Source: an uncultured archaeon | GTDB lineage: Archaea; Aenigmatarchaeota; Aenigmatarchaeia; QMZP01; JACQNV01 | DNA length: 64,000 nt | Reading direction: 5' to 3' | Assembly (NCBI GenBank): GCA_964410585.1 | Contig: CAYPFW010000001.1 | Span: 68,781 to 132,780, forward strand | In this document: positions 1 through 64,000 of the stretch, in pieces | Layout of the letters: the number at the start of each line of letters is the position of its first letter | Numbering within the stretch: the first letter of the stretch is position 1 | The notes under the pieces: model-generated | Databases searched by the model: none | Seen by the model: only the letters and a program-made list of their open reading frames with translations | What the model was told of the DNA's origin: nothing | Position numbers and translations under genes: made by a program

Positions 1-229
1 TCACTTCTATCTGAAAATTTATTCCTCTCCCTAGAGGATATTCAAGTTTATCTGTTTTCCATTTTGTGCCTTCATCAATCATAATCTGCGATTTTCCCAA
101 AGATAGAAATGCAAAACCTTCCTCTATTCTGGAATATTCAACTTTAAATCCAAGAATTTTTGTGTAAAAATTTAGACTTTTTTCCAGCTTAGAAACAGTT
201 AATTCAGGAATTAGTTTATTGAATTTCAT
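1..229 (-). CDS. VOC/glyoxalase-family protein, N-terminal fragment (gene runs off window start)
   Basis: Unlisted reverse-strand ORF from ATG near 229; translation MKFNKLIPELTVSKLEKSLNFYTKILGFKVEY... resembles glyoxalase/bleomycin-resistance fold N-terminus; no stop before window edge. Confidence 0.45.
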   Translation of the reverse strand, partial: MKFNKLIPELTVSKLEKSLNFYTKILGFKVEYSRIEEGFAFLSLGKSQIMIDEGTKWKTDKLEYPLGRGINFQIEV

Positions 230-231
230 AG

Positions 232-753
232 CTAGCCAATATAAGAAACTGCCTTCTTTATCTCTGTTTGATGCTGCTCTACAAGCTCTTCGGACAAATA
301 ATAGGCAAGCATAAGGCCTGTTTCTATGGCCAATCGAGATAAATCCAGACAATAGAAAACAATTTCAGAGACCCCAAGTTTTGCCTTTGGTAAATTTTCC
401 AAAATTGGAGCGTATTCAAACTGGTCAGCTATTATATCTACCAATTCAGGCCCATCCTCTCCTGGCATATAAAATGTTCCTATGTCATATCCATGTTTTA
501 AGTGTAAGCCAATAAATTCTCTTATTCCTTTTTCAACCTCTTTATCATGCTTCTTCGATTCTTTTAATGAGTTTATAAGACCGTTTGTTTGAGAAAACAG
601 AACCTCAATTGCTTCTAAAACTTTGTCTTTTGAGTCCTCATCTAGACAATATCCAAATATGTTAATCAAAATATTTTTTGTATTTTCGTCTACGTAATCA
701 GGAATTTTGATGTTGAAAGAGCATGTTTTTCCCTTAATGTTATACTTAGACAT
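232..753 (-). CDS. hypothetical protein (173 aa)
   Basis: ORF track; protein-like composition, no recognised motif. Confidence 0.5.
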   Translation of the reverse strand: MSKYNIKGKTCSFNIKIPDYVDENTKNILINIFGYCLDEDSKDKVLEAIEVLFSQTNGLINSLKESKKHDKEVEKGIREFIGLHLKHGYDIGTFYMPGEDGPELVDIIADQFEYAPILENLPKAKLGVSEIVFYCLDLSRLAIETGLMLAYYLSEELVEQHQTEIKKAVSYIG

Positions 754-759
754 AAAAAA

Positions 760-888
760 TTATCCCGCTGATTTCTTTAACACACCATCGCAATCTGGAC
801 ACATTCCAGGATCCTTAAACATGCCTTTGCAGACCATGCATGCATATAGTGCTTTTTGTTTATCTACTTGTGGTTTTGACTGTTTCAT
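760..888 (-). CDS. small zinc-ribbon-like protein (47 aa)
   Basis: Unlisted short ORF MKQSKPQVDKQKALYACMVCKGMFKDPGMCPDCDGVLKKSAG with two CxxC pairs; hand-counted coordinates. Confidence 0.3.
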   Translation of the reverse strand: MKQSKPQVDKQKALYACMVCKGMFKDPGMCPDCDGVLKKSAG

Positions 889-924
889 ACATTAAATGGT
901 CTTTGACAATTATATATTTTTATA

Positions 925-2022
925 ATGGTTGGGCCAATAATTAAGATGAAATTTGCACTTTTGGTTTTCTTGGTTGCCATACTCCCATTTGTTTCGGCAC
1001 ATGAAGGTGGCGATGAACCCCTAGATGATCTTTCCCTTTCATTCAAAACAATACCCAAACCATATGTCAATTCAGAGGCCTTTCTCGAATTGCATGTAGA
1101 CGAGGAAGGTTTAGCAGTTGAAAACCTGAATATAACATTCACCGTTGACAGGCACGATATAGGTGTGTCTGACAAAACAGCAACAGTGGAGAGGGAACCT
1201 GGAACATATTTTGCAAAGTATGTCTTCCCTAAAGCCGGCTTATGGGAAGTTCATGTTGAGTTCGAGTCTGATGGAAAGGAAATAAGGAAAACTTTTACCT
1301 TTGACGTAGAAGAGTCTTCAAACTATTTTTTTGGGGTTGATTCCAGAATGCTTATAATTGCAACTGTTGTTGTTTTACTTGCTTTCATATGGCTAACAGG
1401 TTTAAGAGGAAAGCAAAAACATTTTAGAAGGTCTTCTATAGCCACAATTGTTGTTTTGGCTTTGGTTGGCTTAGGTTATTCGCTTTCAATTTACTTTTCA
1501 ACTGGTGCTGCATCTGAAGGCGTGGTGACATGCCCAGATTCTTCAAAACCAAATGAGTGTTTTTGGCAAGCTCATTGGCATGCGTTCATTGTCCCTGAAT
1601 TGTGTGGCGAGGAGCAGAGGCTTGAGGTAGAAAAAGGAGCGCTCACAGGACCCCATACACACGAAGAGAAAAATCTAATCCATTGGCACGATAGGATACC
1701 AATAGACAAATCAACAGGAGCCCTGAAAGATGCAACACCTCTTTCTTTGGGAGCATTTTTTGATGCAATTAAAATAGACTTCACATCTGAAAATTTCTTG
1801 GGAAAGAAAAATGGCGATCTTTGTTCAGGAAAGCAAGGCACCTTCAAACTCTTCCACAAAAAGAAAGGCGAACAGTTCAAAAAATTCGAAGGTGATCCAA
1901 GAGAACTTGTTTGGAGAGATCGGAGTATTGTTGCAATTGTTTTTGACGAAAAAACAGAACAAGAAGCCTTGGAAGAATTGAACAGAAAGAGTATTGAATT
2001 TCCTGTGTTGGGGACTGGCTAG
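925..2022 (+). CDS. membrane protein with signal peptide, two central TM helices and Cys/His-rich C-terminal domain; function unknown
   Basis: N-terminal hydrophobic leader (likely start at MKFALL, +21 nt), TM pair around residues 140-190, CPDSSKPNECFWQAHWH and HTHEE/HWHD motifs suggest metal binding. Confidence 0.55.
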   Translation: MVGPIIKMKFALLVFLVAILPFVSAHEGGDEPLDDLSLSFKTIPKPYVNSEAFLELHVDEEGLAVENLNITFTVDRHDIGVSDKTATVEREPGTYFAKYVFPKAGLWEVHVEFESDGKEIRKTFTFDVEESSNYFFGVDSRMLIIATVVVLLAFIWLTGLRGKQKHFRRSSIATIVVLALVGLGYSLSIYFSTGAASEGVVTCPDSSKPNECFWQAHWHAFIVPELCGEEQRLEVEKGALTGPHTHEEKNLIHWHDRIPIDKSTGALKDATPLSLGAFFDAIKIDFTSENFLGKKNGDLCSGKQGTFKLFHKKKGEQFKKFEGDPRELVWRDRSIVAIVFDEKTEQEALEELNRKSIEFPVLGTG

Positions 2023-2040
2023 GCTTTTCAGGAAAACGGT

Positions 2041-2616
2041 TTACATGTATCGATAAAGTATATACTTCTTTGCAACTCCAGGCAATTTGTTTTTGACAAA
2101 AACAAACTCAATGACTTCTTTTATATCCCAAACAGGCACAGGTTTCTTGGATTTTCCAAATCTTTTGTCTAAAATTAAAATTACTTCCTTTGTCATTTTC
2201 TCTGCAAAATTTCCATCTTTTATATGGGATTGGTGCAAGCTTTTTTGGATTGATTTGAAAATTTTCTCTGAGTTGAAATCTTCTGTTGTTCCGTCCCTTT
2301 TTTCAACTTTTTTAATTTTTGATTTTTTTGAATGGAGCCAAACAAACATGTATGTGTCACAAACCCTGATCATATTGTTTTCTTTGAAAACAGAGCAAAC
2401 AGATGATCTCACATCTTCTACAGAGACCAAATCTTTCTTCTTTTTCTCCAGAGCCTTCAAAACATCGTCTGCCAAAACTTCTGGCGGGCAAAGTTTGAAA
2501 TTCGCTTGATGGCACGCCTTAGCTATGCTTTTGGTTAGTTTTTTCTTCTCAAATTTCTCAATTGTTCCGTCTCTTTTTCTTATCTTTTTTATCATACTAA
2601 TCACGATGATAGCCAA
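2041..2616 (-). CDS. tandem ATP-cone domain protein
   Basis: Two repeats of the ATP-cone signature (IKKIRKRDGTIEKFEKKKLTKSI... and IKKVEKRDGTTEDFNSEKIFKSI...) with no attached catalytic domain. Confidence 0.65.
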   Translation of the reverse strand: MAIIVISMIKKIRKRDGTIEKFEKKKLTKSIAKACHQANFKLCPPEVLADDVLKALEKKKKDLVSVEDVRSSVCSVFKENNMIRVCDTYMFVWLHSKKSKIKKVEKRDGTTEDFNSEKIFKSIQKSLHQSHIKDGNFAEKMTKEVILILDKRFGKSKKPVPVWDIKEVIEFVFVKNKLPGVAKKYILYRYM

Positions 2617-3409
2617 CCAAATACTTCAGTGTAGCCATTATAATTATTACTAGAGCTATTCCTCCTATTAAATGTAGAAGCAAATATGAAGCAACTGTTG
2701 AAATTATCCACACACCTAAGCCAGCCAAGAATAGGCCAACGAGCAACCTCATTAATCCTCTATTCTCCTTTCTCCACTTCTCCAAGTTTTTCAAACCAAC
2801 ACCAGAGTACGCCATGTAGATTATAGCTAACAAAGGTGCAATGAAAACCAGGTTATACAAAAGCAAAAGCGGCATAGCAGTTAAATATGACATACCGCTC
2901 TGTGACATGTAACTAAGGACAGCCAAGTATGGAGCGCCTGTGCAAGGAAGTTCAATTAGAGTGACAATAACTCCAAACATGAACGCAGAGATCAGGCTTC
3001 TGTGCGTTCCGCGCGCCCTTGTTTCAACAGTTGATACAAACCTTTTTGGCATTGCCAAAGAAAATCCGTGACCATACCAAAAGAAATCTTTAATTTCCAA
3101 AAAACCTGCAAGGATAACAAAACTTCCAATTACCATGTAGAACATTTGGCTCACCAAGGCAACTTCTCTCACAGCATTGAAAACTCCTAGAAGTGTGATT
3201 CCACCAAGCAAATAAGTGACATAGACACCGAGTGTATATACAAACCCATTAACCAAGATCCCCTTTCTATTTTTCGATTTAACCAAAACACTCAAAAGAA
3301 GAATCAAAACACCAATCACACACGGATTTATAGAATCAATGAGGGCGCCTCCGAGAACAACAGGGATTGTAGCCTCTGGAGCCGCAACTATAACTTGTTC
3401 CAGTACCAT
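2597..3409 (-). CDS. DsbD/CcdA-superfamily-like polytopic membrane protein
   Basis: Multiple TM helices with membrane-embedded Cys motifs (INPCVIG and ELPCTGAPYLAVLSYM). Confidence 0.45.
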   Translation of the reverse strand: MVLEQVIVAAPEATIPVVLGGALIDSINPCVIGVLILLLSVLVKSKNRKGILVNGFVYTLGVYVTYLLGGITLLGVFNAVREVALVSQMFYMVIGSFVILAGFLEIKDFFWYGHGFSLAMPKRFVSTVETRARGTHRSLISAFMFGVIVTLIELPCTGAPYLAVLSYMSQSGMSYLTAMPLLLLYNLVFIAPLLAIIYMAYSGVGLKNLEKWRKENRGLMRLLVGLFLAGLGVWIISTVASYLLLHLIGGIALVIIIMATLKYLVGYHRD

Positions 3410-3611
3410 ATTTGATATCTATTCTTGCATCTATATATGTTTTGAAAAAATAGAAAATTGGAAAAAATTAACAATATTCACAAACGTTTTTTGAGCTCTT
3501 TTTTGCTGGTTTTTTAGAGCTCTTCTTAGCTTTCTTTTTAGTTGCCATAAAATACGCCTCAAAGCGGCTTTATCCCCCTATATATTATTATTTCACCGAC
3601 TAATAAATCAT

Positions 3612-4802
3612 ATGGAATTGCAAAACGCATACGGATTTATTTTGGGGAAAAACCAGGAGCTTTCAATAGCTGAAATTGTCTCCTATCTTTCTTCAAGAAG
3701 GGTAAATTTCGAGATCCTCAATTTCACAAAAGATTTTCTGATTGTAAAGATAGATGATATTTCAAAAATCAAAATCCAGGACTTTGGCGGGACCTTGAAA
3801 ATAGCTTCTATATCCTATTTTGAACAATATGAAAATTTTGACAACCTAAATTTTTCCAAATTTTTCCCTAAAAAAGAAACAACACTGGACTTTGGTGTGA
3901 GCCTTTATGGGGATTCCTACAAGAAATTCAAGGCAATTTCCCTTGGAGTCAAAAAAGCTTTGAAGGAAATGGGAATAAAATCCAGTTATTTCCATTTAGA
4001 ACCTCCGAGAACATCAACAACACATGTTGAAGTCATAAACAAAAACCTTTTGCAAACAGCTGACTTGGTTTTCTGTAGGTTTGGGGACAAATACTATGTA
4101 GGAAAAACTTTGCAAATACACAATCCATTTGAATTCCAGAAAAGGGATGTTTTCAAAGCTTCGCAAAGGGCAATGTATTCAATTCCGCCAAGGCTTGCAA
4201 AAATAATGATAAATTTTTTGGGAATTGAAAAGGGAACAGTACTTGATCCGTTTTGTGGTTTTGGTGCAATCCTCCAAGAAGCTGTGCTTTCTGGTTTTGA
4301 TGTTCGCGGTTTGGATATAGAAAAAAATTGTGTCGATGCGTCTGTTGAAAATTTGCAGTGGATGGAAAAAGAATACAAAATCCAAATTCCAGGAATTTCG
4401 AGGAAGGTGATTCAGGGAAATGCAAAAAGGCTTTCAAATTATTTTGAAAAAGAATCAATAGATGGAATTGCAGCAGAACCATATTTGGGCCCAGCCCTGA
4501 AAGCAAAACCAGATGCCTATTTGTCCAAAAAAATTCTCCAAGAGTTGAGTCCGATGTACGAAGCTTTTTTCAGAGAGGCTTCTCAAATTTTGAAGCAGGG
4601 AGGAAGAATTTGCATTGTGTCCCCGCGCTTCCAAACACAAGTCGGGACATTCAAACTAGATATAGAAAGGCTTGGCGCAAAGTTTGGTTTGAGAACAGTA
4701 GATATTTTGAAACCATACAAAATCCAGCATACTGTGCCTATGTTAGACTTCGAAGAAAGACACAAGTTAATTAGGGAAATAAATGTGTTGGAGAAATTTT
4801 AG
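3612..4802 (+). CDS. class I SAM-dependent RNA methyltransferase (Trm11/Trm-G10-like, N2-guanine or N6-adenine type)
   Basis: Motif I LDPFCGFGAILQEA and motif IV-like IAAEPYLGP. Confidence 0.6.
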   Translation: MELQNAYGFILGKNQELSIAEIVSYLSSRRVNFEILNFTKDFLIVKIDDISKIKIQDFGGTLKIASISYFEQYENFDNLNFSKFFPKKETTLDFGVSLYGDSYKKFKAISLGVKKALKEMGIKSSYFHLEPPRTSTTHVEVINKNLLQTADLVFCRFGDKYYVGKTLQIHNPFEFQKRDVFKASQRAMYSIPPRLAKIMINFLGIEKGTVLDPFCGFGAILQEAVLSGFDVRGLDIEKNCVDASVENLQWMEKEYKIQIPGISRKVIQGNAKRLSNYFEKESIDGIAAEPYLGPALKAKPDAYLSKKILQELSPMYEAFFREASQILKQGGRICIVSPRFQTQVGTFKLDIERLGAKFGLRTVDILKPYKIQHTVPMLDFEERHKLIREINVLEKF

Positions 4803-5479
4803 TTAGTCTTAGTCGGCTCAAGTTTTGTCCAGCCAACTATTTTTAAATATTTAGTTTCTCTTTTTAATACTTGAATAACATTAGTACCCACTTCAAATGG
4901 TTGTTCTACCTCTCGTCTTCCAGCAACCTCGTTGATAAAATCAAATCTTGCAAGATCACCTTCACCCAAAAGGCTTGTGTGGGTTCCAACACCAAGTCTA
5001 TGTATAAAACCCTTTGGATCTCTCACATCATATAATGTCAGACTTTGACCTATACCATTGAATGTATGCTCAACTTCTACAATGACACCTTCAACTTGTT
5101 GTGTTTTTATTGGGGTTTTGCTCCCTTGATCTACAAAAACTTCATTGTAAACTTTTAGCAATCTTTTTTCTATAGGAGAAAAAACTTGATCCAAAATTGA
5201 GTCTGGAAGAATTATATCACTGTTTGCAAAATCGCCAACTATATCTTCTCTATATCCTGAATCTCTGGAGTTTCTTACTTCGCCGCGCATTATAATTGTT
5301 TCTGGGTATTCAGATCTTGATCTAACAAGTGGTTTTTTAGGATCGCCGCGATAAAGAGACAGACCAGTTAATCCACGAATGTCTGATCCCTCAAATCGTA
5401 TCGCTGTGACCCAGCCTACATATTTAGATCCGTCTTCAGCATATCTGTTTATTAGTCTTTGTGGAAGTAATTTACTCAT
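4799..5479 (-). CDS. hypothetical protein (226 aa)
   Basis: ORF track; 4-nt overlap with upstream gene; no recognised motif. Confidence 0.5.
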   Translation of the reverse strand: MSKLLPQRLINRYAEDGSKYVGWVTAIRFEGSDIRGLTGLSLYRGDPKKPLVRSRSEYPETIIMRGEVRNSRDSGYREDIVGDFANSDIILPDSILDQVFSPIEKRLLKVYNEVFVDQGSKTPIKTQQVEGVIVEVEHTFNGIGQSLTLYDVRDPKGFIHRLGVGTHTSLLGEGDLARFDFINEVAGRREVEQPFEVGTNVIQVLKRETKYLKIVGWTKLEPTKTN

Positions 5480-5507
5480 CTCAGAAATTGAATATAGGTT
5501 TTAAATG

Positions 5508-6935
5508 TTAAACTGACCCCAGTTTCTTCTCCAATCCCTTCCTTATTTCAACAGCATCAACTTGTCCTCTTGTTTCTCTCATTACTTGGCCGACCAAAAA
5601 CTCCAAGGATTTTTTCTCGCCGTTTTTGAAATCGGTGACAGCCTTCTTGTTTGCATCCAAAACTTTTTTCAAAACACTTTCCAAATCTATTTCAGTTTTC
5701 CCCAAATTGTATTTTTTGATTATCTCCTTTGCTGATTTTTTCTCCTCAACCATTTTTCTAATTGTCTGCTCAGCATTCCTGTCTGTGATCTTTCCTTTCT
5801 CAAATTCTTCTAGAAGTTCAAAAATCCACTCATCTTTCAAACCAGAATTTTTGTATTTTAAGTTGTTCCAATTCAATGTCTTTTTCAAATCGCCTGCCAA
5901 AAATCCTGCTGCTATATCTGGTTTTAGTTTTTTTGAAATTTTCTCAAAAAGGTCAGCAACGTCTTTTTCAGAAATCAAAGACTCTGCGAGCTTTTGGTGA
6001 ATTTTGTATTGTTTGACAAACCTGTCAAATTTCTCATCTGGAAGTTCTGGGATTTCTTTTTTTATTGAATCTAAAAATTGTTTTGTCAGTTCTATTTTTG
6101 TCAAATCTGGCTCGAAAATATATCCATACTCAGCTTCTTCTTCTTTTCCTCTCATCTCATGTGTTGTCCCAATATCGGGGTTCCATGTCCTTGTTTCCCT
6201 TTTTATCTGCGCGTCTTTTGTTAGCAAATTTTTTTGCCTGATGATTTCAAATTTCAAAGCATCCTCAACTTCCTTTGTCCCTGTGATATTTTTTATTTCA
6301 ACTCTTGTGCCTTCCATACCTTCTGGATTCAAAGAAATGTTTGCATCGGATTTTAGAACAGCTTGTGTAGTTGAATCATACATTCCCATATATTCGAGTA
6401 TCATTGTAAGCTTTGTCAAGTAAAGTCTTGCTTCTTCTGGGCTTTCAAAATCAGGCTCTGTAACTATTTCCACAAGTGGTGTGCCTGCTCTGTTGTAATC
6501 TACTAAAACATATTTTCCGCCAATTCCACCAACGTGTATGACCTGAGCAGGATCTTCCTCTATATGTATTCTTTTTATCCTGATTGTTTTCTTTTTCCCA
6601 TTCAAATCAAAACTAATTTTTCCTTCCAATCCAAGAGGGACTTCGTATTGTGTGATTTGATAGTCTTTTGACATGTCTGGATAAAAATAAGTTTTCCTTG
6701 AGAAGAACATTTCTTTAGGAATTTTGCATCCAAGAGCCAATGCAGCTTTTGTTGCCAACTCAACAACTCTTTTGTTTAATACTGGTTTTGATCCTGGAAA
6801 ACCCAAACAAATTTCGCAAGTTAAAGAGTTTGGTTCAGCATCTTCTTTCAAATTCACAGGATTTTTACAACTGCAAAAAAGTTTGCTCTTCGAGTTCAGT
6901 TGGACATGTGTTTCCAGACCAATTTTTATCTTCAT
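5508..6935 (-). CDS. gatB: aspartyl/glutamyl-tRNA amidotransferase subunit B
   Basis: KIGLETHVQLNSKSKLFCSC N-terminal GatB signature; start moved from ORF-track 6992 to the in-frame ATG at 6935, which is preceded by GGAGGT; the 19-codon extension overlaps GC-rich hairpins. Confidence 0.9.
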   Translation of the reverse strand: MKIKIGLETHVQLNSKSKLFCSCKNPVNLKEDAEPNSLTCEICLGFPGSKPVLNKRVVELATKAALALGCKIPKEMFFSRKTYFYPDMSKDYQITQYEVPLGLEGKISFDLNGKKKTIRIKRIHIEEDPAQVIHVGGIGGKYVLVDYNRAGTPLVEIVTEPDFESPEEARLYLTKLTMILEYMGMYDSTTQAVLKSDANISLNPEGMEGTRVEIKNITGTKEVEDALKFEIIRQKNLLTKDAQIKRETRTWNPDIGTTHEMRGKEEEAEYGYIFEPDLTKIELTKQFLDSIKKEIPELPDEKFDRFVKQYKIHQKLAESLISEKDVADLFEKISKKLKPDIAAGFLAGDLKKTLNWNNLKYKNSGLKDEWIFELLEEFEKGKITDRNAEQTIRKMVEEKKSAKEIIKKYNLGKTEIDLESVLKKVLDANKKAVTDFKNGEKKSLEFLVGQVMRETRGQVDAVEIRKGLEKKLGSV

Positions 6936-6954
6936 CTTAAAACCTCCAGCGGGT

Positions 6955-7011
6955 CGTGTCTCCTGTGAAGGAGACGCGAGACATCTCTGCATCCATTTTT
7001 AGAGATGCAGA
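6955..7011 (-). promoter_or_regulatory. twin GC-rich hairpins in the gatB 5' leader
   Basis: CGTGTCTCC-tgtgaa-GGAGACGCG (9 bp, one G-U) and TCTGCATC-cattttta ga-GATGCAGA (8 bp), immediately 5' of the GGAGGT and ATG at 6935. Confidence 0.5.
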
Positions 7012-7099
7012 TTTTAAGGAATCCAGCAATCACTGTATCTGATTTCATCTAATTAATTGAAAAATCTAAAATATATAAGCAGTTGAGCCAATTATCCAT

Positions 7100-8128
7100 A
7101 TGTACAAACTAATCCCTATTCTGCTTTTAGTCGCGATAGTTATTGTTTCTGGTTGTATTTCTGTTCCCCCTACAGTTCCTCCGACACCCCCAGAAAATTC
7201 ATGCAATTGGGATGCTGGACCATGTGATGCAATTATTGGCAAAGGATATTTTTTCAATTCTGAAACAGGCAACTGTGAGCCCTCTCCGAGAAGTGGATGC
7301 AGCGGTCCCCCATTCCAAGACTTATATGAGTGCCAATCGTCTTGTACAGGAAAAATAGATCCTAAAGACAAATGTTTACCCTTGACTCAATCTGAGTGTG
7401 AATCAACTGTAGGATGTGAACCATACTTTGAAAAAGTTTGCGGTTTTGCTGGAGATTGTAATGATCTATATTATAGCTGCGTGCCTGCAGAAGTAGATCC
7501 AGCAACACTCTGTGATGACGTCAAATGCCCTGAAGGACAAGCATGTTTTGAAGGTGGGTGTGTATCAACTACATCAGAAACAATTGTCTTGAATTTTGAT
7601 GGATATAGAGAGTCTTGTACAGATGAGCCAAAACTGCTTGTTGAAAAGAATGGAAAAAGAACAGAAGTCAAAAACTATCTCTGGGATACAGCTCCGATTT
7701 ATCTAAATGGAGAATATAGAGAATATCCTACAATGTGTGATTATGCTGTGTGTCAAAGTGTTTCAGAATATCCGATTGATGTTGAGCTTGTATCGTATGA
7801 ACAAATTGGCACAAAAGAAGGAGTACCAGAATACACTACATTGCCAATAAAACAGCCTGTTACAGTAGAATTGAATTATTACAAAACAGAAGATGATTGT
7901 AACAAAAAAATAAATACACAGAAATTTTCGCAAACTTATAATTCTAATGATGTCGAGTTATCAGAAGAAAAACTGTGCCAACAAGCAGGCGGCGAGTGGA
8001 AAACTTTCAACAATGGATGTGTAGATTCATGCCGCAGATATGAAATGTGTACACAGGCTCTTACAGATGGCTGCGACTGTGGGCCAGATAAATGCTGGGG
8101 TGGAGAAAGATGTTTAAATAATTCCTAA
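7100..8128 (+). CDS. Cys-rich secreted lipoprotein with Kunitz/BPTI-like domain
   Basis: Signal peptide plus lipobox-like VSGC; residues 35-82 give C-x6-C-x16-C-x7-C-x10-C-x3-C with GPC, YFFN, SGC landmarks of the Kunitz fold. Confidence 0.65.
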   Translation: MYKLIPILLLVAIVIVSGCISVPPTVPPTPPENSCNWDAGPCDAIIGKGYFFNSETGNCEPSPRSGCSGPPFQDLYECQSSCTGKIDPKDKCLPLTQSECESTVGCEPYFEKVCGFAGDCNDLYYSCVPAEVDPATLCDDVKCPEGQACFEGGCVSTTSETIVLNFDGYRESCTDEPKLLVEKNGKRTEVKNYLWDTAPIYLNGEYREYPTMCDYAVCQSVSEYPIDVELVSYEQIGTKEGVPEYTTLPIKQPVTVELNYYKTEDDCNKKINTQKFSQTYNSNDVELSEEKLCQQAGGEWKTFNNGCVDSCRRYEMCTQALTDGCDCGPDKCWGGERCLNNS

Positions 8129-8139
8129 AATTGTTGATT

Positions 8140-8427
8140 CTAAACCTTCCCTTTCTTCAAGAAAAATCCCCTAGAAACCATTTCTTTGTGAACTTCCAAA
8201 GCAGCATCAGTAAGCTCAGCTTCTATAGCCAAACCCTTTTCAGAAATTTTCACCAAACCCAAATTTTCTAAATTCCTCAGCGCCTTTATCTCAGAAGCAA
8301 TTGCTGTCTCATATTTTTTTTCGAATTTTAGTTTGTCTATCCAGTGAGAAATTCTGTCCATTGTTCTGTGAGCATCTGATGGTTGGAGCATCTCCTTCAA
8401 AACATTGTCTAGTTGTCTAAGATCCAT
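8140..8427 (-). CDS. small hypothetical protein, possibly winged-helix
   Basis: ORF track; weak wHTH-like segment IKALRNLENLGLVKI. Confidence 0.4.
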   Translation of the reverse strand: MDLRQLDNVLKEMLQPSDAHRTMDRISHWIDKLKFEKKYETAIASEIKALRNLENLGLVKISEKGLAIEAELTDAALEVHKEMVSRGFFLKKGKV

Positions 8428-8550
8428 ATCAACAAATATTGAAATTCTAAATATAAAACGTTTTCTGTTCTACATTTGTCAAAAAGTCAACTTATTATAG
8501 AATTAGGCCTCAAATAGATAAGGTTAAAAAGCTAACTCTTTGATTATTTT

Positions 8551-9228
8551 ATGGCAGTTGAATTTGTTACAGTAGATAGATTATCAGATGCAAATTTTGA
8601 GGAAGTTGTGAGAATACATGCTTTTTCTTGGCTTCCTATTCTTCAAAGGGAGCTACAAACAGAAGACCAGGACGCAATTTTATCAGCGGTTAGAAATCAA
8701 TACAATTCTAGAAGAGAAGTTTTTCCAGAAGGCCAAATAGCTGCTATTTCAGGTGTTTTGGTAGGTTCAATAAGCTCCCTTGTTGTTAGAACACAAACAG
8801 TTGCCGATCTCCCGCCAACATATTGTGAGATGACAGATAGAGGATATTTGAGAAATCATGTTCCAGATGGAAATACTTTAGTCTGTCCAACTGTCACAGT
8901 TGATAAAAATTTTAGAGGTTTTGGAATAGCGAAAGATTTGGTAAAGGCACAGGCTAGACTCGCTGCTCAAAGAGGCTCTGAATTTTTGTATGCTTATTCT
9001 AGACCAGCTGGTTTCAGAAAATTTATTGGAAAAAGCGGAGATATGCCAGTAGAGACGTATGTTGGTTTGAAAAGAAATGGTTCACTTCAAGATCCTGTTT
9101 TAGGTATGCACTATGATAACGGTGCCTGTGTAGCAAGAATAATTCCAGACGCAAGGCCAGCTGATGTGGATGCCCGTGGCCACATTGTTGTGATGCAATA
9201 TCCGAGGGAAGCTTGGAGAAGAGGCTGA
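8551..9228 (+). CDS. GNAT-fold acyltransferase-like protein
   Basis: RGFGIAKDLV motif A-like; Ala/Arg/Val-richer composition than neighbours. Confidence 0.5.
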   Translation: MAVEFVTVDRLSDANFEEVVRIHAFSWLPILQRELQTEDQDAILSAVRNQYNSRREVFPEGQIAAISGVLVGSISSLVVRTQTVADLPPTYCEMTDRGYLRNHVPDGNTLVCPTVTVDKNFRGFGIAKDLVKAQARLAAQRGSEFLYAYSRPAGFRKFIGKSGDMPVETYVGLKRNGSLQDPVLGMHYDNGACVARIIPDARPADVDARGHIVVMQYPREAWRRG

Positions 9229-9303
9229 TTTTACAAAATTGTCGAATCCCCAAACGTTGGTTTAAATATTCAACATTCGTATTAGTTAGATACTTTTATT
9301 TAT

Positions 9304-10494
9304 TTGGCTATGAAACTCTATGAGTTTGAAGGTAAAGAACTTTTTAAAAAGTCAGGGATAGCTGTGCCAAAATCTATACTTGTTGGAAGCCCTGAAAACT
9401 TACCAAAGAACCTTCTGGTTGTAAAATCCCAACTTCTGTCAGGAAAAAGAGGAAAGGCTGGTGTGATAAAAGTTTGCTCTTCGCAAGAGGACGTAGAAAA
9501 ATCTGTAAAAGAATTTTTGGGGAAAAAAGTCAACAATGAAGAAATTAAAAAAATTCTGCTCGAAGAAAAACTCGATGTCAAAAAAGAATATTACTTGTCA
9601 ATCACATATGACACGCGTGCGCGGTCACCTGTTTTCATTCTCTGTGCATCTGGTGGAATGGATATAGAAGAGTACAAAGAAAAAAATCCAGGAAAAGTTT
9701 TAATTGAGCCAGTTGATTTGACAGAGGAATTTGATCTGAAAAAAGCGCAGGCGCTTGCTAAAAAAGCGGGCTTCCCAGAAAAATCAGCTGAAATAATTTT
9801 GAACCTTTTCAATTGTTTCAAAAAATTCGATTGCAGGATTGCAGAAATAAACCCTTTAGTTGAAACATCGTCTGGTTTTTTCGCAGCTGACTCAAAAATT
9901 GTTTTAGATGATGATGCTTTGTTTAGGCACACTGATCTTGTTTTCCCACCAAGAACAGCAGGGGGAAGACAGCTCACAAAATTAGAAGAAGAAGCAAAAC
10001 AAGTTGATAAAGAAGATTATCGTGGTACAGCAGGCTCGTCTTTCATAGAATTGGATGGCGACATAGCAATTCTTGCTTCAGGTGGAGGGGCTTCAATAAC
10101 ATGTGTAGATGCTTTGATTGCATATGGCGGTCGCCCAGCAAACTATGTTGAATATTCTGGAAATCCGCCAAAAGCAAAGGTGAAAAGGCTCACAGAAGTC
10201 ACTTTGTCTAAACCAAATTTGAAAGGCTGTTGGATAGTTGGTGGCAGAGCCAATTTCACAGATATATATGAAACCCTGAAAGGTATTGTAGAGGCTTTGG
10301 AAGAACTAAATCCAAAATATCCTATAATTGTCAGAAGAGCAGGACCAAGAGACAAAGAAGCATTTGAAATGCTAAAAGAAAAAGCAAAAAAGCATGGATG
10401 GAATTTGCTTGCTTTCGGTGATGAAACACCAATGACAGAAACTGCGAAAATTTTGTTGGATGAAATTCGCAAAGTGAATGGGGGAAAGTACTAG
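9304..10494 (+). CDS. sucC: succinyl-CoA synthetase beta-subunit family (ATP-grasp); alternatively citryl-CoA synthetase large subunit
   Basis: MKLYEFEGKELFKKSGIAVP ATP-grasp N-terminus; ASGGGASITCVDALIAYGGRPANYVEYSG CoA-ligase motif. Confidence 0.85.
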   Translation: MAMKLYEFEGKELFKKSGIAVPKSILVGSPENLPKNLLVVKSQLLSGKRGKAGVIKVCSSQEDVEKSVKEFLGKKVNNEEIKKILLEEKLDVKKEYYLSITYDTRARSPVFILCASGGMDIEEYKEKNPGKVLIEPVDLTEEFDLKKAQALAKKAGFPEKSAEIILNLFNCFKKFDCRIAEINPLVETSSGFFAADSKIVLDDDALFRHTDLVFPPRTAGGRQLTKLEEEAKQVDKEDYRGTAGSSFIELDGDIAILASGGGASITCVDALIAYGGRPANYVEYSGNPPKAKVKRLTEVTLSKPNLKGCWIVGGRANFTDIYETLKGIVEALEELNPKYPIIVRRAGPRDKEAFEMLKEKAKKHGWNLLAFGDETPMTETAKILLDEIRKVNGGKY

Positions 10495-10495
10495 T

Positions 10496-11389
10496 ATGTC
10501 AATCCTAATCGACAAAAATACAAAAGTATTGGTTCAGGGAATCACAGGAAAAGAAGGTTCAAAATCAACAAAAGAAATGATAGAATACGGGACAAAAGTT
10601 GTTGCAGGTGTCACTCCAGGAAAAGGTGGCCAACAAGTTGAGGGGCTTCCTGTTTACAACACAGTAAAAGATGCTGTGCAAAAACATCCAGAAATAAATG
10701 CAACTGTTTTATATGTGCCACCTGCTGGTTTGAAAGCAGCGGCCATCGAGGCCATAGATGCTGGCATTCCTCTTTTGAACATAATTACAGAGCATGTACC
10801 TATCCAAGATTCAGCATACATCTATGCATATGCAAAAAAGAAAAAAGCAAGTATTGTTGGCCCGTCTTCTGTTGGAATAATTTCTCCTGGAAAATGTAGG
10901 CTTGGTTCAATTGGCGGAATAGATCCTTCAATTCAGTTTGTCCCAGGAAATATTGGAGTAATTTCAAAATCAGGTGGAATGTCTTCTGAAATTTCTTTGA
11001 TAATAAAAAAAGCAGGTTTGGGCCAATCTACTGTGGTTGGTATGGGTGGTGATGTTGTCGCAGGTTCAACATTCCACGAGTTCCTAGAACTTTTTGAAAA
11101 AGATTCAGAGACAAAAGGAGTTGTTGTTTTTGGCGAGCTTGGTGGAACATATGAAGAGCAGCTTGCAGAATTTATCAAAGCGAAAAAATTCACAAAACCT
11201 GTTGCTGCTTTCATTGGTGGTGAATTTGCAGTCAATTTGCCAGAAGGACAATCTTTAGGACATGCTGGTGCTTTGATAGAAGGAAAAACGGGCTTGCCTC
11301 AAAACAAGAAAAAGGCGCTCCAAGAAGCTGGTGTAAAAGTTGCAAAAGTTCCAGGCGAACTCGGGGAATTGATCAAAGGATTAATTTGA
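10496..11389 (+). CDS. sucD: succinyl-CoA synthetase alpha-subunit family; alternatively citryl-CoA synthetase small subunit
   Basis: [37 protein letters not shown], phosphohistidine loop [11 protein letters not shown]; start set to the ATG 18 nt into the ORF-track frame, abutting the sucC stop. Confidence 0.9.
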
Positions 11390-11422
11390 TACCTTTTTAT
11401 ATATCGGTCAACAATTAATTTT

Positions 11423-12031
11423 ATGCAGCTGAAAACTATTTTTGTGCTCATGCTTATTTCGATTGTTTTAATCTCTGGATGTACAGTGCCCCAAGATCAA
11501 CAAAAACTAAAAATTGAAAAAACAACAGACACTGATTTAACATCACAAGTGGAAAGTGATCAGCAGAAAACAGAAACCCCTTCTGAGCAAACTAAAACAG
11601 TTCCCTCTGACAAAGAAACAAAAAGCTCAGAAGATTTGTCAACAAGTGAGCCTCTAAAATTTTCAGGAAATGTTTTAGCTGGAACATCGTCTCCTTTTAT
11701 CGAATTCAATAGTCCAGACTTTCAGCTTGCTTTGGAATCAGACAAACTAATTATCCTTTCATTCTATGCAAATTGGTGTCCTATATGTAAAGCAGAAGAG
11801 CCTGAGCTTTTCGCAGGTTTTAATGAGTTAGAAACAGACAATGTTGTTGGCTTTAGGGTTAATTTCAATGACGATCAAACTGATTTTGAAGAACAGAAGC
11901 TAGCAGAGGATTATCAAGTTCCATACCAGCACACAAGAGTTTTTATAAAAAATAAAGAAATTGTTTTAAAAACCCCAGAGTCTTGGACAAAAGAGAGATT
12001 GTTGGAAGAAATAAACAAGTATTTAGAATAA
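11423..12031 (+). CDS. thioredoxin-fold lipoprotein (TlpA/ResA-like thiol-disulfide oxidoreductase)
   Basis: Signal peptide with LISGC lipobox; WCPIC active-site motif. Confidence 0.75.
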   Translation: MQLKTIFVLMLISIVLISGCTVPQDQQKLKIEKTTDTDLTSQVESDQQKTETPSEQTKTVPSDKETKSSEDLSTSEPLKFSGNVLAGTSSPFIEFNSPDFQLALESDKLIILSFYANWCPICKAEEPELFAGFNELETDNVVGFRVNFNDDQTDFEEQKLAEDYQVPYQHTRVFIKNKEIVLKTPESWTKERLLEEINKYLE

Positions 12032-12032
12032 T

Positions 12033-12752
12033 ATGAATAGGCAAACTGTAATTTTCCTGAACTCAGTTGCTTTTGTTCTAGGTTTTTCTTTTATTTTTTC
12101 TTTAGTTGGTGTTTTAGTGAACTCTATTCTTTCAAATGTTGCATACACAACTGTAAATCTGCTTCGATTGGTTGGTGGAACAGTGATCATACTTTTTGGG
12201 ATTTTTCTGATAGCTTCACTGAAATATAAAATCCCTTTCCTGCAATCAGAGCATAAGATAAAAATTAAAAAATTCAAAATAAGTTATATTTCTTCTTTTT
12301 TGTTTGGTGTTGCCTTTGCAGTTGGTTGGACTCCATGTGTCGGTGCTATCTTAGGTTCAATATACGCCCTAGCTGCTACCTCTCCTGGTTCTAGCTTCCT
12401 TCTTTTGTTCACATATTCATTGGGAATTGGTATACCGTTTTTGATTGCAGGCGCATTCACATCAAAAGTCTCAAAGTTTGTTGAAAAATCCCAAAAAGTT
12501 TTAAAGTATTTCAATATAATTGGTGGCCTGCTTTTGATTTTAATTGGACTCTTTGTTTTATTCAATTATTTAGGAATTGTGGCTGCATTTTTTGTTGGAG
12601 GGGAAGGTATTGTAGTTTCAGGGCAATTGAATTTTTTAATTGCGTTTTTAGCAGGCGTTGTAACTTTTATTTCTCCATGTATTCTTCCTCTGCTTCCTGC
12701 TTTCTTCTCCTATATGGCTGGAACAGCTGCAACCACTTTAAAAGAAAATTAG
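12033..12752 (+). CDS. CcdA/DsbD-family membrane thiol-disulfide transporter, apparently circularly permuted
   Basis: GWTPCVGAILGS near residue 100 and FISPCILPLLPAFFSYMAG at the extreme C-terminus, i.e. the two canonical CcdA Cys helices in reversed order. Confidence 0.7.
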   Translation: MNRQTVIFLNSVAFVLGFSFIFSLVGVLVNSILSNVAYTTVNLLRLVGGTVIILFGIFLIASLKYKIPFLQSEHKIKIKKFKISYISSFLFGVAFAVGWTPCVGAILGSIYALAATSPGSSFLLLFTYSLGIGIPFLIAGAFTSKVSKFVEKSQKVLKYFNIIGGLLLILIGLFVLFNYLGIVAAFFVGGEGIVVSGQLNFLIAFLAGVVTFISPCILPLLPAFFSYMAGTAATTLKEN

Positions 12753-12810
12753 CGATTGCCGTATATTCTGAGAATATGCTTTTAAAACCGTCAGATCTAA
12801 TTAGTGTGAT

Positions 12811-13557
12811 ATGACAGACAAGAAATGGAAGACTAGGATTGCAGATTCGTCTGATGAAAGGACAGTTGTAAGAGGATACAATTTGATGGATTTGATTGGT
12901 CGCCTTTCATTTTCAGAAATGATTTTTTTAGAATTGAGAGGAAAACTTCCAAATGAAAAAGAGAGGAAAATGATGGACGCAATTCTTGTCTCAACTGTAG
13001 AGCATGGTATAGCGCCTCCATCTATCACAGCAGCTAGGACAGCCTTTTCTGGAGGAAATCCGATTTCAGCAGGCGTCGCAGCAGGTGTTTTGGCAATTGG
13101 TGAACATCATGGTGGAGCAATTGAACAAGCCGCAAAAGTTTACCAAGAGAACCTTTTGAAATCAGCAGATGAAGTTGTCAAAGATTATAGAACAAAGAGA
13201 ATGAGACTTCCTGGATATGGTCACAAAATTTACACAATTGATCCAAGAACAGTGAAAATGTTCCAAGTGGCTGAAGAGCTGGGAATTTTCGGCCACCACT
13301 GCAGGTTTGCACAAGAGGTCGAAAAATCTTTGGAAAAAGATTTGGGCAGAAAACTTTGTTTGAATGTTGACGGTGCCATTGCTGCAATTATGTCTGACAT
13401 GGGTTTTGATTGGAGATTGGGGAAAGGATTTTTCATCATTGGGAGAACAGTTGGGATAATTGCACACTTGCACGAAGAATGGACAACAGAACCTCCTTTC
13501 AGAAGATTGGACAGGTCAGAATATGACTATCTGGGCGAAGAAGGGAAGAAGTTGTAG
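12811..13557 (+). CDS. short citrate-synthase-family protein (citryl-CoA lyase-like, 248 aa)
   Basis: RGYNL, HGGAIE, LPGYGHKIYTIDPR and NVDGAIAAI motifs in citrate-synthase order but lacking the large central segment. Confidence 0.7.
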   Translation: MTDKKWKTRIADSSDERTVVRGYNLMDLIGRLSFSEMIFLELRGKLPNEKERKMMDAILVSTVEHGIAPPSITAARTAFSGGNPISAGVAAGVLAIGEHHGGAIEQAAKVYQENLLKSADEVVKDYRTKRMRLPGYGHKIYTIDPRTVKMFQVAEELGIFGHHCRFAQEVEKSLEKDLGRKLCLNVDGAIAAIMSDMGFDWRLGKGFFIIGRTVGIIAHLHEEWTTEPPFRRLDRSEYDYLGEEGKKL

Positions 13558-13580
13558 GCGGTTTTGGATACGGTAGCCTT

Positions 13581-13889
13581 TTGCAAAAGGCGGGAGCCTT
13601 TAAAAGGCTAGCAGGGGAAGAAGTTGTAATGTTTAATTTCCTGAAAAAGAAAAAAGAAGAAAAGTGTGCCAAGTGTGATAAGGCAGTCCACAAAATAGAA
13701 GGCTGGTATGGAGATACAGACCTCCAGAATGAAAAGCCTTTGAAATCTAATTTTTGCATAGATCATTTGGTTCAAGAAAGTCCTAAAGATTTCAATAAAC
13801 ACATAATCAACTACGCAAAAAATGTCAATGAATACGACGAAAAGATGAGAAAGAAATACGAAAAGAGCAAAACTGAAACACACAACTAG
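13581..13889 (+). CDS. small hypothetical protein with CxxC motif
   Basis: ORF track; CAKCDK and CIDH motifs; start may be the internal MFNF. Confidence 0.35.
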   Translation: MQKAGAFKRLAGEEVVMFNFLKKKKEEKCAKCDKAVHKIEGWYGDTDLQNEKPLKSNFCIDHLVQESPKDFNKHIINYAKNVNEYDEKMRKKYEKSKTETHN

Positions 13890-13918
13890 TTTTTAATTGG
13901 ATCCAAACAAATATAATA

Positions 13919-14461
13919 ATGGAAATAGTAACAAAAGATTTTAAGGAGATTTTTTCTGCAGAAATTATTTCAATAACAGGCGGCCTGTTAGCTGGTTTAC
14001 TTTTGGCTTTTTATGTTGACAAAATATATCTTGTTCCAGGAATTTTCATCCTCCTCCCAGGATTTTTGGAAATGAGAGGAAACATAAGTGGAACAATTTC
14101 AGCAAGGCTGAGTTCAGGACTTTTCCTCAATGTGGTTAAGCCTTCTATAAAAAATAACAGAGTACTAAAAGGCAATGTCCTTGCTTCAATTGTTTTGGTT
14201 GTTCTTGTCTCTCTTCTACTTGGGGCAGTAAGCTACCTTGTTACTTATTTTATTTTTGGCTTAAATTTCCCTCAAATAATTTTGATTTCCTTTATTGCAG
14301 CTGTTTTATCAAGTGTTATTCAGATACCGCTTTCAATTGCTACAACTTTTTGGATTTTCAAAAAAGGGCATGATCCAAACAATATAATGGGACCTTACAT
14401 AACAACAACAGGCGACATAATTAGTATAGCTTCCCTTTTGGTAGCAATATTTTTGGTATGA
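13919..14461 (+). CDS. MgtE-like divalent-cation transporter membrane domain protein
   Basis: Polytopic; GNISGTISARLSSGLFL resembles the MgtE TM-domain signature. Confidence 0.55.
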   Translation: MEIVTKDFKEIFSAEIISITGGLLAGLLLAFYVDKIYLVPGIFILLPGFLEMRGNISGTISARLSSGLFLNVVKPSIKNNRVLKGNVLASIVLVVLVSLLLGAVSYLVTYFIFGLNFPQIILISFIAAVLSSVIQIPLSIATTFWIFKKGHDPNNIMGPYITTTGDIISIASLLVAIFLV

Positions 14462-15165
14462 AAAAATTCCCTAAAATTTCAGATAAAATAAGGAAGAAAA
14501 TTGTAGGTTTGGAAAGAAAAAAGCACCACCCACTGACACACCATGTTCATAGAAAGCACGGGATCTCCCATAAAACACTTTTGTACATGAAAGAGTACGG
14601 GCCAAAATCACATGTCTACCATGTAATTGTTAAAGAAAGCCTGAGAGTGCTTATCTTGGCATCCTTGATATCATCTATAGGCGGATTTTCCCTTCAATTA
14701 ATTGGATCAAAAATTGTTTCAATTATTCCTCTCCTAATCTTGCTACCAGCCCTAAACAACATGATAGGAAGCTACGGTACAATAATTTCTTCAAAATTTA
14801 CTATAGGTCTCTATACAGGAAAAGTAGGGACAAATTGGTGGAGGTCTGAATACACGCATAAACTTTTTGTTTCAATTTTTTTAATTTCTATATTTTCCAC
14901 AATTTACATAAGCCTACTGTCATCTGGAATTGCATATATTAAAGGATTTGGATTGACATTTGATTTGGTTTTCAATATCCTGAAAATATCTTTTGTAGCA
15001 ACCATGCTATTGGTTGGAATTATTTTTTTGGTTTCTGTTGCTTTGGGTTGGCATTTCTACAAAAAACAAGAAGACCCAAATAACTTTTTGATCCCAATAA
15101 CCACATCTATAGCAGATTTTGGAAGCATGATTGTTTTCATGCTCATGGTAAGCTTTTTATTCTAG
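14458..15165 (+). CDS. MgtE-like divalent-cation transporter membrane domain protein (paralogue of upstream gene)
   Basis: ATGA start/stop overlap with upstream ORF; NNMIGSYGTIISSKFTIGLY motif. Confidence 0.55.
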   Translation: MKKFPKISDKIRKKIVGLERKKHHPLTHHVHRKHGISHKTLLYMKEYGPKSHVYHVIVKESLRVLILASLISSIGGFSLQLIGSKIVSIIPLLILLPALNNMIGSYGTIISSKFTIGLYTGKVGTNWWRSEYTHKLFVSIFLISIFSTIYISLLSSGIAYIKGFGLTFDLVFNILKISFVATMLLVGIIFLVSVALGWHFYKKQEDPNNFLIPITTSIADFGSMIVFMLMVSFLF

Positions 15166-15235
15166 AAACAAAATTTATAGCGTCAAAGGCTAACGAATGC
15201 ACCTTGCAAAAGGAACTGCAAGGCTGTTTGTTGGC

Positions 15236-15796
15236 CTAAGACATTTCTTTGTAAACCAAAATCTCATCCAAATATAGATCACCAAACTTTCCTCCATTTG
15301 GTATTTTGCCGCAATTTTTAAAGCCAAGTTTTTCATGTAATTTAGCAGAAGCTAGGTTATCTGAAAAATAAGATGAGCGGATAATTTTTGCGTCCATTTC
15401 TTTTGCCAAACCAAAAAGGGTTTCTGCCATTTGCGTTCCCAATCCAAGTTCCCTGTACTCTTTTTTCAAAATTATTCCAAATGTGACAACATGGTCTATT
15501 GGGCTCGGTGGCTCTAAATTTTTAGCAACTGAACAATTTCCAACAACCTTTCCATCAATTTCAACAAACAAATTTATCTCCAATCCTTGTTTCATTCTTT
15601 TCAAAGTTGTTTTGAGCCATTTTATTTCTTGTTTGTGGTCTGCTTTTTTGACAGAGCTCACCCTCGCGCCTTCATCAACAAGAGAATTTATCAGAACTTG
15701 AAGGTCTTTTAGATCTTCCATTTTCGGATATCTAAATTTGACCTTCTTTCCTTCTACCTGAAACTCTCGAATGACTTCTCCTTGTTTAAATTTCAT
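15236..15796 (-). CDS. GNAT family N-acetyltransferase
   Basis: RELGLGTQMAETL motif A and C-terminal GNAT core. Confidence 0.75.
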   Translation of the reverse strand: MKFKQGEVIREFQVEGKKVKFRYPKMEDLKDLQVLINSLVDEGARVSSVKKADHKQEIKWLKTTLKRMKQGLEINLFVEIDGKVVGNCSVAKNLEPPSPIDHVVTFGIILKKEYRELGLGTQMAETLFGLAKEMDAKIIRSSYFSDNLASAKLHEKLGFKNCGKIPNGGKFGDLYLDEILVYKEMS

Positions 15797-17187
15797 TTTA
15801 ATTTCTCACTTGCACTCCCCAACGCAACCAGTTTCCTCTCTTGCAAATGATCTCCTAAAATATGCATGCCGACAGGCATCCCATCAACTTTTCCGCAAGG
15901 AACAGAGAGCATTGGTATGCCTGCTAAATTTGGCGCAACAGTAAGTATGTCCATCATGTAATTTTCCAATGGAGAAAGCTTTTCAATTTCAGAAAATTTT
16001 GGCGCAATGTTTGGCATTGTTGGTGAAATCAAAACATCAAATTTTTTGAAAGCTTTTTTGAAATCTTCGATGATTAAAGTCCTCAACTTCATTGCTTTCA
16101 AATAGTATTGGTCTCTATAGCCAGCCATTCTTGCAAATGTGCCTAAAAGTATCCTTCTCTTAGCTTCTTCGCCAAAATATTTTGTCCTGACTTTTGAAAA
16201 ATATTCATTCATATTCCCTTGCACATCAGCAGAAGCACCATACCTCATTCCACAATATTTTGCTAAGTTTGTAGAAGCCTCTGATGTTGCGATTATGTAG
16301 TATGCAGAAAGAGCATATTTTGTGTGTGGGAGTGATATTTCCTCGTATTTGCATCCTAAACTTTCTAATTTTTTTATCCTTTCCCAAATTTGTTTCTCAA
16401 CTTTCTTGTTCACACCTTCTGAAAAATACTCTTTAGGTATTCCGATTTTGTATTTAGAAATATCCTCACCTAAGTATTTTGTGTAAATTTCCTGTTTGCG
16501 ATTGATGCTTGTTGAATCTTTTGGATCGTGTGAAGCAATTGTTGAAAGTGAAAGCGCGATGTCATACATTGATTTTCCAATTGGTCCAATTTTGTCCAAA
16601 CTGTTTGCATAATCTATCAGACCATATCTGGAGACCAGACCATATGTTGGTGTTAGGCCATACACACCACAGTAAGCAGCTGGACATGAAATACTTCCTC
16701 CAGTTGATTCTGCAATTGCTATATGAGGATATTCCAATGCCGCTGTCAAACCAGCAGCTCCGCCTGAAGAGCCCCCACAAGTTCTTGTTGGATCTAAAGG
16801 ATTTTTTGGAATTTGAAAACCAGAGTTTGTAGAAAATGTGCCAAAACCAAATTCGTCTTGGTTTGTTTTTCCGATAATGGCGCCACCATTTTTTTTAATC
16901 GAACCAATGCAAGTCGCATCAAAGGGGGGTTTGTATCCTTCCAAAATCTTTGAGCCTGCTGCTGACTGGATATCTTTTACACAGATGCAGTCTTTCACAG
17001 AAAATGGCAAGCCAAAAAAGCCTGTCTCTGGTTGCTTATTTTCGAGTGAGCAAATTGTGTTGAGGAAGCCAAATTTTTTGTTCAGTTTTTCAACTTCGTC
17101 TGAAAAATTTTTGCAAAAATCCGCGTAATCCAATTTTCGAGACTGCGACAATTCTAGATAATCTTTAACACTTATTTTATAATTCAT
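15793..17187 (-). CDS. gatA: glutamyl-tRNA(Gln) amidotransferase subunit A (amidase signature family)
   Basis: GGSSGGAAGLTAA amidase signature; length 464 aa. Confidence 0.9.
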   Translation of the reverse strand: MNYKISVKDYLELSQSRKLDYADFCKNFSDEVEKLNKKFGFLNTICSLENKQPETGFFGLPFSVKDCICVKDIQSAAGSKILEGYKPPFDATCIGSIKKNGGAIIGKTNQDEFGFGTFSTNSGFQIPKNPLDPTRTCGGSSGGAAGLTAALEYPHIAIAESTGGSISCPAAYCGVYGLTPTYGLVSRYGLIDYANSLDKIGPIGKSMYDIALSLSTIASHDPKDSTSINRKQEIYTKYLGEDISKYKIGIPKEYFSEGVNKKVEKQIWERIKKLESLGCKYEEISLPHTKYALSAYYIIATSEASTNLAKYCGMRYGASADVQGNMNEYFSKVRTKYFGEEAKRRILLGTFARMAGYRDQYYLKAMKLRTLIIEDFKKAFKKFDVLISPTMPNIAPKFSEIEKLSPLENYMMDILTVAPNLAGIPMLSVPCGKVDGMPVGMHILGDHLQERKLVALGSASEKLK

Positions 17188-17221
17188 AGAATATCTAAGT
17201 TATTAGAAATAAATAGTAGCT

Positions 17222-18091
17222 TTAATTGTCTTCCTTTGCTTCTTTCTTGTGTTTTGGTTTTCGGCCCTGTTGTTTTTTAATTTTTATTATTTTGTTTATT
17301 TCTGTATCCCATTTTTTCCCAAATTCACCATATGTGGGTATCCATTCATCTGAGAATTTTCTCTCAAGTAAATCAAGTTCAAACTTTAGACTTCTTATAA
17401 CACCATCATTGACCATTTTTGCTTTCTTGAATTTGTCCAAAAGTCTTTTGGCCTTTCTGTTAACTGGTTCTAAATTTTTCTTTATTGTTTTTTCAGCACT
17501 TAAAATCTGCACAACCTTATCTAAAGTTTCTTTTGGCGGGCTATGTAAATTGTCAACAACTTCATTGATGTATGTATGTGGATAGACAACACTTCTCAGT
17601 GTTTGGATTGTTTCTTTTAGAATTCCTGATTTGTCTTTTTTGCCCTTTGATTTTCGTGCAGCGGATTGTAAAATTTTTGTCACCTCGTCTTCTGCGCTTT
17701 TTTCAAGTGTGTTAAAATATTTTGACTGCATCTGTTCAACTAGTTCAGCCATCTCGTGTTCTGTTCTTTTTTCATCCCATGCAGTTTTTGCGAGCTTGAG
17801 CTTTCTCTGTAATTCCAAATATTTTGGAGGCAGCTTTCCTAGAACAATTCCCTCACTGCTGACAGAATAAACATTGCCAAGTCTCTTCCTTTTGGCAGCT
17901 GAAAGCAAAGTTTCTGGATAATAAATCTTTGTTGGCTTCAACATGAACTCGCAAATATCTTTCCACTTTTTAGCTTCCCGGTTTAGAGGTTCTAGGGCTA
18001 AAATTTGATTTATTTCATCCAAAGCTAATTGGTATTCGTATTGTTCAGCTAATCTTTCAATATTTTTGAGCTTTTCGCGAGTAGTTGGCAT
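17222..18091 (-). CDS. hypothetical lysine-rich coiled-coil protein
   Basis: ORF track; no recognised motif. Confidence 0.5.
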   Translation of the reverse strand: MPTTREKLKNIERLAEQYEYQLALDEINQILALEPLNREAKKWKDICEFMLKPTKIYYPETLLSAAKRKRLGNVYSVSSEGIVLGKLPPKYLELQRKLKLAKTAWDEKRTEHEMAELVEQMQSKYFNTLEKSAEDEVTKILQSAARKSKGKKDKSGILKETIQTLRSVVYPHTYINEVVDNLHSPPKETLDKVVQILSAEKTIKKNLEPVNRKAKRLLDKFKKAKMVNDGVIRSLKFELDLLERKFSDEWIPTYGEFGKKWDTEINKIIKIKKQQGRKPKHKKEAKEDN

Positions 18092-18272
18092 ATTGGATTC
18101 TTTTTAACAAAAAAAGTCTGTTTTTGCTTTTTTGAGTTTGCCTCCCTAAGTTTACTATATTATTGGATGTTTGTATTTAAACAGGTTATGTTCAAAAGTC
18201 ATATAACAGTGTTATATCTACTCACATTCTATTTATTCTTCATAAGATAATATACAATATTCAAGGAGCGCC

Positions 18273-21200
18273 ATGAGAAAAATACTTTTCCTTCCAGTAT
18301 TTTTGCTAATTATCAGTTTTATTGCTCTTCCTAGCCAATCGCAGACAACTTTTAGGATAATGAACGTTAGCTTTTTGTTTGGTGATCCCTATACCGGCGA
18401 CCCATCAACAGGTGTTGATCCAACAAATTTTATAGGTGAGTGTGGTGGTGATTTACCCAAAGTCTGTACAGATCTTGGTTTTACTCTTCCTGAAGGTCCT
18501 GGAAAACAATCTGGTCTAGGTGTCGACAGGACACTTTGTACAAAGTCAGATGGCACTCAAAGTTATCAATACAGTTGCGATATATCTGGAATCAACTCAG
18601 ATAAATTCATCGATAAGATAGATCCGATTAGCAGGGTTCTCACATACAAAAGTGACCAACTCAAAGGTCCGATCCAATACATTCTCCATGATATTCTAAG
18701 CACAGGTTTCCCAAACAATTTAGATCCTTTTGTTTTCACAAAATCTATTCCTCCATTATATTCAACTGTTCAAGTGTTGGCAGAGCCAAATGGTTTAGTA
18801 GTGATAAAACCAGAAGAGGCAGTCAGAAAATACGACAATACAATTGCTTGGAATGATTCTTGCGTTGGCGATCTCAGCGAGCAATTTACAAATGATTTTT
18901 ACAGAATGGACAAGCAGACAGCAGCAAAAAATGGTTTTGAAATAGTTGAAAATTCCTGCACAGGTTTAGTTGGACAAAAACTAAAATATCATGTGCAAGT
19001 TCACCAACGCGGTTTTAACTACGAGAAGCAAAACGTAGAATGCAAACAAGGTGGCTCGCACTACAATCAGTTTTATGCATCAACTGGTCCAGAGCCAATT
19101 CCTTTTCCATACATTGCTATGTGTGAACCAGATTCGGGATACAGACCCTTGCTTTCAAGAGATTATGAACAAACAGGCCAATGGGGTTGGCCAACTTATT
19201 TCCCTCAAAGGCCTCGGCCAGGATCAACATACAGCGCCACAAACCAGTATTCCTTCTGCGAGGCCTTTGACATGGAGTATGAAGATGTCCATGATTCGGC
19301 CGGAAACTTAGTGAGCTACATATTTGGCGCAAGCGATTCTCCAAGATGTTTCCTTTGGCCAGGACCAGGAGACTCTGTAAGCATAAAACAACTTTCAAAA
19401 ATCCTTGTTTGGAATTTCCCATATATTTTCAATCCAGGTAGCTGCGGGGTTTTCGATTCTCTGAGACAGCGACAACAAGGTGGTGGTAAAGCAGGCTTCA
19501 ATGATCCTGCTTCATACAGAAGAGATGCAGCAGACATCATGTGCAAGAAGCCAATTTTGTTCAATAACCCAGATTATGAAGATGCTGAAAGGAGTGGTTC
19601 ATATATTTTCGAGCCAAGCAAAACAAAAACAGATCCCGGTGTCCAATTTTTGAACAATACAGTCAGGCCTTTTTTCGAACAAACAGATCGGTTGAACCAG
19701 GAATATTTTTCTGGCCCAAGCAAATATAGGAAAATTCAGTTCCATCTACCTGTTTTAACTTCAATTGAAGTCACAGATCTTCAAGGAAACATCTTAGCTC
19801 CAAAGCAACAACAGCTCCAAAACACAACAGTGACTTTGTATGGTGTTGAGGTTGGCCAAAAAATAAAAATAAAAGCTAAAGTAAAAGAATTAGACAGTCA
19901 CAATACATCTATCTTTGTTTTCCAGTCAACAAACTTTGGATGGGGAATGTTTGGACCAACGCAAGGCGGACAAGTCCCTATTTTTGGATGCGATTTCATT
20001 GACTCTTCAACATGTTTGCAAGGTGATGTGAATTTCAACAATGTAACCTTGACAGGCCCTCTCCACCAAAACCTAGGAGGCGTAACACAAGAAAAAGAAA
20101 TAGAATTTGTCTATGAAATTCCTTTAACATATCGTGCACCTCTTGTTGGAACAACATCTCTAAATCCAGGTGATCCATATCCTCTGTTTATTGGTTTTGC
20201 AGATGAGTTTAGCAATTTCGATTCTGTAAAAATCCTTTTCGAAATAGTTCCACCAATTTGTGCAAACCAAAAACACGATGCATCTTCAGGTGAAACAGAT
20301 TTGGACTGTGGTGGCCAAACTTGCCCTACTTGCTTAGATGGCCAAAGATGCAACCTAGATTCAGACTGCCAATCTGGCTGGTGCTACTCAGGATCAAATC
20401 TTCCGCCAAAACCACAACCAACATACGGCGACGGCATTTGCCGCACACCAACATGTTCTGATGGAATTCAGAATCAGGGTGAAACAGCTGTAGATTGTGG
20501 CGGTACAAACTGTGCACCTTGTGGTGGTTGTCAAGAAAATTGGATAACCTCGCCTTGGTCTGCATGCAAAGGCGGACAGCAAACACGAATTGTCAGAGAT
20601 ACAAATAGCTGCAATAACCCAACACCTGTGAACCCGCGTCCAGCAACACAAAGGTCTTGTGTTAACTTAGCTGCATGTGTGCCAACACCAAACCAGTGCG
20701 GTGGTTCAAATGGTTGTCAAATCCTTCCTTATTTGAACGGAGTATCTTGTGGATCAAACCAGGCAGGTGTCTGTTTTGCTGGAAGCTGCTATTTGCCAAC
20801 AACTAAAAAACAACCGCCTGTGGGCCAGTGTTTGCAAACAGACTGGTCACCATGCGAAAAACACAGTATCAATAATAAAGTAGGTTTCTACCAAATCAGA
20901 AATGTAGTTAAAGGAAATCTCAATGTTGCATGCACCCAGCTTCCACCAGATCAAAGGCCAGGCGCTGTAAGATCATGTTCGCCTCAGGCAGGTCCTGGTC
21001 CAAGAGATTTGTGTCAACAGTCTTTGATAGCCTCAGGTTTTGACACACGTTTATCAACTGATTTCACATCTCTAGCAAACTTAAACAGTGTTGAAGGATT
21101 CAAAATAGGGAACCAATTCGGTCAAATTGAGTTTTTAGGAAAATCTGACTTGTCTTCAATAGATTGTTCAAAACTAAATAATGTATTCAAAATAGAAAGA

Positions 21201-21578
21201 AACAAAGTTTTCGTTGATACAAAAACCTATCCAACATTTAACCAACAGGCTGTAGTTAGCTTGTTCACAAAAGACATCAAAGACCCAATTGTAAAAACAT
21301 GGGACAACCAGTGCATACAAGTCCAGGTTATACGATGGAATCCAGACACAGGTCTTCTAACTTTCAAGGCGCCGAAGTTTAGTGGTTATCAAGCAGTTGA
21401 AAAAGCAACAAGCGGTTGCACACCGCAAACGCCGCTAGCTTTATTACTGATGCTGATCTTAATACCAATAGGTGCAGTTGGTTTTTTGTTGTTTTACATG
21501 TACTACAGAAACAAAAAACTGCTGGGGCATGAGTTCCTATGGGAGAAGTACGTACAAAGCAAAGGAGACGCTAAATGA
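18273..21578 (+). CDS. large Cys-rich cell-surface protein (1101 aa) with signal peptide and C-terminal TM anchor
   Basis: N-terminal hydrophobic leader; repeated DCGG-x2-C-x2-C modules (DLDCGGQTCPTC, VDCGGTNCAPCGG); C-terminal LALLLMLILIPIGAVGFLLFYMYY followed by basic tail. Confidence 0.8.
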   Translation: MRKILFLPVFLLIISFIALPSQSQTTFRIMNVSFLFGDPYTGDPSTGVDPTNFIGECGGDLPKVCTDLGFTLPEGPGKQSGLGVDRTLCTKSDGTQSYQYSCDISGINSDKFIDKIDPISRVLTYKSDQLKGPIQYILHDILSTGFPNNLDPFVFTKSIPPLYSTVQVLAEPNGLVVIKPEEAVRKYDNTIAWNDSCVGDLSEQFTNDFYRMDKQTAAKNGFEIVENSCTGLVGQKLKYHVQVHQRGFNYEKQNVECKQGGSHYNQFYASTGPEPIPFPYIAMCEPDSGYRPLLSRDYEQTGQWGWPTYFPQRPRPGSTYSATNQYSFCEAFDMEYEDVHDSAGNLVSYIFGASDSPRCFLWPGPGDSVSIKQLSKILVWNFPYIFNPGSCGVFDSLRQRQQGGGKAGFNDPASYRRDAADIMCKKPILFNNPDYEDAERSGSYIFEPSKTKTDPGVQFLNNTVRPFFEQTDRLNQEYFSGPSKYRKIQFHLPVLTSIEVTDLQGNILAPKQQQLQNTTVTLYGVEVGQKIKIKAKVKELDSHNTSIFVFQSTNFGWGMFGPTQGGQVPIFGCDFIDSSTCLQGDVNFNNVTLTGPLHQNLGGVTQEKEIEFVYEIPLTYRAPLVGTTSLNPGDPYPLFIGFADEFSNFDSVKILFEIVPPICANQKHDASSGETDLDCGGQTCPTCLDGQRCNLDSDCQSGWCYSGSNLPPKPQPTYGDGICRTPTCSDGIQNQGETAVDCGGTNCAPCGGCQENWITSPWSACKGGQQTRIVRDTNSCNNPTPVNPRPATQRSCVNLAACVPTPNQCGGSNGCQILPYLNGVSCGSNQAGVCFAGSCYLPTTKKQPPVGQCLQTDWSPCEKHSINNKVGFYQIRNVVKGNLNVACTQLPPDQRPGAVRSCSPQAGPGPRDLCQQSLIASGFDTRLSTDFTSLANLNSVEGFKIGNQFGQIEFLGKSDLSSIDCSKLNNVFKIERNKVFVDTKTYPTFNQQAVVSLFTKDIKDPIVKTWDNQCIQVQVIRWNPDTGLLTFKAPKFSGYQAVEKATSGCTPQTPLALLLMLILIPIGAVGFLLFYMYYRNKKLLGHEFLWEKYVQSKGDAK

Positions 21579-22474
21579 AAAAAATATTTTTAATTTCAAT
21601 AATTGCAGTTTTGTTCCTTGTCCAAATTTCAGTAGCTCAAGAGACAGCCCTTTGTTCAGATTCAGATGGTGCAGATATTTATTCCAAGGGTAGAACAGCT
21701 GGACAGGAGGCCTATATTTTCGAAGATGTGTGTCTTTCTAATTTTTTAGCCGAATCTGTTTGTGCAAACAACAAACAAACCTACCTTCTTTTTGAATGTC
21801 AAAATGGCTGTTCAGATGGGGCTTGTAAATTTTCTCCCCAAACCCAAACATGTAAACAGCAAGGCCCTCAAGTCTCCGTAGATGGAAAAATATATACAAG
21901 TAAATGTATTAAGTCAGAAAAAGATTCCACGTTCCCAGACTCAGCTTTGAAATATTCATGTGAACAAAATTCAGCTGGTTCTAAAATAGAATCGTGTGGC
22001 GACAAAATTTGTTCTGATGCATCTGGCGAGCCTCAATGTATTTCTCCGGGGGCTGGTGAGTTTGCTTCAGTAGGATTGGATGAATCTATTTTTGATGATA
22101 ATCTATTTTGCCAAAAGGTTGGTTCAGTAACCTTGTTTAACAAAAATTTATACACAGACACATGTGAAAACTTTAATCCAGAACTTGGATATTTAACGTC
22201 AGCTCTTCAGTATGGATGCACAGAGGATAATCAATTAGCAACAATGACCCTCGACTGCAAACAAACAAATGAGAAATGTTTGGCAGGAAAATGTGTCCAA
22301 CTAAACAATGAGAATGAAAAAACAAACTTCCCTTTAGGCGAGGATATGCCTTTAGCTCTTTTAGCATTTTTAGGTTTAGTTGGTTTGGTTGTTTTGTGTG
22401 TAGTGATTTTTGTAGTACACCATATGCATTCCAAATTAAAAGAAGATCTGAAAAAGATGACAAAAAAGAAATAA
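21575..22474 (+). CDS. Cys-rich secreted protein with C-terminal TM anchor
   Basis: Start overlaps upstream stop; signal peptide; C-terminal TM helix and KK-rich tail. Confidence 0.7.
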   Translation: MKKIFLISIIAVLFLVQISVAQETALCSDSDGADIYSKGRTAGQEAYIFEDVCLSNFLAESVCANNKQTYLLFECQNGCSDGACKFSPQTQTCKQQGPQVSVDGKIYTSKCIKSEKDSTFPDSALKYSCEQNSAGSKIESCGDKICSDASGEPQCISPGAGEFASVGLDESIFDDNLFCQKVGSVTLFNKNLYTDTCENFNPELGYLTSALQYGCTEDNQLATMTLDCKQTNEKCLAGKCVQLNNENEKTNFPLGEDMPLALLAFLGLVGLVVLCVVIFVVHHMHSKLKEDLKKMTKKK

Positions 22475-22510
22475 CATCCAAAATTTGATGCTAAAAACCA
22501 ATTTAACAAA

Positions 22511-22792
22511 CTAAACAACCTTGGGGCCCTTGAAGTGTTTTCCTTCTTTGTTTTTTGTTTGGCTCAAAGCTTTTTCTGAAGAAAAGCTTTCCCCAGTTTG
22601 GTCTTCCCGTATAACATTTTTTACTTCAACTGGCTGGAAAGTTGGCTCAATATTTTTCGTATCAACTTTTTTCAAATCCTCAAAGGCACCTAAAATATTT
22701 GTTAAGTCTTTTGAAAACTTATCAACTTCTTTTTCTTCCAAATTTAGCCTTGCAATATCTGCAACTTTTTTCACAGTTTCTTTATTTATCAT
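22511..22792 (-). CDS. gatC: glutamyl-tRNA(Gln) amidotransferase subunit C
   Basis: 93 aa; ETVKKVADIARLNLEEKEV start and C-terminal FKGPKVV typical of GatC. Confidence 0.75.
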   Translation of the reverse strand: MINKETVKKVADIARLNLEEKEVDKFSKDLTNILGAFEDLKKVDTKNIEPTFQPVEVKNVIREDQTGESFSSEKALSQTKNKEGKHFKGPKVV

Positions 22793-22881
22793 ATTACAAC
22801 TATAGTTCTTTTGGGTACTGTAGACTTTTCTCAGATTTCGGCCTTATAACATAAGGTCCTTTCATTTTAAGAAAAGGCTAG

Positions 22882-24042
22882 CTACTCCTCAAATATTTCT
22901 ACAACCTTATCTTGTTTTTTGTTTATTAAAAGCTCGAAAACGTTCTCATATTTTTGCACATCTAGGCCTTCTTTCTCCAAGTTTTCCCTAAGAAGTTTTT
23001 TTCCAAGTTCTTGGACAGATAATTCTTGTTCCTGTATACTAACTCCACTTAGCTTTTCATCTTGTTTTTCAAAACCGAAATAAAGGAGGCCCTTGTCTCC
23101 ATATTTTATTTTCAACTCATCTGCAAACTTTCCGTCCCTAAGTTTTATTTTCACAAGCGGCGGCTTCAAAAAATTCTCTGAAAAAATTTCTTTTAACTTG
23201 CTTTCAATTTCCTCCTGAGAAGAGTTTTCAAAATTCAAATAAAAAACCTTTCTCTGAGTTTTGAGTTCCTCGAATTTTATTTCATTTGATAAAATACCTT
23301 CAATGCTTCTCTGTATATCGATTTTGTAAACTCTAATAGGTTTTGTTTGACTTGTGATTTGTGTGACAACTAGAGAGCCAGGATGTATGAATGGTTTGTT
23401 GTCGTACATACTTTCTTTCGGTTCATGTATATGACCATTTATGTACAAATCAAAGCCTTTTGGTATTGATTCCTGAGGAAGCAAATGCTCAGCGAAAACA
23501 AAGCCTGAAATTGATTGATGCAACATCAAAATATTATATGTTCCGTCTATTGTTTTTGGATTCCACTGTTTCAAAATATTTTCTGCAAATTGGTCTGGTA
23601 CACCACCCATTCCTTGGACAGCAATTTTCTCCCCATTTTTTTCCAGCACAATTCCGTTACAGTGAAGTTGGACCAAAAAGCCAGCGCGCTCCAAAGCCTC
23701 TACTGGATTTAACAGGCCTTTACTTCTCCTTTCGTGGTTTCCAAAAATTGAAATCACAGGAATCCCATATCCAAATTTTAGATTTTTTGATAAGTCCTTG
23801 TTTATCCCCTCAACAATTTTTGTCTCAGATTTTTTCCCAAAAGCAGACAACAGGTTCTCCATTGTTTTTGTAAAAATTTCTGTGTTTGGTGTCTTGTAAT
23901 CAAAAATATCACCAGCAATCAAAATCAGATCACAGTCTTTGCAAATCTCCATTGCTTCTTCTAAGTTTTCAAAAGCATCTTTTTCCCTTTCTGTACCCTG
24001 ACCAAAACCCAAGTGTATATCTGAGAACAAGCCGATTTTCAT
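22882..24042 (-). CDS. mre11: Mre11/SbcD-family metallophosphoesterase nuclease
   Basis: Phosphoesterase motifs DIHLG, GDIFD, GNHE, LHQ, GHIH in canonical order. Confidence 0.8.
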   Translation of the reverse strand: MKIGLFSDIHLGFGQGTEREKDAFENLEEAMEICKDCDLILIAGDIFDYKTPNTEIFTKTMENLLSAFGKKSETKIVEGINKDLSKNLKFGYGIPVISIFGNHERRSKGLLNPVEALERAGFLVQLHCNGIVLEKNGEKIAVQGMGGVPDQFAENILKQWNPKTIDGTYNILMLHQSISGFVFAEHLLPQESIPKGFDLYINGHIHEPKESMYDNKPFIHPGSLVVTQITSQTKPIRVYKIDIQRSIEGILSNEIKFEELKTQRKVFYLNFENSSQEEIESKLKEIFSENFLKPPLVKIKLRDGKFADELKIKYGDKGLLYFGFEKQDEKLSGVSIQEQELSVQELGKKLLRENLEKEGLDVQKYENVFELLINKKQDKVVEIFEE

Positions 24043-24095
24043 ATGAATCTAAATTCAATCTAAACTTTATATATTCTGTAAATATAATATCCTAT

Positions 24096-24632
24096 ATGAT
24101 ATCAAAATCAGCCAAACTTGTTTTTGTTCTTCTATTAGTTTCAGTTGTTTTAATTTCTGGCTGCACAGAACAGTCTGTGGCAAATGGCTCAAGTCCATCT
24201 GATTCAGTCAATTCAAATCAGCTAACAGAATGCCCTCAAGGACAGGTAAAAACAGATTCAGGCTGTATGCCTGAAAACAAAGAAGAAACGCCTAATACAA
24301 TTCCAGATGAATCTTCAAAACCAGCAAATAACGAGCCTACCGAGCAATCACAAACTATCAAAGAATTTTCAATGACAGCCAAGCAATGGTCTTTTGACCC
24401 TGAAACAATTACAGTCAAGAAAGGAGATCATGTCAAACTAACAATAAAAAGCATAGATGTAACACACGGATTTGCTATCCCTGATTTTGGAGTGAGCGAA
24501 AACTTGGAGCCGAATAAAGAAATAGTTGTAGAATTTGATGCAGATAAGACAGGCACATTCACATTTTTCTGTTCTGTGTTCTGTGGTTCTGGTCATGCAT
24601 CGATGAAAGGCACACTTGTTGTTGAAGAATAG
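24096..24632 (+). CDS. CuA-type cupredoxin lipoprotein (cytochrome oxidase subunit II-like domain)
   Basis: Start set to the internal ATG (ORF-track frame +210) to avoid overlap with mre11; lipobox LISGC; DVTHGFAIPDFG and FFCSVFCGSGHASM (H...C-x3-C-x3-H-x2-M) CuA ligand pattern. Confidence 0.7.
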   Translation: MISKSAKLVFVLLLVSVVLISGCTEQSVANGSSPSDSVNSNQLTECPQGQVKTDSGCMPENKEETPNTIPDESSKPANNEPTEQSQTIKEFSMTAKQWSFDPETITVKKGDHVKLTIKSIDVTHGFAIPDFGVSENLEPNKEIVVEFDADKTGTFTFFCSVFCGSGHASMKGTLVVEE

Positions 24633-24745
24633 TTCAAATGCTAAACTGTTATTTCTGCATACAAAACTCTTTTAAACTACTTATGTATATAATATACATT
24701 CAAATTTCAATATCCAGTATAGAAATTGTAGTTTAATCTAAAAAT

Positions 24746-25456
24746 ATGAGCGACGAAAAACCAAACTCTGAATCTGGGGAGCAGAAAGCTCAGTCATCTG
24801 AAGATGAAAAGCTGACAAAGCACGAGCTCAGAGAATTGAGAAGGAAAGAGTCTAAGGAAGAAAGAGAAAAGCAGAATTCTGAGTCGCAAAAATTCTCAAT
24901 TGGTAAATACAGCAAATATCTAAAATATGTTGCAGTGTTTATTGTTGTTTTTGCCATAGTTTATGTTTGGTCTACTTCTTCTCCACAAGGACCAATGCCT
25001 TCAATAGGTCCTGTTGGATCAACACATATACATGCTGATTTAGGCCTGTTTTTAGATGGAAAAGAAATCACACCACTTCCAGAAAAATATTTTGTCAGAA
25101 TTAGCGAAGTTCACATGGAAGGGGGTCCTGGAGTAGGTACAGTAATGCACATGCACTCAACTGGTGTGCCTTTGAAAATGTTTTTCAATAGTTTAGGAAT
25201 GAGTTTTGATTCAAAGTGTTTCCAATTTGAGGGCCAAAGATACTGTTCAGATGAAACAAAGAACCTAAAAATGCTTGTTAAACATGAGGGTGGCCAGTGG
25301 GAACAAAACACAGATTTCGAGAGCTATGTTTTCAAAGACTTAGACAAAATTTTGATCACATATGGAAATGAAACACCAGAACAAATAGCCGAACAACAGA
25401 AACAAGTCACAGATGCTTCAAGGCTAAACTCAGAAAGAAAAATGACGGGATTTTAG
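24746..25456 (+). CDS. membrane-anchored protein with His-rich motifs (possible metal binding)
   Basis: Acidic/Ser-rich N-terminus, single TM, THIHADL and HMEGG...VMHMH motifs. Confidence 0.5.
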   Translation: MSDEKPNSESGEQKAQSSEDEKLTKHELRELRRKESKEEREKQNSESQKFSIGKYSKYLKYVAVFIVVFAIVYVWSTSSPQGPMPSIGPVGSTHIHADLGLFLDGKEITPLPEKYFVRISEVHMEGGPGVGTVMHMHSTGVPLKMFFNSLGMSFDSKCFQFEGQRYCSDETKNLKMLVKHEGGQWEQNTDFESYVFKDLDKILITYGNETPEQIAEQQKQVTDASRLNSERKMTGF

Positions 25457-25555
25457 TTCTTGTTTTTCGCGTGTAGTGTATTAGGTCACTTGAAAAGTAT
25501 ATAACTTATTCTGTGCTAATTCTAAGTATAATCTGTATTTTAGAGTGAGGCATAA

Positions 25556-26332
25556 ATGAAAGATCCATTTAAAAAATATCCAGTGAAAACATACGTCCTT
25601 ATAGCAGTTCTAATAATGTCAATCCCGGGGATCCTACAGTTTGGATACCAAAACACAGTTCCCCAAATGGTTTTGGCAGTCCTTGTGGCTGCTGGTTTAG
25701 ATCTCCTAGTTAACAAACTGAAAAAAGGCCCGACATATTTTGTCCCAACTTCCGGAATAATTTCAGGTTTAATTGTCTCAACAATACTTGCTCCTGGCTC
25801 TGTTTGGTATGTCCCTGTGGCTGGTGCAGCAATTGCAATCTTGTCCAAACATGTTTTCAAAGTTAAGCTAAACAATTTCTGGAACCATGTTTTTAACCCA
25901 GCAAACTTCGCGCTGCTTGTATTGGTTGGTTTTGGAATAGGAAAAGATGCTTGGTGGATTGGTACAAATTCTATTCTTGTTGCTATCCTCGGTTTGTTCA
26001 TCTTATGGAGGCTTAGGAAAATTTCAATAGTTGTCCCATTCTTTTTGTTTTTCCTCCTTTCAACTTCAATTACATCAGTCTTCATCCAAAGGCAACTGAC
26101 AACTGACATACTTTTAGCAGAAGCAACAGGAGGCTCCACACTATTCTTCATGTTCATCATGCTCCAAGAACCAATGACAACACCAAGGAAAAAATATGGT
26201 AGGATAGTTTTTGGTTCAGTTGTTGGTGTTTTGGTTCCACTTCTTTTGGCTTTCCCTGCTACTGGTTTTATCAGCATATATTTTGCCTTGGCTATAGGAA
26301 ACATTCTCGTGCCAATTTTAAATAGAGTATGA
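25556..26332 (+). CDS. NqrB/RnfD-family-like integral membrane protein (258 aa)
   Basis: Polytopic; SKHVFKVKLNNFWNHVFNPANFALLVL resembles the RnfD/NqrB conserved FNPA segment. Confidence 0.55.
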   Translation: MKDPFKKYPVKTYVLIAVLIMSIPGILQFGYQNTVPQMVLAVLVAAGLDLLVNKLKKGPTYFVPTSGIISGLIVSTILAPGSVWYVPVAGAAIAILSKHVFKVKLNNFWNHVFNPANFALLVLVGFGIGKDAWWIGTNSILVAILGLFILWRLRKISIVVPFFLFFLLSTSITSVFIQRQLTTDILLAEATGGSTLFFMFIMLQEPMTTPRKKYGRIVFGSVVGVLVPLLLAFPATGFISIYFALAIGNILVPILNRV

Positions 26333-26473
26333 ACCAAACAACTTTAATCGGTCTGATAGCCCTTATCGGCTTTTTAGTTATCCTAGGTTTAGTCATCTAC
26401 AAAACAGACCAAAAAATGAAGGAGTATTTGTTGCAGCATCCCGAGAAGGCAGGTTCAAATATAAATACTTCAC

Positions 26474-29400
26474 TTGATAAATAATGTTATGCTTCAATGT
26501 TTTCTGCAGAAGAAAATAGTTTTTTCATTCTTATTTACAATTATTGTAGTTTCTTCAGTTCTTATTGTTAGAGCTGATGCACAGGGAACGTATACATATT
26601 ATGGCATAACTTTCCAAGAACCGTTGGGCTGGGAAAAGACATTTCCTTTTATAGGAACATTTATTGGTGGGGAAATTTCGCATTCTCAAGAGGTTATGTA
26701 TGAGAAGGATGGTGCTATTATATTTGTTACAAATGGTGGAAATGTACTGCTTTTAGATAAAAGCCCTAGAACATTATCTATAGGCAAAATTGAAGGTTTA
26801 AAGTTTGTATATAGTGATCCAGAGGAAAAAATTGAAGCGGAAGGTTTTGTATTTGATTATAAAGAAAAAGAATATTTTATAACAATTATAAGTAGTACAG
26901 GTATAAAAGAAGCCGATAGAACTGTTTGGAAATCTCTAATAGAAAGCATTAATTTTGGGGATGTTGGTTTATCGCTGCTTTTAGCAGAAGATAGTATAGA
27001 AACCAAAAATGCTATACAATTTTCTCCAGAGATCGACACAGACACAAATAATGAATTTATTCAAAATCTTCAAAAAGACATAAAAACTGTGACAATTGGC
27101 GGTGCCAAAGGAAAATCAAATTTTGATGCTAATTTAGAAAGAACACTTAATCTTGAGAAACTAAATGCCCGTGTATTTGAGAACGGTAAACCCATAGAAT
27201 TTGATGAAAAGGGTGAGCGCAAGGATGTACCTGGTTTGGAAAGAAGCAAAAATGCCAAAGGCCTGGCTCTTGATGTGGTAAAATCAATATATAATAGCCC
27301 TAATTCGGCCCTTAGTTATATTTCCTGGGCCTTTACTAGTTCTGATATTTACAAGATTGGTGAAAAAAATGAAAGAGTTACAAAATTCCTTCAAGAATTA
27401 GACGCAATTGAAGCAGATACACAATTAGAAACAATAAAACAGGTTCATAATCTTGTGGGTAAATATGTTCCTGGATATCTCCCACAGGAAGATAAAGAAG
27501 ATATAGCTACAAATAGTATAGGCGCCGCTATTAAGGATGGAAAAGGAATTTGTCGTGAACAAGCAGCCTTGCTCAAATGGGCATTGGATAAAAAATTAGG
27601 AGGAAAAGCTAATTATAATGCAGAGGTAGTAGGTCAGGACACTACTCATGTTTGGGTTCGTGTAACATTTGATGGTGGACAATTTGATTTAGATACAACC
27701 TGGTTCAAAACTTTTTTCCCACTTGTCCCAAGAGACACTGATAATTGGATGAAATTGTTTTTTTATACAGATGGTTATCTATTTCCATCACGTAACAATG
27801 AAGCAAAATCAATAGATTCAGTCACAGTCAAAGAAGGAGAAATTGAAGAGCAAACAGTCGATCAAGAGACAACAATAGACCAACAAGAAACAAAAAGCGA
27901 CTTTGTACGTACACAATCTCCAATTGACTCATTTTTCAAATTTATTAGTGGTTTATTCACCAGTTTGCTTGGTGGATCACCAACTACACAAACCCAAACA
28001 TCTGAGCCAACAATGAAAGAACCTGGTGATAGTACAGGAATATTTTCTTTCCTTACAGATTGGTTTAAATCAAGACCTCCACAAACAGCTCCTCATGATG
28101 AACAAGGTGATAAGAAAGCGGATTTGGAGAATAAAGATGATAAGAAATCATCAGATAAAGTGATTAAATCTTATTTCACATCAACTTGCCCTAATCCGAC
28201 AACAGATCAAGTAGCCAATGAAGCAGACTACGCAGAAGGTTTCTCTACACCTAAAATACTTGATTTACTTAGAATTTCTGATGATGCCAAAATAGCTTCT
28301 GACTCTACACTTGAAATAGATACATCTTCTTCAACAACTACATTTAGCCTTGCTTCTGGAAGTAGTCTTGTGAATATAAAGAAAATAGATGTGACTGTAG
28401 ATGGAATTAATGTAGATTTGGCTGATATAAGACTTACAGACAAAAGCGGAAAGCTTTTAGGTTCATCAAAACTAGATTCTAGTGGTAAAACAACAATTTC
28501 AACTGACTTCACAATTGGCTCTGATTCTACTAGTAGCAAAATTGATGTGATAGTGGACACAGTTGAGGACTCTACAAGTACGCCTACTGTAACTCTGACA
28601 GGGAAAACATCCACAGATTCCACAATAAAGGGTACGGCAGTCGAAAGCCTTGTACAATACAAAATTAAAGCCGATAATGAAGATGTTTCAGTAAAAGATA
28701 TAACTGTATCCACAGATTCTTCTACTACTCTTGACATTTCCAATATAATACTTATAGATAAGGATGGAAATAGTATAGGATCCTCGGTACCAGATTCTTC
28801 TGATCAAACACCAATTTCAACAACCCTCAACATACCATCTGGTACAGAAGAATTAATAAAAGTAAAGGTTGTTTACAAACAATCAGAATCATCTTCGGCA
28901 CCAGTAGAACCAATGCAAGTCCAGGGTACGTGGAATATTTATAATCTTCCTAATTGGGATGTTATATCAACCACGACACAAAATAGTCAACAGTCAGCTT
29001 CCCTAAGTTCATCCGCAGAAGGCAATCACTTCCACATAAGCTTTGGAAATAACAAATACCCACCGGGCTACTTTGTATTCTATAAGGATGGTGGTGAGAT
29101 TCTAGTTTACGATGCAAATGATCCAACATTGTTTTGCAAACAACAAACTAGAAGCGGGGATAATTGTGGTGATACATCAACTGATACAAATGGTGTCTCG
29201 GGGGATGGATGGTTATATTGGGCTTCTAAAGACGGAAAGCAGGTTAGTAATTCATTAAAGGTTGGAACCCCTGGAAAAAGCCCTCCTTCTCTGATTACAA
29301 TTTCAGCCCAAATAGGCCTGATAACTGCAAAACAAATTTTCAAATTTAAACAATCTCAATCTGGCAGCGAATATACATATCAACTAGAAAGTTTATCTAA

Positions 29401-30895
29401 TTTACCTCTTGTGACTCAGGCACCAAACCCATCAACCGGCTTATCAACAATGTATCTTAATCCTGTAAGAGCAGTATCTCAAGGCGAACAAAGTCCAACT
29501 CTCGCTCCGCTAAGTCTTGGTATATTGAATCTTGATGGAAGCCAGTTTTTCACAGCAACATATGATGATTCATCTAAATCTTTTGTTTTAACAAACAAAC
29601 TAACAGGCCAAACAACAAGCTCTACTAGTCTTAGTGCTTCTGGAAATTGGAGAGTTGGAACAATACAAGTAGGTGGTGCCAGCTATTCTGTAATGGTTTA
29701 TCCATCATCGAGTGCATTCACAATTTTGACACAAAATCCCCAAAACAATATTAATTTGGCTGATGGTTATGTATTGTCTTTTGCCAACACATTTGTAACA
29801 GATCCAGCTACACCAATCACAGCAGAATTGAAAAATAGTGGTGGTACAGTTGTCGCAACAGTGAAATTCTTCATGGGATCAACACCAAGAGTAACAATTA
29901 CACCAACTCCTGGATATTCTTCATCAAATCCATATACTGGGGCAGTTAGTGTATCTTCTGTAACATTGGGTACACCCCAATCAACAACTACAACAACTGG
30001 TCCAACTACATCTGCTGGATTTTCTTTATCCATTGATACTGGGGAACAGCCAACAGAAGCAGAAGAAAATTTAGTTGACAATCTTGCAGATCTTTCCAAA
30101 GCAGCAGAAATGGGCAGGCTTTTGAAAATTTCCTCAAAATCTGATTTAGCTGAAAAATTGAGAACAGTTTGTGGAGATCCTCCTATTGGTGGTTTAACAG
30201 CAGCTATAGTTGGTTCAAATGAAAACAAATGGGCAGGCTGGGCTGTATATGATCCAGAAAAAATGTCTCAGTTTATATTGAACTCTAAAAAAGAATCTTC
30301 TGGTTTGGTTGGTAACTTGATTTCAAAAACACCAATTTCAGGATTTTTGACTGGGATGCAGATAGATTGGTCAACAAATCAAAAACCAAAAGACGATGTT
30401 GGATATTATAGTTGCGGGCATCCTAACAAAGCCACTCAAGACTCAACAAAGCCATGCACTATGGTGCGCAGAGGAGCGTTTTTATCTAATGCATACTCTG
30501 GTGATTCTTGCTCACCCCCTGAAAATGGTGTATGTGTAGGGAACGGTGAACCTATTGAAGCAGACGAAAGACCTCAAGGAAAATTTAAATACTATCAAAG
30601 CTGCAGTTGTGTACCAAAAGATCAGGCTCAGTGCCCTCTAGTACCTTTTATTGATTTAGAAGAAGGTAATTTGAATATAAATAGGGATTCGGATAACGAT
30701 GGCTTAAAGGATTTTGAAGAACGTATTTTCAATACTAACCCAAATGATCCAACTGATCCTATAGAAAACCCAAACAGAAATTTGGCCTTTATAATTTTGG
30801 TTGACGACGAAAACTTCGATGAAGTAAAAGAGTGTTTGATGGCATCCCTAGCACCTGGCGGAACAGTAGGTAGTGGTGGAACTGCCGTTGGTTAA
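26474..30895 (+). CDS. giant Ser/Thr-rich surface protein (1473 aa) with transglutaminase-like core and conserved C-terminal tail
   Basis: Signal peptide; GKGICREQAALLKW ... DTTHVWVRV ... DLDTTW gives a Cys-His-Asp arrangement; long S/T-rich repeats; DSDNDGLKD acidic motif; ends APGGTVGSGGTAVG. Confidence 0.8.
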   Translation: MINNVMLQCFLQKKIVFSFLFTIIVVSSVLIVRADAQGTYTYYGITFQEPLGWEKTFPFIGTFIGGEISHSQEVMYEKDGAIIFVTNGGNVLLLDKSPRTLSIGKIEGLKFVYSDPEEKIEAEGFVFDYKEKEYFITIISSTGIKEADRTVWKSLIESINFGDVGLSLLLAEDSIETKNAIQFSPEIDTDTNNEFIQNLQKDIKTVTIGGAKGKSNFDANLERTLNLEKLNARVFENGKPIEFDEKGERKDVPGLERSKNAKGLALDVVKSIYNSPNSALSYISWAFTSSDIYKIGEKNERVTKFLQELDAIEADTQLETIKQVHNLVGKYVPGYLPQEDKEDIATNSIGAAIKDGKGICREQAALLKWALDKKLGGKANYNAEVVGQDTTHVWVRVTFDGGQFDLDTTWFKTFFPLVPRDTDNWMKLFFYTDGYLFPSRNNEAKSIDSVTVKEGEIEEQTVDQETTIDQQETKSDFVRTQSPIDSFFKFISGLFTSLLGGSPTTQTQTSEPTMKEPGDSTGIFSFLTDWFKSRPPQTAPHDEQGDKKADLENKDDKKSSDKVIKSYFTSTCPNPTTDQVANEADYAEGFSTPKILDLLRISDDAKIASDSTLEIDTSSSTTTFSLASGSSLVNIKKIDVTVDGINVDLADIRLTDKSGKLLGSSKLDSSGKTTISTDFTIGSDSTSSKIDVIVDTVEDSTSTPTVTLTGKTSTDSTIKGTAVESLVQYKIKADNEDVSVKDITVSTDSSTTLDISNIILIDKDGNSIGSSVPDSSDQTPISTTLNIPSGTEELIKVKVVYKQSESSSAPVEPMQVQGTWNIYNLPNWDVISTTTQNSQQSASLSSSAEGNHFHISFGNNKYPPGYFVFYKDGGEILVYDANDPTLFCKQQTRSGDNCGDTSTDTNGVSGDGWLYWASKDGKQVSNSLKVGTPGKSPPSLITISAQIGLITAKQIFKFKQSQSGSEYTYQLESLSNLPLVTQAPNPSTGLSTMYLNPVRAVSQGEQSPTLAPLSLGILNLDGSQFFTATYDDSSKSFVLTNKLTGQTTSSTSLSASGNWRVGTIQVGGASYSVMVYPSSSAFTILTQNPQNNINLADGYVLSFANTFVTDPATPITAELKNSGGTVVATVKFFMGSTPRVTITPTPGYSSSNPYTGAVSVSSVTLGTPQSTTTTTGPTTSAGFSLSIDTGEQPTEAEENLVDNLADLSKAAEMGRLLKISSKSDLAEKLRTVCGDPPIGGLTAAIVGSNENKWAGWAVYDPEKMSQFILNSKKESSGLVGNLISKTPISGFLTGMQIDWSTNQKPKDDVGYYSCGHPNKATQDSTKPCTMVRRGAFLSNAYSGDSCSPPENGVCVGNGEPIEADERPQGKFKYYQSCSCVPKDQAQCPLVPFIDLEEGNLNINRDSDNDGLKDFEERIFNTNPNDPTDPIENPNRNLAFIILVDDENFDEVKECLMASLAPGGTVGSGGTAVG

Positions 30896-30924
30896 TATAT
30901 ATTCTAGTTTAAACAAATTATAGT

Positions 30925-31575
30925 ATGATCACCAAAAAATATCTCCCAATAATAATTCTTGTCATGGGAATAGTTTTAGTCTCAGGTTGCTCTCAACCCC
31001 CAACTAATCAAACAACAGATCAACCACAAAACACAGCTGAACCTCTAACACAACCTTCTGATGAATCGAATCCAGTAGATGAGAATCCTCCTGAAATAAC
31101 TCAACCAGAAATCAAAGAAGAACCAAAGGTTGAGCCGAAAAAAGTTGTTCCAAAGGGACATTTTGATTTTGTCAATGGAGATACATGGGAGCCAACTGCT
31201 TTTGCTTTTGGAGTCAAACTTCATCTAATAGTTGCAGGCGATGGGAAAAATTTCAATGTCCCTAAATTTTTGCCTATAAATGTCAGAATACTTCTTAGAA
31301 ATGCGATTGTCTGGTCTTATTTAATTCAAGGATCTGCTGAACAAACGTGCAGGGATGAAACAGGATGCAGCCCAGAAAACGGTGAAACTTTTGAGGCAAC
31401 AGATGATTGGAAAGTAGGTTCTTTGAAATTTATAGCAACAGACGAAGAGGGTAATCTTTTAGCATACGAAGAATATCAAGACGGAGAGTTTGTAACCAAT
31501 GGAGAAGAGGGTGTTGAGGTTGCTTCAACTGCACCGGGTGGAACTATTGGGGGAAGTGGAACAGGAGTAGGGTAG
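30925..31575 (+). CDS. Pro-rich lipoprotein sharing the C-terminal domain of the upstream giant protein
   Basis: Lipobox LVSGC; CSPENG motif; ends APGGTIGGSGTGVG. Confidence 0.65.
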   Translation: MITKKYLPIIILVMGIVLVSGCSQPPTNQTTDQPQNTAEPLTQPSDESNPVDENPPEITQPEIKEEPKVEPKKVVPKGHFDFVNGDTWEPTAFAFGVKLHLIVAGDGKNFNVPKFLPINVRILLRNAIVWSYLIQGSAEQTCRDETGCSPENGETFEATDDWKVGSLKFIATDEEGNLLAYEEYQDGEFVTNGEEGVEVASTAPGGTIGGSGTGVG

Positions 31576-31585
31576 TAGTTTATTA

Positions 31586-34228
31586 CTAAGTTAGGACTTT
31601 TGGTTTTCCTATCTGTTCTTCTATATATCTTCCTCCGGATGTTTGTTTTAATGATGGTCTTCTAAAGGCCAGCTGATGTCCTTCATCTAGATACGTTCTA
31701 GCTAAATCTATTTCTCCTCTTTCTAGATGCACGTATGCTATGTTAGCAAGAGCTGCTATCTGAACTTCTTCTGTTCCAGACTCTCTAGAAAACCGAAGAG
31801 CGTCTTGGGAATGTTCTAATAAACCGTTCAAGTTACCCCTTTGAGATTCTAAAAATGCCCAGTCGTTTTTGATAATTGCCATGACTACTCTCTTTTCTAA
31901 ACGTTCTGCTATAGAAAATGCTAGTTGATAATGTTTCTCTGCTTGTTCATAATTAGTCTCATTACTATATGTCAATGCTGTTCTATGTTGAGCATTGGCA
32001 AGATGAACAGAATCGATTGCTGGAACTCTGTTGATAATATTATTATAAAAACTTCTAGCCTTTTCATATTCTGATTTATTTAAATAACACGTTCCTAATC
32101 CGACTAGCGCATGCAAAACAAAATCCTCGTCTCCAACTTGTTCTGCTAATAGCTTACCCTTTTCAAACATTTGAATGGCTTCATCTGGATTTGTTCTCAT
32201 TACTGCTGCACCAAATCCAATCAAAGCCTGATACTCGTTTATTTGGGTCAATTCCCTCAAATCAGCGACAATTCCCAATCTTTCCTCTTGCGAACTTCGC
32301 CTCTCCTCGTGTAAGCCCATATCCCTGTATGTGTTTCCAAGTTCTCTGAGAACTTCGAGTCTTTGTCCTTTTGTGTTTAGATCATCCTTTCCGATTTTTA
32401 ATATCTCCAACGCCGTCCTCAAATGTTCTTCGCTCGTCTCAGTCTTTCCATCCTCTCTTTCCATCTTTCCAAGCTCAACCAAATAAGCGACAGCCCTTTC
32501 AGGTGAATCTGAAAGCACATACTGGTTTGCTGTGTTCAAAAGCAAGGCCTTTGTTTTTCTTTCCTTCCACTTCCTTTCAAACAGTTCTCCAAGCTCTCTG
32601 TGTATTTTTTTCTTCTCATCTGGTGGAGTTGTTTCATACAAAATGTCAAAAATCTTTTCATCAACTGCTTGTATTGTTTCCTCTTTTCCCTTTTCTTTTG
32701 GTGGTTTGGTTATCAGTCCGGCCTTACTCATTTTTTCAATTGTTTCTGGGTCCAAACTCTCGCCTGAAACTTCCTCTATATCACTCAAATAGACCCACTG
32801 TCTTCTCACATGCGAACCGACCCTCAAAAACCTGAAAGCAGAAGGCCCATATTCCTGTATTCTTCCAACTATAAGCGAGCCGAGCTCATTTGGTATTTCA
32901 GTCAATGCTGCCCTATAATCTGCTCCTGTTTCAATCTTCTGCCTTAAAGCAATTCCAATTTGTTTTGTATAAAATGGGTTTCCTTTTGTCCTTTCAACAA
33001 TCTCGCAAACTGTTTCCCCATCTAGTTTTGAAAAATGGTCTCCAAGAATTTCTTTCAAAATGCTTTCAAGGTCTTTTCTCTCAAGTGGACCAATTTCTAT
33101 TTTTTCAACTGGAAAATCAGGCTCAAATTCAGGCCTTGCTGTCAAAACATTGACTATACCAGTTGGTGAAGACCGCACAAGGTCAAGCCAGAAAGGTGGA
33201 GCCCATTGAACATCGTCTGAAAGGACAGTATTGATAATTCCTCTAACCTTGTAATAAGCTTCCATTGTTTTCATTCTTCTTACATCGGGATCAGTAGGTA
33301 TATCATATCCAGAAACACTTATCCCAAGCGGCAAAGCGATAAATGGATATTCTTCTTTCAGTCCAAGCCTTGTAAGCTTTTCTACAGTTAGGTCGTCTCC
33401 GAAAACTGTCCTATAGAAATTCCTCAAACCAGAATTTGGATCTGTCCTGTCCGGTGGACTAAATTTCAAAAGAGTATGTGGTCCAAGTGCCTTTTTCGCA
33501 GTTGCTGTTTTTCCAATTCCAGGCTCTCCAATTAGAACAACAGGCAGATCTTTGCTTGTTTTCAAATATTGTCTTATCCTGCTTATTGTTTCTGCTCTTC
33601 CAAAAAAACTATCCTTTAAAGACTGGACATCAAAAGCTGTGTGTATTTCCCTTACTGGTCTGTAAACATGAATAGGATGTGTTAATCCTTTTACTGGAAC
33701 CTCACCAAGATCCTCCCACTCAAAAAGCCTGTCTGCAAGTTCCCTTGTTCTTTGATCGACTCTAACTGTCCCCAATTCAGCCGAGCTTTCCAATCTTGTG
33801 GCAACAGACATAGGGAAGCCGTTTATGTCTGGAAGAAACCTATCTCCTTCATAGTATCCACCAAATTCTACGCGTCCTGTTGATATACCTATCCTAGCTC
33901 TCAATGTATCGCCCCCTAATCCTAGTTCCTTTCTCTTTTCCTCTATTTTTTCCTGCATCTTCAGGCTTGATCGTGTAGCAGCAACTGCTCCTTCTTTCAG
34001 ATCTTTGAGAGGCTGTTCGACATTAAATGACACAGTTGTTGCATCCCCGTCCCTTTTCAATGCAACTCCGCCATGTCTCATAGCAACTGCATTTGCTGCC
34101 CCTAAAATTTGATAAGGAACTTCCCTCATTTGATGCGTTTCTGCACCTTCAGAAAAAGTGGAGAATCCACTCATGTCTAACTTTAGTACTGTTCCTTCCT
34201 TTTGATAAATATCTAGCCTGGAGTCCAT
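31586..34228 (-). CDS. class III nucleotidyl cyclase domain - P-loop NTPase - TPR repeat signalling protein (880 aa)
   Basis: N-terminal cyclase-homology features (LDMSGFSTFSE ... ARIGISTGRVEFGG), Walker A VLIGEPGIGKT, C-terminal TPR-like repeats. Confidence 0.8.
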   Translation of the reverse strand: MDSRLDIYQKEGTVLKLDMSGFSTFSEGAETHQMREVPYQILGAANAVAMRHGGVALKRDGDATTVSFNVEQPLKDLKEGAVAATRSSLKMQEKIEEKRKELGLGGDTLRARIGISTGRVEFGGYYEGDRFLPDINGFPMSVATRLESSAELGTVRVDQRTRELADRLFEWEDLGEVPVKGLTHPIHVYRPVREIHTAFDVQSLKDSFFGRAETISRIRQYLKTSKDLPVVLIGEPGIGKTATAKKALGPHTLLKFSPPDRTDPNSGLRNFYRTVFGDDLTVEKLTRLGLKEEYPFIALPLGISVSGYDIPTDPDVRRMKTMEAYYKVRGIINTVLSDDVQWAPPFWLDLVRSSPTGIVNVLTARPEFEPDFPVEKIEIGPLERKDLESILKEILGDHFSKLDGETVCEIVERTKGNPFYTKQIGIALRQKIETGADYRAALTEIPNELGSLIVGRIQEYGPSAFRFLRVGSHVRRQWVYLSDIEEVSGESLDPETIEKMSKAGLITKPPKEKGKEETIQAVDEKIFDILYETTPPDEKKKIHRELGELFERKWKERKTKALLLNTANQYVLSDSPERAVAYLVELGKMEREDGKTETSEEHLRTALEILKIGKDDLNTKGQRLEVLRELGNTYRDMGLHEERRSSQEERLGIVADLRELTQINEYQALIGFGAAVMRTNPDEAIQMFEKGKLLAEQVGDEDFVLHALVGLGTCYLNKSEYEKARSFYNNIINRVPAIDSVHLANAQHRTALTYSNETNYEQAEKHYQLAFSIAERLEKRVVMAIIKNDWAFLESQRGNLNGLLEHSQDALRFSRESGTEEVQIAALANIAYVHLERGEIDLARTYLDEGHQLAFRRPSLKQTSGGRYIEEQIGKPKVLT

Positions 34229-34335
34229 AGCTTCCTCTAAATGTATATACTAAAAGGTAGTGTACGAAAGCTTAAATGTTTTGAAAGGAACCTAAAGTGT
34301 AAACATTTATATAGAAGTGTGTACAATAATGAAAT

Positions 34336-34647
34336 ATGAAGACAAAATTGCTTACAACCAGGATGTCAGAAGAAATGGAAAAGGATATAGATAGGCTAGC
34401 CAAGGAAGAAAATGTCCAGAAAACAGTTTTGATGAGGGAGCTTTTGACAAGAGGTTTGCAGGATTTGAAAGAAGAACACGCACTTAAACTTTATTCGCAG
34501 GGAAGGGTAACTTTGTGGAAAGCCGCAGGATTGGCTGGTCTGTCTCTCTGGGAAATTTTGGAAAAAGTGAAAGAAAAGAAAATCCCTCTTATTTATGATA
34601 TAGAAGATGCCAAACACGATATTAAAATCGTTCTGGACAATTTATGA
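34336..34647 (+). CDS. UPF0175-family antitoxin-like protein
   Basis: Small protein, 4-nt overlap with downstream DUF3368-like gene; real start may be the internal MSEEME. Confidence 0.55.
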   Translation: MKTKLLTTRMSEEMEKDIDRLAKEENVQKTVLMRELLTRGLQDLKEEHALKLYSQGRVTLWKAAGLAGLSLWEILEKVKEKKIPLIYDIEDAKHDIKIVLDNL

Positions 34648-35141
34648 ATGCTGTTAGCAATTCAACTCCCCTGATATATTTGTCAAAGTTGAACAAACTA
34701 GAAGAATTGCAAAAATTTTTTGAGAAAATTTATATTCCAGAAGCAGTGTATAGGGAAGTTGTCATAAAAGGAAAGGAGTTGAACAAACTAGAAGTTATTG
34801 TGATTGAAAAATTAATGAGCGAAAAATTTATAATTGTTGAAAAAACAAATCCAAAACTCGAAATAAAAACTTTGCATATTGGAGAATTGGAAGCTATAAG
34901 TTTGGCACAAGAGAAAAAAATACAAAACATACTTATTGACGACAAAGAAGGTGTTGAAGTCTCAAAAATTGTTGGGCTGAATCCATGGAGAACAACTGCA
35001 ATTTTATTGGGTTTATTAAAACTAAAAGTCATCAAACCAGATGAGTTCAAATCCTTGTTAATTGATCTCAGTAAATCAGGATATTTCATTTCGGCTGAGA
35101 TATTTGATTATTTAATAAGGGAATCCAAAAAGCTATTATGA
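34644..35141 (+). CDS. DUF3368 / PIN-like toxin-like protein
   Basis: N-terminal NSTPLIYLSKLNKLEEL motif typical of the DUF3368 partner of UPF0175. Confidence 0.55.
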   Translation: MNAVSNSTPLIYLSKLNKLEELQKFFEKIYIPEAVYREVVIKGKELNKLEVIVIEKLMSEKFIIVEKTNPKLEIKTLHIGELEAISLAQEKKIQNILIDDKEGVEVSKIVGLNPWRTTAILLGLLKLKVIKPDEFKSLLIDLSKSGYFISAEIFDYLIRESKKLL

Positions 35142-36571
35142 AAAATAAAAAAACAAACTTCTCTGAATGGTTTACTGAAATTTTGCAAGATGGGGAACTG
35201 TCAGACATCAGATACAATGTAAAAGGTTTTATTGTCTATAGGCCTTGGGCTACAATAGCAATCAAAAAAATGTATGCTTTGTATGAAAAAGAATTGGAGA
35301 AAAAAGGACATAAACCAGTGATCTTCCCTTCTGTTATTCCTGAAGAGAACTTCCATTTAGAGGCTTCGCATGTTGCTGGTTTCACGCCAGAGGTTTTGTG
35401 GATCACACATGGAGGCGACTCTCCACTAGAGGAAAAAATCGCATTGAGACCAACATCAGAAACAGCAATGTACAAAATGTATTCTTTGTGGATTCGTTCT
35501 TGGAAAGACCTTCCTTTGAAACTTTACCAATCTTGTCAAGTTTGGCGACATGAAACAAAGGCAACTAGACCATTTATCCGAGGCAGGGAATTCCATTGGA
35601 TAGAAACACATGATGTTTTTGCAACAAAAGAAGAAGCTGAAAACCAAGTGAAGGAGGACATGGAAACAACAGAATCTGTAATGCACAAAATATTTGGCAT
35701 CCCTTTCCTGTTTATGAAGCGCCCAGAGTGGGACAAATTTCCAGGAGCTGTCCATACATTTGCAGCAGACACAATTATGCCAGACGGGAAAATTTTGCAG
35801 CAGCCTTCCACACATTTGTTGGGCCAAAATTTCTCAAAACCATTTGGAATAAAATTCAAAACTCAAAAAGAAGAAGACGAGTTTGGATGGCAAACATGCT
35901 ACGGTCCTGCGATTTCCAGGATTTTTGCATCTGTTGTAGCTTTACATGGGGATGACAAAGGTTTGGTTTTTCCATTTGACATTGCCCCTGTGCAAATAAT
36001 TGTTGTGCCAATTTCAAGAGAAGGTGATGAAAAAGTTTTGAAAACAGCCAAAGAACTCGCTTGCAATCTTGCTGAAAAGTATAGAACAGAAATTGACCTT
36101 TCAGAAAATACTCCAGGATGGAAATTCAATCAATGGGAAATGAAAGGTGTTCCAATAAGGATAGAATTGGGGTCAAAAGAAGTAGACGCGGGCACACTAA
36201 CTCTAGCTTTCAGACATTCTGGAAAAAAGGTCCAAGTAAAAGAATCAGAAATTTTTGGCGAAATAGAAAAATTTGGAAAAGAAATCACGAAAGAGCTTGT
36301 TGAAAAGGCAGACAAATTTTTCAAGGAAAATTTGAGGGATGCCTATGAAATGGAGGACCTGGAAAAAGAGCTTGCAAAGGGTGGTCTTGTACGAGTGCCT
36401 TTTTGTTCAACTCAAAAATCAGGCCAAAAATGTGGAGAAGCAATTAAGGAAAAGCTCCACGCAGATATCAGAGGAGAGTGGATAGTTGAAAAGGCAAGGC
36501 CAGAAGCGAATAAATGTGTGGTCTGTGGCTCAAAAGCAGCGCATATGGTCTATATAGGAAAAGCATATTAA
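35138..36571 (+). CDS. proS: prolyl-tRNA synthetase, archaeal/eukaryotic type
   Basis: NFSEWFTEILQDGEL N-terminus, class II core, C-terminal zinc-binding CVVCGSKAAHMVYIGKAY. Confidence 0.9.
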   Translation: MKNKKTNFSEWFTEILQDGELSDIRYNVKGFIVYRPWATIAIKKMYALYEKELEKKGHKPVIFPSVIPEENFHLEASHVAGFTPEVLWITHGGDSPLEEKIALRPTSETAMYKMYSLWIRSWKDLPLKLYQSCQVWRHETKATRPFIRGREFHWIETHDVFATKEEAENQVKEDMETTESVMHKIFGIPFLFMKRPEWDKFPGAVHTFAADTIMPDGKILQQPSTHLLGQNFSKPFGIKFKTQKEEDEFGWQTCYGPAISRIFASVVALHGDDKGLVFPFDIAPVQIIVVPISREGDEKVLKTAKELACNLAEKYRTEIDLSENTPGWKFNQWEMKGVPIRIELGSKEVDAGTLTLAFRHSGKKVQVKESEIFGEIEKFGKEITKELVEKADKFFKENLRDAYEMEDLEKELAKGGLVRVPFCSTQKSGQKCGEAIKEKLHADIRGEWIVEKARPEANKCVVCGSKAAHMVYIGKAY

Positions 36572-36631
36572 TAGGAAGCTTATATATTAGCAATTAAACA
36601 TATTCTATAATGTTTCTAATGGAGGTTTTTA

Positions 36632-37234
36632 ATGTATAAGGTTCTAGACGTTGAGGATAAAATCCGTGTTCCTCCTGCTAAGTTTAATTTGGAATTAAAA
36701 GAAGCTATACGAGCAGCTCTTGAGGAAAAGTTAGAAGGAACAGTAAATAAGAGAATGGGAATTGTTTTATCTGTTATCTCAGTTGAAGATGTTGGCGAGG
36801 GAAAAATTTTCCCAGAGGATGGAGCAATCCACTATCCAGCCAAATTTAAAGTTGTTGTTTACCAGCCAGAAATGCATGAGCTTGTACAAGGTGAAATAAT
36901 TGAGGTCACTGAGTTTGGTGCGTTTTTGAGATTTGGACCAGTTGATGGTATGGTTCATGTGAGCCAACTAATGAACGATTTCGTGAGCTTTGACAACAAA
37001 AGCAATGTTTTCCTTGGAAGGGATTCTAAAAGAAAAGTCAAAGAAGGCGACAAGTTCAAGGCAAGGGTCATTTCAGTTTCAATGGAAGGCGACCAATATA
37101 AAATTGGTTTGACAGCAAGGCAGCCTGGTTTAGGAAACTTAGAATGGGCTGGCGAAGACAAGAAGAAAGGCGATGTAAAAGAAAAGAAAGAGGCTCCTAA
37201 GAAGGAAGAGAAAAAAGAAGCCAAGAAAAAGTAG
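36632..37234 (+). CDS. rpo7: DNA-directed RNA polymerase subunit Rpo7 (E')
   Basis: N-terminal Rpo7 fold followed by S1 domain and Lys-rich tail; GGAGGT 8 nt upstream of ATG. Confidence 0.85.
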   Translation: MYKVLDVEDKIRVPPAKFNLELKEAIRAALEEKLEGTVNKRMGIVLSVISVEDVGEGKIFPEDGAIHYPAKFKVVVYQPEMHELVQGEIIEVTEFGAFLRFGPVDGMVHVSQLMNDFVSFDNKSNVFLGRDSKRKVKEGDKFKARVISVSMEGDQYKIGLTARQPGLGNLEWAGEDKKKGDVKEKKEAPKKEEKKEAKKK

Positions 37235-37244
37235 GGTTAATCGT

Positions 37245-37323
37245 GGAAGCCGTAATTTTTTCGAGCTTGCAGGCGAAGAAAAAATAGGCTCCGTTTTTGA
37301 TTAACCTTTTGGACTAAAAGGTT
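37245..37323 (+). promoter_or_regulatory. conserved leader element, copy A (upstream of spt4)
   Basis: GGAAGCCGTAATTTTTTCGAGC...GCGAAGAAAAAATAGGCTCCGTTTTTGATTAACCTTTTGGACTAAAAGGTT then ATG; carries compensatory changes relative to copies B-E. Confidence 0.6.
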
Positions 37324-37509
37324 ATGAAAAGCGAAAAGGTTTGTAAAATTTGCAAAAGGTTTGTACAGGGCGATGAGTGCCCAATTTGCAGAGACAAAGC
37401 TTTCTCAAGATCATGGAAAGGCGTCGTCATAGTCAATGATATAAACTCAGAAATTGGCCAAACAGTTGGAGCCAAATCACCTGGGAAATATTGCATCTGG
37501 GTAAGATGA
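37324..37509 (+). CDS. spt4: transcription elongation factor Spt4 / RNAP subunit E''
   Basis: 61 aa zinc ribbon CKICK...CPICR, C-terminal GKYCIWVR. Confidence 0.7.
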   Translation: MKSEKVCKICKRFVQGDECPICRDKAFSRSWKGVVIVNDINSEIGQTVGAKSPGKYCIWVR

Positions 37510-37510
37510 G

Positions 37511-37550
37511 CCCCTTTTCTTAGAAAGAAAAGGCCCTCGGGTTCAAAAGA
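37511..37550 (+). terminator. conserved 3' hairpin element, copy 1 (after spt4)
   Basis: CCTTTTCTT-aga-AAGAAAAGG stem then CCCTCGGGTTCAAAAGAAC. Confidence 0.4.
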
Positions 37551-37591
37551 ACTACTTTACAAACATATAAACTATCAAAACATGATATTGT

Positions 37592-37673
37592 GGAAGGCGT
37601 TTAAAATTTTTTCGAACAGCAGTGAGAAAAAATTTAGCCTCCTGTTTTGGTTAAGCTTTTAGGATAAAAGGTT
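37592..37673 (+). promoter_or_regulatory. conserved leader element, copy B (upstream of rps24e)
   Basis: GGAAGGCGTTTAAAATTTTTTCGAAC...AGAAAAAATTTAGCCTCCTGTTTTGGTTAAGCTTTTAGGATAAAAGGTT then ATG. Confidence 0.6.
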
Positions 37674-37994
37674 ATGAATATAGAAATTGTACACACAAAG
37701 GAAAACCCTTTGCTAGAAAGGCAGGAAGTTGAAGTTTTAGTTAAACATGACTCTGCTTCTACTCCTAAGAGAGCAGATCTTCTAGTCGAATTAGCAAGCA
37801 AACTAAAAACAGAACAAGAACTTCTGATTTTGGAAACAATAAAAACCAACAAAGGTCAGGCTCAAACAATAGGCAGAGTTTTGGTATACCAGAAAAAAGA
37901 ATCTGTTCCAAAAGACAAGCTCGAAAAAATGCAAAACAGGATTTCTGGCAAAAAGAAAGAAGCAGCTGCACCTGCACCAAAGAAAAAAGAATAA
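37674..37994 (+). CDS. rps24e: ribosomal protein S24e
   Basis: MNIEIVHTKENPLLERQEVEVLVKH... S24e N-terminus. Confidence 0.8.
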   Translation: MNIEIVHTKENPLLERQEVEVLVKHDSASTPKRADLLVELASKLKTEQELLILETIKTNKGQAQTIGRVLVYQKKESVPKDKLEKMQNRISGKKKEAAAPAPKKKE

Positions 37995-37995
37995 A

Positions 37996-38124
37996 ATGAC
38001 TAATTCTATAGAATGTATCCAATGCGGAAAGAAAATGATTCACTACCAATGCAAAGATGTCTGCCCATATTGTGGAGCAAAACTAGATTGTTCTGATTTT
38101 GATCAGCCAGGACAAACTAAATAG
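37996..38124 (+). CDS. small zinc-ribbon protein, possibly ribosomal protein S27ae
   Basis: Unlisted 42-aa ORF MTNSIECIQCGKKMIHYQCKDVCPYCGAKLDCSDFDQPGQTK directly after rps24e (conserved archaeal synteny). Confidence 0.45.
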   Translation: MTNSIECIQCGKKMIHYQCKDVCPYCGAKLDCSDFDQPGQTK

Positions 38125-38301
38125 ATTTTCCTAAACAATTAGAGCAAACTTTCCCAGAAAAATGTTTCTGACAAACTAAAGACCCACAGAGAGAGCAGGA
38201 TAAATTTGCCCTCTTTCCACAGACCGAACACAGTCCTGATATCATACATTATTTTTTGTTCTTTTTCTTCCTATATCTTTTGATGTTTCTGTCGCTTGTT
38301 C

Positions 38302-38496
38302 TCATAAAACAGTTCCACCTCTCTTATCGTATTGTTTACCTAAACAGTTTTTGCAAAGTCTCAATGTATGGTGAAAGCAGCTCACGCAAACATTTGCATC
38401 GCACACATTGCACGAATTAAACTTCTCAGTTACCCTATTGCAAGCTGCGCAAAGTTTTGCTTTTTGTGAGCCAAATAACTCTTTGCCTTGGGCCAT
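38302..38496 (-). CDS. small Cys-rich zinc-finger-like protein
   Basis: 64 aa with 8 Cys in C-x2-C spacing. Confidence 0.4.
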   Translation of the reverse strand: MAQGKELFGSQKAKLCAACNRVTEKFNSCNVCDANVCVSCFHHTLRLCKNCLGKQYDKRGGTVL

Positions 38497-38600
38497 ATTA
38501 TTATTAATGTTTTGATATTAATAACTTAGATAAGCTGAGATGGCGGAGTACTTAATTGAGTTTCAGTTTTGTACGTATTGGTAACGCGCACGCCTGGAAA

Positions 38601-38650
38601 GCTAGCCTTTTCTTTTCAAAAAGAAAGGTCTACCGTATCCAAAAGAAAAC
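38601..38650 (+). terminator. conserved 3' hairpin element, copy 2 (inside tRNA locus)
   Basis: GCTAGCC-TTTTCTTTTC-AAAAAGAAAGG-TCTACCGTATCCAAAAGAAAAC. Confidence 0.4.
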
Positions 38651-38663
38651 GATTTACAAACAT

Positions 38664-38745
38664 GGAAGGCGTAAAAATTTTCGAGTTGAGACGAAGAAAA
38701 TTTTAGCCTCCTTTTTGGATTAACCCTTTTCTCAAAAAGGGTTAT
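38664..38745 (+). promoter_or_regulatory. conserved leader element, copy C (upstream of the tRNA 3' segment)
   Basis: GGAAGGCGTAAAAATTTTCGAG...GAAGAAAATTTTAGCCTCCTTTTTGGATTAACCCTTTTCTCAAAAAGGGTTAT. Confidence 0.55.
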
Positions 38746-38800
38746 AGAAAGCGTGTGCCCTTGTGGCTCCAGAGTTCGAATCTCTGTCTCAGCGTGCTAC

Positions 38801-38840
38801 TCTTTCTTTAGAAAAGAAAGAGCACCGTCCAGAAAGAAAC
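38801..38840 (+). terminator. conserved 3' hairpin element, copy 3 (after tRNA 3' end)
   Basis: CTCTTTCTTT-aga-AAAGAAAGAG then CACCGTCCAGAAAGAAAC. Confidence 0.4.
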
Positions 38841-38949
38841 TACAATACAAACACACATCAAACAAAATTGTAATATACCAAAGAGAAACAATATACAATA
38901 AACCAAAGAAGGCTAGAGTACCCAAAAAACTAATTTACAAAAACAATCT

Positions 38950-41010
38950 CTATGATTTTCTGCCTTCCCTTTCCTGCTTTTTTATTGACTCTCCGATCCT
39001 CTTTCTATCTCCTTCATATCCAAGATTTCTTAAAGATGAATGCAAGCCCAAGTCGTAAAGAATTCTAGCTATCTGATATCCTGTTAATCTGTCTTCTGGC
39101 ATCCTAGACAAAACATATTTGCTATCCCCATTGACTAATCTTAGTTTGCTAATCTGGTCCCTTGTGTAAGTATCAGATGCAGAAAATGGAACATATCCAT
39201 TTGTGCTTGGTCTTGTTGCCAGATATCTTCCCAATTCTATTTTTGCTTTCTCAGGATCTGTTGGCAGACCAAGTCCAGATAAAATAGCATCCCTGATTTT
39301 GGGGTTTTGACTTCCAAGCGCAAACTGTGCAAGATCTGTTTTTCTAGCTCTGCCATTATTGATAAGAGGTTTTATTCCGGCCATAGCAGGCAGTGACCTG
39401 TAAAGCCTGTTCATACCATTATGATCTAAGGTTCCACCCAAATCAACAATCTTCGGTTCTGCCGCTTGTTTTACAGCTTCTTCGTGTGCATAGTGAAGTC
39501 CTAAAACATAATCTGAATCATATCCAAAATGGCCCAAAACTTTCTCAGCTCTGTTTAAGTCCATCTTTTCAATAACTCTTTGTTCAAGTAGATCCTTTGG
39601 TACACCGTTTTCGCCTAATGTAATGCCAATTGCAGCTAATTCTTTTCTAAGTGCTCCATCATCTTCCACACCAAAAGCTTGTCTGAGTCTGTCATTTCCA
39701 TATCTGCTTGAATCAACTACTTGAGCCTGCGGAACAGCAACTTTGACAGCCGGAGGAGCAGGCGTTTGTACTACAGGTTTTCCGTCCTTGACTTCTGCTG
39801 GTTTTTGTTCTACAGCCAAAACTTTTGGATCAACTCCTTTTTTCCTAGCAAATTCAATTAGCCATGTATCTGCTTTATCTTGAATATACAACCCTCTGCC
39901 AGTTCTAGGTGTTTTAGAGCCCCTAAATATGGAGTATGCATCATGATATGATAAGTCTGGATCAATTCTTTTCATTCCTTCGTATATATCTGAGAACCTT
40001 ACTGTCTTAGAATCTGAGTCAGAAACCGATTTTGCCGGAGTCTTTGGTTTTGCATATTTATCAATCTCTGCTAAAAATTTCCTTCTCTTTGCATCTGATA
40101 TACCTCTCATTGATGTAACATAATTTTTTGCATGTTCTACAGTCAGATTGCCTGCTTTTACTCCTCTTTTACTTAGAACTTGATATATGCATCCATATTC
40201 TCTTCCTGTTATTTCAGACAAAGCTGTAATTGTTATTCTTTGTGGTTCAATTTTTGGTTCTTCCACTATGGCGCTAGCTACAGCGCTTTTTGGTGATCTA
40301 GGTGTGTATTGATTAAGTCTACCCAATATAGCCTCTCTTTGAGTGGGAGAAACTCTCCTCATGTCATTTAAAACATAATCTCTTGCATCACCTACTGTTA
40401 TTTCCGACGACTCTATTCCTTTGTTTTCAAAAACACCTAAAATCGTATTAATGTTCCTTCCTGTAATTTCAGCTAAATCTCTTGCAGTTATTCTCTGTTT
40501 AGGATCAGTTTTAGGATGCTCTTTTGTTGCCACATGTGCTGTGTCTGCTGGTTTTCTTGGTTCTACAGCTCCAACACTTTCTTCATACAAAAAGTCAACC
40601 AATCCTTCAGAAGAAGAGATTCCTCTGACTCTTTCTGGAGACAAACTAAAAACAACTCTCAAATCTTTTCCCTTAATGACTTTTTCTATTTCCTTCTGTC
40701 CAGAAAAACTTGCAGGCTCATCTGAATATCTTCCATCAACAACTTTGGCTAACAGTGGTTTTTTCGAGTTGAAATCCAAAATCAGATGAGTTGGTCTGTA
40801 TTCAATTCCAACAACTTCACCTTTTTCATTTCCAAATCTCACAGGATATTCAGATACAGAAATTCTAAGAGGTTCTCCACCAACAACAGATGCCCCACTT
40901 GAAAAATTATTTCCAACAGGTTCTCCTGTAATTATGCTATTGCTCAAGCTATCCATGAATGTCGGCGGTGTGCCTTCGGGCTTCGCTTTTACTTCTACTT
41001 TTAGTACCAT
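38950..41010 (-). CDS. hypothetical 686-aa protein with internal ~65-aa repeats
   Basis: Paired segments QRITARDLAEITGRNINTILGVFENKG... and QRITITALSEITGREYGCIYQVLSKRG...; Ala/Arg/Gly-richer than neighbours. Confidence 0.6.
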   Translation of the reverse strand: MVLKVEVKAKPEGTPPTFMDSLSNSIITGEPVGNNFSSGASVVGGEPLRISVSEYPVRFGNEKGEVVGIEYRPTHLILDFNSKKPLLAKVVDGRYSDEPASFSGQKEIEKVIKGKDLRVVFSLSPERVRGISSSEGLVDFLYEESVGAVEPRKPADTAHVATKEHPKTDPKQRITARDLAEITGRNINTILGVFENKGIESSEITVGDARDYVLNDMRRVSPTQREAILGRLNQYTPRSPKSAVASAIVEEPKIEPQRITITALSEITGREYGCIYQVLSKRGVKAGNLTVEHAKNYVTSMRGISDAKRRKFLAEIDKYAKPKTPAKSVSDSDSKTVRFSDIYEGMKRIDPDLSYHDAYSIFRGSKTPRTGRGLYIQDKADTWLIEFARKKGVDPKVLAVEQKPAEVKDGKPVVQTPAPPAVKVAVPQAQVVDSSRYGNDRLRQAFGVEDDGALRKELAAIGITLGENGVPKDLLEQRVIEKMDLNRAEKVLGHFGYDSDYVLGLHYAHEEAVKQAAEPKIVDLGGTLDHNGMNRLYRSLPAMAGIKPLINNGRARKTDLAQFALGSQNPKIRDAILSGLGLPTDPEKAKIELGRYLATRPSTNGYVPFSASDTYTRDQISKLRLVNGDSKYVLSRMPEDRLTGYQIARILYDLGLHSSLRNLGYEGDRKRIGESIKKQEREGRKS

Positions 41011-41041
41011 ACAATAGGAAATCTATACAAATAGTACAGCC

Positions 41042-41725
41042 ATGGTTTATAAATCTTTCTCCTCCCACTATTGTATGGAAATTAGGATAAAATCCTGCAA
41101 ACCAGAAGAAGCAGAAGGTTTGACAGTCCTTATAGATGTGATACATTCCAGTTCAACAATTGTCCAATTGCTTGATTCGGGGATAGAAAAGCTTATACCC
41201 CTCGCAGAAAACCAAGATATACAACCCTTCAAAGAACAAGGCTACTTGGTTTTTGGTGAAAGGTTTTCCACAGCTTTCAAAAAATCAGAATACCTAAACT
41301 CGCCTCTTGTCGCAGAAACTTTGGATTTGAAAGGCAAAAAAGCTGTGATAAAAACAGATAATGGGACAAAAGCAGTTTTGGCAGCAAAGAATGCGTCTGA
41401 AATTTTGATAGGTTGTTTTCTAAATGCAAGAGCGCTTTTGGAATATGTAAAATCCAAAAATCCAAAATCAGTTGACCTGATTCCAGTTGGCAGACACAGA
41501 AAACAGGCAATAGAGGACGAGCTTTTTGCAGAATATTTCAAAAACTTTTTGGAAGGAAAAGAAATGGATTTCGATGGTTGCAAAAATAAAATATTCAAAA
41601 ATTGGAGAAACATAATTCGACTAATTTTCTTAGGGCAACACACAAATTCTTGTTTCAAGCTAAACACATGCACCACGGTTCCTTTGTTCAAAGGTGGCGA
41701 ATTGGTTCCAATAAAAACAAGATGA
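41042..41725 (+). CDS. 2-phosphosulfolactate phosphatase (ComB)-family-like protein
   Basis: LTVLIDVIHSSSTIV resembles the ComB VIDVLRATTT motif. Confidence 0.45.
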   Translation: MVYKSFSSHYCMEIRIKSCKPEEAEGLTVLIDVIHSSSTIVQLLDSGIEKLIPLAENQDIQPFKEQGYLVFGERFSTAFKKSEYLNSPLVAETLDLKGKKAVIKTDNGTKAVLAAKNASEILIGCFLNARALLEYVKSKNPKSVDLIPVGRHRKQAIEDELFAEYFKNFLEGKEMDFDGCKNKIFKNWRNIIRLIFLGQHTNSCFKLNTCTTVPLFKGGELVPIKTR

Positions 41726-41834
41726 GCCGGCTCAAAAGGTTTATATACTCTAATGCACACTTATTTAGATAATTATGGTTACCCAACCGAGAACTGGGAT
41801 TAGTTTTTATTCTAGTTCTCTGTTGTTTATCTTT

Positions 41835-42623
41835 ATGTCAAAGGCTCAAGTTTTAGATCTTAGCGGAAAGCCAAAGGGAGAAACAAACCTAGGCACAGCT
41901 TTCAAAACCGCTGTAAGGAAAGACATAATTCAAAGAGTTTTTGTTTCTGAGCAAGCTGCCAAAAGACAACCATATGGCACAGATCCGCTTGCTGGAGATC
42001 GTTCATCTGCACACTACCATGGAAGCAGACATGTCAAATGGACAATGATGAACAGGGAAATGGCAAGGATGAAAAGAATCCACAACCAAGGTTATTTGAA
42101 TTATACAGCAAGGGTTGTCCCTTATGCAGCAAAAGGAAGGACAGCTCATCCACCAAAAATCGAGAGAGTTTGGACGCAAAAGGTGAATAAGAAAGAAAGA
42201 GTTTTGGCTTTGAAATCAGCGCTTTCAGCTTCTGTTTTGAAAGATTTGGTACTTCTTAGAGGACACAAAGTTGAAAACATCCATGTACCTTTGATTCTTG
42301 AAAATAAATTTGAGGAATTAAAATCAACAAAAACAGTTGTTGAGGCTTTGATTGCTATTGGTTTAGGACACGAGCTTGACAGAACATCTGAAGTTAAAAT
42401 AAGGGCAGGGAGAGGAAAAATGAGAGGAAGGAGATACAAAGTAAAAAAAGGCCCGCTTTTAGTTGTCACAAAGCCTGCCTTGAAACAAGCTGCAAAAAAC
42501 ATTTTAGGCGTTGATGTTGCAACAACAAAAGAACTCACAATGACTTTGCTTGCTCCAGGTGGACAAGCTGGAAGATTAACAATATTTTCAGAAGCTGCGA
42601 TAGAAGAGTTGAACAAGTTGTGA
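41835..42623 (+). CDS. rpl4: ribosomal protein L4 (uL4)
   Basis: Start set to MSKAQVLDLSGK (ORF-track frame +60); archaeal L4 length; followed by L23-L2. Confidence 0.85.
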   Translation: MSKAQVLDLSGKPKGETNLGTAFKTAVRKDIIQRVFVSEQAAKRQPYGTDPLAGDRSSAHYHGSRHVKWTMMNREMARMKRIHNQGYLNYTARVVPYAAKGRTAHPPKIERVWTQKVNKKERVLALKSALSASVLKDLVLLRGHKVENIHVPLILENKFEELKSTKTVVEALIAIGLGHELDRTSEVKIRAGRGKMRGRRYKVKKGPLLVVTKPALKQAAKNILGVDVATTKELTMTLLAPGGQAGRLTIFSEAAIEELNKL

Positions 42624-42636
42624 TTGGAGGATAAAT

Positions 42637-43008
42637 ATGGTTGAAAAAAAACCTAAAAAAGAAACAAAAAAACCAAAGGCTGAAAAACCAGCAAAAAAAG
42701 AAAAGCCTAAATTAGAAAAGAAAACCAATAAACAGAAGGCCCAGAATTTTGATCCTTTCAAAGTTTTATTGTATCCTCATCTTGCAGAAAAATCAGCAGC
42801 TCTTGTTGACACACAAAACAAAATTGTGTTTGTCGTAAATCCAAATTCAACAAAAGAAGATGTCAAGAAAGCAGTTGAATCAGCATTCGGCGTAAAAGTC
42901 GTCGATGTAAACATAGAAAACACAACATACGGCGAGAAAAAAGCATACATCAGACTTCATTCATCAACACCAGCAACAGAAGTTGCAACAAAATTAGGTA
43001 CATTGTAG
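42637..43008 (+). CDS. rpl23: ribosomal protein L23 (uL23)
   Basis: Lys-rich N-terminus then conserved L23 core; synteny. Confidence 0.85.
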   Translation: MVEKKPKKETKKPKAEKPAKKEKPKLEKKTNKQKAQNFDPFKVLLYPHLAEKSAALVDTQNKIVFVVNPNSTKEDVKKAVESAFGVKVVDVNIENTTYGEKKAYIRLHSSTPATEVATKLGTL

Positions 43009-43026
43009 AAACCATGAGTTTAGGTT

Positions 43027-43695
43027 ATGGGTAAGAATTTGATCCAACAAAGAAGGGGAAGAGGTTCATTCACATACTTAGTCCCAAGAAGCGGGAAAAG
43101 ATACAACCCTCTATATAGCGGTAAGAAAGGAGTTGTTAAAGATATTTTACATGATAGAGGAAGAGATGCTCCAATAATTGAAATCCAAAACGAGGATGGA
43201 ACTGTAAATTATATGATAGCTCCAAAGGGAATAAAAGTAGGCGATATTGCTGAAAATTTAGGCGTTCCGCTTTCATCTGTCCAAGAAGGATCACAGATTT
43301 TCGGTTTGGAAACCTATCCAAATTCAGGCCCAAAGCTTTGCATGTCTCCAGGATCATTTGCAACAGTTGTCTCAAAAACAGCAAACGCATGTTTAGTGAA
43401 AATGCCTTCAAGAAAAGAAAAAACATTTAGTTTATCTTGTAGGGCTAGTTTAGGTGTCCCTGCAGGCGATGGTAGAAAAGACCAGCCATTTACAAAAGCA
43501 GGTGTCAAACATTATTTCATGAGAGCAAGAGGAAAACTATATCCTCGTACATCTCCAGTGAAGATGAATGCTATAGACCATCCTTTTGGTGGTGCAACAT
43601 CTGTTGGTACACCAATGACAATCAGCAGGCATGCTCCTCCTGGTGCAAAAGTTGGATCTGTTGCAGCTAGAAGGACGGGTAGGAAGAATAAGTAA
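43027..43695 (+). CDS. rpl2: ribosomal protein L2 (uL2)
   Basis: LIQQRRGRGS N-terminus and HPFGGATSVGTPMT C-terminal motif. Confidence 0.9.
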   Translation: MGKNLIQQRRGRGSFTYLVPRSGKRYNPLYSGKKGVVKDILHDRGRDAPIIEIQNEDGTVNYMIAPKGIKVGDIAENLGVPLSSVQEGSQIFGLETYPNSGPKLCMSPGSFATVVSKTANACLVKMPSRKEKTFSLSCRASLGVPAGDGRKDQPFTKAGVKHYFMRARGKLYPRTSPVKMNAIDHPFGGATSVGTPMTISRHAPPGAKVGSVAARRTGRKNK

Positions 43696-43721
43696 ATAAA
43701 GGAGAAAGTTAAGATATCGCT

Positions 43722-44102
43722 ATGAATGAAATAAAATTTCGTGGACTGGAATTTGAGCAAGTAAAAAAGCTTTCATTAGAAGAATTTAGCAACCTTCTTC
43801 CATCAAGGGACAGAAGAGCTCTTAGAAGAGGTTTCACAGACGCTGAGAAAAAACTTCTAAAAAGCGTCAGAAAAAACCCTAAAAAATTCCACAAAACACA
43901 AGCAAGGGAAATGATAATCATACCAGAATTTGTAGGACAAAGAATAGGAATCCACAACGGCAAAGAATTTGTTGCTGTGGATATAAGACCAGAAATGATT
44001 GGACACAGGCTCGGCGAGTTTGCCCTAACAAGAAAATCAGTCAAGCACTCAGCTCCTGGTTTCGGTGCTACAAAATCATCAAAGTTCGTGCCATTGAAAT
44101 AG
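43722..44102 (+). CDS. rps19: ribosomal protein S19 (uS19)
   Basis: MIGHRLGEFALTRK motif; synteny. Confidence 0.85.
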   Translation: MNEIKFRGLEFEQVKKLSLEEFSNLLPSRDRRALRRGFTDAEKKLLKSVRKNPKKFHKTQAREMIIIPEFVGQRIGIHNGKEFVAVDIRPEMIGHRLGEFALTRKSVKHSAPGFGATKSSKFVPLK

Positions 44103-44149
44103 CTAGCCTTTCTTTTCAGAAAAGAAAGTCTACCGTACCCAAAGAAAAC
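44101..44149 (+). terminator. conserved 3' hairpin element, copy 4 (after rps19)
   Basis: AGCTAGCC-TTTCTTTT-caga-AAAGAAAG-TCTACCGTACCCAAAGAAAAC; overlaps the rps19 stop codon. Confidence 0.45.
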
Positions 44150-44168
44150 GGTATACAGGTTGATAAAT

Positions 44169-44552
44169 ATGTTAAAGTATTCCTTGAATCTAAAGCCAGA
44201 GAAGTCGGCAAAAGTTTACGGTTCAGGCTTGAGAATCTCAACAAAAAATTCAGCAATTGTTTGCAGATCAATAAACGGCATGCAACTTCAAAAAGCAAAA
44301 AAATTTTTGTTGAGAGTTTTGGAAGAAAAAAGTGAAATAAACGGCCGATACTACACAAAAACAACATCAACTGTCCTGGATATGATCTTGTCAGCAGAAA
44401 AAAACGCAGAATTCAAGGGTTTGGACACAGACAGACTTTTTGTCCACGCAGCTGCACAAGCAGGTTACAGGTTTTACAGACCTAGGAGAATGAAAATGCG
44501 AGGACAGCAAAGAAAGGTCTCAAATTTACAAATAGTATTGGAGCAGAGGTAA
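44169..44552 (+). CDS. rpl22: ribosomal protein L22 (uL22)
   Basis: Start set to the ATG 9 nt into the ORF-track frame; synteny between S19 and S3. Confidence 0.8.
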   Translation: MLKYSLNLKPEKSAKVYGSGLRISTKNSAIVCRSINGMQLQKAKKFLLRVLEEKSEINGRYYTKTTSTVLDMILSAEKNAEFKGLDTDRLFVHAAAQAGYRFYRPRRMKMRGQQRKVSNLQIVLEQR

Positions 44553-44553
44553 A

Positions 44554-45363
44554 ATGCTAAACGATTACTTTGTTAAACAATCAATAAGGGAAGTAGAACT
44601 TGAAGATTACATTAAAACAAACTTTCCTTCAGGCGATTATTCAGATATACTCATCCAAAGGACACCGCTTGGTTTGAAAATAATCATCTACACAAACAAA
44701 CCAGGAAGGATAATTGGAAAAAGTGGGAAAAACATAGAAAAAATCGGTGAGTCTTTGAAAGAAAAATTCGGCCTTGAAAACCCGCAAATAGACATTAAGT
44801 CTGTTAGGCACCCGGACCTTGATCCAAAAATTGTCGCAAAACAAATTGCCTCTGCTCTTGAAAGAGGATACAATTACAAAAAAATTGGTAATGTTTTCTT
44901 GAAAAGAATAATAGACGCAGGCGCAATTGGATGTGAAATAATAATCAAAGGAAGCTTGGGCGGAAACATGGCAAGAATGGGTAAATTTATCTCAGGATAT
45001 TTCAAACATTGTGGACAGCCAGCAAAAGAACTTGTTCACACAGCACGATTCCAGGCCCAAACAAAAAGAGGAATAATAGGAATTACAGTTAAAATCCTAG
45101 AAGAATTTCAGGATATCACAGGTGTCAGAAAAACAAAAGCCCAACTTCAGGAAGAAAAGGAAAAGCTCAAGGAAATGCTCCAAAGAAGGTTTATAGAATC
45201 TGAAGCAACAAAAGAATCTATTGAAAACGAAGAGAGAATGGGGAAGACAGAAATTCCACCCGCAACAGAAAAAATAAAGCCTGTAAAAGAAAAAAAACCA
45301 AGAAAACCGAGGGTTCCTAAAAAGAAAGATGAGGTCCTAAAAGAGGAAAAACCTAAGGAATAG
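44554..45363 (+). CDS. rps3: ribosomal protein S3 (uS3)
   Basis: KH domain IGKSGKNIEKIGESLKEKFG; Lys/Glu-rich C-terminal extension. Confidence 0.85.
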   Translation: MLNDYFVKQSIREVELEDYIKTNFPSGDYSDILIQRTPLGLKIIIYTNKPGRIIGKSGKNIEKIGESLKEKFGLENPQIDIKSVRHPDLDPKIVAKQIASALERGYNYKKIGNVFLKRIIDAGAIGCEIIIKGSLGGNMARMGKFISGYFKHCGQPAKELVHTARFQAQTKRGIIGITVKILEEFQDITGVRKTKAQLQEEKEKLKEMLQRRFIESEATKESIENEERMGKTEIPPATEKIKPVKEKKPRKPRVPKKKDEVLKEEKPKE

Positions 45364-45365
45364 AT

Positions 45366-45623
45366 ATGGCAATTTTAAGATTGGATGAAATGAGAAAAAT
45401 GGAAGAAAAAGACCTAAATTCAAAAATAACAGAGTTGAGAATTGAGCTTGCTAAGGAAAAAGCCAATATAAGAATAGGCGCTTCTGTGTCTTCTCCTGGA
45501 AGACTAAAACAGATAAAGAAGACAATAGCAAGAGTTGAGACACTCAAAAAGGAAAAGCTATTAAAGGCTAAGAATCAAGAAATAAGTAAGTCAGCTCCAA
45601 AGGCTGATAAAGAGGGGAAATAA
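45366..45623 (+). CDS. rpl29: ribosomal protein L29 (uL29)
   Basis: MAILRLDEMRKMEEKDLNSKITELRIELAKEKA helical L29 pattern; synteny. Confidence 0.75.
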   Translation: MAILRLDEMRKMEEKDLNSKITELRIELAKEKANIRIGASVSSPGRLKQIKKTIARVETLKKEKLLKAKNQEISKSAPKADKEGK

Positions 45624-45627
45624 GTAA

Positions 45628-45930
45628 ATGGCAGTTTGTCCTAATTGTGGCTTACCAAAAGAAATTTGTGCATGTGAAAGCATAGCACGCGAAGAGGAAA
45701 AGATAAAAGTTTTTTCTGAAAAAAGAAGATACTCACGTCCTATCACAATAATCCATGGTTTGAGCAAGAGTGCTGATAGCAAAGGTATTTTGAAAGAGTT
45801 AAAAACCCGCTTGGCTTGTGGTGGAACAATAAAAAACAATGAAATCGAGCTGCAAGGCGAGCATGTTGAAAAAGTCAAACAACTTTTGCTCAAACTCGGT
45901 TTCCAAAAGGAACAGATAGAAGACTTTTAG
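45628..45930 (+). CDS. sui1: translation initiation factor aSUI1 (eIF1 homologue)
   Basis: N-terminal CPNCG...CAC zinc ribbon and SUI1 core RPITIIHGL ... LACGGTIKNNEIELQG. Confidence 0.8.
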   Translation: MAVCPNCGLPKEICACESIAREEEKIKVFSEKRRYSRPITIIHGLSKSADSKGILKELKTRLACGGTIKNNEIELQGEHVEKVKQLLLKLGFQKEQIEDF

Positions 45931-45966
45931 CACTTTTCTTTTTCTGCTCAGTTTTGAAAAAAGAAA

Positions 45967-46088
45967 TCGTGTCTCTTTGGTTATATTGTGACACGAGATT
46001 GAGTGAGCTTGTCTCACTCAAGATGTGCTCACTGCTCATGTGCTGTTGCACATGACATCTCAGCATCTATTTCACAGTGAGATGCTGA
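45967..46088. other. cluster of four consecutive stem-loops between convergent sui1 and the ArsR-like gene
   Basis: TCGTGTC/GACACGA; TTGAGTGAG/CTCACTCAA; CATGTGC/GCACATG; TCAGCATCT/AGATGCTGA, GC-richer than surroundings. Confidence 0.5.
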
Positions 46089-46145
46089 CCTGCACTAAAG
46101 AAAACAAGCGATTGACTTCAAAAAAATATACAACTAGATACTCTA

Positions 46146-46757
46146 TTAATTTATTTCCATCCTATACTTCTTCGGCAAACCAAATGACGCCACCATCATG
46201 ACTGCACCGATCACAAGAAAAACTATTGTATACAAGCTGAATTCAGGTTCTTGTTCAGTTTCAACTGTTTGTATAATAGAAGTATCTTCTCTTTCTTTAT
46301 TTTCAGTCTCATTAAAGGAACTAGCTGCTTTGAGAGCTCCTGTGACTTTTTCTTGACTGATAACTGAAGGACTTGTTAAAGCAGCATCTGCCAAACTATT
46401 TATTTCATATTGACTAGAAAACTGAGATGAATAAGGCTGAAAAAATGTTGCAAAGGCTCCCAAAAATATCAATCCACCTAAAACCAAAATAACAACAAAT
46501 TGCGGTGTGTATTGCGGTTTCACTAAAGTATTTCCTTTTTCAGTTAGTTCATAGTAAATCCATTTATGTCCAGTTTCCTTTCTTTGAATTAGTCTAGAGT
46601 CTTCTAAATTTTTCAAGTGTTCAGAAATTGTGGAGGCTGCCATTCCAAATTCTTTGGCTAACTCAGTCGGCATTTTCCTTCTCCTGGCTAAACTTTTCAG
46701 TATATCTATTCTTGTCTCTGATGAGAGCGATTTTATCGTAGTCCTATCAAGCTCCAT
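46146..46757 (-). CDS. ArsR-family winged-helix regulator fused to transmembrane segments
   Basis: HTH region MPTELAKEFGMAASTISEHLKNLEDSRLIQRK followed by two predicted TM helices. Confidence 0.65.
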   Translation of the reverse strand: MELDRTTIKSLSSETRIDILKSLARRRKMPTELAKEFGMAASTISEHLKNLEDSRLIQRKETGHKWIYYELTEKGNTLVKPQYTPQFVVILVLGGLIFLGAFATFFQPYSSQFSSQYEINSLADAALTSPSVISQEKVTGALKAASSFNETENKEREDTSIIQTVETEQEPEFSLYTIVFLVIGAVMMVASFGLPKKYRMEIN

Positions 46758-46798
46758 ATTTAGTGTTTATTTTGTCTTGTTTAAATATGACCTGATAT

Positions 46799-46818
46799 TA
46801 TTCGGTTTCTGCCGAATA
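46799..46818. promoter_or_regulatory. perfect palindrome upstream of the ArsR-like gene (candidate operator)
   Basis: TATTCGG-tttctg-CCGAATA about 40-60 nt upstream of the start codon at 46757. Confidence 0.4.
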
Positions 46819-46929
46819 GTTTGCATAGTCATTTGTTCTTACAAAAAAAGATAAAATATGAATAGATATGTGATAATAATTTCGTTTCTAACAGGTTTTT
46901 CGATAGTGGTTTCTACAATTTTTTTATAG

Positions 46930-47250
46930 TTAAGGGAAAATAATGTGTCTTGATTTGTCAACCCTTGTCCAATCACCCTCACTTGTTTCATATGCCACTA
47001 ATCTTCTATTGAAAAAAGTTAGCTTTTTCGGATCGTGTTCTAATGGAATAGGTCCACCATACTCTATCCTATGTGGACCAAACTTTTCCTCAACCCAAGC
47101 ACCTATGCCGTTTATTGTAAATCTCCATAGGGTGTATTCATAATTTCCAAAAAATCTTCTACACCTTTTTTGTTCAGTTGGTTCTCTGATATGAAAACCA
47201 AGTGCTCTCATCTGCTGTACGAATCCGGGTATCATATATAGGTCTGTCAT
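46930..47250 (-). CDS. hypothetical protein (106 aa)
   Basis: ORF track only. Confidence 0.4.
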   Translation of the reverse strand: MTDLYMIPGFVQQMRALGFHIREPTEQKRCRRFFGNYEYTLWRFTINGIGAWVEEKFGPHRIEYGGPIPLEHDPKKLTFFNRRLVAYETSEGDWTRVDKSRHIIFP

Positions 47251-47279
47251 TCAAAAAGTATATAAGATAGTTTTAAATT

Positions 47280-47558
47280 ATGATCACTCCTGAAAATTTA
47301 GTCAGACACGAACTAATAGGCCTGAAAGTCCTAGTTGAAAAATCAACAAACAAGTTGCAGCAAGGCCTGTCTGGAACAATAGTTGACGAAACAAGGCAAA
47401 CGCTTACCCTCAGAGATTCTGCCGGAGAAAAACAGGTTTTGAAGGATCAGTGTGTTTTTGTTTTTTCTCTTCCTTCTGAAAAAAAAGTCCGGGTTGATGG
47501 AAAAGTACTTGTTTCTAGACCAGAAGATAGGATAAAGAAAAAACTGAGAGTGTGGTAG
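47280..47558 (+). CDS. rnp1: RNase P protein component 1 (Rpp29/Pop4 family)
   Basis: LIGLKVLVEKSTNKLQQGLSGTIVDETRQTLTL matches the p29 barrel motif. Confidence 0.7.
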   Translation: MITPENLVRHELIGLKVLVEKSTNKLQQGLSGTIVDETRQTLTLRDSAGEKQVLKDQCVFVFSLPSEKKVRVDGKVLVSRPEDRIKKKLRVW

Positions 47559-47559
47559 T

Positions 47560-47784
47560 ATGGAAGTGAAAAAGGGAAAATACTTGCATTACAAGGGAAA
47601 AGAATACAAAGTCCTTGGAGTAGCAAAACACAGCGAGACAATGGAAGATCTAGTTGTCTATCAAGCGCTTTATGATTCAAAAGAGTTTGGCAAAAATGCG
47701 CTTTGGGTAAGGCCAAAGAAAATGTTTCTGGAAAATGTTGTTGTGGATGGAAAAGAAGTGCCTAGGTTCAAGATGATCACGTGA
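47560..47784 (+). CDS. DUF1653-like small protein
   Basis: GKYLHYKGKEYKVLGVAKHSETMEDLVVYQALY pattern. Confidence 0.5.
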   Translation: MEVKKGKYLHYKGKEYKVLGVAKHSETMEDLVVYQALYDSKEFGKNALWVRPKKMFLENVVVDGKEVPRFKMIT

Positions 47785-48104
47785 AGAGATTTAAATCTAA
47801 TCATGCTATTCTGCTTATGGGTTACATAGATCAAATTTTTAGACGTCCAGAGGACGATGTATTTGTCGTAGCAGAACCAAGACATGGAATAGCTGGTCTA
47901 CAATATATTGGATCAGTGCCCTATAGACTCGATTTCCCGAATAGAGCTGTAGATAGTGCTCACTATGTTTCTAGAGCTGAATTAAGAAGAGCTCTTGCAG
48001 ATAAACAAATAGAGCTTGAAAGAAGTTTAGCTATAACAGGTGATATACTTGAAAGCCTTGATCCGAGGAAGATGAAAAAGCAAACTGATAGAGCAGAATC
48101 CTAA
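47781..48104 (+). CDS. hypothetical protein (107 aa)
   Basis: ORF track; start overlaps upstream stop. Confidence 0.4.
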   Translation: MKRFKSNHAILLMGYIDQIFRRPEDDVFVVAEPRHGIAGLQYIGSVPYRLDFPNRAVDSAHYVSRAELRRALADKQIELERSLAITGDILESLDPRKMKKQTDRAES

Positions 48105-48150
48105 TTATATTTGAATTATTTATATACTCGGGAGTACCAATTTAGGTATT

Positions 48151-48363
48151 ATGGCAGAACATTCAAAAGGTTGTAGGGCTGCTTTGGCTGTATTTGGCCT
48201 GCTATTTTTGTTAGTGGGTTTGTATGCAGTCATGGGTGACCTTGGATCAGCAACAAAAATGGTTGACAAATGGTCTTTGGTCATCGTCCTTGGAGGCTTA
48301 ATGCTTCTCCTTAAAGGAGCATTTGGCGGAAAATGTGCAGCATGTGGTGGTCAATCAAAATAA
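48151..48363 (+). CDS. small membrane protein (70 aa)
   Basis: Two hydrophobic helices; C-terminal CAACGG. Confidence 0.4.
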   Translation: MAEHSKGCRAALAVFGLLFLLVGLYAVMGDLGSATKMVDKWSLVIVLGGLMLLLKGAFGGKCAACGGQSK

Positions 48364-48391
48364 TTTTGGGCCACTTAATTTTTTCTATTTC

Positions 48392-48844
48392 TTATTTTTC
48401 TTTGTTTAGAATATTCAGAAGATCGACTAAATATCTTATTGTGTATGTTGGTTCCTCCTCCTTTGTTTGAGGAAGAATTTTAGAGTATTTCCCAAATTTG
48501 AACCAAACAGTTTTCATGCCAGCCTTATTTCCAGCTTTTATTTCAGCCTGAATTTTGTCACCAACAACCAACACCTCTTCTGGTTTCAATCCCATTTCAG
48601 CTGCACATTCCAAAAAATGTTTTTTATCCTTGTGCTCGCCTTCAACAACGATTATTTTTGTGAATTTTTTATCCAACCCCTTTTCTTCCAAACTTTCCAA
48701 TCTATGCCCCTCGCCTGTTGTGATTAGGCAAAGTTTGTATTTCTTAGAAAGTTCCTCTAAAAGTCCTGGAACTTCGTCTATTAAGTCCCATTTTTCTGGG
48801 TCAAACAGAGTCCTATTATAATCAAAAATTATTCCTTTAATCAT
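48392..48844 (-). CDS. HAD-superfamily hydrolase
   Basis: N-terminal IIFDYNRTL (DxD-type motif I) and downstream HAD motifs. Confidence 0.7.
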   Translation of the reverse strand: MIKGIIFDYNRTLFDPEKWDLIDEVPGLLEELSKKYKLCLITTGEGHRLESLEEKGLDKKFTKIIVVEGEHKDKKHFLECAAEMGLKPEEVLVVGDKIQAEIKAGNKAGMKTVWFKFGKYSKILPQTKEEEPTYTIRYLVDLLNILNKEK

Positions 48845-48892
48845 GTTCTATGATTGAAACTGCACATTTAAAAACAAAATCCAATTAGAACC

Positions 48893-49183
48893 ATGCCAAC
48901 AAAAGAAGAAGTGATAGAGGTCCTGAAGAAAATAGAAGATCCTGAAATTCATATTGATATCTGGACACTGGAATTGGTGAGGGATATTGTAATTGAAAAT
49001 GAAAGGGTAAAAATTAAAATGACCCTGACAACACCTGCTTGTCCATATGGGCCTGCTTTAATACAAGAAGTTGAAAGCACACTCAAAACCCTTCCAGGTA
49101 TAAATTCAGTTGAAATAGAACTTGTTTTCTCTCCCCCTTGGCAGCCTTCAGATGAAGTAAAGGAAATGTTGGGGCTCACTTAA
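48893..49183 (+). CDS. DUF59/MIP18-family Fe-S cluster assembly protein
   Basis: EEVIEVLKKIEDPEIHIDIWTLELV and TTPACPYG motifs. Confidence 0.65.
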   Translation: MPTKEEVIEVLKKIEDPEIHIDIWTLELVRDIVIENERVKIKMTLTTPACPYGPALIQEVESTLKTLPGINSVEIELVFSPPWQPSDEVKEMLGLT

Positions 49184-49196
49184 GCCTTTATAAACA

Positions 49197-49244
49197 CCAG
49201 CTAGCCTTCTTTTAGAAAAAGAAGGCTACCGTACCCAAGAAAAC
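49197..49244 (+). terminator. conserved 3' hairpin element, copy 5 (after DUF59 gene)
   Basis: AGCTAGCCTTCTTTT-aga-AAAAGAAGGCTA-CCGTACCCAAGAAAAC; followed by TTTATAAATA TATA-like box before rps17. Confidence 0.45.
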
Positions 49245-49290
49245 TATAATTCACATTTATAAATACCTCATTTCTATATACTAAGATAAT

Positions 49291-49611
49291 ATGAAAACAA
49301 ACATAGGCGTTGAAGCCAACCCACCAAAAGAAAAGTGCGAAGATAAGAAATGCCCATGGCATGGCCAGCTTTCTGTTAGAGGCAGGGTCTTCGATGTAGT
49401 GATAAAAAGCACAAAACCAAACAAAACAGCAATTGTCGGCTGGGATTACAATCTATATTTGCAAAAATACGAAAGGTTTGAAAGAAGAAAAAGCAGGTTA
49501 TCTGCATACAATCCTTCTTGTTTGAGGGCAAAGGAAGGCGACAAAGTAAGGATAGCAGAGTGCAAGCCTCTTTCAAAAACAAAAAGCTTCGTAGTTGTTG
49601 GAAAGCTTTGA
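49291..49611 (+). CDS. rps17: ribosomal protein S17 (uS17), archaeal type
   Basis: CEDKKCPWHGQLSVRGRVF N-terminal extension and ECKPLSKTKSFVV core. Confidence 0.85.
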   Translation: MKTNIGVEANPPKEKCEDKKCPWHGQLSVRGRVFDVVIKSTKPNKTAIVGWDYNLYLQKYERFERRKSRLSAYNPSCLRAKEGDKVRIAECKPLSKTKSFVVVGKL

Positions 49612-49716
49612 TAGGAAACTTTTTGCCTTCCTATCAACAAGTTCGTCTGATGTGGAGATGACGAACATTTATAAGATCGGTGATCAATATACCTATTCAA
49701 AAGGTTTAAGCGTCGC

Positions 49717-49798
49717 GGAAGGCGTAAAATTTTTCCGAGCAACAGCGAAGAAAAATTTAGCCTCCTGTTTTGCTTAAGCTTTTGGGACAAAAGCTTAT
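49717..49798 (+). promoter_or_regulatory. conserved leader element, copy D (upstream of rpl14)
   Basis: GGAAGGCGTAAAATTTTTCCGAGC...GCGAAGAAAAATTTAGCCTCCTGTTTTGCTTAAGCTTTTGGGACAAAAGCTTAT then ATG. Confidence 0.6.
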
Positions 49799-50197
49799 AT
49801 GAAGGGACTTTCAGCTAACATCACAAAAGGACTTGGAACAAAATCCATACTCACATGTATAGACAATACAGGTGCAAAAGAATTGGAAATAATATCTGTC
49901 CGAGGATTCAAGGGTAAAAGAAGGACAAAACCAAGAGCAGGCGTCGGTGACCAAGTCACATGCAGAGTGAAAAGGGGAGTTGAAAAAGTCAGGCACGAAA
50001 TGTTCAAAGTTGTGATTGTTAGGCAAACAAAAGAATACAGAAGGTTTGATGGAACAAGAATAAGCTTTGAAGACAATGCAGGTGTAATAATCAATGAAAT
50101 GGGTGAGCCAACAGGAACCCTTTTGAAAGGCCCAATTGCAAAAGAAGCTGTGGAAAGATTCCCAACAGTTGGAAAGTTGGCATCAATAATAATTTGA
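49799..50197 (+). CDS. rpl14: ribosomal protein L14 (uL14)
   Basis: CIDNTGAKELEIISV ... AGVGDQVTCRVK ... GPIAKE motifs. Confidence 0.9.
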   Translation: MKGLSANITKGLGTKSILTCIDNTGAKELEIISVRGFKGKRRTKPRAGVGDQVTCRVKRGVEKVRHEMFKVVIVRQTKEYRRFDGTRISFEDNAGVIINEMGEPTGTLLKGPIAKEAVERFPTVGKLASIII

Positions 50198-50198
50198 T

Positions 50199-50411
50199 AT
50201 GGTCAACGTAACAAGAATAGGTGGATACACAGTAAGAGAAGATAGTGAAGAGATTCATGTTGTGATGCCTTCGGGAAGAGTTGCAGAGATTGATGGTGAT
50301 GATTATCACGCTTTCCGTAACCAAGTATATGCGGCCATGCGATCAGGTGCAACTGTTGCAGTTGATGTGCTTAGTAATTTTTTGAAGGATAGAGGAATTA
50401 GAAATTTATGA
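50199..50411 (+). CDS. small hypothetical protein inserted between rpl14 and rpl24
   Basis: 70-aa ORF, compositionally unlike flanking ribosomal proteins. Confidence 0.4.
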   Translation: MVNVTRIGGYTVREDSEEIHVVMPSGRVAEIDGDDYHAFRNQVYAAMRSGATVAVDVLSNFLKDRGIRNL

Positions 50412-50809
50412 AAACACAGTGGTCAACAAGCTGGATAAGCAGCAAGCAGCCAAGGAAGCAAAGAAAATATAGATACAATGCTCCTCTTCATGTCAGAAGA
50501 AAATTTGTTTCAGCACACTTATCAAAAGTTCTTAGAAAAAGATTCAACAGAAGGGCAGTCCCTTTGAGAAAAGGTGATGAAGTCGAGGTCATGAGAGGAA
50601 ATTTCAGTGGCCAAAAAGGCAAGGTTGAAAGAGTAGATCTTAAACACTCCAAAGTTTATGTTGAAAACATAAAAGTAAAAAAAGTCAACGGCACAGAAGT
50701 TTTAAAACCTTTAGAGCCTTCAAATCTCCTAATAACAAACCTGGTCCTCGAAGACAAAATGAGGAAAAAAGTCTTGGAAAAGAAAATGATCAAAGAGGAG
50801 GCTAAATAA
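50408..50809 (+). CDS. rpl24: ribosomal protein L24 (uL24)
   Basis: KOW motif LRKGDEVEVMRGNFSGQKGKV. Confidence 0.8.
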   Translation: MKTQWSTSWISSKQPRKQRKYRYNAPLHVRRKFVSAHLSKVLRKRFNRRAVPLRKGDEVEVMRGNFSGQKGKVERVDLKHSKVYVENIKVKKVNGTEVLKPLEPSNLLITNLVLEDKMRKKVLEKKMIKEEAK

Positions 50810-51525
50810 TGTACCTAAAAAGATATTCAGCTCCAGAGCAATGGAAGATTGGAAAAAAAGCATACACATGGGTAGTTAAACCATCTCCTGGACCTCATCC
50901 GCTGAAAAAATCTATTCCCCTTCAAATTCTTGTTAGGGACGTTTTCAAATTCGCAGACACGGCAGCAGAAGCAAAAAAAATAATCCATTCTGGAAAAATT
51001 TTAGTTGACAAAAAAGAAAGGAAAGATCCAAAATATCCTGTCGGTTTAATGGATTTGATAGATATACCATCTATCCAAAAATCATATAGAGTTTTCCCAT
51101 CCAAAAAAGGACTTGAGGTTCTCGAAGCTAGCCAAAGTGAAAACGCAAAACTTTGCAGAATAAACGACAAAAGAACATTGAAGAAAAATGTTTTCCAATT
51201 AAATCTTCATGACGGAAGAAATCTTATCACAAGTGAAAACACATACAAGCCAGGCGATTCTATTCTGATTAGTTTACCAGGACAGGAAATTGTAAAACAT
51301 TATTCACTAAAACAGGGCGAACATGCTTATGTTATTTCAGGAAAAAATATTGGATTCAAAGGCTCAATAAAAGAAATAAAACAAAGAAAGTATATGAGAG
51401 AAAGTAGTAAAGTTGTTTTGGAAAAAGACAAAGACAGGATAGAAACTCTGAAAGATTACATTTTGGTTGGTGAGTTAACAGGCGAACAAAAAGTTGAAAA
51501 GAAAAAGAAAAAAGAAAGTGAATAG
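50809..51525 (+). CDS. rps4e: ribosomal protein S4e
   Basis: MYLKRYSAPEQWKIGKKAYTWVVKPSPGPH N-terminus. Confidence 0.85.
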   Translation: MYLKRYSAPEQWKIGKKAYTWVVKPSPGPHPLKKSIPLQILVRDVFKFADTAAEAKKIIHSGKILVDKKERKDPKYPVGLMDLIDIPSIQKSYRVFPSKKGLEVLEASQSENAKLCRINDKRTLKKNVFQLNLHDGRNLITSENTYKPGDSILISLPGQEIVKHYSLKQGEHAYVISGKNIGFKGSIKEIKQRKYMRESSKVVLEKDKDRIETLKDYILVGELTGEQKVEKKKKKESE

Positions 51526-51527
51526 AT

Positions 51528-52043
51528 ATGTTGAGCATGCGAGATGTTAAATTGGAAAAGGTTACGATTAATGTAGGCACAGGAGAACCTGGACCTAAAT
51601 TAGAAAAAGCAAGAAAAATAGTTGAAAAAATAAGTCAAAGAAAGGCAGTTATTACAAAGGCTAAAAAGAGAACAACTTTCGGAACAGTCAAAGGAAAGCA
51701 AATAGGTGTTAAAGTCACATTGAGAGGAAAGCCTGCAGCAGAATTTTTAAAAAGTGCTTTCAAGTCTGTTGGAAACAAGCTAAAGGCTTCACAGTTTGAT
51801 GCTTCAGGAAACTTTTCATTTGGAATAGAGGAATACATAAACATCCCCGGTATAAAATATGATCCGGAAGTTGGTATGATGGGAATGGATGTATGTGTTA
51901 CACTCCAAAGACCTGGATATAGGGTTAAGAAAAGGATGATAAGGCCGGCAAAAATAGGTAAAAATCATTTGCTAAAAAAAGAAGATTCAATTGAATTTGT
52001 AAAAAAACAATTTGGAATACAAATATCTGAGGATCAAAAATAA
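51528..52043 (+). CDS. rpl5: ribosomal protein L5 (uL5)
   Basis: LEKVTINVGTGEPG and conserved L5 core; synteny. Confidence 0.85.
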   Translation: MLSMRDVKLEKVTINVGTGEPGPKLEKARKIVEKISQRKAVITKAKKRTTFGTVKGKQIGVKVTLRGKPAAEFLKSAFKSVGNKLKASQFDASGNFSFGIEEYINIPGIKYDPEVGMMGMDVCVTLQRPGYRVKKRMIRPAKIGKNHLLKKEDSIEFVKKQFGIQISEDQK

Positions 52044-52083
52044 AATCATGGAGGGTCTAGAAATATAAAAAAAGTTTAAGCGT

Positions 52084-52161
52084 GGAAGGCGTAATTTTTT
52101 GCAAGCAACAGCGAAGCAAAAAATAGCCTCCGTTTTTGCTTAAGCTTTTGACTAAAAGCTT
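52084..52161 (+). promoter_or_regulatory. conserved leader element, copy E (upstream of rps14)
   Basis: GGAAGGCGTAATTTTTTGCAAGC...GCGAAGCAAAAAATAGCCTCCGTTTTTGCTTAAGCTTTTGACTAAAAGCTT then ATG. Confidence 0.6.
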
Positions 52162-52383
52162 ATGAGCTTTGAAAATTCATTGAAACAGGTGAAGAATAAA
52201 CCAGAAAAAATGAAAAGGGTACTTAAATTTAGTTCACCCAAAAAAAGAAAATTTGGAAAAAATTCTCATCCCTGCAGAAGATGTGGTAGGACAAGGGGAG
52301 TAATAATGAAGTATGGCTTGCAATATTGCAGGCAATGTTTCAGAGAGCAAGCACAGAGGCTTGGTTTCAACAAATTTTCCTGA
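52162..52383 (+). CDS. rps14: ribosomal protein S14 (uS14, zinc-binding type)
   Basis: CRRCGRTRGVIMKYGLQYCRQCFRE zinc motif. Confidence 0.8.
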   Translation: MSFENSLKQVKNKPEKMKRVLKFSSPKKRKFGKNSHPCRRCGRTRGVIMKYGLQYCRQCFREQAQRLGFNKFS

Positions 52384-52387
52384 TCCT

Positions 52388-52458
52388 AACCTTTTAGGAA
52401 AAGGTTAAGGTTCACCCAAAGAAACTACAGCTGAGTTCAACAAAGCTACCGTACCCAA
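52388..52458 (+). terminator. conserved 3' hairpin element, copy 6 (after rps14), bipartite
   Basis: AACCTTTT-agg-AAAAGGTT then AAGGTTCACCCAAAGAAAC ... AGCTACCGTACCCAAAAATC. Confidence 0.4.
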
Positions 52459-52524
52459 AAATCAAAAATATACAAATTTGGGAACCCAGAGAAACAGTAT
52501 ACAAAATCAATTGACGAGGAAAAT

Positions 52525-52911
52525 ATGCGACATGACCTAATATCAGACGTCTTCACAATATTGAAGAACGCAGAGAATGTTGGAAAGAAAGAATGTGTAG
52601 TCAAAGCTTCAAACTTGACAAAGGACATATTAAAAACAGCACAAAAACACAAATATATAGGTGATTTCGAGTTCATAGATGATGGTAAGGGCGGCCAGTT
52701 CAAAATCCAACTTTTAGGTAGAATAAACAACTGCAATTCGGTTAAGCCAAGATTTTCTGTGAAAAAAGATGAATTCATAAAATATGAGAAAAGATATTTG
52801 CCTGCAGATAAAGTTGGGTTACTTTTTGTAACAACTTCAAAAGGAGTTTTTGATCATCACACAGCTAAAAAAGAAAAAGTTGGCGGCAAACTTTTAGGGT
52901 TTATCTATTAA
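52525..52911 (+). CDS. rps8: ribosomal protein S8 (uS8)
   Basis: MRHDLISDVFTILKNAENVGKKECVV N-terminus. Confidence 0.85.
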   Translation: MRHDLISDVFTILKNAENVGKKECVVKASNLTKDILKTAQKHKYIGDFEFIDDGKGGQFKIQLLGRINNCNSVKPRFSVKKDEFIKYEKRYLPADKVGLLFVTTSKGVFDHHTAKKEKVGGKLLGFIY

Positions 52912-52912
52912 T

Positions 52913-53179
52913 ATGGTATCAGCAAAAAAAGACATAGAAAAAGCGAAGAAGGAGAATAAATTACTTTTAGGAACAAACATAGTTCTGAAAAAACTAAAAG
53001 GCGGCGAGCTGAAAACAGTGATTTACAGTTCAAACTGCCCTGGAGAAACAAAAAAAGATTTAGAGTATTATCACAAATTAAGCAACATAGAGATCCAAGA
53101 ATTTGAGGGGACATCAAAACAACTTGGCGAGGTTTGTGGTAAACCGTTCAATACACTAGTTATTGGCATAAAGAAATAG
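52913..53179 (+). CDS. rpl30e: ribosomal protein L30e
   Basis: LLGTNIVLKKLKGGELKTVIYSSNCPGETKKDLEYY pattern of the L30e/L7Ae fold. Confidence 0.75.
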   Translation: MVSAKKDIEKAKKENKLLLGTNIVLKKLKGGELKTVIYSSNCPGETKKDLEYYHKLSNIEIQEFEGTSKQLGEVCGKPFNTLVIGIKK

Positions 53180-53222
53180 GTATTAATCTCTAAACAGAAA
53201 CCTATATACAGAGAAACAAATT

Positions 53223-53627
53223 ATGACTATTAAGATTTCAACAGAGGACTTTAGAGTTATAAGCACATTTGAAAGAATAACCAAAGTCTATCCAAAAGAC
53301 TGCTTGATAACAGATGATGTGATCTATTTTTTGGTTGAAGGCAAAAAAATAAGCCTAGCTATTGGAAAAGGTGGTTCCACAATAAAGGATGTCAGCAAAC
53401 ATTTGGGCAAGCCTGTGAAACTTTTTGAATATTCTGAAGATCCACAAACATTTATCAAAAATATGATCCCTTCTGCAGAAGAAGTGAAAATAGACAACGG
53501 CAATGTTGACATTTCTGTGCCTTCAAAAGAAAGGTCTGCTGTGATTGGAAGAGAAGGAAAAAACATCAAGGCAATAAAAGAATTTGCAATCCGGCATTTG
53601 GGTGTTTCTAATTTGAGGTTGAAGTAA
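53223..53627 (+). CDS. nusA: archaeal NusA-like KH-domain protein
   Basis: Two KH GXXG motifs (IGKGGSTIKD, IGREGKNIKA); position after rpl30e. Confidence 0.7.
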   Translation: MTIKISTEDFRVISTFERITKVYPKDCLITDDVIYFLVEGKKISLAIGKGGSTIKDVSKHLGKPVKLFEYSEDPQTFIKNMIPSAEEVKIDNGNVDISVPSKERSAVIGREGKNIKAIKEFAIRHLGVSNLRLK

Positions 53628-53664
53628 AAATTCAGTAATATAAGCTCCTTTTTCTAACTATAAT

Positions 53665-56172
53665 ATGGTATTTATAGGTTCTGATAGAGATGTTGACCTA
53701 TACATGCGAGAGGCAAGATCAATACCTCTTCTAACAAAAGAACAGGAGTACAATTTAGCTTGTGTATATAGAGGCGTTGGACCTCTTATAGGATCTAGCA
53801 TTTACCAAAACAAAAATCATCCATTCAGTACCTATAGAAATGGAAAAGCTTATTCTGAAATGTCACCTACAGAAGCAGCTGATTTGATGAGTAGGGGAAA
53901 TAGAAGACTTGTTATTAGTATAGCAAAAAGATATAGAAACCGAGGTTTGGATTTCCTCGATCTTCTTGCAGAAGGTGAAGTTGGCCTTGTTAAAGCTGTG
54001 CAAAAATACGAGCCTCAAAAAGGATTCAAGTTTTCAACATATGCAACTTGGTGGATAAAACAATCGGTAAAAAGAGCACTTGAAAAAACGCGGCAAATTC
54101 ATATACCGATTCATATTTTTGAAATTCTTCCACGTTTTAATGAAGTATATAGAACTCTCCAAAGCGAGTTACAGAGGCCTCCTAGCACAGAAGAGATTGC
54201 ACAAAAAATGGGCTTGAAACCCTCCCAGGTTATTTTGATACAGGATGCAAAGGTAACCAAATCTAGAAAACTTTTAAGTCTAGATAGAATGAAGGGCGAT
54301 GATGAAGATGAAAGCATGTATAAAAGTATAGAGGACAGAACAGCAGATAGACCAGATGATCAAATGAGTCAATTAGACTCGGCAGTTCTGCTCAATACAC
54401 TAATGGACCGCCTAACAGTAAGAGAAAGATATGTTATAGAAAGCCGAAAAGGATTGAACGGAAAAAGTCAAAAAACACTTGAGGAACTTGGATTGGAATT
54501 AGATGTGACAAGGGAAAGAGTAAGACAAATAGAAATCAAGTCAATGGAGAAGCTTAAACAGGCAGCTAAAAGTATTCGTGCTACTAGTGTCATCAAAAGT
54601 AATATTGAAAGCGATAAACAGGTAGCTCAACAAAGCAAAAGACTGAATCGCCCAAATTATCCAGCAGAGAGAACAGAAGTATCTGATTCAAGCTCCTATT
54701 CTGTCTCAGAAATACATGGAATGTGGGGATTTGGATCACATAGTGCAACATCAAGACACATAAGATTAAGCGCTGCAAGAAAGGTGGGTTGGGGAAGATA
54801 CTCAAAAGAAGACATAGATAAGTACACTGCAAGCTTTGGTCTTTTTGGTGAAGAACCGGTTATTAAACAGCAATCTATTTTAGATGAAACAATACCAGTT
54901 GAAGAAAGGGATTGGCTTACATTTGCTGAAATAAAAGAACTGTTTGGCTATCCAAACGCAGAGTCAAACTACAGACACATAAGATTGAGTGGCTCAAGAA
55001 AAGTAGATCACGACAAATACACAAAAGCAGAAATCCTTGCGTACATAGATTGGCACATGAAAGACCTTCTAAATATGCCATTGAAACACGCTGAAACAAT
55101 GACAGATGTGAGACAAGGAATAACTATAGATGAAGTACTTTCTGACCCTCAAATAGCTGATCTTTCTTTTAAAGATATTAGGAAAATTTCAGGGAAATCT
55201 GAAGCAGCTGTATACAATGCAATTAAAGCCAATAATATCCAAAATACAGCAAGAGGCAGATATCCAAAAGAAATTCTTGCAACAATAAGAGAGAGAGATG
55301 AAAGAAGAGTGAAAACCCACACACTACATGACGGCACAAATCACAAAGCAAGAATAGTTTTCGAAAACACAGAAACAGATGACACAACTCCACATGAAAG
55401 AGCAAAAGTGAATAGAAGATCTTATTCTGCGTCAGACGTTTCTAATCTTTTAGATATATCAGTACATGAAGTTCGCCCATTTTCTGTCGCTGTAGGCATA
55501 TCAATATCTGGGCACAGCAAATATTCTAAAAAAGATGTAGATGAATACCTAGCCAAAAGGGAAGAAATACTTGCAATCCCAATGAGAGAAAGAGATGTTT
55601 TGGATATATCTGAAATTTGTGATATGTTTGGTTTTGATACATGGCGATCCACACAAAACCACCTTTATGCAAGCAGGTCTCAGAGGCTCGGAGTTGGCTT
55701 GTTTTCCAAAAGAGAAATTTTAGAATATATAGACATGCACATGCAAGACCTTTTGAACATGCCATTTGTAAAAGCAATGTCACCGGAGACAAAAACTCCT
55801 GAAACGGTTCAACAAATAGAAAGGAAACCTTACAAAAGCCCAGGAATAGAATTAGAATTTAATCCAGGAGAAAATGTACTTCTTCCTAGTTCTGTTAGAG
55901 AATTAACTGGGAGAGATCCTAGCCAACTTCTTAAATATTTGAGATCCCGTGGATTAAGATCAAGAGAATTTAGAATAGGTTGTGTTGCTGAATATTTGGA
56001 TTATATGAGAAAGAAAAAAGAAGTAAAGGAAGAAGCCAAAGACAAATTTTATGGCGGACTTAAAGAGCTTGTCCAAAGGGAAGGCAGAAGACCAGAAAGG
56101 AAGCTTGTAATAAATGTGCAAATAAAAGTTCAGGACATTCACCAAAATTCTGTTGTCGAAGAAGCAGTCTAA
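53665..56172 (+). CDS. sigma-70-family sigma factor domain fused to six tandem HTH-like repeats (835 aa)
   Basis: Region 1.2 [18 protein letters not shown]; region 2 [53 protein letters not shown]; region 4.2 [28 protein letters not shown]; then repeats such as [43 protein letters not shown]. Confidence 0.8.
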
Positions 56173-56588
56173 ATATCCAAAATAACCCTAGCAAACCATC
56201 CTGTTTTTGTTTTTTTCACTTCAAATCGATGCAGAGTGACAGCTTTTACATCAACTTTAAGTTCGTGTTTTTTTGGATCTATTTTTTCCCCTTCCAAAAC
56301 AGCTTTTAGTCTGTTTGGCTTTCCTTCAGAAATAGAAACTTTGATTTTTGAAAACAGAAGTAATTCAGCGTCTTTCAAAAAAATCAACTCTTGGAGAAAA
56401 TCAAAAAACAGCATTTCTATATTGTCTTTTTCCAAAACAATTTCCTTTTTCACTTTTGTTTTTATCCCCTTCAAATCAACTTGCGTCTCTTCTGTAGCCA
56501 GTCCTGCTGCTTCAAAAAGTTCATCTAAACTTTTCCCCTTTGCTTCAAACAAAACATCTGCTGTGTGGTCGAAAAACTTATAACCCAT
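56169..56588 (-). CDS. archease
   Basis: [29 protein letters not shown] archease N-terminal signature. Confidence 0.8.
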
Positions 56589-56619
56589 CTTATTAATTGA
56601 CAGAGTAGAATATATCTCT

Positions 56620-57423
56620 ATGAGAAGAGGAATACGGCTTAGGGCCTATTTGATGCTGACAGGAGAATTCAAAAAATCTTTTGATGTGATTAGGCTAGTA
56701 GAGTCTGGAAAAATTTTGGTTAATGGAAAGATTGTCACAAACCCAGAATTCCACATAAACAAAAAAGATTTAATCGAGATGAAAGACGGTCAAGGTTTGA
56801 AAACATTTAAAACAAAATCTTTTGTTTACCTTATTTTGAACAAGCCTACAGGATATGTATCCCAAAAACTACCCCTTTCTTTAGAAAAGAAAGGTGTAAG
56901 GTATCCCAAAGAAACTAATATAGAAAATAATAATGAAAAGTCTGTGTACGAATTGATCTACAAAATACCTGAGCTAGATATTGAGACAAAAAAAACTTTA
57001 TTTGCTGTTGGTCGTTTAGACAAAGACACAGAAGGCCTGCTAATTTTCACAAATGATGGAAAATTATCCAATGAATTGATGAGGCCAGAAAAACACATAC
57101 AAAAAACTTATTTTGTTGAAACCCAAAAATCAATTTCTGAATTAGATTTGAAAAAATTGGAGTCTGGAGTAAAAATAAGAACAGAAGAAGGAGAAGCTTT
57201 TGTCAAGGCAGTCAAAACACAAAAATTTTCAGATAGAACAGCTGAATTGATTATAGACGAGGGAAAGAAAAGACAAGTGAAGCTCATGTTTTTGTCGATT
57301 GGAAACAATGTTGTTCGTTTGAAAAGAGTTGGTATTGGAAAACTAAGAATAGAAAACCTAGATTTCAAAGGAAAAAATTATTTGATAACCAACAAACAGG
57401 AGTTGGAAAAATTACTATTCTAG
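56620..57423 (+). CDS. RsuA/RluB-family pseudouridine synthase with S4 domain
   Basis: Catalytic motif GRLDKDTEGLLIFTNDG; S4-like N-terminus. Confidence 0.8.
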   Translation: MRRGIRLRAYLMLTGEFKKSFDVIRLVESGKILVNGKIVTNPEFHINKKDLIEMKDGQGLKTFKTKSFVYLILNKPTGYVSQKLPLSLEKKGVRYPKETNIENNNEKSVYELIYKIPELDIETKKTLFAVGRLDKDTEGLLIFTNDGKLSNELMRPEKHIQKTYFVETQKSISELDLKKLESGVKIRTEEGEAFVKAVKTQKFSDRTAELIIDEGKKRQVKLMFLSIGNNVVRLKRVGIGKLRIENLDFKGKNYLITNKQELEKLLF

Positions 57424-58275
57424 CTTTATTTTGTTTTTTATTCTATCTATTCCTTCCCCAATAAAAACCAATTTTTTATCTCCTTGCTTTTCTTCTAGAT
57501 CCCATCTACCAGCAACAAAATTTATCAGTGTGGATTTCCCATCTAAATTTACAAACCCTTTCAATCTGTACACTTCTTTTGGGATGTTTTTGAGGAAGCT
57601 TTCCAATTCGATTTTGGTAAACCTCTTTTTTGATTCTAAAACAAAACTTTCCATTTTGGTGTGTTCTGATTTTTTGTGCAATTTCCTTTCTCTATGTTCA
57701 ACTTCTAAAGAAAACAACAAGTCAACATCAACCTCACAGTGTTTTGTTTTGAAAACATGTGCACGCGGGTTTAGGTTTTTTATTTTGTTTTCAATATTTT
57801 TTATCTGATCCGCTTTTACCAAATCAATCTTGTTCAGTAAAACAACATCTGCAACTTCTATCTGTGCTTCACCAACTTTCCCTATGTTAGGGAACCGAAC
57901 AAAAGAATCTGCATCTACGACGATTACCACAGTATCCAGCTTTACCTCCTTCAAATTTTCTTCGACATCAAAAACAATTGCATCTGGTTCAGCCACTCCA
58001 GTTGTTTCAACAATAATTATTTCAGGTGAATATTTTTGTATGATCTCTTTTATTGCAAATTCAAATTCTCCTGTAAGAGAACAGCATACACAACCGCCGG
58101 AAAGTTCTTGTATATCCACATTTTTTCCTTTGATGATTTGTGTATCTATAGAAACTTCCCCAAACTCGTTCATCAAAATAGCAAATTTTCTGTCTAAATT
58201 TTCAATTACTCTTTTGAGTAGAGTTGTCTTCCCTGCTCCCAAATATCCAGAAATTATTGTTATTGGAGTTTTCAT
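57415..58275 (-). CDS. COG0523 (CobW/ZigA-like) metallochaperone GTPase
   Basis: Walker A GYLGAGKTTLL, GGCVCCS metal motif, NKIDL; start set to MKTPIT (ORF-track frame -27). Confidence 0.8.
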   Translation of the reverse strand: MKTPITIISGYLGAGKTTLLKRVIENLDRKFAILMNEFGEVSIDTQIIKGKNVDIQELSGGCVCCSLTGEFEFAIKEIIQKYSPEIIIVETTGVAEPDAIVFDVEENLKEVKLDTVVIVVDADSFVRFPNIGKVGEAQIEVADVVLLNKIDLVKADQIKNIENKIKNLNPRAHVFKTKHCEVDVDLLFSLEVEHRERKLHKKSEHTKMESFVLESKKRFTKIELESFLKNIPKEVYRLKGFVNLDGKSTLINFVAGRWDLEEKQGDKKLVFIGEGIDRIKNKIKLE

Positions 58276-58341
58276 ATTAGTATATATGACAAATAGAAAC
58301 ATAAGGAAATAGTCTCTTCTTCTTGTGATCTATTAAAAGTT

Positions 58342-59271
58342 TCATACTTTCCTCCCAACAATCAGATGATGTGGAGCATATGGGCCCTCGTCGCCATCTG
58401 TATATCTCCAAAGTTCTGTTTTAAATCCTCTTTCCTCTAAAAACAAACATCTATCCAAACAAATCAATTGTTTAGCAACAATAGAAACAATCATATTGTG
58501 TTCATCTCGGTGTGTTTCTGGAACAAATCTGTCTCCTTCTTTCCTTCTTGTGTGTGGAGCATTTATCAATTTATGTAAAAGTTGAGTGTCAATACCAAAC
58601 TTTTTGGCATAGTCAGATAGTGGAAATTTGTATGGGTATCTTCTTCCATTTTTTCCGGCTTCTAAATCTTTTCCACTTCTATCCACTAATTCTGGAAGGT
58701 TTATTGGTGTGCTCAAAACAATATCAACACCTGTCGCAGCTGCCTGTTGAACCAAATCTGCTCCAACAATGCCAGGAGATCTAAATCCAGTTAGAATCCG
58801 TTGTCCACCATTGTAGTGTGCACTAAGCGGATATCTTGGTTCAAATCTTGCTTCCTCTAATCTTAGATTTCCAACTGCTGCGTGGAGATCTTTCAAATAT
58901 CTTAGAACTTCTTCCCTTGTTCTGAATGTTCTGTATCCCAAATTTGCATCATTGTTAAAATTTTCAGGGGAAAAGGAAACATCTATACCAACAACTGCTA
59001 TTTTTGGTTTTTCTCTTGCAAAATCCGCTGTGAATCTTATGCCTGAATGGCAACCAACATCGACAAGTACTGTGCTTGGCTCGTCTCTTATTTCAGGTGA
59101 AAACCTATCAACAACATATTCTCTGTCTAAGACCCCTTCTGGTTCTAAACCATCTGTTCTAGGAAGACTTCTTTCTTGATATCCAAAATCTTCTCTATAG
59201 CTTCCTGTTCTGAGACCTCCAAACCTGTCTAAAAAGTGTACAGTATAAAAAAACCTTTCTCTAGTGTTCAT
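58342..59271 (-). CDS. hypothetical protein, possibly methyltransferase-fold
   Basis: VLVDVGCHSGIRF weakly resembles SAM-binding motif I; Arg/Gly-richer composition. Confidence 0.45.
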   Translation of the reverse strand: MNTRERFFYTVHFLDRFGGLRTGSYREDFGYQERSLPRTDGLEPEGVLDREYVVDRFSPEIRDEPSTVLVDVGCHSGIRFTADFAREKPKIAVVGIDVSFSPENFNNDANLGYRTFRTREEVLRYLKDLHAAVGNLRLEEARFEPRYPLSAHYNGGQRILTGFRSPGIVGADLVQQAAATGVDIVLSTPINLPELVDRSGKDLEAGKNGRRYPYKFPLSDYAKKFGIDTQLLHKLINAPHTRRKEGDRFVPETHRDEHNMIVSIVAKQLICLDRCLFLEERGFKTELWRYTDGDEGPYAPHHLIVGRKV

Positions 59272-59364
59272 TGGAGAAGTAGGCTAGAATGATTTATATA
59301 TTTTAAAAAGATGTTTTGGATCAAAGAGGTTAACATAAGTTTATGTATTAGCTGTGGTATATAA

Positions 59365-60339
59365 TTAACCCTTAACATTCCCAACGGGAACCAACTTGAC
59401 AACTTTTTGAGAAATATCTTCATCAAGTCTATTTTTCTTTGATTCTATATATTTATCGAGAGCTACCTTTTTGATAAACCAGTTCCTTCCTATCTTGTGT
59501 GCTTCTATTTTTCCCTTTCTTGCAAGCAGGCTAAGATATTCTTGTGAATATGGTGTGCCTTTTGATGCTTGCTCCAGGCTTATAAATTCCGGTCCCTTTT
59601 TGAAAGCATCCAAATAAAAGTCTAGGCTTCTTTCCACATTGCGAGCAATAAAATTTGCAAATGGTTTAATGTCTCCTGAATCTGCTTTTCTAAGTTTGTC
59701 ATAGTATTTATTCCTATCAACTTTTAGTACCATCGTTATTGGATATCCATGTTTCATCAAAAAGAGGTTCATGATCAATCTTGATGTTCTCCCATTACCA
59801 TCTGTGAATGGGTGTATTTCAACTAGTTTATAGTGTATAATTGCCGCGAGTTCTATAACATTCAAATTTTCTGGGTTGTTAGAGACATATTCTATAAACT
59901 CTTTCATTTTGTCAGGGACTTTTTCAAACCTTGGCGGACTTTTTACAGCTCCCAAAATTCTTACATTTACATCTCTGTATCTGCCTGCATATTCATCATC
60001 AATACCTGTCAAAATTATCTTGTGAACTCCCTTTATTGTATCCTCTGTTATTTGAGATGTTTTGTTTACAATGTCTTCCAAAAATTCAAAAGCTTTTTGG
60101 TGGTTTATAGCCTCAAAGTGTTCCCTTAAAGGTTTTCCTTTTATTGTAATGCCTTCCTCTATAACAAGTTTTGTTTCTCTTAATGTAAGCGTGTTGCCCT
60201 CTATAGCATTTGAATTGTATGCCAATTCTATTGCAAACTGTTTTCTCAAATTCTCCAATGCAGATTTCGGCAATGGTCTTAGCGCGTCCAATTCCTTCTT
60301 CTTTTTAACTATTCTTTGGTATAATTCTTGATCTATCAT
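59365..60339 (-). CDS. fic: Fic/DOC-family protein with C-terminal winged-helix domain
   Basis: Fic motif HPFTDGNGRTSR; last 16 codons copy the rtcB C-terminus. Confidence 0.8.
   Translation of the reverse strand: MIDQELYQRIVKKKKELDALRPLPKSALENLRKQFAIELAYNSNAIEGNTLTLRETKLVIEEGITIKGKPLREHFEAINHQKAFEFLEDIVNKTSQITEDTIKGVHKIILTGIDDEYAGRYRDVNVRILGAVKSPPRFEKVPDKMKEFIEYVSNNPENLNVIELAAIIHYKLVEIHPFTDGNGRTSRLIMNLFLMKHGYPITMVLKVDRNKYYDKLRKADSGDIKPFANFIARNVERSLDFYLDAFKKGPEFISLEQASKGTPYSQEYLSLLARKGKIEAHKIGRNWFIKKVALDKYIESKKNRLDEDISQKVVKLVPVGNVKG
59368..59415. repeat. 48-bp direct repeat, copy 1 (3' end of fic)
   Basis: ACCCTTAACATTCCCAACGGGAACCAACTTGACAACTTTTTGAGAAAT; 45/48 identical to copy 2. Confidence 0.85.
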
Positions 60340-60443
60340 ATCTATATATTGTATCGGATATCTTATAAATCTATCTATCCGATATATTAGAATACAGTAT
60401 CGGATGCAACTGATTTTAATCTATCCGATATTGGAAGAAACAG

Positions 60444-61928
60444 CTAACCCTTAACATTCCCAATTGGAACCAACTTGACAACTTTCTGAGAAATGCCAGC
60501 GTTGTGTGCTGATTCGATGACTTCGTCAATATCCTTGTACGCGCCACCAGCTTCTTCAGCTAAACCAGAGAACGAAACCGTTTTAACTAGAATTCCTCTC
60601 TTCTCCATATCTTTTTGTAGTTGCTCGCCTCTCCACTGCCTTTTCGCTGCGTTTCTTGACATTGTCCTTCCAGAACCGTGGCATGTTGATCCAAAAGTCT
60701 CTTCTTCTGCTTTTTTTGTGCCGACCAAGAGATATGAGCCAGTTTCCATTGAGCCACCGATGATCACAGGTTGTCCATCATCCCTGTAAATTTTAGGAAC
60801 CTCCTCCCTTCCAGGACCAAGGCTTCTGGTTGCGCCTTTTCTATGTACGATGACTTTTTTCTTTTTTCCATCAACTACATATTCTTCAATTTTAGCGGTA
60901 TTGTGCGCCACATCATACACTTGTTTCATTCCTAAACTTTCCGGTGACTGTTTGAAAACATCTGAGAATACCTCTCTGATTCTGTGCAAAATAACTTGCC
61001 TATTTGCAAAGCTCATGTTTATTCCAGTTTGCATTGCTTTGAAATAATCTTGTCCTTCAGGTGATTGGAAAGGAGCACAAGCAAGCTCCCTGTCCAAAAT
61101 TTTTATTTTGTATTTAGATTCCATCACAGACAAAAATTTGGTCAAATAATCTGTTGCAACTTGGTGGCCATATCCTCTTGAACCACAATGGAACATCAAA
61201 ACAATTTGATCTGGGAAAATCCCCCATTTTTTTGCAAGTTCTTTGTTGATTATGTTTTCTGGCAGAACTCTTTGGATTTCTAAATAGTGGTTTCCAGAAC
61301 CTAAAGTTCCTATCTGATCTTTACCTCTTTGGATAGCTTTGTCAGAAACTTTGGAAACATCTGCTGCTTTCATCCTTCCATTTTCTTCTGTCCTTTCCAA
61401 ATCCTCTTCCCAACCATATCCTTGCTTCACACACCACTCTGCACCAAGTTCAACAACTTCTTTGAATTGTTGTGCATTTAGTTTCACAAAACCAGAAGAT
61501 CCAACACCTGCAGGAACTCTATCGTATAGTTTATTTACTAAGTTTCTTAGTTGAGGTTGGACATCTTTGAAAGTGAGATTTGTCAACACAAGACGCATGC
61601 CGCAGTTAATATCAAACCCTATTCCACCTGGAGAAATCACACCTTCTTCTAAATCAAACGCAGCGACACCGCCAATCGGAAAACCGTATCCCCAGTGTCC
61701 ATCTGGCATACAGTATGCAAATTTCTGAATTCCGGGCAAGTTTGCGACATTGGTTATTTGGTCGTAGACTCCTGGGTCCATTTCGTTGACCAATTTCTTT
61801 GACGCGACAATTCTTGCCGGCACATTCATGCCAGTTTTGTGGGTTTTAGGGATTTCCCAGATGTATGGTGTGATCTGCTTGATTTCTTTTGGCTTCTCTA
61901 TTCTGATCTGAGATCCTTCTTCGTTCAT
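60444..61928 (-). CDS. rtcB: tRNA-splicing ligase RtcB
   Basis: GGSMETGSYLLVGT and GSTCHGSGR motifs, 494 aa, C-terminus KLVPIGNVKG. Confidence 0.9.
   Translation of the reverse strand: MNEEGSQIRIEKPKEIKQITPYIWEIPKTHKTGMNVPARIVASKKLVNEMDPGVYDQITNVANLPGIQKFAYCMPDGHWGYGFPIGGVAAFDLEEGVISPGGIGFDINCGMRLVLTNLTFKDVQPQLRNLVNKLYDRVPAGVGSSGFVKLNAQQFKEVVELGAEWCVKQGYGWEEDLERTEENGRMKAADVSKVSDKAIQRGKDQIGTLGSGNHYLEIQRVLPENIINKELAKKWGIFPDQIVLMFHCGSRGYGHQVATDYLTKFLSVMESKYKIKILDRELACAPFQSPEGQDYFKAMQTGINMSFANRQVILHRIREVFSDVFKQSPESLGMKQVYDVAHNTAKIEEYVVDGKKKKVIVHRKGATRSLGPGREEVPKIYRDDGQPVIIGGSMETGSYLLVGTKKAEEETFGSTCHGSGRTMSRNAAKRQWRGEQLQKDMEKRGILVKTVSFSGLAEEAGGAYKDIDEVIESAHNAGISQKVVKLVPIGNVKG
60447..60494. repeat. 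48-bp direct repeat, copy 2 (3' end of rtcB)
   Basis: ACCCTTAACATTCCCAATTGGAACCAACTTGACAACTTTCTGAGAAAT. Confidence 0.85.
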
Positions 61929-61965
61929 AGGCTATAATAGAAATAGATCAATATAAATATCTAAA

Positions 61966-63048
61966 TCATCTTTTCCCTCTAACAGCTTCCTCTACTTCGT
62001 GAATATCATTAGAAATTTCATCAAAACTACTAAGGGCTTTCACACGCTCTTCTTCTGTCATGTACATACCGTTATAAACTAGATATGTTGGTACTCCAGT
62101 TTCGCCTCCTCTGCCTTTAGATATAAAACCACCTTTGAGAACAACCCAGGGAGCCAGTGGATGGCCAGAAAAGCTAAACCTCGACGCTCTGATCGAAGAT
62201 TCTATTGCAGCTCTAGGATCTTCTACACCTGTTTTTTGGTAGAAGAAGTCTCTAATTGTTTCGTTTTCATCTAACCACATCAAACCAGAATTTCTAGATG
62301 GGTTTTCTTGATCTAAATACCAATCCATGAAATTATCAAAAAATCTTCCAGCGTCTTGTATAGCTGCACCAAAGTCGCGTTGACCTCTAACAGTTCTCTT
62401 GAACACATAAGCATCTATAGAAAATCCTCCAACTTCTACACCAACAACACTATCAAATCCTAAGGTTCCTCTTTTAACATCTCTCAGTATTCCTTCTGCT
62501 CCTTGTTTTAATTCTTTCTCGAATTTTGGATTGAAAGAACCGACCATATGTATTTCAACTTGATAAACTGGTTTATCTTGGTTTTCAAACAAAGCATAAC
62601 CTTTCAAAGCTCTGTGCACTGCCAAAGGATTCTTAAAAATAGGATCGTGAACTGGAATAACTATTCTTGTTGGATCTCTGTCAAAATGAGTAAAGTCTGT
62701 ACCAACTGTCCTCTGCAATCTTTCTATATCGCCCATAGCTGTTTGCAGAAAAGTTGGAGATTCAATATAGCCTTTCTCTCTTTTACCTGAATAAAATCTA
62801 TAAAATACTTGTGCTTCTAAACATCCACCAGTATCTAAACTTGGTTTTATATCTCTGTGTGACCAAACAGAACCGTGCCTACCCTCGAATGTATATTCGG
62901 GTGTTTTCGGTCTCCCGTCTACCTTCTCCATTGTTCTAAAAAAGGGTTCTAAGACACCACGATTTTTAAAAAGCCAGTTTGCATCTGACTCATAATCTTC
63001 TCCCCTTGTAGGATATGTTCTCGCTGATACCGCTTTTACTTTTATCAT
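61966..63048 (-). CDS. hypothetical protein (360 aa)
   Basis: ORF track; Arg/Gly/Asp-richer than typical for the window; no recognised motif. Confidence 0.5.
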   Translation of the reverse strand: MIKVKAVSARTYPTRGEDYESDANWLFKNRGVLEPFFRTMEKVDGRPKTPEYTFEGRHGSVWSHRDIKPSLDTGGCLEAQVFYRFYSGKREKGYIESPTFLQTAMGDIERLQRTVGTDFTHFDRDPTRIVIPVHDPIFKNPLAVHRALKGYALFENQDKPVYQVEIHMVGSFNPKFEKELKQGAEGILRDVKRGTLGFDSVVGVEVGGFSIDAYVFKRTVRGQRDFGAAIQDAGRFFDNFMDWYLDQENPSRNSGLMWLDENETIRDFFYQKTGVEDPRAAIESSIRASRFSFSGHPLAPWVVLKGGFISKGRGGETGVPTYLVYNGMYMTEEERVKALSSFDEISNDIHEVEEAVRGKR

Positions 63049-63257
63049 GCTATTACTTGAGGTAGTAAGCTTTAAATTACTACTGGAGAGTTAAACGCTT
63101 AAAAAGCTTTGCCTATAGAAATTCGCCCTAATTTAGATCCATTAAACAACATGCCACAAAAATTATCCAAATTTAAAACTTTCTGCCAACTTATAGAATT
63201 GGATACATCTGATTGAACAGTGTTCAAAGGCCAAAAAGATGTATTGGGCATTATATT

Positions 63258-64000
63258 ATGGAAGCAGAAGCACAAAATGTCATTGCAATAATGAGTGATT
63301 TTGATAGGACACTTTCACCTAGTTGCTTGACTCCACTTTTCAAGGAAAGAGGAATCACAGAAGACGAGTTCTTGAAACTAGCAAATGATAGATATAATTT
63401 AGAAAGAGCGGATTTTCTAAGAAGAGTTGAATTAGAAGAAGCACAGCTTCCAGAACACCTTAGGATCAATCCCAGAATGCAGGAGAGGTCGCACCCTTCA
63501 CCTGAAGTTGCTTATTTCAATGTTCTTCTGGATTTGGTGAGAGAGAATGAAAAGTTTAGAGGTTTATCAAGAGCCGAGCTTAGAGAATTGGGAAGAGAGG
63601 TTAAGTTCTATGATGGTGCCCCAGATTTTGTAAGAGAAATGAAAGAAGAGGTACAGAGAGATCAAAATTGGTCAAAGCACAAAATCACTTTAGAATTTCA
63701 CATTGTAAGTTCAGGTCCTGCAGAAATAATTAGAGGAACAAGTATATCCAGTTTTTGCAACGGGATTTTTGGATTGGAAACATATGCAGTAGACCCAACA
63801 TCAATGACAGATCCTATCCATGAAGTTGTTTCTCCAATGACATTCACAGACAAAACAGGCGTTGTTCACAAAGTGCACAAAGGTCCTGATGTTCATGTGA
63901 ATGATTATGTTCCACCACACTTGAGAAGAGTAAGCGGTTCTTGTCTAATCTACATGGGCGATGGATCAACAGATGTGCCTCCAATGTCTGCAACAAGAAC
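63258..64000 (+). CDS. HAD-like hydrolase, partial (runs off window end)
   Basis: Unlisted ORF MEAEAQNVIAIMSDFDRTL... with DxDxT-like motif I and IYMGDGSTD near the end; no stop before edge. Confidence 0.45.
   Translation, partial: MEAEAQNVIAIMSDFDRTLSPSCLTPLFKERGITEDEFLKLANDRYNLERADFLRRVELEEAQLPEHLRINPRMQERSHPSPEVAYFNVLLDLVRENEKFRGLSRAELRELGREVKFYDGAPDFVREMKEEVQRDQNWSKHKITLEFHIVSSGPAEIIRGTSISSFCNGIFGLETYAVDPTSMTDPIHEVVSPMTFTDKTGVVHKVHKGPDVHVNDYVPPHLRRVSGSCLIYMGDGSTDVPPMSATR

Follow-up and report, generated by a model that had tools for sequence, protein, structure and literature searches.

A short C-terminal peptide shared by two adjacent genes for predicted surface proteins of an archaeon

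Two neighbouring genes within a 64,000-nucleotide stretch of DNA (subsequently designated the window) encode exported proteins that end in the same short Gly-rich peptide, and these proteins have nothing in common beyond their last 18 residues. The pattern of nucleotide differences between the two gene ends points to selection on the peptide rather than to a recent duplication. The shared tail is neither a membrane-spanning signal of the sortase or archaeosortase type nor, across the collections searched, a widely used tag. As the best explanation, which we hold at slightly less than even confidence, we propose that the 3' end of one gene was duplicated or captured long ago, that selection has kept the tail since then, and that the tail serves both proteins as a shared docking or handle peptide.

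Results

Two adjacent genes end in the same 18 residues

The genes, subsequently designated ORF A and ORF B, and their tails are located as follows.

26489..30895, + strand: ORF A, 1468 aa, a predicted exported, lineage-specific giant surface protein (ORF list).
30839..30895, + strand: tail copy 1 (ORF A), MASLAPGGTVGSGGTAVG, followed by a TAA stop codon.
30925..31575, + strand: ORF B, a predicted orphan lipoprotein of 216 aa (ORF list).
31519..31575, + strand: tail copy 2 (ORF B), VASTAPGGTIGGSGTGVG, followed by a TAG stop codon and a second TAG thereafter.

ORF A terminates with ...ECLMASLAPGGTVGSGGTAVG and ORF B with ...GVEVASTAPGGTIGGSGTGVG, from which the consensus [MV]-A-S-x-A-P-G-G-T-[VI]-G-x-x-G-T-x-V-G-stop was derived. 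With the two C-termini as the anchor of the alignment, the final 18 residues included 12 identities and gave a BLOSUM62 score of 66. The corresponding background was -15 +/- 10 over 2278 pairs of window genes with a best unrelated pair of 27, which places the tail pair ~8 SD above all gene pairs. The local alignment also scored 66, compared to a maximum of 59 in 300 shuffles. A degenerate DNA pattern covering the tail and its stop codon matched exactly two sites in the window, namely both tails, while 0 were expected according to 100 shuffles. The Gly-rich C-terminus that the first-pass annotation had reported for both proteins is thus present and non-random. A further likeness proposed upstream of the tail (CSPPENG in ORF A, CSPENG in ORF B) did not hold up as a trace of deeper homology, as significance was reached neither for the C-terminal regions (p~0.02, uncorrected) nor for the whole proteins (p~0.2). 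The tail match goes unreported by BLASTP when composition adjustment is applied.

The tail is uncharged, rich in Gly, Thr and Ala, preceded by an acidic stretch, and it ends with a free Gly carboxylate. The PGG of the tail is followed by just 10 small or polar residues without Arg or Lys, and no hydrophobic segment is present in the tail sequence (KD19 of the last window: 0.86 in ORF A and 0.26 in ORF B). The tail is probably flexible or disordered; this disorder call is a weak one, taken from a poor single-sequence structure model of ORF B (pLDDT 52 overall, ~26 for the last 13 residues).

The tail DNAs of ORF A and ORF B are 61-63% identical, and they differ at 5, 2 and 14 sites at codon positions 1, 2 and 3, respectively. 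Accordingly, 29 of 36 first and second positions are identical, while the third positions are saturated with 4 of 18 identical (binomial p=0.0018). In simulations of neutral divergence to an equal DNA distance, at least 12 of 18 identical residues were retained at a frequency of 1e-4. In the 18 codons directly upstream of the tails, 0 of 18 residues are identical between the two proteins. Because the third positions are saturated while positions 1 and 2 are kept, and because the similarity is absent directly upstream, the data point to selection having kept the tail peptide, as judged from two sequences and 18 codons of a low-complexity peptide. Saturation of synonymous sites next to a kept peptide likewise argues against a recent duplication. 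The first-pass annotation had stated that its idea of a sorting or recognition tag would fall if the motif occurred in just these two proteins and was explained by a recent local duplication, with no enrichment among secreted proteins. Restriction to the two proteins was indeed found in the collections searched, but a recent duplication is contradicted by the synonymous saturation.

The tails belong to a predicted lipoprotein and a predicted giant exported protein

The host is an archaeon, as the window encodes S4e, S24e, Rpb7/RpoE', aIF1/SUI1, RNase P p29, L7Ae/L30e and a KH-only NusA, and it is probably of the DPANN type with a small genome. A bacterial host, considered because a complete set of sigma-70 domains is encoded at 53665-56172, was rejected on the archaeal gene content; sigma-70 genes are known in DPANN archaea, especially in Woesearchaeota (PMC8204110).

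ORF B begins 29 nt past the end of ORF A and runs in the same direction. We prefer the start at 30925, as an alternative call of 203 aa from 30964 leaves just 8 residues in front of the lipobox Cys. Its export signal reads as follows.

30925..30990, + strand: lipoprotein signal peptide of ORF B, MITKKYLPIIILVMGIVLVSG/C, lipobox read from the sequence.

The N-terminus consists of MITKK, a hydrophobic core and V-S-G-C22, giving the lipobox LVSG/C. It conforms to the archaeal lipobox pattern [LVI]-[ASTVI]-[GAS]-C after an n-region and an h-region (PMC12462473), and proteins with a lipobox are common in DPANN archaea (PMC12462473). ORF B is hence a predicted archaeal lipobox lipoprotein. Its sole hydrophobic segment comprises aa 1-27. 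No relatives of ORF B were detected among 1.8-5.8 billion proteins, its sole database match being itself (P0001), and neither Pfam and NCBIfam families nor PDB sequences gave a match.

For ORF A, gene callers select the ATG at 26489 (1468 aa), while the TTG at 26474 would yield 1473 aa. The 1468-aa product is identical to a database protein of this length (P0002), the gene is called likewise in four independent assemblies, and the locus comprising both ORFs is 100% identical in all four. The following regions can be distinguished outside the enzyme-like core.

26489..26581, + strand: Sec-type signal peptide of ORF A, MLQCFLQKK, a hydrophobic core and the cleavage site VRADA/QG.
28425..28821, + strand: internal tandem repeat of ORF A, a Ser/Thr-rich module of ~106 aa (direct repeat D5).
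30170..30634, + strand: Cys-rich region of ORF A, 8 Cys, aa 1233 to 1387.
30686..30751, + strand: putative TSP3-type acidic, Ca-binding-like repeat of ORF A (DSDNDGLKD...), aa 1405-1426, PF18884.

The predicted signal peptide, whose A-x-A cleavage motif was read off the sequence, overlaps the sole hydrophobic segment of the protein (aa 7-37, KD19 2.53). In both proteins the only hydrophobic segment is therefore the N-terminal signal, in agreement with the earlier observation that no TM helix trails the tail. The long Ser/Thr-rich regions noticed previously were recovered, Ser and Thr together accounting for up to 33-35% of residues over aa 601-800 and 1101-1200 (33-34% within aa 601-800), and repeat D5 comprises 79 nt with 72% identity at a spacing of 318 nt. 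The acidic, Ca-binding-like motif is probably a TSP3-type repeat: the DSDNDGLKD segment matches Pfam PF18884 (TSP3_bac) as a single repeat with an E-value of 5.7e-5 and 23.3 bits, slightly below the cutoff of 25. Exhaustive HMMER searches detected no relatives of ORF A past residue ~425 among 1.8-5.8 billion proteins, and the PDB sequence search gave no match for this part; the Cys-rich region, too, has no relatives in the HMMER search or among PDB sequences.

A recent 3'-end duplication in the same window

The 3' end of rtcB is duplicated in the window: a copy of 50 nt (17 codons) that is 94% identical terminates the next gene, fic. By sequence, this is a recent event whose arrangement and length match the tail pair. 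As is characteristic of the 3'-end direct repeats that insertion of a gene or element leaves in its target (att-type duplication), the downstream gene ends in the 17-18 codons and the stop codon of the upstream gene, in both cases. The two pairs differ in that DNA identity is 94% for rtcB/fic and much lower for the tails, whose synonymous sites are saturated and whose peptide is conserved. By analogy, the rtcB/fic pair suggests how the tail pair could have arisen. The junction motifs of the rtcB/fic type (TATCGGATA palindromes) were not found around ORF B, where the DNA shows no trace of a junction from insertion or duplication either. Rfam and tRNA scans of the window gave no match.

The same arrangement could be a by-product of gene insertion. 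In this case, ORF B would be a small cassette that inserted itself into the ORF A 3' end. One tail would have arrived with it as a diverged copy of the target's end, and the other would be the displaced original; just the tail of ORF A would be functional, and ORF B would read into the leftover. The rtcB/fic pair provides a precedent with a repeat of the same length, and synonymous saturation next to a conserved peptide would also be expected of a copy that an element had brought in after its divergence in another lineage. However, the flanks of ORF B contain neither an integrase nor junction repeats or operator-like motifs, and among 1.84 billion representative proteins there is no homologue of the ORF A C-terminus that could have supplied a diverged copy. 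Moreover, the similarity ends exactly at the stop codon, and the frame and stop of ORF B are intact. We consider an insertion origin unlikely.

In the collections searched, the tail is confined to the two genes and differs from known C-terminal signals

The tail is missing from the remaining ~66 window genes, including those for exported proteins and lipoproteins at 925, 7100, 11423, 18273, 21575 and 24096, and it was not found in the few kb of extra flanking sequence beyond the window that were accessible via the edge genes. Even with a loosened pattern, no genuine copy was present in 185,579 species-representative genomes, a collection without the source genome. The 27 genome matches to the loosened pattern were noise, i.e. 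short out-of-frame stretches of 3-158 codons mostly in high-GC genomes, apart from one frame of 518 codons, which lacks a Met and resides in a 75%-GC genome. JGI metagenome contigs contained no genuine copy and IMG/VR viral contigs none. One metagenome match to the strict pattern (L005) was due to chance, its frame being nested antisense inside an 820-aa gene on a high-GC contig. The proposal that a class of proteins uses the tail as a tag was not borne out, since in all sequence collections searched it is confined to the two adjacent genes. Judged from sequence, with the source genome covered by the window and a few kb of flanks, the tail is a local, private motif and not a new general sorting signal.

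An NCBIfam scan at E<=1 assigned no CTERM-type sorting model to either protein. The PGF-CTERM signal read by archaeosortase A (and also PEF-, VPXXXP- and IPTL-CTERM) likewise terminates surface proteins that archaea export, and both the PGF-CTERM motif and the tail open with Pro-Gly after a low-complexity stretch. However, the tail reads A-P-G-G-T, i.e. PGG instead of PGF, it possesses neither a TM helix nor a basic cluster after the motif, and it exists in just two copies. No archaeosortase gene is evident among the annotated window genes. The earlier statement that the tail is not a PGF-CTERM/archaeosortase signal is corroborated by the lacking TM helix and sorting-model match. Encapsulin cargo-loading peptides are short C-terminal tags, Gly-rich and unstructured, that lack a TM helix and are shared by proteins with linked functions, whose genes are often neighbours. 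They resemble the tail in being TM-less, Gly-rich and shared by neighbours, but they are cytoplasmic, have another consensus and bind a shell protein, whereas ORF A and ORF B are exported. Finally, the GlyGly-CTERM signal of the rhombosortase system features a Gly-Gly motif near the C-terminus of secreted proteins (PMC3237569), as does the tail. In GlyGly-CTERM, a TM helix and an Arg-rich end follow the GG, and many such proteins pair with one rhomboid protease in bacteria (PMC3237569); the tail has the GG, but neither TM helix, basic end nor HMM match.

We give little credence to the view that the tail represents a new TM-less sorting, anchoring or recognition tag on a set of secreted proteins of this lineage, with more copies elsewhere in the genome. 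In its favour, the peptide is constrained, two exported proteins carry it as their very last residues, and known models do not recognise it; also, the genome collection scanned does not contain the source genome, as seen from its failure to return even the two known tails. Nevertheless, the searches of window, flank, genomes, metagenomes and viruses all argue against such a set, as do the relatives of the ORF A core addressed below.

The transglutaminase-like core of ORF A

27371..27748, + strand: transglutaminase/papain-fold Cys-His-Asp core of ORF A, aa ~300-425, with C360, H392 and D407.

This core is the sole part of ORF A with relatives (37 matches, E-values down to 4e-16). The catalytic Cys, His and Asp named in the first-pass annotation correspond to the alignment columns C360, H392 and D407, which are invariant across 31 sequences (ORF A and 30 relatives). 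The PF01841 score of ORF A itself is 13.1 bits at a cutoff of 23; several relatives (E 4e-16 to 1e-9) exceed this cutoff with 24.5-31.4 bits. An AF2 model of the core reached a pLDDT of 83.9 and a pTM of 0.81, and its top Foldseek matches were TglA (9crn), a TGase (4xz7), NATs, menin and LapG, many with a probability of ~1.0, although E-values were modest (at least 2e-3) and TM-scores did not exceed 0.53. Relatives, confident model and fold matches agree and support a transglutaminase/papain-fold domain, as had been proposed from the sequence. Members of the PF01841 superfamily, among them S. pyogenes TglA and bacterial transglutaminase-like cysteine proteinases such as LapG, share with the core the Cys-His-Asp order and the predicted fold. 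The core differs in its PF01841 score, which is below the cutoff, and in being embedded in a protein of 1468 aa, whose other ~1050 residues are without relatives.

Conceivably, this domain uses the tails of ORF A itself and of ORF B as substrates or recognition sites and would cleave or transfer them, in a LapG-like release step or a sortase-like transpeptidation. The triad is intact, the core structurally resembles TglA and the adhesin-processing protease LapG, and enzyme core and both tails are encoded together. This co-occurrence is the only link between enzyme and tail, however, and the tail is absent from all 37 relatives of the core, most of which are short proteins ending just past it. 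In addition, the tail contains neither Gln or Lys for transglutaminase chemistry nor the di-alanine site at which LapG substrates are cleaved. We therefore regard a substrate role as quite improbable. Very improbable, in our estimation, is a new TM-less recognition tag, specific to this sparsely sampled, probably DPANN lineage, for surface attachment or processing of a set of exported proteins encoded elsewhere in the genome, with the papain-fold domain of ORF A, acting in the manner of a sortase, as the possible processing enzyme. Chance likeness of two low-complexity Gly-rich termini, which would fit the simple composition and the silent BLASTP, is effectively refuted by the anchored and local scores and by a pattern that was expected nowhere and found twice, both times at the ends of adjacent ORFs.

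Discussion

Our preferred explanation, an old 3'-end duplication or capture followed by selection for a docking or handle peptide, assigns distinct roles to the two proteins. ORF A would be a Sec-exported, anchorless giant surface protein with one recognisable enzyme module, the transglutaminase/papain-fold domain. ORF B would be an orphan lipoprotein that contains a lengthy disordered linker and is probably co-transcribed with ORF A. The downstream gene may have acquired its tail when the 3' end of its neighbour was duplicated or captured; thereafter, purifying selection would have kept the peptide in both genes, while the adjoining sequences diverged beyond recognition. As a docking or handle peptide common to two co-expressed surface proteins, the tail could direct lipid-anchored ORF B and anchorless ORF A to one extracellular binding partner or processing enzyme. 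Alternatively, ORF A may be tethered to the cell by binding ORF B directly.

The main value of the tail pair is that it provides a clean case in which selection has kept a short peptide after the probable duplication of a gene's 3' end, with rtcB/fic as the recent counterpart of this event in the same window. Should the tail indeed serve as a handle for docking or processing, it would reveal by which means a host-dependent archaeon retains a giant protein without an anchor at its surface, and it would provide a means to pull down the partner of this protein.

A common C-terminal peptide in ORF A and ORF B

26474 (TTG, 1473 aa) or 26489 (ATG, the gene callers' choice, 1468 aa) to 30895, forward strand: ORF A, giant transglutaminase-like surface protein
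30925–31575, same strand, 29 nt downstream of ORF A: ORF B, small lipoprotein, 216 aa
Within 24096–26484, forward strand: co-directional cluster leading up to ORF A; cupredoxin lipoprotein, 236-aa membrane protein without family, short stand-alone RnfD/NqrB-like membrane protein (258 aa) and 51-aa single-TM ORF

ORF A and ORF B terminate in ...ECLMASLAPGGTVGSGGTAVG and ...GVEVASTAPGGTIGGSGTGVG, respectively, and in both the final Gly is followed by the stop codon without a gap. The last 18 residues encoded by 68 plausible genes of the window were compared in all pairs, anchored at the C-terminus. The first-pass annotation had reported a shared tail and, indeed, 12 of the 18 residues are identical in this pair, giving a BLOSUM62 score of 66 against a background of -15 +/- 10 and a top unrelated pair of 27. 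The local alignment score exceeded all 300 shuffles, and a degenerate DNA pattern (P-G-G-[ST]-hydrophobic-G-x-x-G-[ST]-x-hydrophobic-G-stop) hit exactly two sites in the window, these two tails, with 0 expected. The likeness is more than chance. It stops abruptly, as none of the 18 codons directly upstream is identical; similarity outside the tail is not significant, and this includes the 'CSPENG' motif that had been taken as shared.

Each protein possesses one hydrophobic segment, which is N-terminal: a Sec-type signal in ORF A (…VRADA↓QG) and a lipoprotein signal in ORF B (MITKK…LVSG↓C). Nothing like a C-terminal transmembrane helix is present in either, as previously noted. The database entry of ORF B (P0001, 203 aa) uses a later ATG leaving only 8 residues ahead of the lipobox Cys, and 30925 is therefore the better start. 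The locus is 100% identical across four independent Logan assemblies and thus not an assembly artefact. The 51-aa ORF abuts the start of ORF A, and the upstream cluster, ORF A and ORF B may constitute one extracytoplasmic operon.

Selection on the tail and its possible origin

Between the two tails, 21 of the 54 coding nucleotides differ (5/2/14 by codon position). Third positions are saturated (4/18 identical), whereas 29/36 first and second positions agree (binomial p=0.0018), and random mutation of one tail to equal DNA distance retained at least 12/18 residues in only 1e-4 of simulations. A repeat finder did not call the tails as a DNA repeat. The pair is not a recent duplication; saturated third positions together with a kept peptide therefore indicate selection, either over long divergence or in two lineages later brought together. 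Of a motif confined to two proteins by recent local duplication, as considered before, the confinement stands, since no third protein with the tail was found in the collections searched, but the recent duplication is contradicted by the saturated synonymous sites.

Only one other gene pair of the window has a common C-terminus:

60444–61928, reverse strand: rtcB, RtcB, 494 aa
59365–60339, reverse strand: fic, Fic/HTH_17 protein, 324 aa, next gene downstream of rtcB

Here, 16–17 residues are shared (ISQKVVKLVP[IV]GNVKG-stop), encoded within a 50-nt direct repeat (59366–59415 and 60445–60494). Its 94% identity shows that the rtcB 3' end was recently duplicated, and the copy now terminates an inserted fic gene. 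Within the 104-nt junction, TATCGGATA/TATCCGATA palindromes occur in two tandem units that look operator-like; unlike at rtcB/fic, no junction motifs surround ORF B. Geometry and length are the same in both pairs, the last 17–18 codons and stop of the upstream gene also ending the downstream gene. Duplication or capture of a 3' end has thus demonstrably taken place in this genome and is a plausible origin of the ORF A/ORF B tail. The tail of ORF B could accordingly be a functionless by-product of insertion; we regard this as rather unlikely.

Distribution of the tail

No further ORF of the window ends in the tail in any frame, nor do its other exported or lipobox proteins (at 925, 7100, 11423, 18273, 21575 and 24096). 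The strict pattern APGGTxGxxGTxVG-stop had no match in IMG/VR or in one genome per species of 185,579 species, a collection without the source genome, as the window's own tails were not recovered. A single match in JGI metagenomes was rejected as chance (high-GC contig, frame nested within a larger gene). Loosening the pattern gave 27 genome matches, about the chance expectation, all rejected as tiny or implausible frames, and none in viral contigs. In an exhaustive HMMER search of 1.84 billion representative proteins with ORF A residues 274–1473, the only full-length match was ORF A itself; 37 others all fall within residues ~290–425, and none of these core relatives carries the tail at its C-terminus. 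ORF B had no relatives among 5.8 billion clusters, neither protein matched NCBIfam including its curated C-terminal sorting-domain models, and a few kb of added flanking sequence past the window edges contained no new tails.

The tail is a two-copy, lineage-private motif in all collections searched, which cover the source genome for the window plus these few kb. It fits none of the known C-terminal sorting systems, and no result indicates that it defines a new one; the proposed sorting or anchoring tag of a protein class was not supported. A general lineage-specific tag with further copies in the rest of the source genome is improbable, given its absence from the window's other exported proteins.

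The transglutaminase-like core of ORF A

The Transglut_core Pfam score of ORF A itself is weak (E 0.12). Its core relatives, several of which pass the PF01841 cutoff, are 33–45% identical over ~120 aa and share the motifs G-x-C-R-[DE]-Q-A, H-x-W-V-R-V and D-L-D-P-T-W-Y; C360, H392 and D407 are invariant in a 31-sequence alignment. The AlphaFold model from this alignment is confident (pLDDT 83.9, pTM 0.81). Among PDB structures it matched transglutaminase/papain-fold enzymes best (S. pyogenes TglA, TGase, arylamine N-acetyltransferases, menin, LapG, CPR protease), many at probability ~1.0 with modest E-values (at least 2e-3) and TM-scores (at most 0.53). The Cys/His/Asp core noticed earlier was thus confirmed and its assignment to the transglutaminase/papain fold is sound, a fold compatible with proteolysis or cross-linking. 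The tail might then be a substrate of this very domain, but we give this little credence, the relatives of the core being tail-less.

Most relatives are secreted proteins of 260–450 aa with the core at the protein's end. ORF A is atypical in having ~1050 residues beyond it, without relatives: Ser/Thr-rich modules, in agreement with the first-pass annotation, among them a tandem repeat of 106 aa, a Cys-rich region, and one TSP3-type acidic repeat, which fits the suggested Ca-binding-like motif but lies just below the Pfam cutoff. The divergent core also occurs in P0003 (5324 aa, twice) and P0038 (1514 aa), giant proteins rich in helical repeats, which suggests that very large proteins of sparsely sampled lineages use it as a recurrent module.

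Archaeal setting

53665–56172, forward strand: 835-aa sigma-70 protein, between the archaeal NusA gene, which directly precedes it, and an archease-like gene
18273–21578, forward strand: 1101-aa exported protein
37254–37311, 37604–37661, 38673–38730, 49727–49784, 52093–52150: 58-nt intergenic repeats
38609–38648, 44109–44148, 49205–49244, 56875–56914: 40-nt intergenic repeats

The window, 33–41% GC and part of a contig of about 600 kb, encodes the archaeal-only proteins S4e, S24e, Rpb7/RpoE', aIF1, RNase P p29, L7Ae/L30e and a KH-only NusA. In the sigma-70 protein the complete domain set (regions 1.2, 2, 3, 4) lies within the N-terminal ~300 residues, and a C-terminal extension of ~530 aa follows. 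Taken alone this set would point to a bacterium, a reading rejected in view of the archaeal proteins. Since sigma-70 genes are reported from DPANN archaea, mainly Woesearchaeota (PMC8204110), and DPANN genomes commonly encode lipobox proteins (PMC12462473), a DPANN-type archaeon is the best inference for the host. The 1101-aa protein matches the Pfam Nup98-type S59 autopeptidase domain (aa 935–999, E 1.2e-6, just above cutoff), which is unusual in an archaeal surface protein. Both conserved repeat families, dispersed among ribosomal-protein gene clusters, consist of a hairpin-like element (AAATTTTTTCGA...GAAAAAATTT; TTTCTTTTCAGAAAAGAAAG) and then a conserved motif (AGCCTCC...TTAAGCTTTTG; TCTACCGTACCCAAAG); they lack an Rfam match and could act as terminator/promoter modules or represent small mobile repeats. 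Despite dense ribosomal-protein operons, ARAGORN found no tRNA genes in 1–64000, and no Rfam family reached the gathering threshold in the 64 kb.

Proposed function of the tail

Coincidence as the source of the tail likeness is negligible. The tail is uncharged, Gly/Thr/Ala-rich and has a free C-terminal Gly, and an acidic stretch precedes it in both proteins. Judged by their signals, ORF B would be lipid-anchored and ORF A without an anchor; the long linker of ORF B is predicted, at low confidence, to be disordered. We tentatively favour a docking or handle peptide common to ORF A and ORF B, a reading we consider credible rather than probable. Either one extracellular partner or processing enzyme would recognise this peptide in both proteins, or the peptide would mediate association of the two, in which case the lipoprotein ORF B may tether the giant ORF A.

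Follow-up and report, generated by a model that had tools for sequence, protein, structure and literature searches.

The locus raises two questions: what is done by an archaeal protein that joins a nucleotidyl cyclase-like N-terminus to a P-loop NTPase and TPR repeats, and does it form, with an adjoining toxin–antitoxin pair, a horizontally acquired stress or defence island, as the original prediction supposed? The open reading frame in question (31586–34228, minus strand) lies in the 64-kb stretch of DNA that was analysed (hereafter the window). It is complete, maximal and opened by ATG, and its 880-aa product (hereafter P0001) is real, since a 600-kb NCBI contig encodes an identical protein. 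The AlphaFold2 model of P0001 has a mean pLDDT of 86.5.

[quoted passage not shown] The Pfam model Guanylate_cyc (PF00211) covers residues 13–185 (E 5.6e-10, 39.5 bits, cut-off 21.9), P. aeruginosa CyaB scores best among PDB sequences (3r5g, E 1e-18, 28% identity), and the modelled domain superposes on the same structure in Foldseek (TM 0.90, rmsd 1.7 Å, 192 columns). Used alone as a homology query, the domain (residues 1–200) gave no match at E ≤ 0.001. Its signature residues (D18, K58, D62, R112, D134, S141 at the Asn position, R145 and K180) read DKDRDSRK against the canonical DKDRDNRK, which is carried by 12 family representatives. Both metal-binding residues, D18 and D62, are kept (Asp at these columns in 111/114 and 113/114 relatives, respectively), the Arg and Lys contacts are retained and the ATP-type Lys/Asp pair is present, with K58 four residues ahead of D62 and D134 three residues ahead of G137. 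The catalytic residues are therefore not absent from the alignment: seven of the eight positions that were scored have the canonical residue, and the sole change is Asn to Ser.

This change affects the Asn that stabilizes the transition state. An ungapped alignment of GFPMSVATR with GREVNLASR of CyaB places Ser141 (codon 33806–33808, minus strand) at its position, and the N-x-x-x-R motif becomes S141-V-A-T-R145, with the Arg in place. Of 114 family representatives, 104 have Asn and five have Ser in this column; P0121, the closest homologue, likewise has Ser. Some active class III cyclases, e.g. Rv1900c, can dispense with the Asn (PMC4886424). Because the Asn is not universal in active enzymes, Ser141 weakens the case for full activity, while class III membership stands. 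Judged from these residues, the domain appears to be near-canonical and probably makes cAMP.

The central part (residues 208–556; 32561–33607, minus strand) corresponds to a STAND nucleotide-binding oligomerization core (NBD-HD-WHD), as indicated by Foldseek and by conserved columns. The top Foldseek match of the whole model is the STAND-TPR protein PH0952 (6mfv; E 5.5e-14, 698 columns). All NTPase motifs are intact: (i) the P-loop VLIGEPGIGKT (residues 231–241) includes the Walker A motif GEPGIGKT, read from the sequence at residues 234–241 (33506–33529, minus strand) with K240/T241; (ii) the Walker B strand TVLSDD (residues 334–339; 33212–33229, minus strand) consists of a modelled β-strand (334–337) followed by D338/D339; and (iii) R365 (the sensor-1 Arg), G416-x-P418 and H543 are all present. 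Among 53 homologues, G237, G239, K240, D339, R365, G416, P418, R456 and H543 are invariant or nearly so; K240, D339 and R365 are each invariant (53/53), as are the GxP motif (G416-N-P418) and the WHD His (H543). Of the annotations expected from the original prediction, Guanylate_cyc and TPR are found, while Pfam AAA_16 matches only residues 208–247, at 23.6 bits against a curated cut-off of 32.6 (P0121 clears it with 35.2 bits). The NTPase assignment therefore stands on motif conservation and predicted fold, which identify P0001 as a predicted STAND NTPase of the MalT/AAA_16 type.

The remaining part (residues 560–873; 31610–32551, minus strand) comprises an arm and a TPR sensor of ∼17 helices, as assigned by Pfam TPR models and the predicted fold. 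TPR_12 (3.3e-18), TPR_1, TPR_2 and TPR_MalT match residues 680–854, and the arm/TPR region is modelled as helical hairpins throughout, with pLDDT mostly >90. No Pfam match to an HTH domain was found in P0001, and the TPR runs to residue 873 at the C-terminus. The domain reading of a class III cyclase, a P-loop NTPase and C-terminal TPR repeats is thus correct, and P0001 unites a three-domain architecture and its predicted fold with intact NTPase motifs and a near-canonical catalytic signature.

Exhaustive searching shows that the archaeal branch to which P0001 belongs consists of three clusters only. Homologues outside them share ∼25% identity and belong to a large bacterial cyclase–AAA_16–TPR family, hundreds of whose members are colinear in this architecture; homologues with a named source are all bacterial, except P0002, which is from an archaeon. 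Viral and metagenome contigs scanned with a two-sequence alignment contained no new branch member; apart from the P0121 lineage, all matches were distant homologues (22–30% identity), and a scan of genome contigs gave only a partial relative, DATDTO010000029.1, from an archaeon. The bacterial proteins, annotated as 'class 3 adenylate cyclase/predicted ATPase/TPR', share with P0001 the order of cyclase, AAA_16-type STAND core and TPR sensor as well as the NTPase motifs, and single alignments with them cover residues 10–850 of P0001. P0001 differs from them in its low identity (20–28%), its length (880 versus ∼1100 aa), the Asn to Ser change, its archaeal host and the lack of the N-terminal SAM or zinc-ribbon domain that many of them carry. 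These sequence comparisons place P0001 in a rare, very divergent DPANN archaeal branch of the bacterial family; it is a divergent archaeal representative of a protein type already known, and no new kind of system.

Within the branch, P0001 and P0121 share 40% identity in the cyclase domain, 40% in the NBD, 47.5% in the HD-WHD and 38% in the TPR region. Identity is thus even across domains, which indicates that the cyclase domain is not decaying faster than the rest. In P0121 the transition-state Arg is changed to Lys and ∼30 residues are inserted, and P0143, of the third lineage, is without the first ∼145 residues of the cyclase domain, with its STAND-TPR frame still open. This loss suggests that cyclase activity may be non-essential in this branch.

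Characterized proteins resemble P0001 in part. The M. tuberculosis proteins Rv0386, Rv1358 and Rv2488c (Mclx) consist of a cyclase, an AAA/NB-ARC and a LuxR HTH domain; as in P0001, a class III cyclase-homology domain stands at the N-terminus and is fused to an ATPase of the STAND type. Rv0386 has adenylyl cyclase activity, whereas Mclx2 and Mclx3 are without the canonical Lys/Asp pair, which P0001 keeps, Mclx3 is also without the transition-state Asn, and both have been proposed to be regulators, not cyclases (PMC4452763). Membership of P0001 in Mclx was ruled out by the missing C-terminal LuxR-type HTH, and membership in the TOMM kinase/cyclase group was considered and ruled out by Pfam, PADLOC and NCBIfam searches. 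CyaB, the closest solved cyclase domain, shares with P0001 the metal-binding Asp residues and the Lys, Arg and Lys positions. Its second substrate residue is Thr and its Asn is intact, where P0001 has Asp134 and Ser141; 3r5g is the isolated catalytic domain only and is therefore silent on STAND ATPase fusions. The best structural match across NBD-HD-WHD, arm and TPR is P. horikoshii PH0952, although sequence identity of P0001 to PH0952 and E. coli MalT is ∼15%, and the effector of these two proteins is a DNA-binding domain (ArsR-like or LuxR-like) where P0001 has its cyclase. The PH0952/MalT switch passes from a closed ADP form, through inducer binding to the TPR sensor, to opening and multimerization (PMC6468293). 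We adopted its double autoinhibition and multimerization as a model for P0001 (PMC6468293).

With somewhat more confidence than doubt, we read P0001 as a cytoplasmic STAND signal-transduction ATPase with an N-terminal class III adenylyl cyclase output that is switched by the TPR sensor. At rest, the TPR sensor and arm would keep the ADP-bound NBD-HD-WHD core closed; ligand binding to the TPR sensor would relieve this autoinhibition, ATP would replace ADP and P0001 would multimerize. Class III cyclases require head-to-tail dimers for their active sites, and multimerization would pair the N-terminal domains into such dimers, which would then make cAMP from ATP. ATP is the predicted substrate because of the Lys58/Asp134 pair, and turnover would probably be slow because Ser141 replaces the transition-state Asn. 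We infer ligand gating, multimerization-driven activation, the nature of the product and any downstream reader from this model; to our knowledge, no TPR-sensor family member has been shown biochemically to be activated by multimerization.

Several findings speak against a cyclase output: Ser141, the Arg to Lys change and insertion in P0121, the truncation of P0143 and the absence of a cNMP-binding protein among the ∼45 window ORFs scanned, which represent about a tenth of the genome. A Metallophos gene (22882–24042) was rejected as a candidate cAMP phosphodiesterase and looks Mre11-like. The domain might instead make no cyclic nucleotide and serve a STAND scaffold as a module for dimerization or ATP binding, the real output being protein–protein interaction via the multimer. 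We regard this as rather unlikely, though worth weighing. The substitution at Ser141, the further changes in P0121 and the loss of most of the domain from an otherwise open frame in P0143 all fit it, as does the proposed regulatory role of Mclx2 and Mclx3, which are similar in architecture and without canonical residues (PMC4452763). Set against this are the seven canonical positions, both metal-binding Asp and the Lys/Asp pair included, the equal conservation of the cyclase and NTPase domains between P0001 and P0121 (40% each) and the existence of active class III cyclases without the Asn (PMC4886424).

The antitoxin-like UPF0175 gene (34336–34647, plus strand) encodes 103 aa, or 90 aa from an alternative start at 34375; its product matches Pfam UPF0175 (2.3e-14), PADLOC PDC-S70 (8e-10) and, at residues 9–48 and under the cut-off, an NCBIfam RelB-like RHH model (3.5e-6). 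The COG2405/DUF3368 PIN-like toxin gene (34644–35141, plus strand; 165 aa) is assigned by a full-length PDC-S70 match in PADLOC (1.7e-24) and by precomputed Pfam PF11848. Judged by position only, E81/E83 and D99/D100 are present in this protein, but residues 1–19, where the first PIN Asp is expected, show no acidic residue. The COG2405 family keeps a variable number of active-site residues, and UPF0175 has been reported exclusively adjoining COG2405, a pairing already described (PMC5499597). Like the known COG2405–UPF0175 pair and PDC-S70, the two genes here are small and overlapping with the antitoxin first; unlike the known pair, they are joined to the ProRS transcription unit, the PIN-like gene overlapping the antitoxin stop at one end and the ProRS start codon at the other, each time by 4 nt. 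By sequence family, they are assigned to a recognized type of type II toxin–antitoxin system.

The original prediction was right about the adjacency and families of this pair, but in terms of transcription the pair is not downstream of the cyclase gene: the two units diverge across a 107-bp spacer (34229–34335). This spacer contains TTTATATA at 34308–34315, ∼25 nt upstream of the antitoxin ATG, and AGAGGA 5–10 nt upstream of the cyclase ATG, which we take as a putative promoter and a putative ribosome-binding site. The cyclase gene is flanked by a secreted-protein gene and by the UPF0175/PIN-like pair, with the housekeeping genes ProRS, RpoE′, Spt4 and S24e close by. The best named matches of the window ProRS are from Aenigmarchaeota/Aenigmatarchaeota (62–63% identity), and by this gene the host, a small-genome DPANN archaeon, is Aenigmatarchaeota-like. 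In the closest ProRS relative (71% identity), the order ProRS–RpoE′–Spt4–S24e recurs on a contig that stops 208 bp upstream of ProRS, and the ProRS genes of more distant relatives have unrelated neighbours. At the relative locus L002, the flanking proteins have no BLAST similarity to those of the window. Linkage of the pair to the cyclase gene is seen in neither of the only two relatives, P0121 and P0143; the pair appears to be an independent toxin–antitoxin module and an unrelated neighbour of the cyclase gene.

A joint and recent arrival of the cyclase gene and the pair by horizontal transfer would be expected to leave an atypical composition, and an Arg/Gly/Leu-rich composition and deviating codon use had indeed been claimed. 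Quantitative analysis contradicts both the claim and the acquisition deduced from it. The cyclase gene has a GC of 0.400 and a GC3 of 0.297 (window genes 0.30–0.41 and 0.20–0.41, respectively), and its synonymous codon usage, ranked here among 60 window genes, is typical (z = −1.02, rank 13/60). The amino-acid composition of P0001 ranks 52/60 in distance from the window mean, i.e. closer to it than 51 of the 59 others; Arg is at 7.4% (75th percentile), Lys at 6.5% (20th percentile), Gly and Leu are unremarkable, and seven window genes, P0001 included, have an R/(R+K) at or above its value. In addition, the 64-kb window contains no tRNA gene, no flanking direct repeats were found around the cyclase/toxin–antitoxin segment, and no integrase or transposase domain was found among the ∼45 window ORFs scanned. 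The pair is of a family reported to be predominantly archaeal (PMC12988326) and is without cyclase-gene linkage in relatives. The rarity of class III cyclases in archaea (PMC8646023) and the bacterial origin of all source-named homologues but P0002 are what a recent foreign island can draw on. This reading is already largely refuted, and we give it hardly any credence. The nearest bacterial homologue is only ∼25% identical, so any transfer must be old; an old transfer of the cyclase gene from bacteria is plausible on phyletic grounds only.

A defence role meets similar difficulties. P0001 might be an antiviral (Avs-/NLR-like) STAND protein whose TPR senses a viral protein and whose cyclase emits a Pycsar/CBASS-like alarm, in a defence island with the toxin–antitoxin pair. 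STAND-TPR architecture is common to Avs systems, PADLOC matches P0001 to PycC (E 2.4e-10) and otherwise only to a generic TPR model, and the adjoining pair matches PDC-S70, an archaeal-enriched candidate of a sort in which DPANN genomes are enriched; PDC-S70 is, however, itself a candidate without experimental validation (PMC12988326). P0001, with ∼40% identity to its nearest relative, is far more diverged than RtcB: at 90% identity, the window RtcB clusters together with its counterpart from the P0002-encoding genome. Immune sensors typically diverge fast. However, PycC (38 bits) does not outscore the generic Pfam cyclase model (39.5 bits), the Lys/Asp pair predicts ATP and not a pyrimidine nucleotide as substrate, and no adjacent gene encodes an effector with a cNMP-binding domain, which rules out membership in Pycsar; no PADLOC Avs NTPase or sensor model matches P0001 and there is no defence-island context, which rules out membership in Avs. 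Among ten other window proteins tested, PADLOC gave no match within ∼15 kb, only a SoFic-like gene 25 kb off and, at a distance of 20 kb, a match to MzaA through a generic sigma domain. With the pair not adjacent in P0121 and P0143, no tRNA gene or repeats, and housekeeping neighbours, the proposed stress or defence island falls away, a defence-island link of P0001 is not supported, and we consider the antiviral reading very improbable. A broader variant, in which P0001 is an NLR-like immune or symbiosis sensor whose fast-evolving TPR would recognize a viral or host-cell protein, whose STAND core would multimerize and whose cyclase would emit cAMP or another cNMP to an effector, is a long shot.

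Archaeal cAMP production is poorly understood, and class III cyclases have been reported to be very rare in archaea (PMC8646023). If P0001 were an immune or symbiosis sensor, cyclic-nucleotide signalling by a class III cyclase would operate in DPANN archaea, for which no such signalling has been described. Our results indicate that a near-canonical class III cyclase coupled to a STAND switch is present in at least one DPANN lineage, and that its gene has been retained for long enough to match the genome completely in composition. P0001 is thus a compact, soluble candidate for asking whether archaea use class III cyclase signalling, and for probing the still unproven idea that STAND multimerization activates a fused cyclase by induced dimerization.

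The 880-aa protein under study (P0001; 31586-34228, − strand; the longest frame available from an ATG) has the architecture of the original prediction, i.e. a class III cyclase joined to a P-loop NTPase and TPR repeats. The Pfam model Guanylate_cyc matches residues 13-185 (E 5.6e-10; 39.5 bits against a gathering score of 21.9), a cluster of TPR models covers residues 680-854 (TPR_12, 3.3e-18) and the motif VLIGEPGIGKT lies at residues 231-241; AAA_16 matches the P-loop region only (residues 208-247), at 23.6 bits and under its cut-off of 32.6. In a 53-sequence alignment, the following residues of P0001 are invariant or nearly so: Walker A (G234, G237, G239, K240 and T/S241), Walker B (D/E338 and D339, closing the model strand 334-337), R365 (sensor 1), G416-x-P418, R456 and H543. 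The AlphaFold2 model of P0001 has a mean pLDDT of 86.5 and a pTM of 0.64, and the top Foldseek match of the whole model is PH0952 of Pyrococcus horikoshii (6mfv; E 5.5e-14 over 698 aligned columns), a STAND ATPase with a TPR sensor. In the PDB, a profile of the family further picks up the TPR regions of AfsR and PH0952.

The closest solved relative of the cyclase domain is the catalytic domain of Pseudomonas aeruginosa CyaB (3r5g; E 1e-18, 28% identity), on which the P0001 model superposes with a TM score of 0.90 and an rmsd of 1.7 Å over 192 columns. Residue roles were read from a local alignment with CyaB that needed no gaps, and from family alignments of 53 and 114 sequences: D18 and D62 bind metal, K58 and D134 form an ATP-type, substrate-specifying Lys/Asp pair, R112 and K180 contact phosphate, R145 is the transition-state Arg and S141 stands at the position of the transition-state Asn. 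The catalytic residues that the predicted cyclase calls for are hence present, every listed role being filled apart from this Asn-to-Ser change. The resulting signature is DKDRDSRK, against a canonical DKDRDNRK in 12 family representatives, and column 141 holds Asn in 104 and Ser in five of 114 sequences. In mammalian cyclase, mutants of this Asn stay active, with a kcat that is one to two orders of magnitude lower. The Asn is also missing from some active class III enzymes, e.g. Rv1900c (PMC4886424), and from Mclx3 (Rv2488c), a protein of related architecture (PMC4452763). The most economical reading of the P0001 residues is that of an adenylyl cyclase that would be attenuated yet functional.

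A word-indexed search returned one partial homologue at 41% identity (HLD56913.1, 'archaeon'), all others being at 21-30%. The latter are for the most part cyclase-AAA_16-TPR proteins with a SAM or zinc-ribbon domain; the annotation of some reads 'class 3 adenylate cyclase/predicted ATPase', and where a source is named it is bacterial (Acidimicrobiia and Limnocylindrales). An exhaustive HMMER search of 1.84 billion cluster representatives found 5,754 proteins at E ≤ 1e-10, led by P0001 itself, the partial relative P0002 (525 bits) and P0143 (475 bits), with none of the rest above 136 bits; scans of metagenome and viral contigs yielded no further member of this branch. The closest full-length homologue, P0121 (925 aa), comes from Rifle-type groundwater assemblies and is 39% identical to P0001 end to end, evenly across domains (cyclase 40%, NBD 40%, HD-WHD 47.5% and TPR 38%). 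Like P0001, it carries Ser in place of the Asn; it differs in having Lys for the transition-state Arg and ∼30 inserted residues. In P0143, the third lineage (L008:300-2725, + strand), the cyclase domain is cut to its last ∼50 residues, which continue in frame into a STAND-TPR part that is intact, and the gene caller placed the start at the Walker A Met; nothing cyclase-like lies upstream. Either the cyclase module was lost naturally in P0143 or the gene is a pseudogene.

The composition of the gene gives no sign of the foreign origin proposed earlier, when P0001 was thought to be Arg/Gly/Leu-rich and horizontally acquired. Among 60 non-overlapping window ORFs of at least 100 aa, its GC (0.400; window genes 0.30-0.41), GC3 (0.297; 0.20-0.41) and synonymous codon choice (z = −1.02, rank 13 of 60 by likelihood under the codon usage pooled from the remaining genes) are typical, and its amino-acid distance from the window mean (rank 52 of 60) places it nearer the average than most. 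Arg is at 7.4% (75th percentile) and Lys at 6.5% (20th percentile), Gly and Leu do not stand out, and seven genes, its own included, reach its R/(R+K) value. Set against these ORFs, the gene shows no compositional sign of recent transfer. The source-named homologues are all bacterial except the 'archaeon' entry P0002, and PMC8646023, in a statement citing Bassler et al. 2018, reports class III cyclases as very rare in archaea; on purely phyletic grounds, therefore, an old bacterial transfer into this DPANN lineage is plausible. Such a transfer was not recent, given that the nearest bacterial protein is ∼25% identical and that the compositional match is complete. A protein identical to P0001 is on record from run ERR3478686 and from an NCBI contig of 600 kb.

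The neighbours are archaeal in type: ProRS with ProRS-C_1, RpoE' (SHS2_Rpb7-N and S1), Spt4, S24e, S4e, RtcB and archease. The best named relatives of ProRS are from Candidatus Aenigmarchaeota/Aenigmatarchaeota (62-63% identity), then Micrarchaeota and Marsarchaeota; its best match overall is at 71%. The source of the window is hence a DPANN archaeon and probably Aenigmatarchaeota-like. To our knowledge, sigma factors are not used by archaea. Residues 10-305 of an 835-aa protein (53665-56172, + strand) are nonetheless a bacterial-type sigma-70 close to the bacterial primary factor, with Pfam sigma regions 1.2, 2, 3 and 4, a best PDB match to Escherichia coli RpoD (E 7e-53), NCBIfam RpoD and MzaA matches that both fall below cut-off, and ∼530 matchless residues after the sigma part; its codon usage is typical of the window (z = 0.9) and the rest of the gene set is archaeal. 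Genes with ATP-citrate-lyase/citryl-CoA-type domains (9304-11389 and 12811-13557, both + strand; ATP-grasp_2 with Citrate_bind, CoA_binding with Ligase_CoA, and a citrate synthase C-terminal domain) point to a capacity in central carbon metabolism that is notable for so small a DPANN genome.

The toxin-antitoxin pair said to follow the cyclase gene is indeed adjacent to it, and instead of following it diverges from it across a 107-bp spacer. The UPF0175 antitoxin gene (34336-34647, + strand; 2.3e-14) overlaps by 4 nt the gene of a 165-aa PIN-like toxin (34644-35141, + strand; DUF3368 by precomputed annotation; full-length match to the PADLOC PDC-S70 toxin model, 1.7e-24), which in turn overlaps the start codon of ProRS (35138-36571, + strand) by 4 nt. 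This places the pair in the ProRS-RpoE'-Spt4-S24e gene string, and from gene arrangement it therefore appears to share a transcript with ProRS, which is an essential housekeeping gene. The toxin lacks an acidic residue among residues 1-19, the stretch in which a first PIN Asp would be expected. The pairing of UPF0175 with COG2405 has long been recognized as a predicted toxin-antitoxin family (PMC5499597); its PADLOC entry, PDC-S70, is an unvalidated, predominantly archaeal candidate of a kind enriched in DPANN genomes (PMC12988326).

A 22-nt motif, TAGSCTCC-N2-TTTTGRTTAASC, occurs five times in the window (0.06 expected), always on the + strand (37285-37306, 37635-37656, 38704-38725, 49758-49779 and 52124-52145). 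It ends ∼18-20 nt upstream of the start codon where one is evident (Spt4, S24e and the gene at 49799), and in copies 1-3 a short AACCTTTT...AAAAGGTT-type hairpin separates it from the ATG. The motif probably serves translation and transcription genes as a strong promoter or leader element.

The suggestion that cyclase and toxin-antitoxin genes form a stress or defence island finds no support. The five P0121 loci are flanked by a 571-aa protein, riboflavin synthase and an 872-aa secreted protein, with the nearest toxin-antitoxin genes (HicAB) more than 6 kb off, and the UPF0175/PIN pair was not found in the 3.7 kb available for the P0143 locus. The window contains no tRNA genes, and the segment has neither direct nor inverted repeats at its borders. 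PADLOC matched two of ten other window proteins: the sigma-domain protein 20 kb off (to the sigma portion of MzaA) and a SoFic-like Fic gene 25 kb off. Coincidence best explains the position of the pair. The Fic/DOC protein also carries HTH_17 (59365-60339, − strand; SoFic 7.7e-39, also PDC-S04), and SoFic is reported to be enriched in DPANN archaea (PMC12988326). As for known defence systems, Pycsar was rejected (PycC match of 38 bits, no better than a generic cyclase score), as was Avs (no PADLOC Avs model matched P0001).

The only neighbour conserved next to this family is a 216-aa lipoprotein-like gene (30925-31575, + strand) convergent with the cyclase gene; a 32%-identical homologue lies tail-to-tail with P0143 (L008:2722-3420, − strand). 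We read this as residual synteny, since the genomes are related and genes in convergent orientation do not share a transcript. This protein and its neighbour (26474-30895, + strand), both secreted or lipoprotein-like and encoded downstream of the cyclase gene, have near-identical Gly-rich C-terminal tails, APGGTIGGSGTGVG and APGGTVGSGGTAVG, and the 872-aa protein convergent with P0121 (L002:12775-15393, − strand) has a loosely similar one, PVGGEAGGGTQA; these tails could act as a signal for sorting or anchoring. Elsewhere, the sole Pfam match of an 1101-aa protein (18273-21578, + strand) is Nup98-96 autopeptidase S59 (residues 935-999; 29.1 bits, cut-off 28.4), and it may be self-cleaving and secreted.

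Two other functions were weighed for P0001. The main rival to an active enzyme is a pseudo-cyclase scaffold, which we consider unlikely in view of the catalytic residues; it is kept alive by the branch itself, where two lineages conserve the cyclase module and P0143 has lost it. Less likely again is the reading of P0001 as an antiviral sensor whose output is a cyclic nucleotide. As for downstream partners, no cNMP-binding, GAF or CARF domain was found by Pfam among ∼45 window ORFs, which is weak negative evidence as the window is about a tenth of the contig. Separately, a Metallophos gene (22882-24042), considered as a cAMP phosphodiesterase, resembles Mre11 instead.

For the gating of P0001 we adopt the PH0952/MalT switch, in which an ADP-bound NBD-HD-WHD core is held closed by the arm and the TPR sensor, inducer binding frees it in two steps, and nucleotide exchange and multimerization come afterwards (PMC6468293). 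At rest, the arm and TPR sensor of P0001 would clamp its closed, ADP-bound core; an inducer would release it in two steps, leading to nucleotide exchange and multimerization. Class III cyclases build their active sites across a dimer interface, which makes induced proximity of the N-terminal domains the obvious coupling, and we infer that the P0001 multimer would engage the cyclase in this way. P0001 belongs, as a divergent archaeal member, to a known cyclase-STAND-TPR family and is most probably a ligand-gated, multimerization-activated adenylyl cyclase of lower catalytic efficiency.

Follow-up and report, generated by a model that had tools for sequence, protein, structure and literature searches.

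Among the described systems closest to the element considered here are the bacterial REP and REPIN elements, which are mobilised by RAYT transposases, and, for the same comparison, the hairpin MITEs derived from IS200/IS605. Transposition of tRNA introns occurs in the Thermoproteales, and Nanoarchaeum equitans possesses split tRNA genes. Disruption of a tRNA by a mobile element has been described in Caldiarchaeum (PMC3293823), and heavy disruption of tRNA genes is a known trait of DPANN lineages (PMC5829648). In the window analysed here, a whole stretch of 64,000 nucleotides from an uncultured archaeon of the Aenigmatarchaeota, five copies of an element were found that belong to a large, undescribed DPANN family of two-hairpin modules of about 80 nt.

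The five copies reported in the initial annotation were recovered at 37245-37324 (A), 37592-37674 (B), 38664-38744 (C), 49717-49797 (D) and 52084-52162 (E), all on the + strand. The pattern GGAAGSCGT-N30-50-TAGSCTCC matches exactly these five sites, always on the + strand, and nothing in 100 shuffles, while a covariance model built from the five copies and run over the 64 kb with filters off returned only those five, at 88.9-98.5 bits, the runner-up scoring 21 bits. Each module consists of a hairpin, H1, of 48-51 nt (37245-37292 in copy A), a U-rich linker of 8 nt (nnUUUUGm; 37293-37300 in copy A), and a second hairpin, H2, which in the window copies spans 23-25 nt (A 37301-37324; B 37651-37674; C 38720-38744; D 49774-49797; E 52140-52162; all +). 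In the consensus, H1 runs from T|GGAAGSCGUAA through an A/U-rich stem containing tandem G.A, topped by a small hairpin, to UAGSCUCC, and H2, 3' of the linker, reads UUAAsCUUUU-loop-AAAAGsUUA. As first described, copies A, B, D and E adjoin the ATGs of spt4, rps24e, rpl14 and rps14, identities that Pfam bears out (Spt4, S24e, L14 and S14). Copy A lies 10 nt downstream of the stop codon of rpoE (RpoE/Rpb7 by Pfam), copy B ends within the rps24e ATG and carries a CGTTTAAAA insertion in common with its orthologue at locus L046, copy D follows the S17 gene, and copy E sits between rpl5 (L5 by Pfam) and rps14. The final A of H2 doubles as the first base of the ATG in A, B and E; in D a single T intervenes (TTA-T-ATG, with the rpl14 ATG at 49799).

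Mutual homology of the copies, and a constraint on both stems to remain complementary, are supported by their pattern of substitution. The compensatory changes noted earlier in H2 (AACC/GGTT in A, AACCC/GGGTT in C, AAGC/GCTT in D and E) and in the lower stem of H1 (GGC/GCC in B-E versus GCC/GGC in A) are correct, and to them can be added two features that had escaped notice, a G.G mismatch in H2 of copy B (AAGC/GGTT) and AU<->UA swaps by which the A/U-rich middle stem of H1 covaries too. Across 65 copies of the family, paired cells amount to 95.9%, whereas shuffling leaves 78% and sliding the partners 60% at most, and 24 of 27 pairs have changed on both sides. A MAFFT alignment, which is not fitted to the model, shows H2 and the lower stem of H1 covarying in the same way, and insertions are confined to the loops of the two hairpins. 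The claim that covariation reflects selection on a structure thus holds to the extent that both stems are constrained, but its corollary, that structure is to be preferred over repeat spread, was mistaken, since the element forms a repeat family whose members come and go among close relatives. Because pairing is almost purely Watson-Crick (G.U 21 and A.C 13 among about 1600 paired cells), covariation does not single out a role as RNA; the same would be expected of hairpins in DNA or of an element used on both strands. The near-absence of G.U pairs is unusual for a functional RNA and counts against the leader reading favoured below.

The family census (loci designated L) takes in 12 loci from 5 MAGs and 35 from metagenomes, with 65 covariance-model matches at E < 1e-4; these 65 copies, spread over several DPANN MAGs and metagenomes, are a lower bound. 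Two classes of opposite orientation are evident. About half of the copies (P class) adjoin start codons, belonging to genes of many kinds, and invariably share the gene's orientation, and 32 end in TTA+TG or TTA+T+ATG ahead of ORFs. About 18 (I class) lie reversed inside bulge-helix-bulge (BHB) introns of tRNA, 16S and 23S genes. The initial annotation had taken the element for an RNA leader or a dyad-symmetric protein site upstream of translation and transcription genes; as a cis-regulator confined to such genes, it would be akin to autoregulatory ribosomal-protein leaders. All four protein genes behind the window copies are of this kind, about half of all P copies head ribosomal-protein genes (rps4e at L011 and rpl2 at L038, for instance), and the structure covaries, but the reading proved too narrow, largely failed, and is now barely tenable. 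One identical element heads many ribosomal-protein genes as well as HEPN-like, membrane and unknown genes, its positions vary among close relatives, the intron copies are antisense, and the spacing between stems, 28 to >52 nt, is ill-suited to a dimeric DNA site. The suggested comparison with Rfam leaders likewise came out negative: the search matched no Rfam family, ribosomal-protein leaders included, and gave only a weak SmY match at E = 2.

Within the I class, strict BHB motifs are present at L010, L002 and the 16S gene of L004, and at L005 a 104-nt insert occupies a 23S hairpin loop. The blocks GGAAGSCGTAA, TAGSCTCC and TTTTGMTTAA are conserved in both classes across genomes; because they are equally conserved in the intron class, whose RNA is the reverse complement, their conservation is not due to the function of P-strand RNA alone, a further point against the leader reading. 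In one MAG, an intron copy (L010) and the copy heading the S4e gene (L011) have identical runs of 16 and 12 nt. These shared blocks, the strict split of orientation by gene type, and the ribosomal-protein genes behind so many P copies might suggest that introns, once excised from the plentiful precursors of tRNA and rRNA, serve as antisense RNAs directed at the P leaders of ribosomal-protein and transcription mRNAs, tying expression to stable-RNA synthesis. Such coupling in trans is very improbable, however, as the conserved blocks sit mostly in stems, unrelated genes stand behind many P copies, and a simpler explanation of the shared blocks is a system of recognition at the DNA level.

In close relatives the element occupies different junctions of the same ribosomal operon. 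Locus L050, with an L5 94% identical to that of the window, is without copies D and E but has a copy ahead of rpl24, and L051 has copies ahead of rpl14, rpl24 and rps8. The rpl5 and rps14 genes, between which copy E lies in the window, are separated by 3 nt in L050, and in L051 they overlap; assemblies break within copy E, Logan contigs doing so 22 nt in. Gain and loss of this sort, the broken assemblies, the copies at L011 (rps4e) and L038 (rpl2), the direct repeat around copy C and the two inverted copies at L016 speak for mobility. Such turnover would also be expected of a purely selfish MITE- or REP-like repeat that has no role at gene heads and survives only where it is least harmful, its complementarity maintained at the DNA level by hairpin-templated quasi-palindrome correction, gene conversion or the requirements of a hairpin-recognising transposase. 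The same reading would accommodate the within-genome sub-families, the identical neighbouring copies of L015 and L046, the inverted pair with one H2 in common at L016, the partial duplications at L012 and L036, the occurrence of both orientations, and pairing in which G.U is about as scarce as A.C. That selfishness is the whole explanation is nonetheless unlikely. Strict orientation and a spacing of 0-2 nt to the ATG at >30 independent loci require function or some targeting mechanism, essential and highly expressed genes rely on the sequence between promoter or upstream cistron and ATG, and orthologues persist with compensatory changes (copy B versus L046; the tRNA-Gly introns of L013, L018 and L019). 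Pfam scans, which covered most but not all of the window's ORFs, turned up no transposase, whether HUH, Y1 or other, and no other mobility gene; terminal inverted repeats were not found, and a target-site duplication was seen only at copy C.

At gene heads, H2 does occupy the position of a ribosome-binding site or promoter, as had been suggested. Element-bearing genes have neither the TTTATATA box nor GGAGG, both of which are found at ordinary window genes; there, TTTATATA lies about 22-31 nt before the ATG, where the element has TTTTGMTT. In the filled/empty pairs D/L050 and L051-rps8/L050, the old TATA box is retained, now about 24 nt upstream of H1. The length of H2 is 23-25 nt in 30 of 30 P-class copies and 27-28 nt in 9 of 18 intron-class copies, and in three copies with 60-130 nt inserted in the H2 loop, loop-AAAAGGTTA-TG is still contiguous with the ATG. 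These features favour a leader over an internal promoter. A rival interpretation is that the element is a self-contained terminator-promoter cassette, in which H1 and the U-run end upstream transcription, the T-run of the linker and GMTTAA act as a non-canonical TATA/BRE, and transcription starts at the A of the terminal TTA, yielding leaderless mRNAs and, at copy C, a separately transcribed 3' half of tRNA-Ser. The end of the element is fixed 0 or 2 nt before the ATG, its T-run falls at -30 to -27, the same place as that of this genome's ordinary TATA boxes, and the constraint on H2 length applies only to the gene-head class; intra-operon copies begin only 10-40 nt past the upstream stop codon, copy C comes after a terminator-like element within a tRNA gene, and the intron copies are nearly all antisense, as expected if the sense strand stops or starts transcription. 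Yet this interpretation is somewhat unlikely, because G/C occupies the core of the putative box TTTTGMTT in a genome where textbook TTTATATA boxes are plentiful, the 60-130-nt insertions separate linker from ATG, and the linker is equally conserved in intron copies, where a promoter would do harm. Simple terminator and promoter scanners flag none of the copies, and the antisense strand also has U4-U5 runs, which are necessarily read through in tRNA and rRNA transcription.

The AUG adjoins the foot of H2 with no Shine-Dalgarno or TATA sequence between them, an arrangement that would also follow if the element punctuated polycistronic precursors, an endonuclease recognising H1-linker-H2 and cutting at the foot of H2, so freeing leaderless mRNAs and, at tRNA-Ser, the 5' end of the 3' part. 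The S10-spc ribosomal cluster is punctuated by elements and by terminator-like hairpins, the same hairpin adjoins splice sites in the intron class, and the window encodes RtcB, archease and the RNase P protein p29. Cleavage of this kind is quite unlikely all the same: in the P orientation, neither a BHB nor a relaxed helix-bulge-helix motif forms consistently around the ATG, and since H2 engages the A of the AUG in pairing, a cut sparing the AUG would be unlike those of RNase Z-like or Cas6-like enzymes; no candidate enzyme was identified.

Tentatively preferred, though it could well be wrong, is a reading in which the module is duplicative or mobile DNA, its stems kept Watson-Crick, that is sustained in two niches, one at gene heads, where it ends exactly at the start codon (A, B, D and E), and one, reversed, as the body of BHB introns. 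In the P orientation, gene and module would be transcribed together, the module forming a structured leader, 5' or intercistronic, that replaces a leaderless or Shine-Dalgarno start. At the transcript's 5' end, or close to it, H1 would form a GC-clamped hairpin; the U-rich linker would remain single-stranded, and H2 would present a purine-rich loop and hold the AUG at its foot. Membership of the family, the constraint on structure, the two niches with their orientations, turnover among relatives and the features peculiar to each class are observed; that the module is transcribed as a leader, that it acts in translation or stability, and how it moves, we infer. The loop of H2, which lies 9-11 nt before the AUG, is purine-rich and contains RGGAY in about half of the copies. 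Several observations count against a mobile leader: the Shine-Dalgarno-like loop is missing in copies E, L035 and L042; a canonical TATA at the right distance upstream of H1 accompanies only about one-third of P copies and shows no positional enrichment; the sense strand has U4-U6 runs, potential stops for archaeal RNA polymerase; and insertions would have to land within 0-2 nt of an ATG. In about half of the copies, a half-palindrome upstream of the module could pair with the 5' arm of H2 and so free the AUG. This P0 helix, at -12 to -16 kcal/mol, is available to about half of P copies and to no intron copy. In copy A, GGTTAATCGT (37235-37244, +) can pair with GATTAACC at the start of H2; in copy D, AAAAGGTTTAAGCGTCGC (49699-49716, +) forms a 12-bp helix with GCTTAAGCTTTT (-15.2 kcal/mol, z -3.1) that is mutually exclusive with H2; and in copy E, AAAAAAAGTTTAAGCGT (52067-52083, +) belongs to a segment of 115 nt that L050 lacks.

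Copy C, P class by sequence, lies within an interruption of about 150 nt in a tRNA-Ser(GGA) gene, in the tRNA's own orientation. The tRNA 3' segment originally noted behind it is genuine, as ARAGORN calls tRNA-Ser(GGA) at 38534-38794 after removal of two inserts, the one of about 150 nt that holds copy C and one of about 25 nt in the D-loop (about 38546-38571). The 5' part (38534-38602, +) reaches the anticodon loop, the 3' part spans 38747-38794 (+), and a 6-nt direct repeat, GAAAGC, flanks the interruption at 38597-38602 and 38748-38753. H2 is followed by TAGA and then by the 3' part, at a distance of 2-8 nt (TA up to TAGAAAGC), the splice point being ambiguous within the GAAAGC repeat. Between the 5' part and copy C is a T element (38603-38663, +), a terminator-like hairpin with the tail CTACCGTATCCAAAAGAAAAC and then GATTTACAAAC, and this module recurs at 37513-37591, after spt4 and ahead of copy B. 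In the preferred reading, copy C is the same cassette paired with a T element, the two having been inserted together into the anticodon loop of tRNA-Ser(GGA).

With the stabilising stem-loops at the 5' terminus of bacterial mRNAs and structured bacterial leaders (ompA-type), and with snRNA Sm sites, the last a U-run between two hairpins, the DPANN element has in common a GC-clamped hairpin at the predicted 5' end, a conserved single-stranded UUUUUG between two hairpins and a start codon directly past the second, but the Sm consensus RAU4-6GR is only half matched and the likeness is architectural only. The resemblance to REP/REPIN elements and IS200/IS605 MITEs extends to short hairpin repeats with conserved bases at the stem foot, stems that covary and stay Watson-Crick, intergenic location in either orientation, occasional inverted pairs (here L016), presence that differs among close relatives, and the capacity to acquire roles at mRNA ends. 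Unlike those elements, the DPANN family is archaeal, combines two distinct hairpins with a conserved single-stranded linker, is without the GTAG motif, and is placed with nucleotide precision at start codons while also forming the body of introns. As with archaeal BHB introns, related copies are found at position 37/38 and at non-canonical positions of several tRNAs and in 16S and 23S genes, and alleles without and with the intron coexist (tRNA-Asp, L041 versus L010), whereas window copies A, B, D and E lie outside RNA genes, form no BHB, and are reversed relative to the intron class; homology between introns and elements at gene heads has, to our knowledge, not been described before. Compared with the split tRNAs of Nanoarchaeum equitans, the halves of tRNA-Ser(GGA) are unlike in being adjacent and co-oriented, and neither a complementary trailer/leader nor a canonical BHB was found at copy C. 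The 5' part is nevertheless followed at position 37/38 by a terminator-like module and the 3' part is headed by the same module as protein genes, so that the two parts look like separate genes, the alternative being that the tRNA is matured by cis-splicing.

Five copies of a two-hairpin element lie on the plus strand of the window, copy A at 37245-37324, copy B at 37592-37674, copy C at 38664-38744, copy D at 49717-49797 and copy E at 52084-52162. The initial annotation had described five conserved leaders with compensatory changes before translation and transcription genes, and the copies do lie where it placed them: a search pattern consisting of both ends of the first hairpin, H1, matches these five only and nothing in 100 shuffles. 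A covariance model built from the five gives each of them 88.9-98.5 bits, the next match in the 64 kb reaching 21 bits with filters off. RNAalifold resolves the five into H1 (48-51 nt), a U-rich linker of 8 nt and a second hairpin, H2 (23-25 nt), with compensatory changes in 9 of 27 pairs; the copies folded singly have energies between -18.8 and -25.8 kcal/mol and z-scores between -1.5 and -3.3. Copies A, B, D and E are placed between protein genes, which Pfam identifies as RpoE, S17 and L5 upstream and Spt4, S24e, L14 and S14 downstream. In A, B and E, H2 and the ATG share the final A of the hairpin, and in D one T stands between H2 and the ATG. An 11-mer, ATCATGGAGGG, is found at 52045-52055, 39 nt upstream of copy E, and again at 1937-1947 of the related locus L044, 27 nt upstream of the copy there; in both places it begins a mini-ORF (MEG...), and the copied unit may thus reach further upstream than the covariance model.

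In a scan of species-representative genomes, five MAGs with the labels Aenigmatarchaeota, Woesearchaeota or uncultured archaeon prove to contain the element, and one metagenome scan adds 35 further loci; a viral origin was discarded, the pattern having no match in IMG/VR. Within these loci the covariance model detects 65 copies at E < 1e-4, at least 12 of which fail the search pattern, and the H1 stem is GC-rich instead of A/U-rich in L001, L003, L007, L012 and L042. Length varies only within the loops of H1 and H2, and block conservation is partly by construction because the loci were retrieved with a pattern demanding the conserved blocks. Across 64 distinct sequences 95.9% of cells hold a pair, against 78.3% in shuffles and at most 59.6% with slid partners, and both sides have changed in 24 of 27 pairs. 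An alignment by MAFFT, which is not fitted to the model, yields the same covariation for the lower stem of H1 and for H2.

Functional RNAs normally contain many G.U pairs and few A.C pairs. The roughly 1600 paired cells comprise 982 A-T, 600 G-C, 21 G.T and 13 A.C, and because the pairing is nearly pure Watson-Crick, the covariation, real as it is, is not by itself evidence for RNA; the pattern fits DNA hairpins, a constraint on both strands, or DNA-level repair of quasi-palindromes. Choosing a strand by G.U against A.C was abandoned, the counts (21 versus 13 overall, 6 versus 1 in intron copies) being too few.

The copies fall into two classes according to their surroundings. The first, the P class, comprises 32 copies that run right up to the start codon of an ORF and without exception share its orientation; about half of the genes concerned encode ribosomal proteins (S24e, S4e, S28e-like, L2, L37ae, L24, L14, S8 and S14), the others encoding HEPN-like, membrane and unknown proteins. 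The second, the I class, consists of about 18 copies that run against the stable-RNA genes containing them. These include the genes for tRNA-Asp, -Gly, -Ala, -Thr and -Leu, where the copies occupy position 37/38 or the D loop. In L002 (3825-4038) a tRNA-Asp(GUC) gene is interrupted in the D loop and again at 37/38 by introns that are each built around an antisense copy, and the same tRNA in L041 is intron-free. Another copy sits inside the 16S gene of L004, a 104-nt insert occupies a hairpin loop of 23S in L005, and in L003 a copy lies immediately 3' of the 5S gene. A strict finder for the bulge-helix-bulge (BHB) motif, requiring a helix, a 3-nt bulge, a 4-bp helix, a 3-nt bulge and a helix at both junctions, recovers the I-orientation copies of L010, L002:3954 and L004, in which one arm of H2 and an additional segment, at the opposite end of the intron, make up the outer helix. 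Excision of the gene-head copies by the same route was rejected: the finder performs well on true introns and returns nothing consistent around the ATG in P orientation.

The two classes also differ in build. All 30 P copies that lack loop inserts have an H2 of 23-25 nt, and 9 of 18 intron copies have one of 27-28 nt; the H2 loop is often RGGAY in P copies and is GUGAC or CUCUUGAAG in intron copies. An upstream half-palindrome, AAAAGnTTAAkC, precedes about half of the P copies and none of the intron copies, and with the 5' arm of H2 it can form a helix, P0, of -12 to -16 kcal/mol (z about -3). P copies have a linker of 8 nt, and three copies with H2-loop inserts of 60-130 nt break the fixed distance between box and ATG. 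The conserved blocks, in turn, are equally conserved in the two classes, whose RNAs would be reverse complements of one another, and this equality suggests either a recogniser acting on DNA or, more speculatively, pairing between intron RNA and leader RNA, which we consider very improbable. The larger scheme built on such pairing is just as remote a prospect: P and I classes would form one regulatory system in which introns cut out of highly transcribed tRNA and rRNA precursors act antisense to the conserved 5' leaders of ribosomal-protein and transcription genes, coupling ribosomal-protein output to stable-RNA synthesis, and the same cassette would create new introns and split genes, with the tRNA-Ser gene of the window caught midway.

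That gene, tRNA-Ser(GGA) at 38534-38794, was recognized by reading the sequence, since neither ARAGORN nor Rfam calls a tRNA in the window and no intact tRNA is detectable in the 64 kb. It is interrupted by an insert of about 25 nt in the D loop and one of about 150 nt at position 37/38, and when both are taken out ARAGORN calls tRNA-Ser(gga). A direct repeat of 6 nt, GAAAGC, flanks the large insert, and six adjacent splice choices are therefore equivalent. The large insert is made up of a T element, a hairpin that resembles a terminator and bears a conserved tail, and then of copy C, the sole sense-oriented copy inside a tRNA gene; the same order of T element and element copy is found between spt4 and rps24e. 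Our BHB finder, which looks for the strict motif, detects no canonical one around this insert. The gene could be a split gene with adjacent halves, separated by the terminator-like T element and copy C, or it could be cis-spliced via a relaxed motif. In split tRNA genes of the N. equitans type the halves are separately transcribed and a trailer pairs with a leader to make the splice motif; between the halves in the window, no trailer and leader that complement each other were detected.

T elements are a second repeat family in their own right, each beginning 3-5 nt downstream of a stop codon or of the end of a tRNA, and occur in the window at 37513-37591, 38603-38663, 38800-38860, 44108-44168, 49202-49290 and 52387-52524. 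Their hairpin reads CCTTTTCTT..AAGAAAAGG or, in an H2-like form, TAACCTTTT..AAAAGGTTA, and is followed by the tail CTACCGTAYCCAAAAGAAAAC and a TATA-like TTTACAAA or TATACAAA. One splits the S10 operon between rps19 and rpl22, and others occur in L032, L035, L045 and L046. Pairing of the T-element tail with the linker was dismissed as generic complementarity of A-runs and U-runs. A further repeat, the Z module, is a multi-hairpin sequence of about 135 nt at 45960-46100, with a SUI1 gene on one side and an ArsR-type gene on the other; L045, L013, L047 and L034 contain pieces homologous to it, and in three P copies (L024, L036 and L045:1747) the module is inserted into the H2 loop. Nothing in Rfam matches the module, which may be an unknown small RNA or another mobile module.

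Comparison of the spc operon between the window and two related loci, whose L5 proteins are 94% (L050) and 78% (L051) identical to that of the window, shows presence or absence of the element varying at four junctions. The window has copies at rpl14 (D) and rps14 (E); L050 has one at rpl24 only, with an ordinary TATA region before rpl14 and an rpl5-rps14 junction reduced to TAA-AAT-ATG, where the window has 115 more bases; and L051 has copies at rpl14 (diverged), rpl24 and rps8 and none before rps14. The old TATA box is kept at the rpl14 junction and at the rps8 junction of L051, now about 24 nt upstream of H1. The site of the L050 and L051 copies at rpl24 is, in the window, exactly that of a 70-aa ORF between rpl14 and rpl24 (50199-50411) with no Pfam match. 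Elsewhere copies precede rps4e (L011) and rpl2 (L038), and two Logan contigs stop 22 nt into copy E, as a repeat would cause. Rearranged forms include an inverted pair sharing one H2 (L016) and partial duplications (L012, L036). Upstream of rps24e in L046 (2197-2442) stand two tandem copies 45 nt apart; the first, whose H2 (TTGACA..GGTCA) is degenerate and which no gene follows, seems to be in decay. Pfam reveals no transposase among about 66 of the roughly 75 ORFs of the window, which covers 64 kb of a contig of about 600 kb; no terminal inverted repeats were found on the element, and no target duplication is seen at copy E or at intron copies, the only flanking direct repeat being the GAAAGC at the combined T element and copy C insert. 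Some orthologous copies have persisted with compensatory differences, as in B versus L046 and in the tRNA-Gly introns of L013, L018 and L019. That the element is simply carried along without function is a reading we regard as improbable.

What the element does at gene heads has to be judged against the signals of ordinary genes. In the window these carry boxes of the TTTATATA type whose ends lie some 20-24 nt upstream of the ATG, a position that implies leaderless starts, or, when internal to operons, GGAGG 5-9 nt before the ATG; element-bearing genes have neither. At the site of the TATA box (TTTAWATA-like, about 26 nt before the start) the element holds TTTTGMTT, which does not make a canonical promoter. 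In about 18 of 33 P copies the AUG is preceded, at a distance of 9-11 nt, by a loop of RGGAY, GGAG or GAGA, and this Shine-Dalgarno-like loop is missing from copy E, L035, L042 and the CUC-loop sub-family. Tentatively, we favour the possibility that the gene-head element is transcribed as a structured leader, because upstream TATA boxes are retained where filled and empty sites are compared, because the three copies with a 60-130-nt insert in the H2 loop keep loop-AAAAGGTTA-TG contiguous, because P0 and the purine-rich loop are class-specific, and because TTTTGMTT matches a TATA box poorly. The element might instead be a cassette of terminator and promoter, as its fixed spacing, its T-run at -30 to -27, its operon-internal sites and the position of copy C behind a T element would suit; simple scanners for sigma-70 promoters and intrinsic terminators flag nothing within the copies, however, and with TTTTGMTT so poor a TATA box this is rather unlikely. 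An RNA cleavage signal, which would draw its support from the architecture, seems quite improbable. None of these three readings is put higher because an upstream TATA box is statistically unsupported and the scanners are silent: consensus counts and an EM-derived matrix give no significant peak for a positioned TATA upstream of H1, individual cases being B, D, L038, L040, L045, L032 and L051.

Several other genes of the window deserve mention. An 835-aa protein (53665-56172) carries at its N-terminus the bacterial sigma-70 regions 1.2, 2, 3 and 4, and its gene adjoins that of a NusA-like KH protein; sigma-70 genes have been reported in DPANN archaea, notably Woesearchaeota (PMC8204110). Genes for archease (56169-56588) and the tRNA-splicing ligase RtcB (60444-61928), about 4 kb apart, and for the RNase P protein p29 (47280-47558) are consistent with a heavy intron load. 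Directly after rps8 in the spc cluster, at 52913-53179, lies a gene for an 88-aa member of the L7Ae/L30e family, as is also the case in L050, and this site is unusual for such a gene.

Regardless of how it acts, the element has consequences for the reading of these genomes. Stable-RNA genes are riddled with one intron family, which accounts for the failure of standard tools to detect any tRNA in the window and in related DNA amounting to about 190 kb, and the element offers a concrete, sequence-defined agent for archaeal intron gain and tRNA gene splitting, a long-standing question. Dozens of essential, highly expressed genes in these reduced genomes begin behind a conserved two-hairpin module, without recourse to a TATA box at -26 or to a Shine-Dalgarno sequence, so that archaeal gene starts may include a third, portable form. 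The element is a marker of true start codons and a cause of breaks in short-read assemblies, and a covariance-model search for it could serve in the annotation of DPANN genomes. New copies at gene heads would have to be placed 0-2 nt from the start codon.

Comparison with known systems narrows what the element can be. The initial annotation had pointed to the ribosomal-protein leaders of Rfam, and the window offers no match at gathering score to any Rfam family, riboswitches, sRNAs and ribozymes as well as ribosomal-protein leaders being covered; over 37200-38900, relaxing the threshold to E <= 10 gives only noise (at most 21 bits, E >= 0.7), and 17 related loci, at gathering and permissive thresholds, give only rRNA, RNase P RNA and one tRNA. 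In a kink-turn, or L7Ae site, tandem sheared G.A pairs come after a 3-nt bulge, between C and NC helices, whereas the tandem GA/GA(A) conserved in H1 has, in the only register that keeps the helix, a symmetric, bulge-free 2x2 or 3x3 loop; reading CUGA...GAGGA in H1 as a kink-turn or C'/D' box unpairs the flanking helix. The window copies belong to no Rfam family and are not strict BHB introns, canonical promoters or kink-turns, and a literature search found no prior description of the element. With archaeal BHB introns, known to spread among tRNA genes (PMC3293823) in a group, the DPANN, whose tRNA genes are unusually disrupted (PMC5829648), the likeness is divided: copies A, B, D and E lie outside stable-RNA genes, whereas copy C and the I-class copies interrupt such genes, and the I class consists of true BHB introns. 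A classical MITE has terminal inverted repeats and target-site duplications; of the former none was found here, and the one candidate for the latter is the GAAAGC repeat around the insert in tRNA-Ser. REP/REPIN sequences and the hairpin MITEs of IS200/IS605 have a cognate HUH/Y1 transposase (TnpA or RAYT), of which no sign appears among the scanned ORFs of the window; like the element they are short intergenic hairpin repeats with covarying Watson-Crick stems and conserved foot bases, present or absent between close relatives. Of the known systems, the element appears to work most like hairpin repeats of the REP or MITE kind that have gained functions at the ends of mRNAs.
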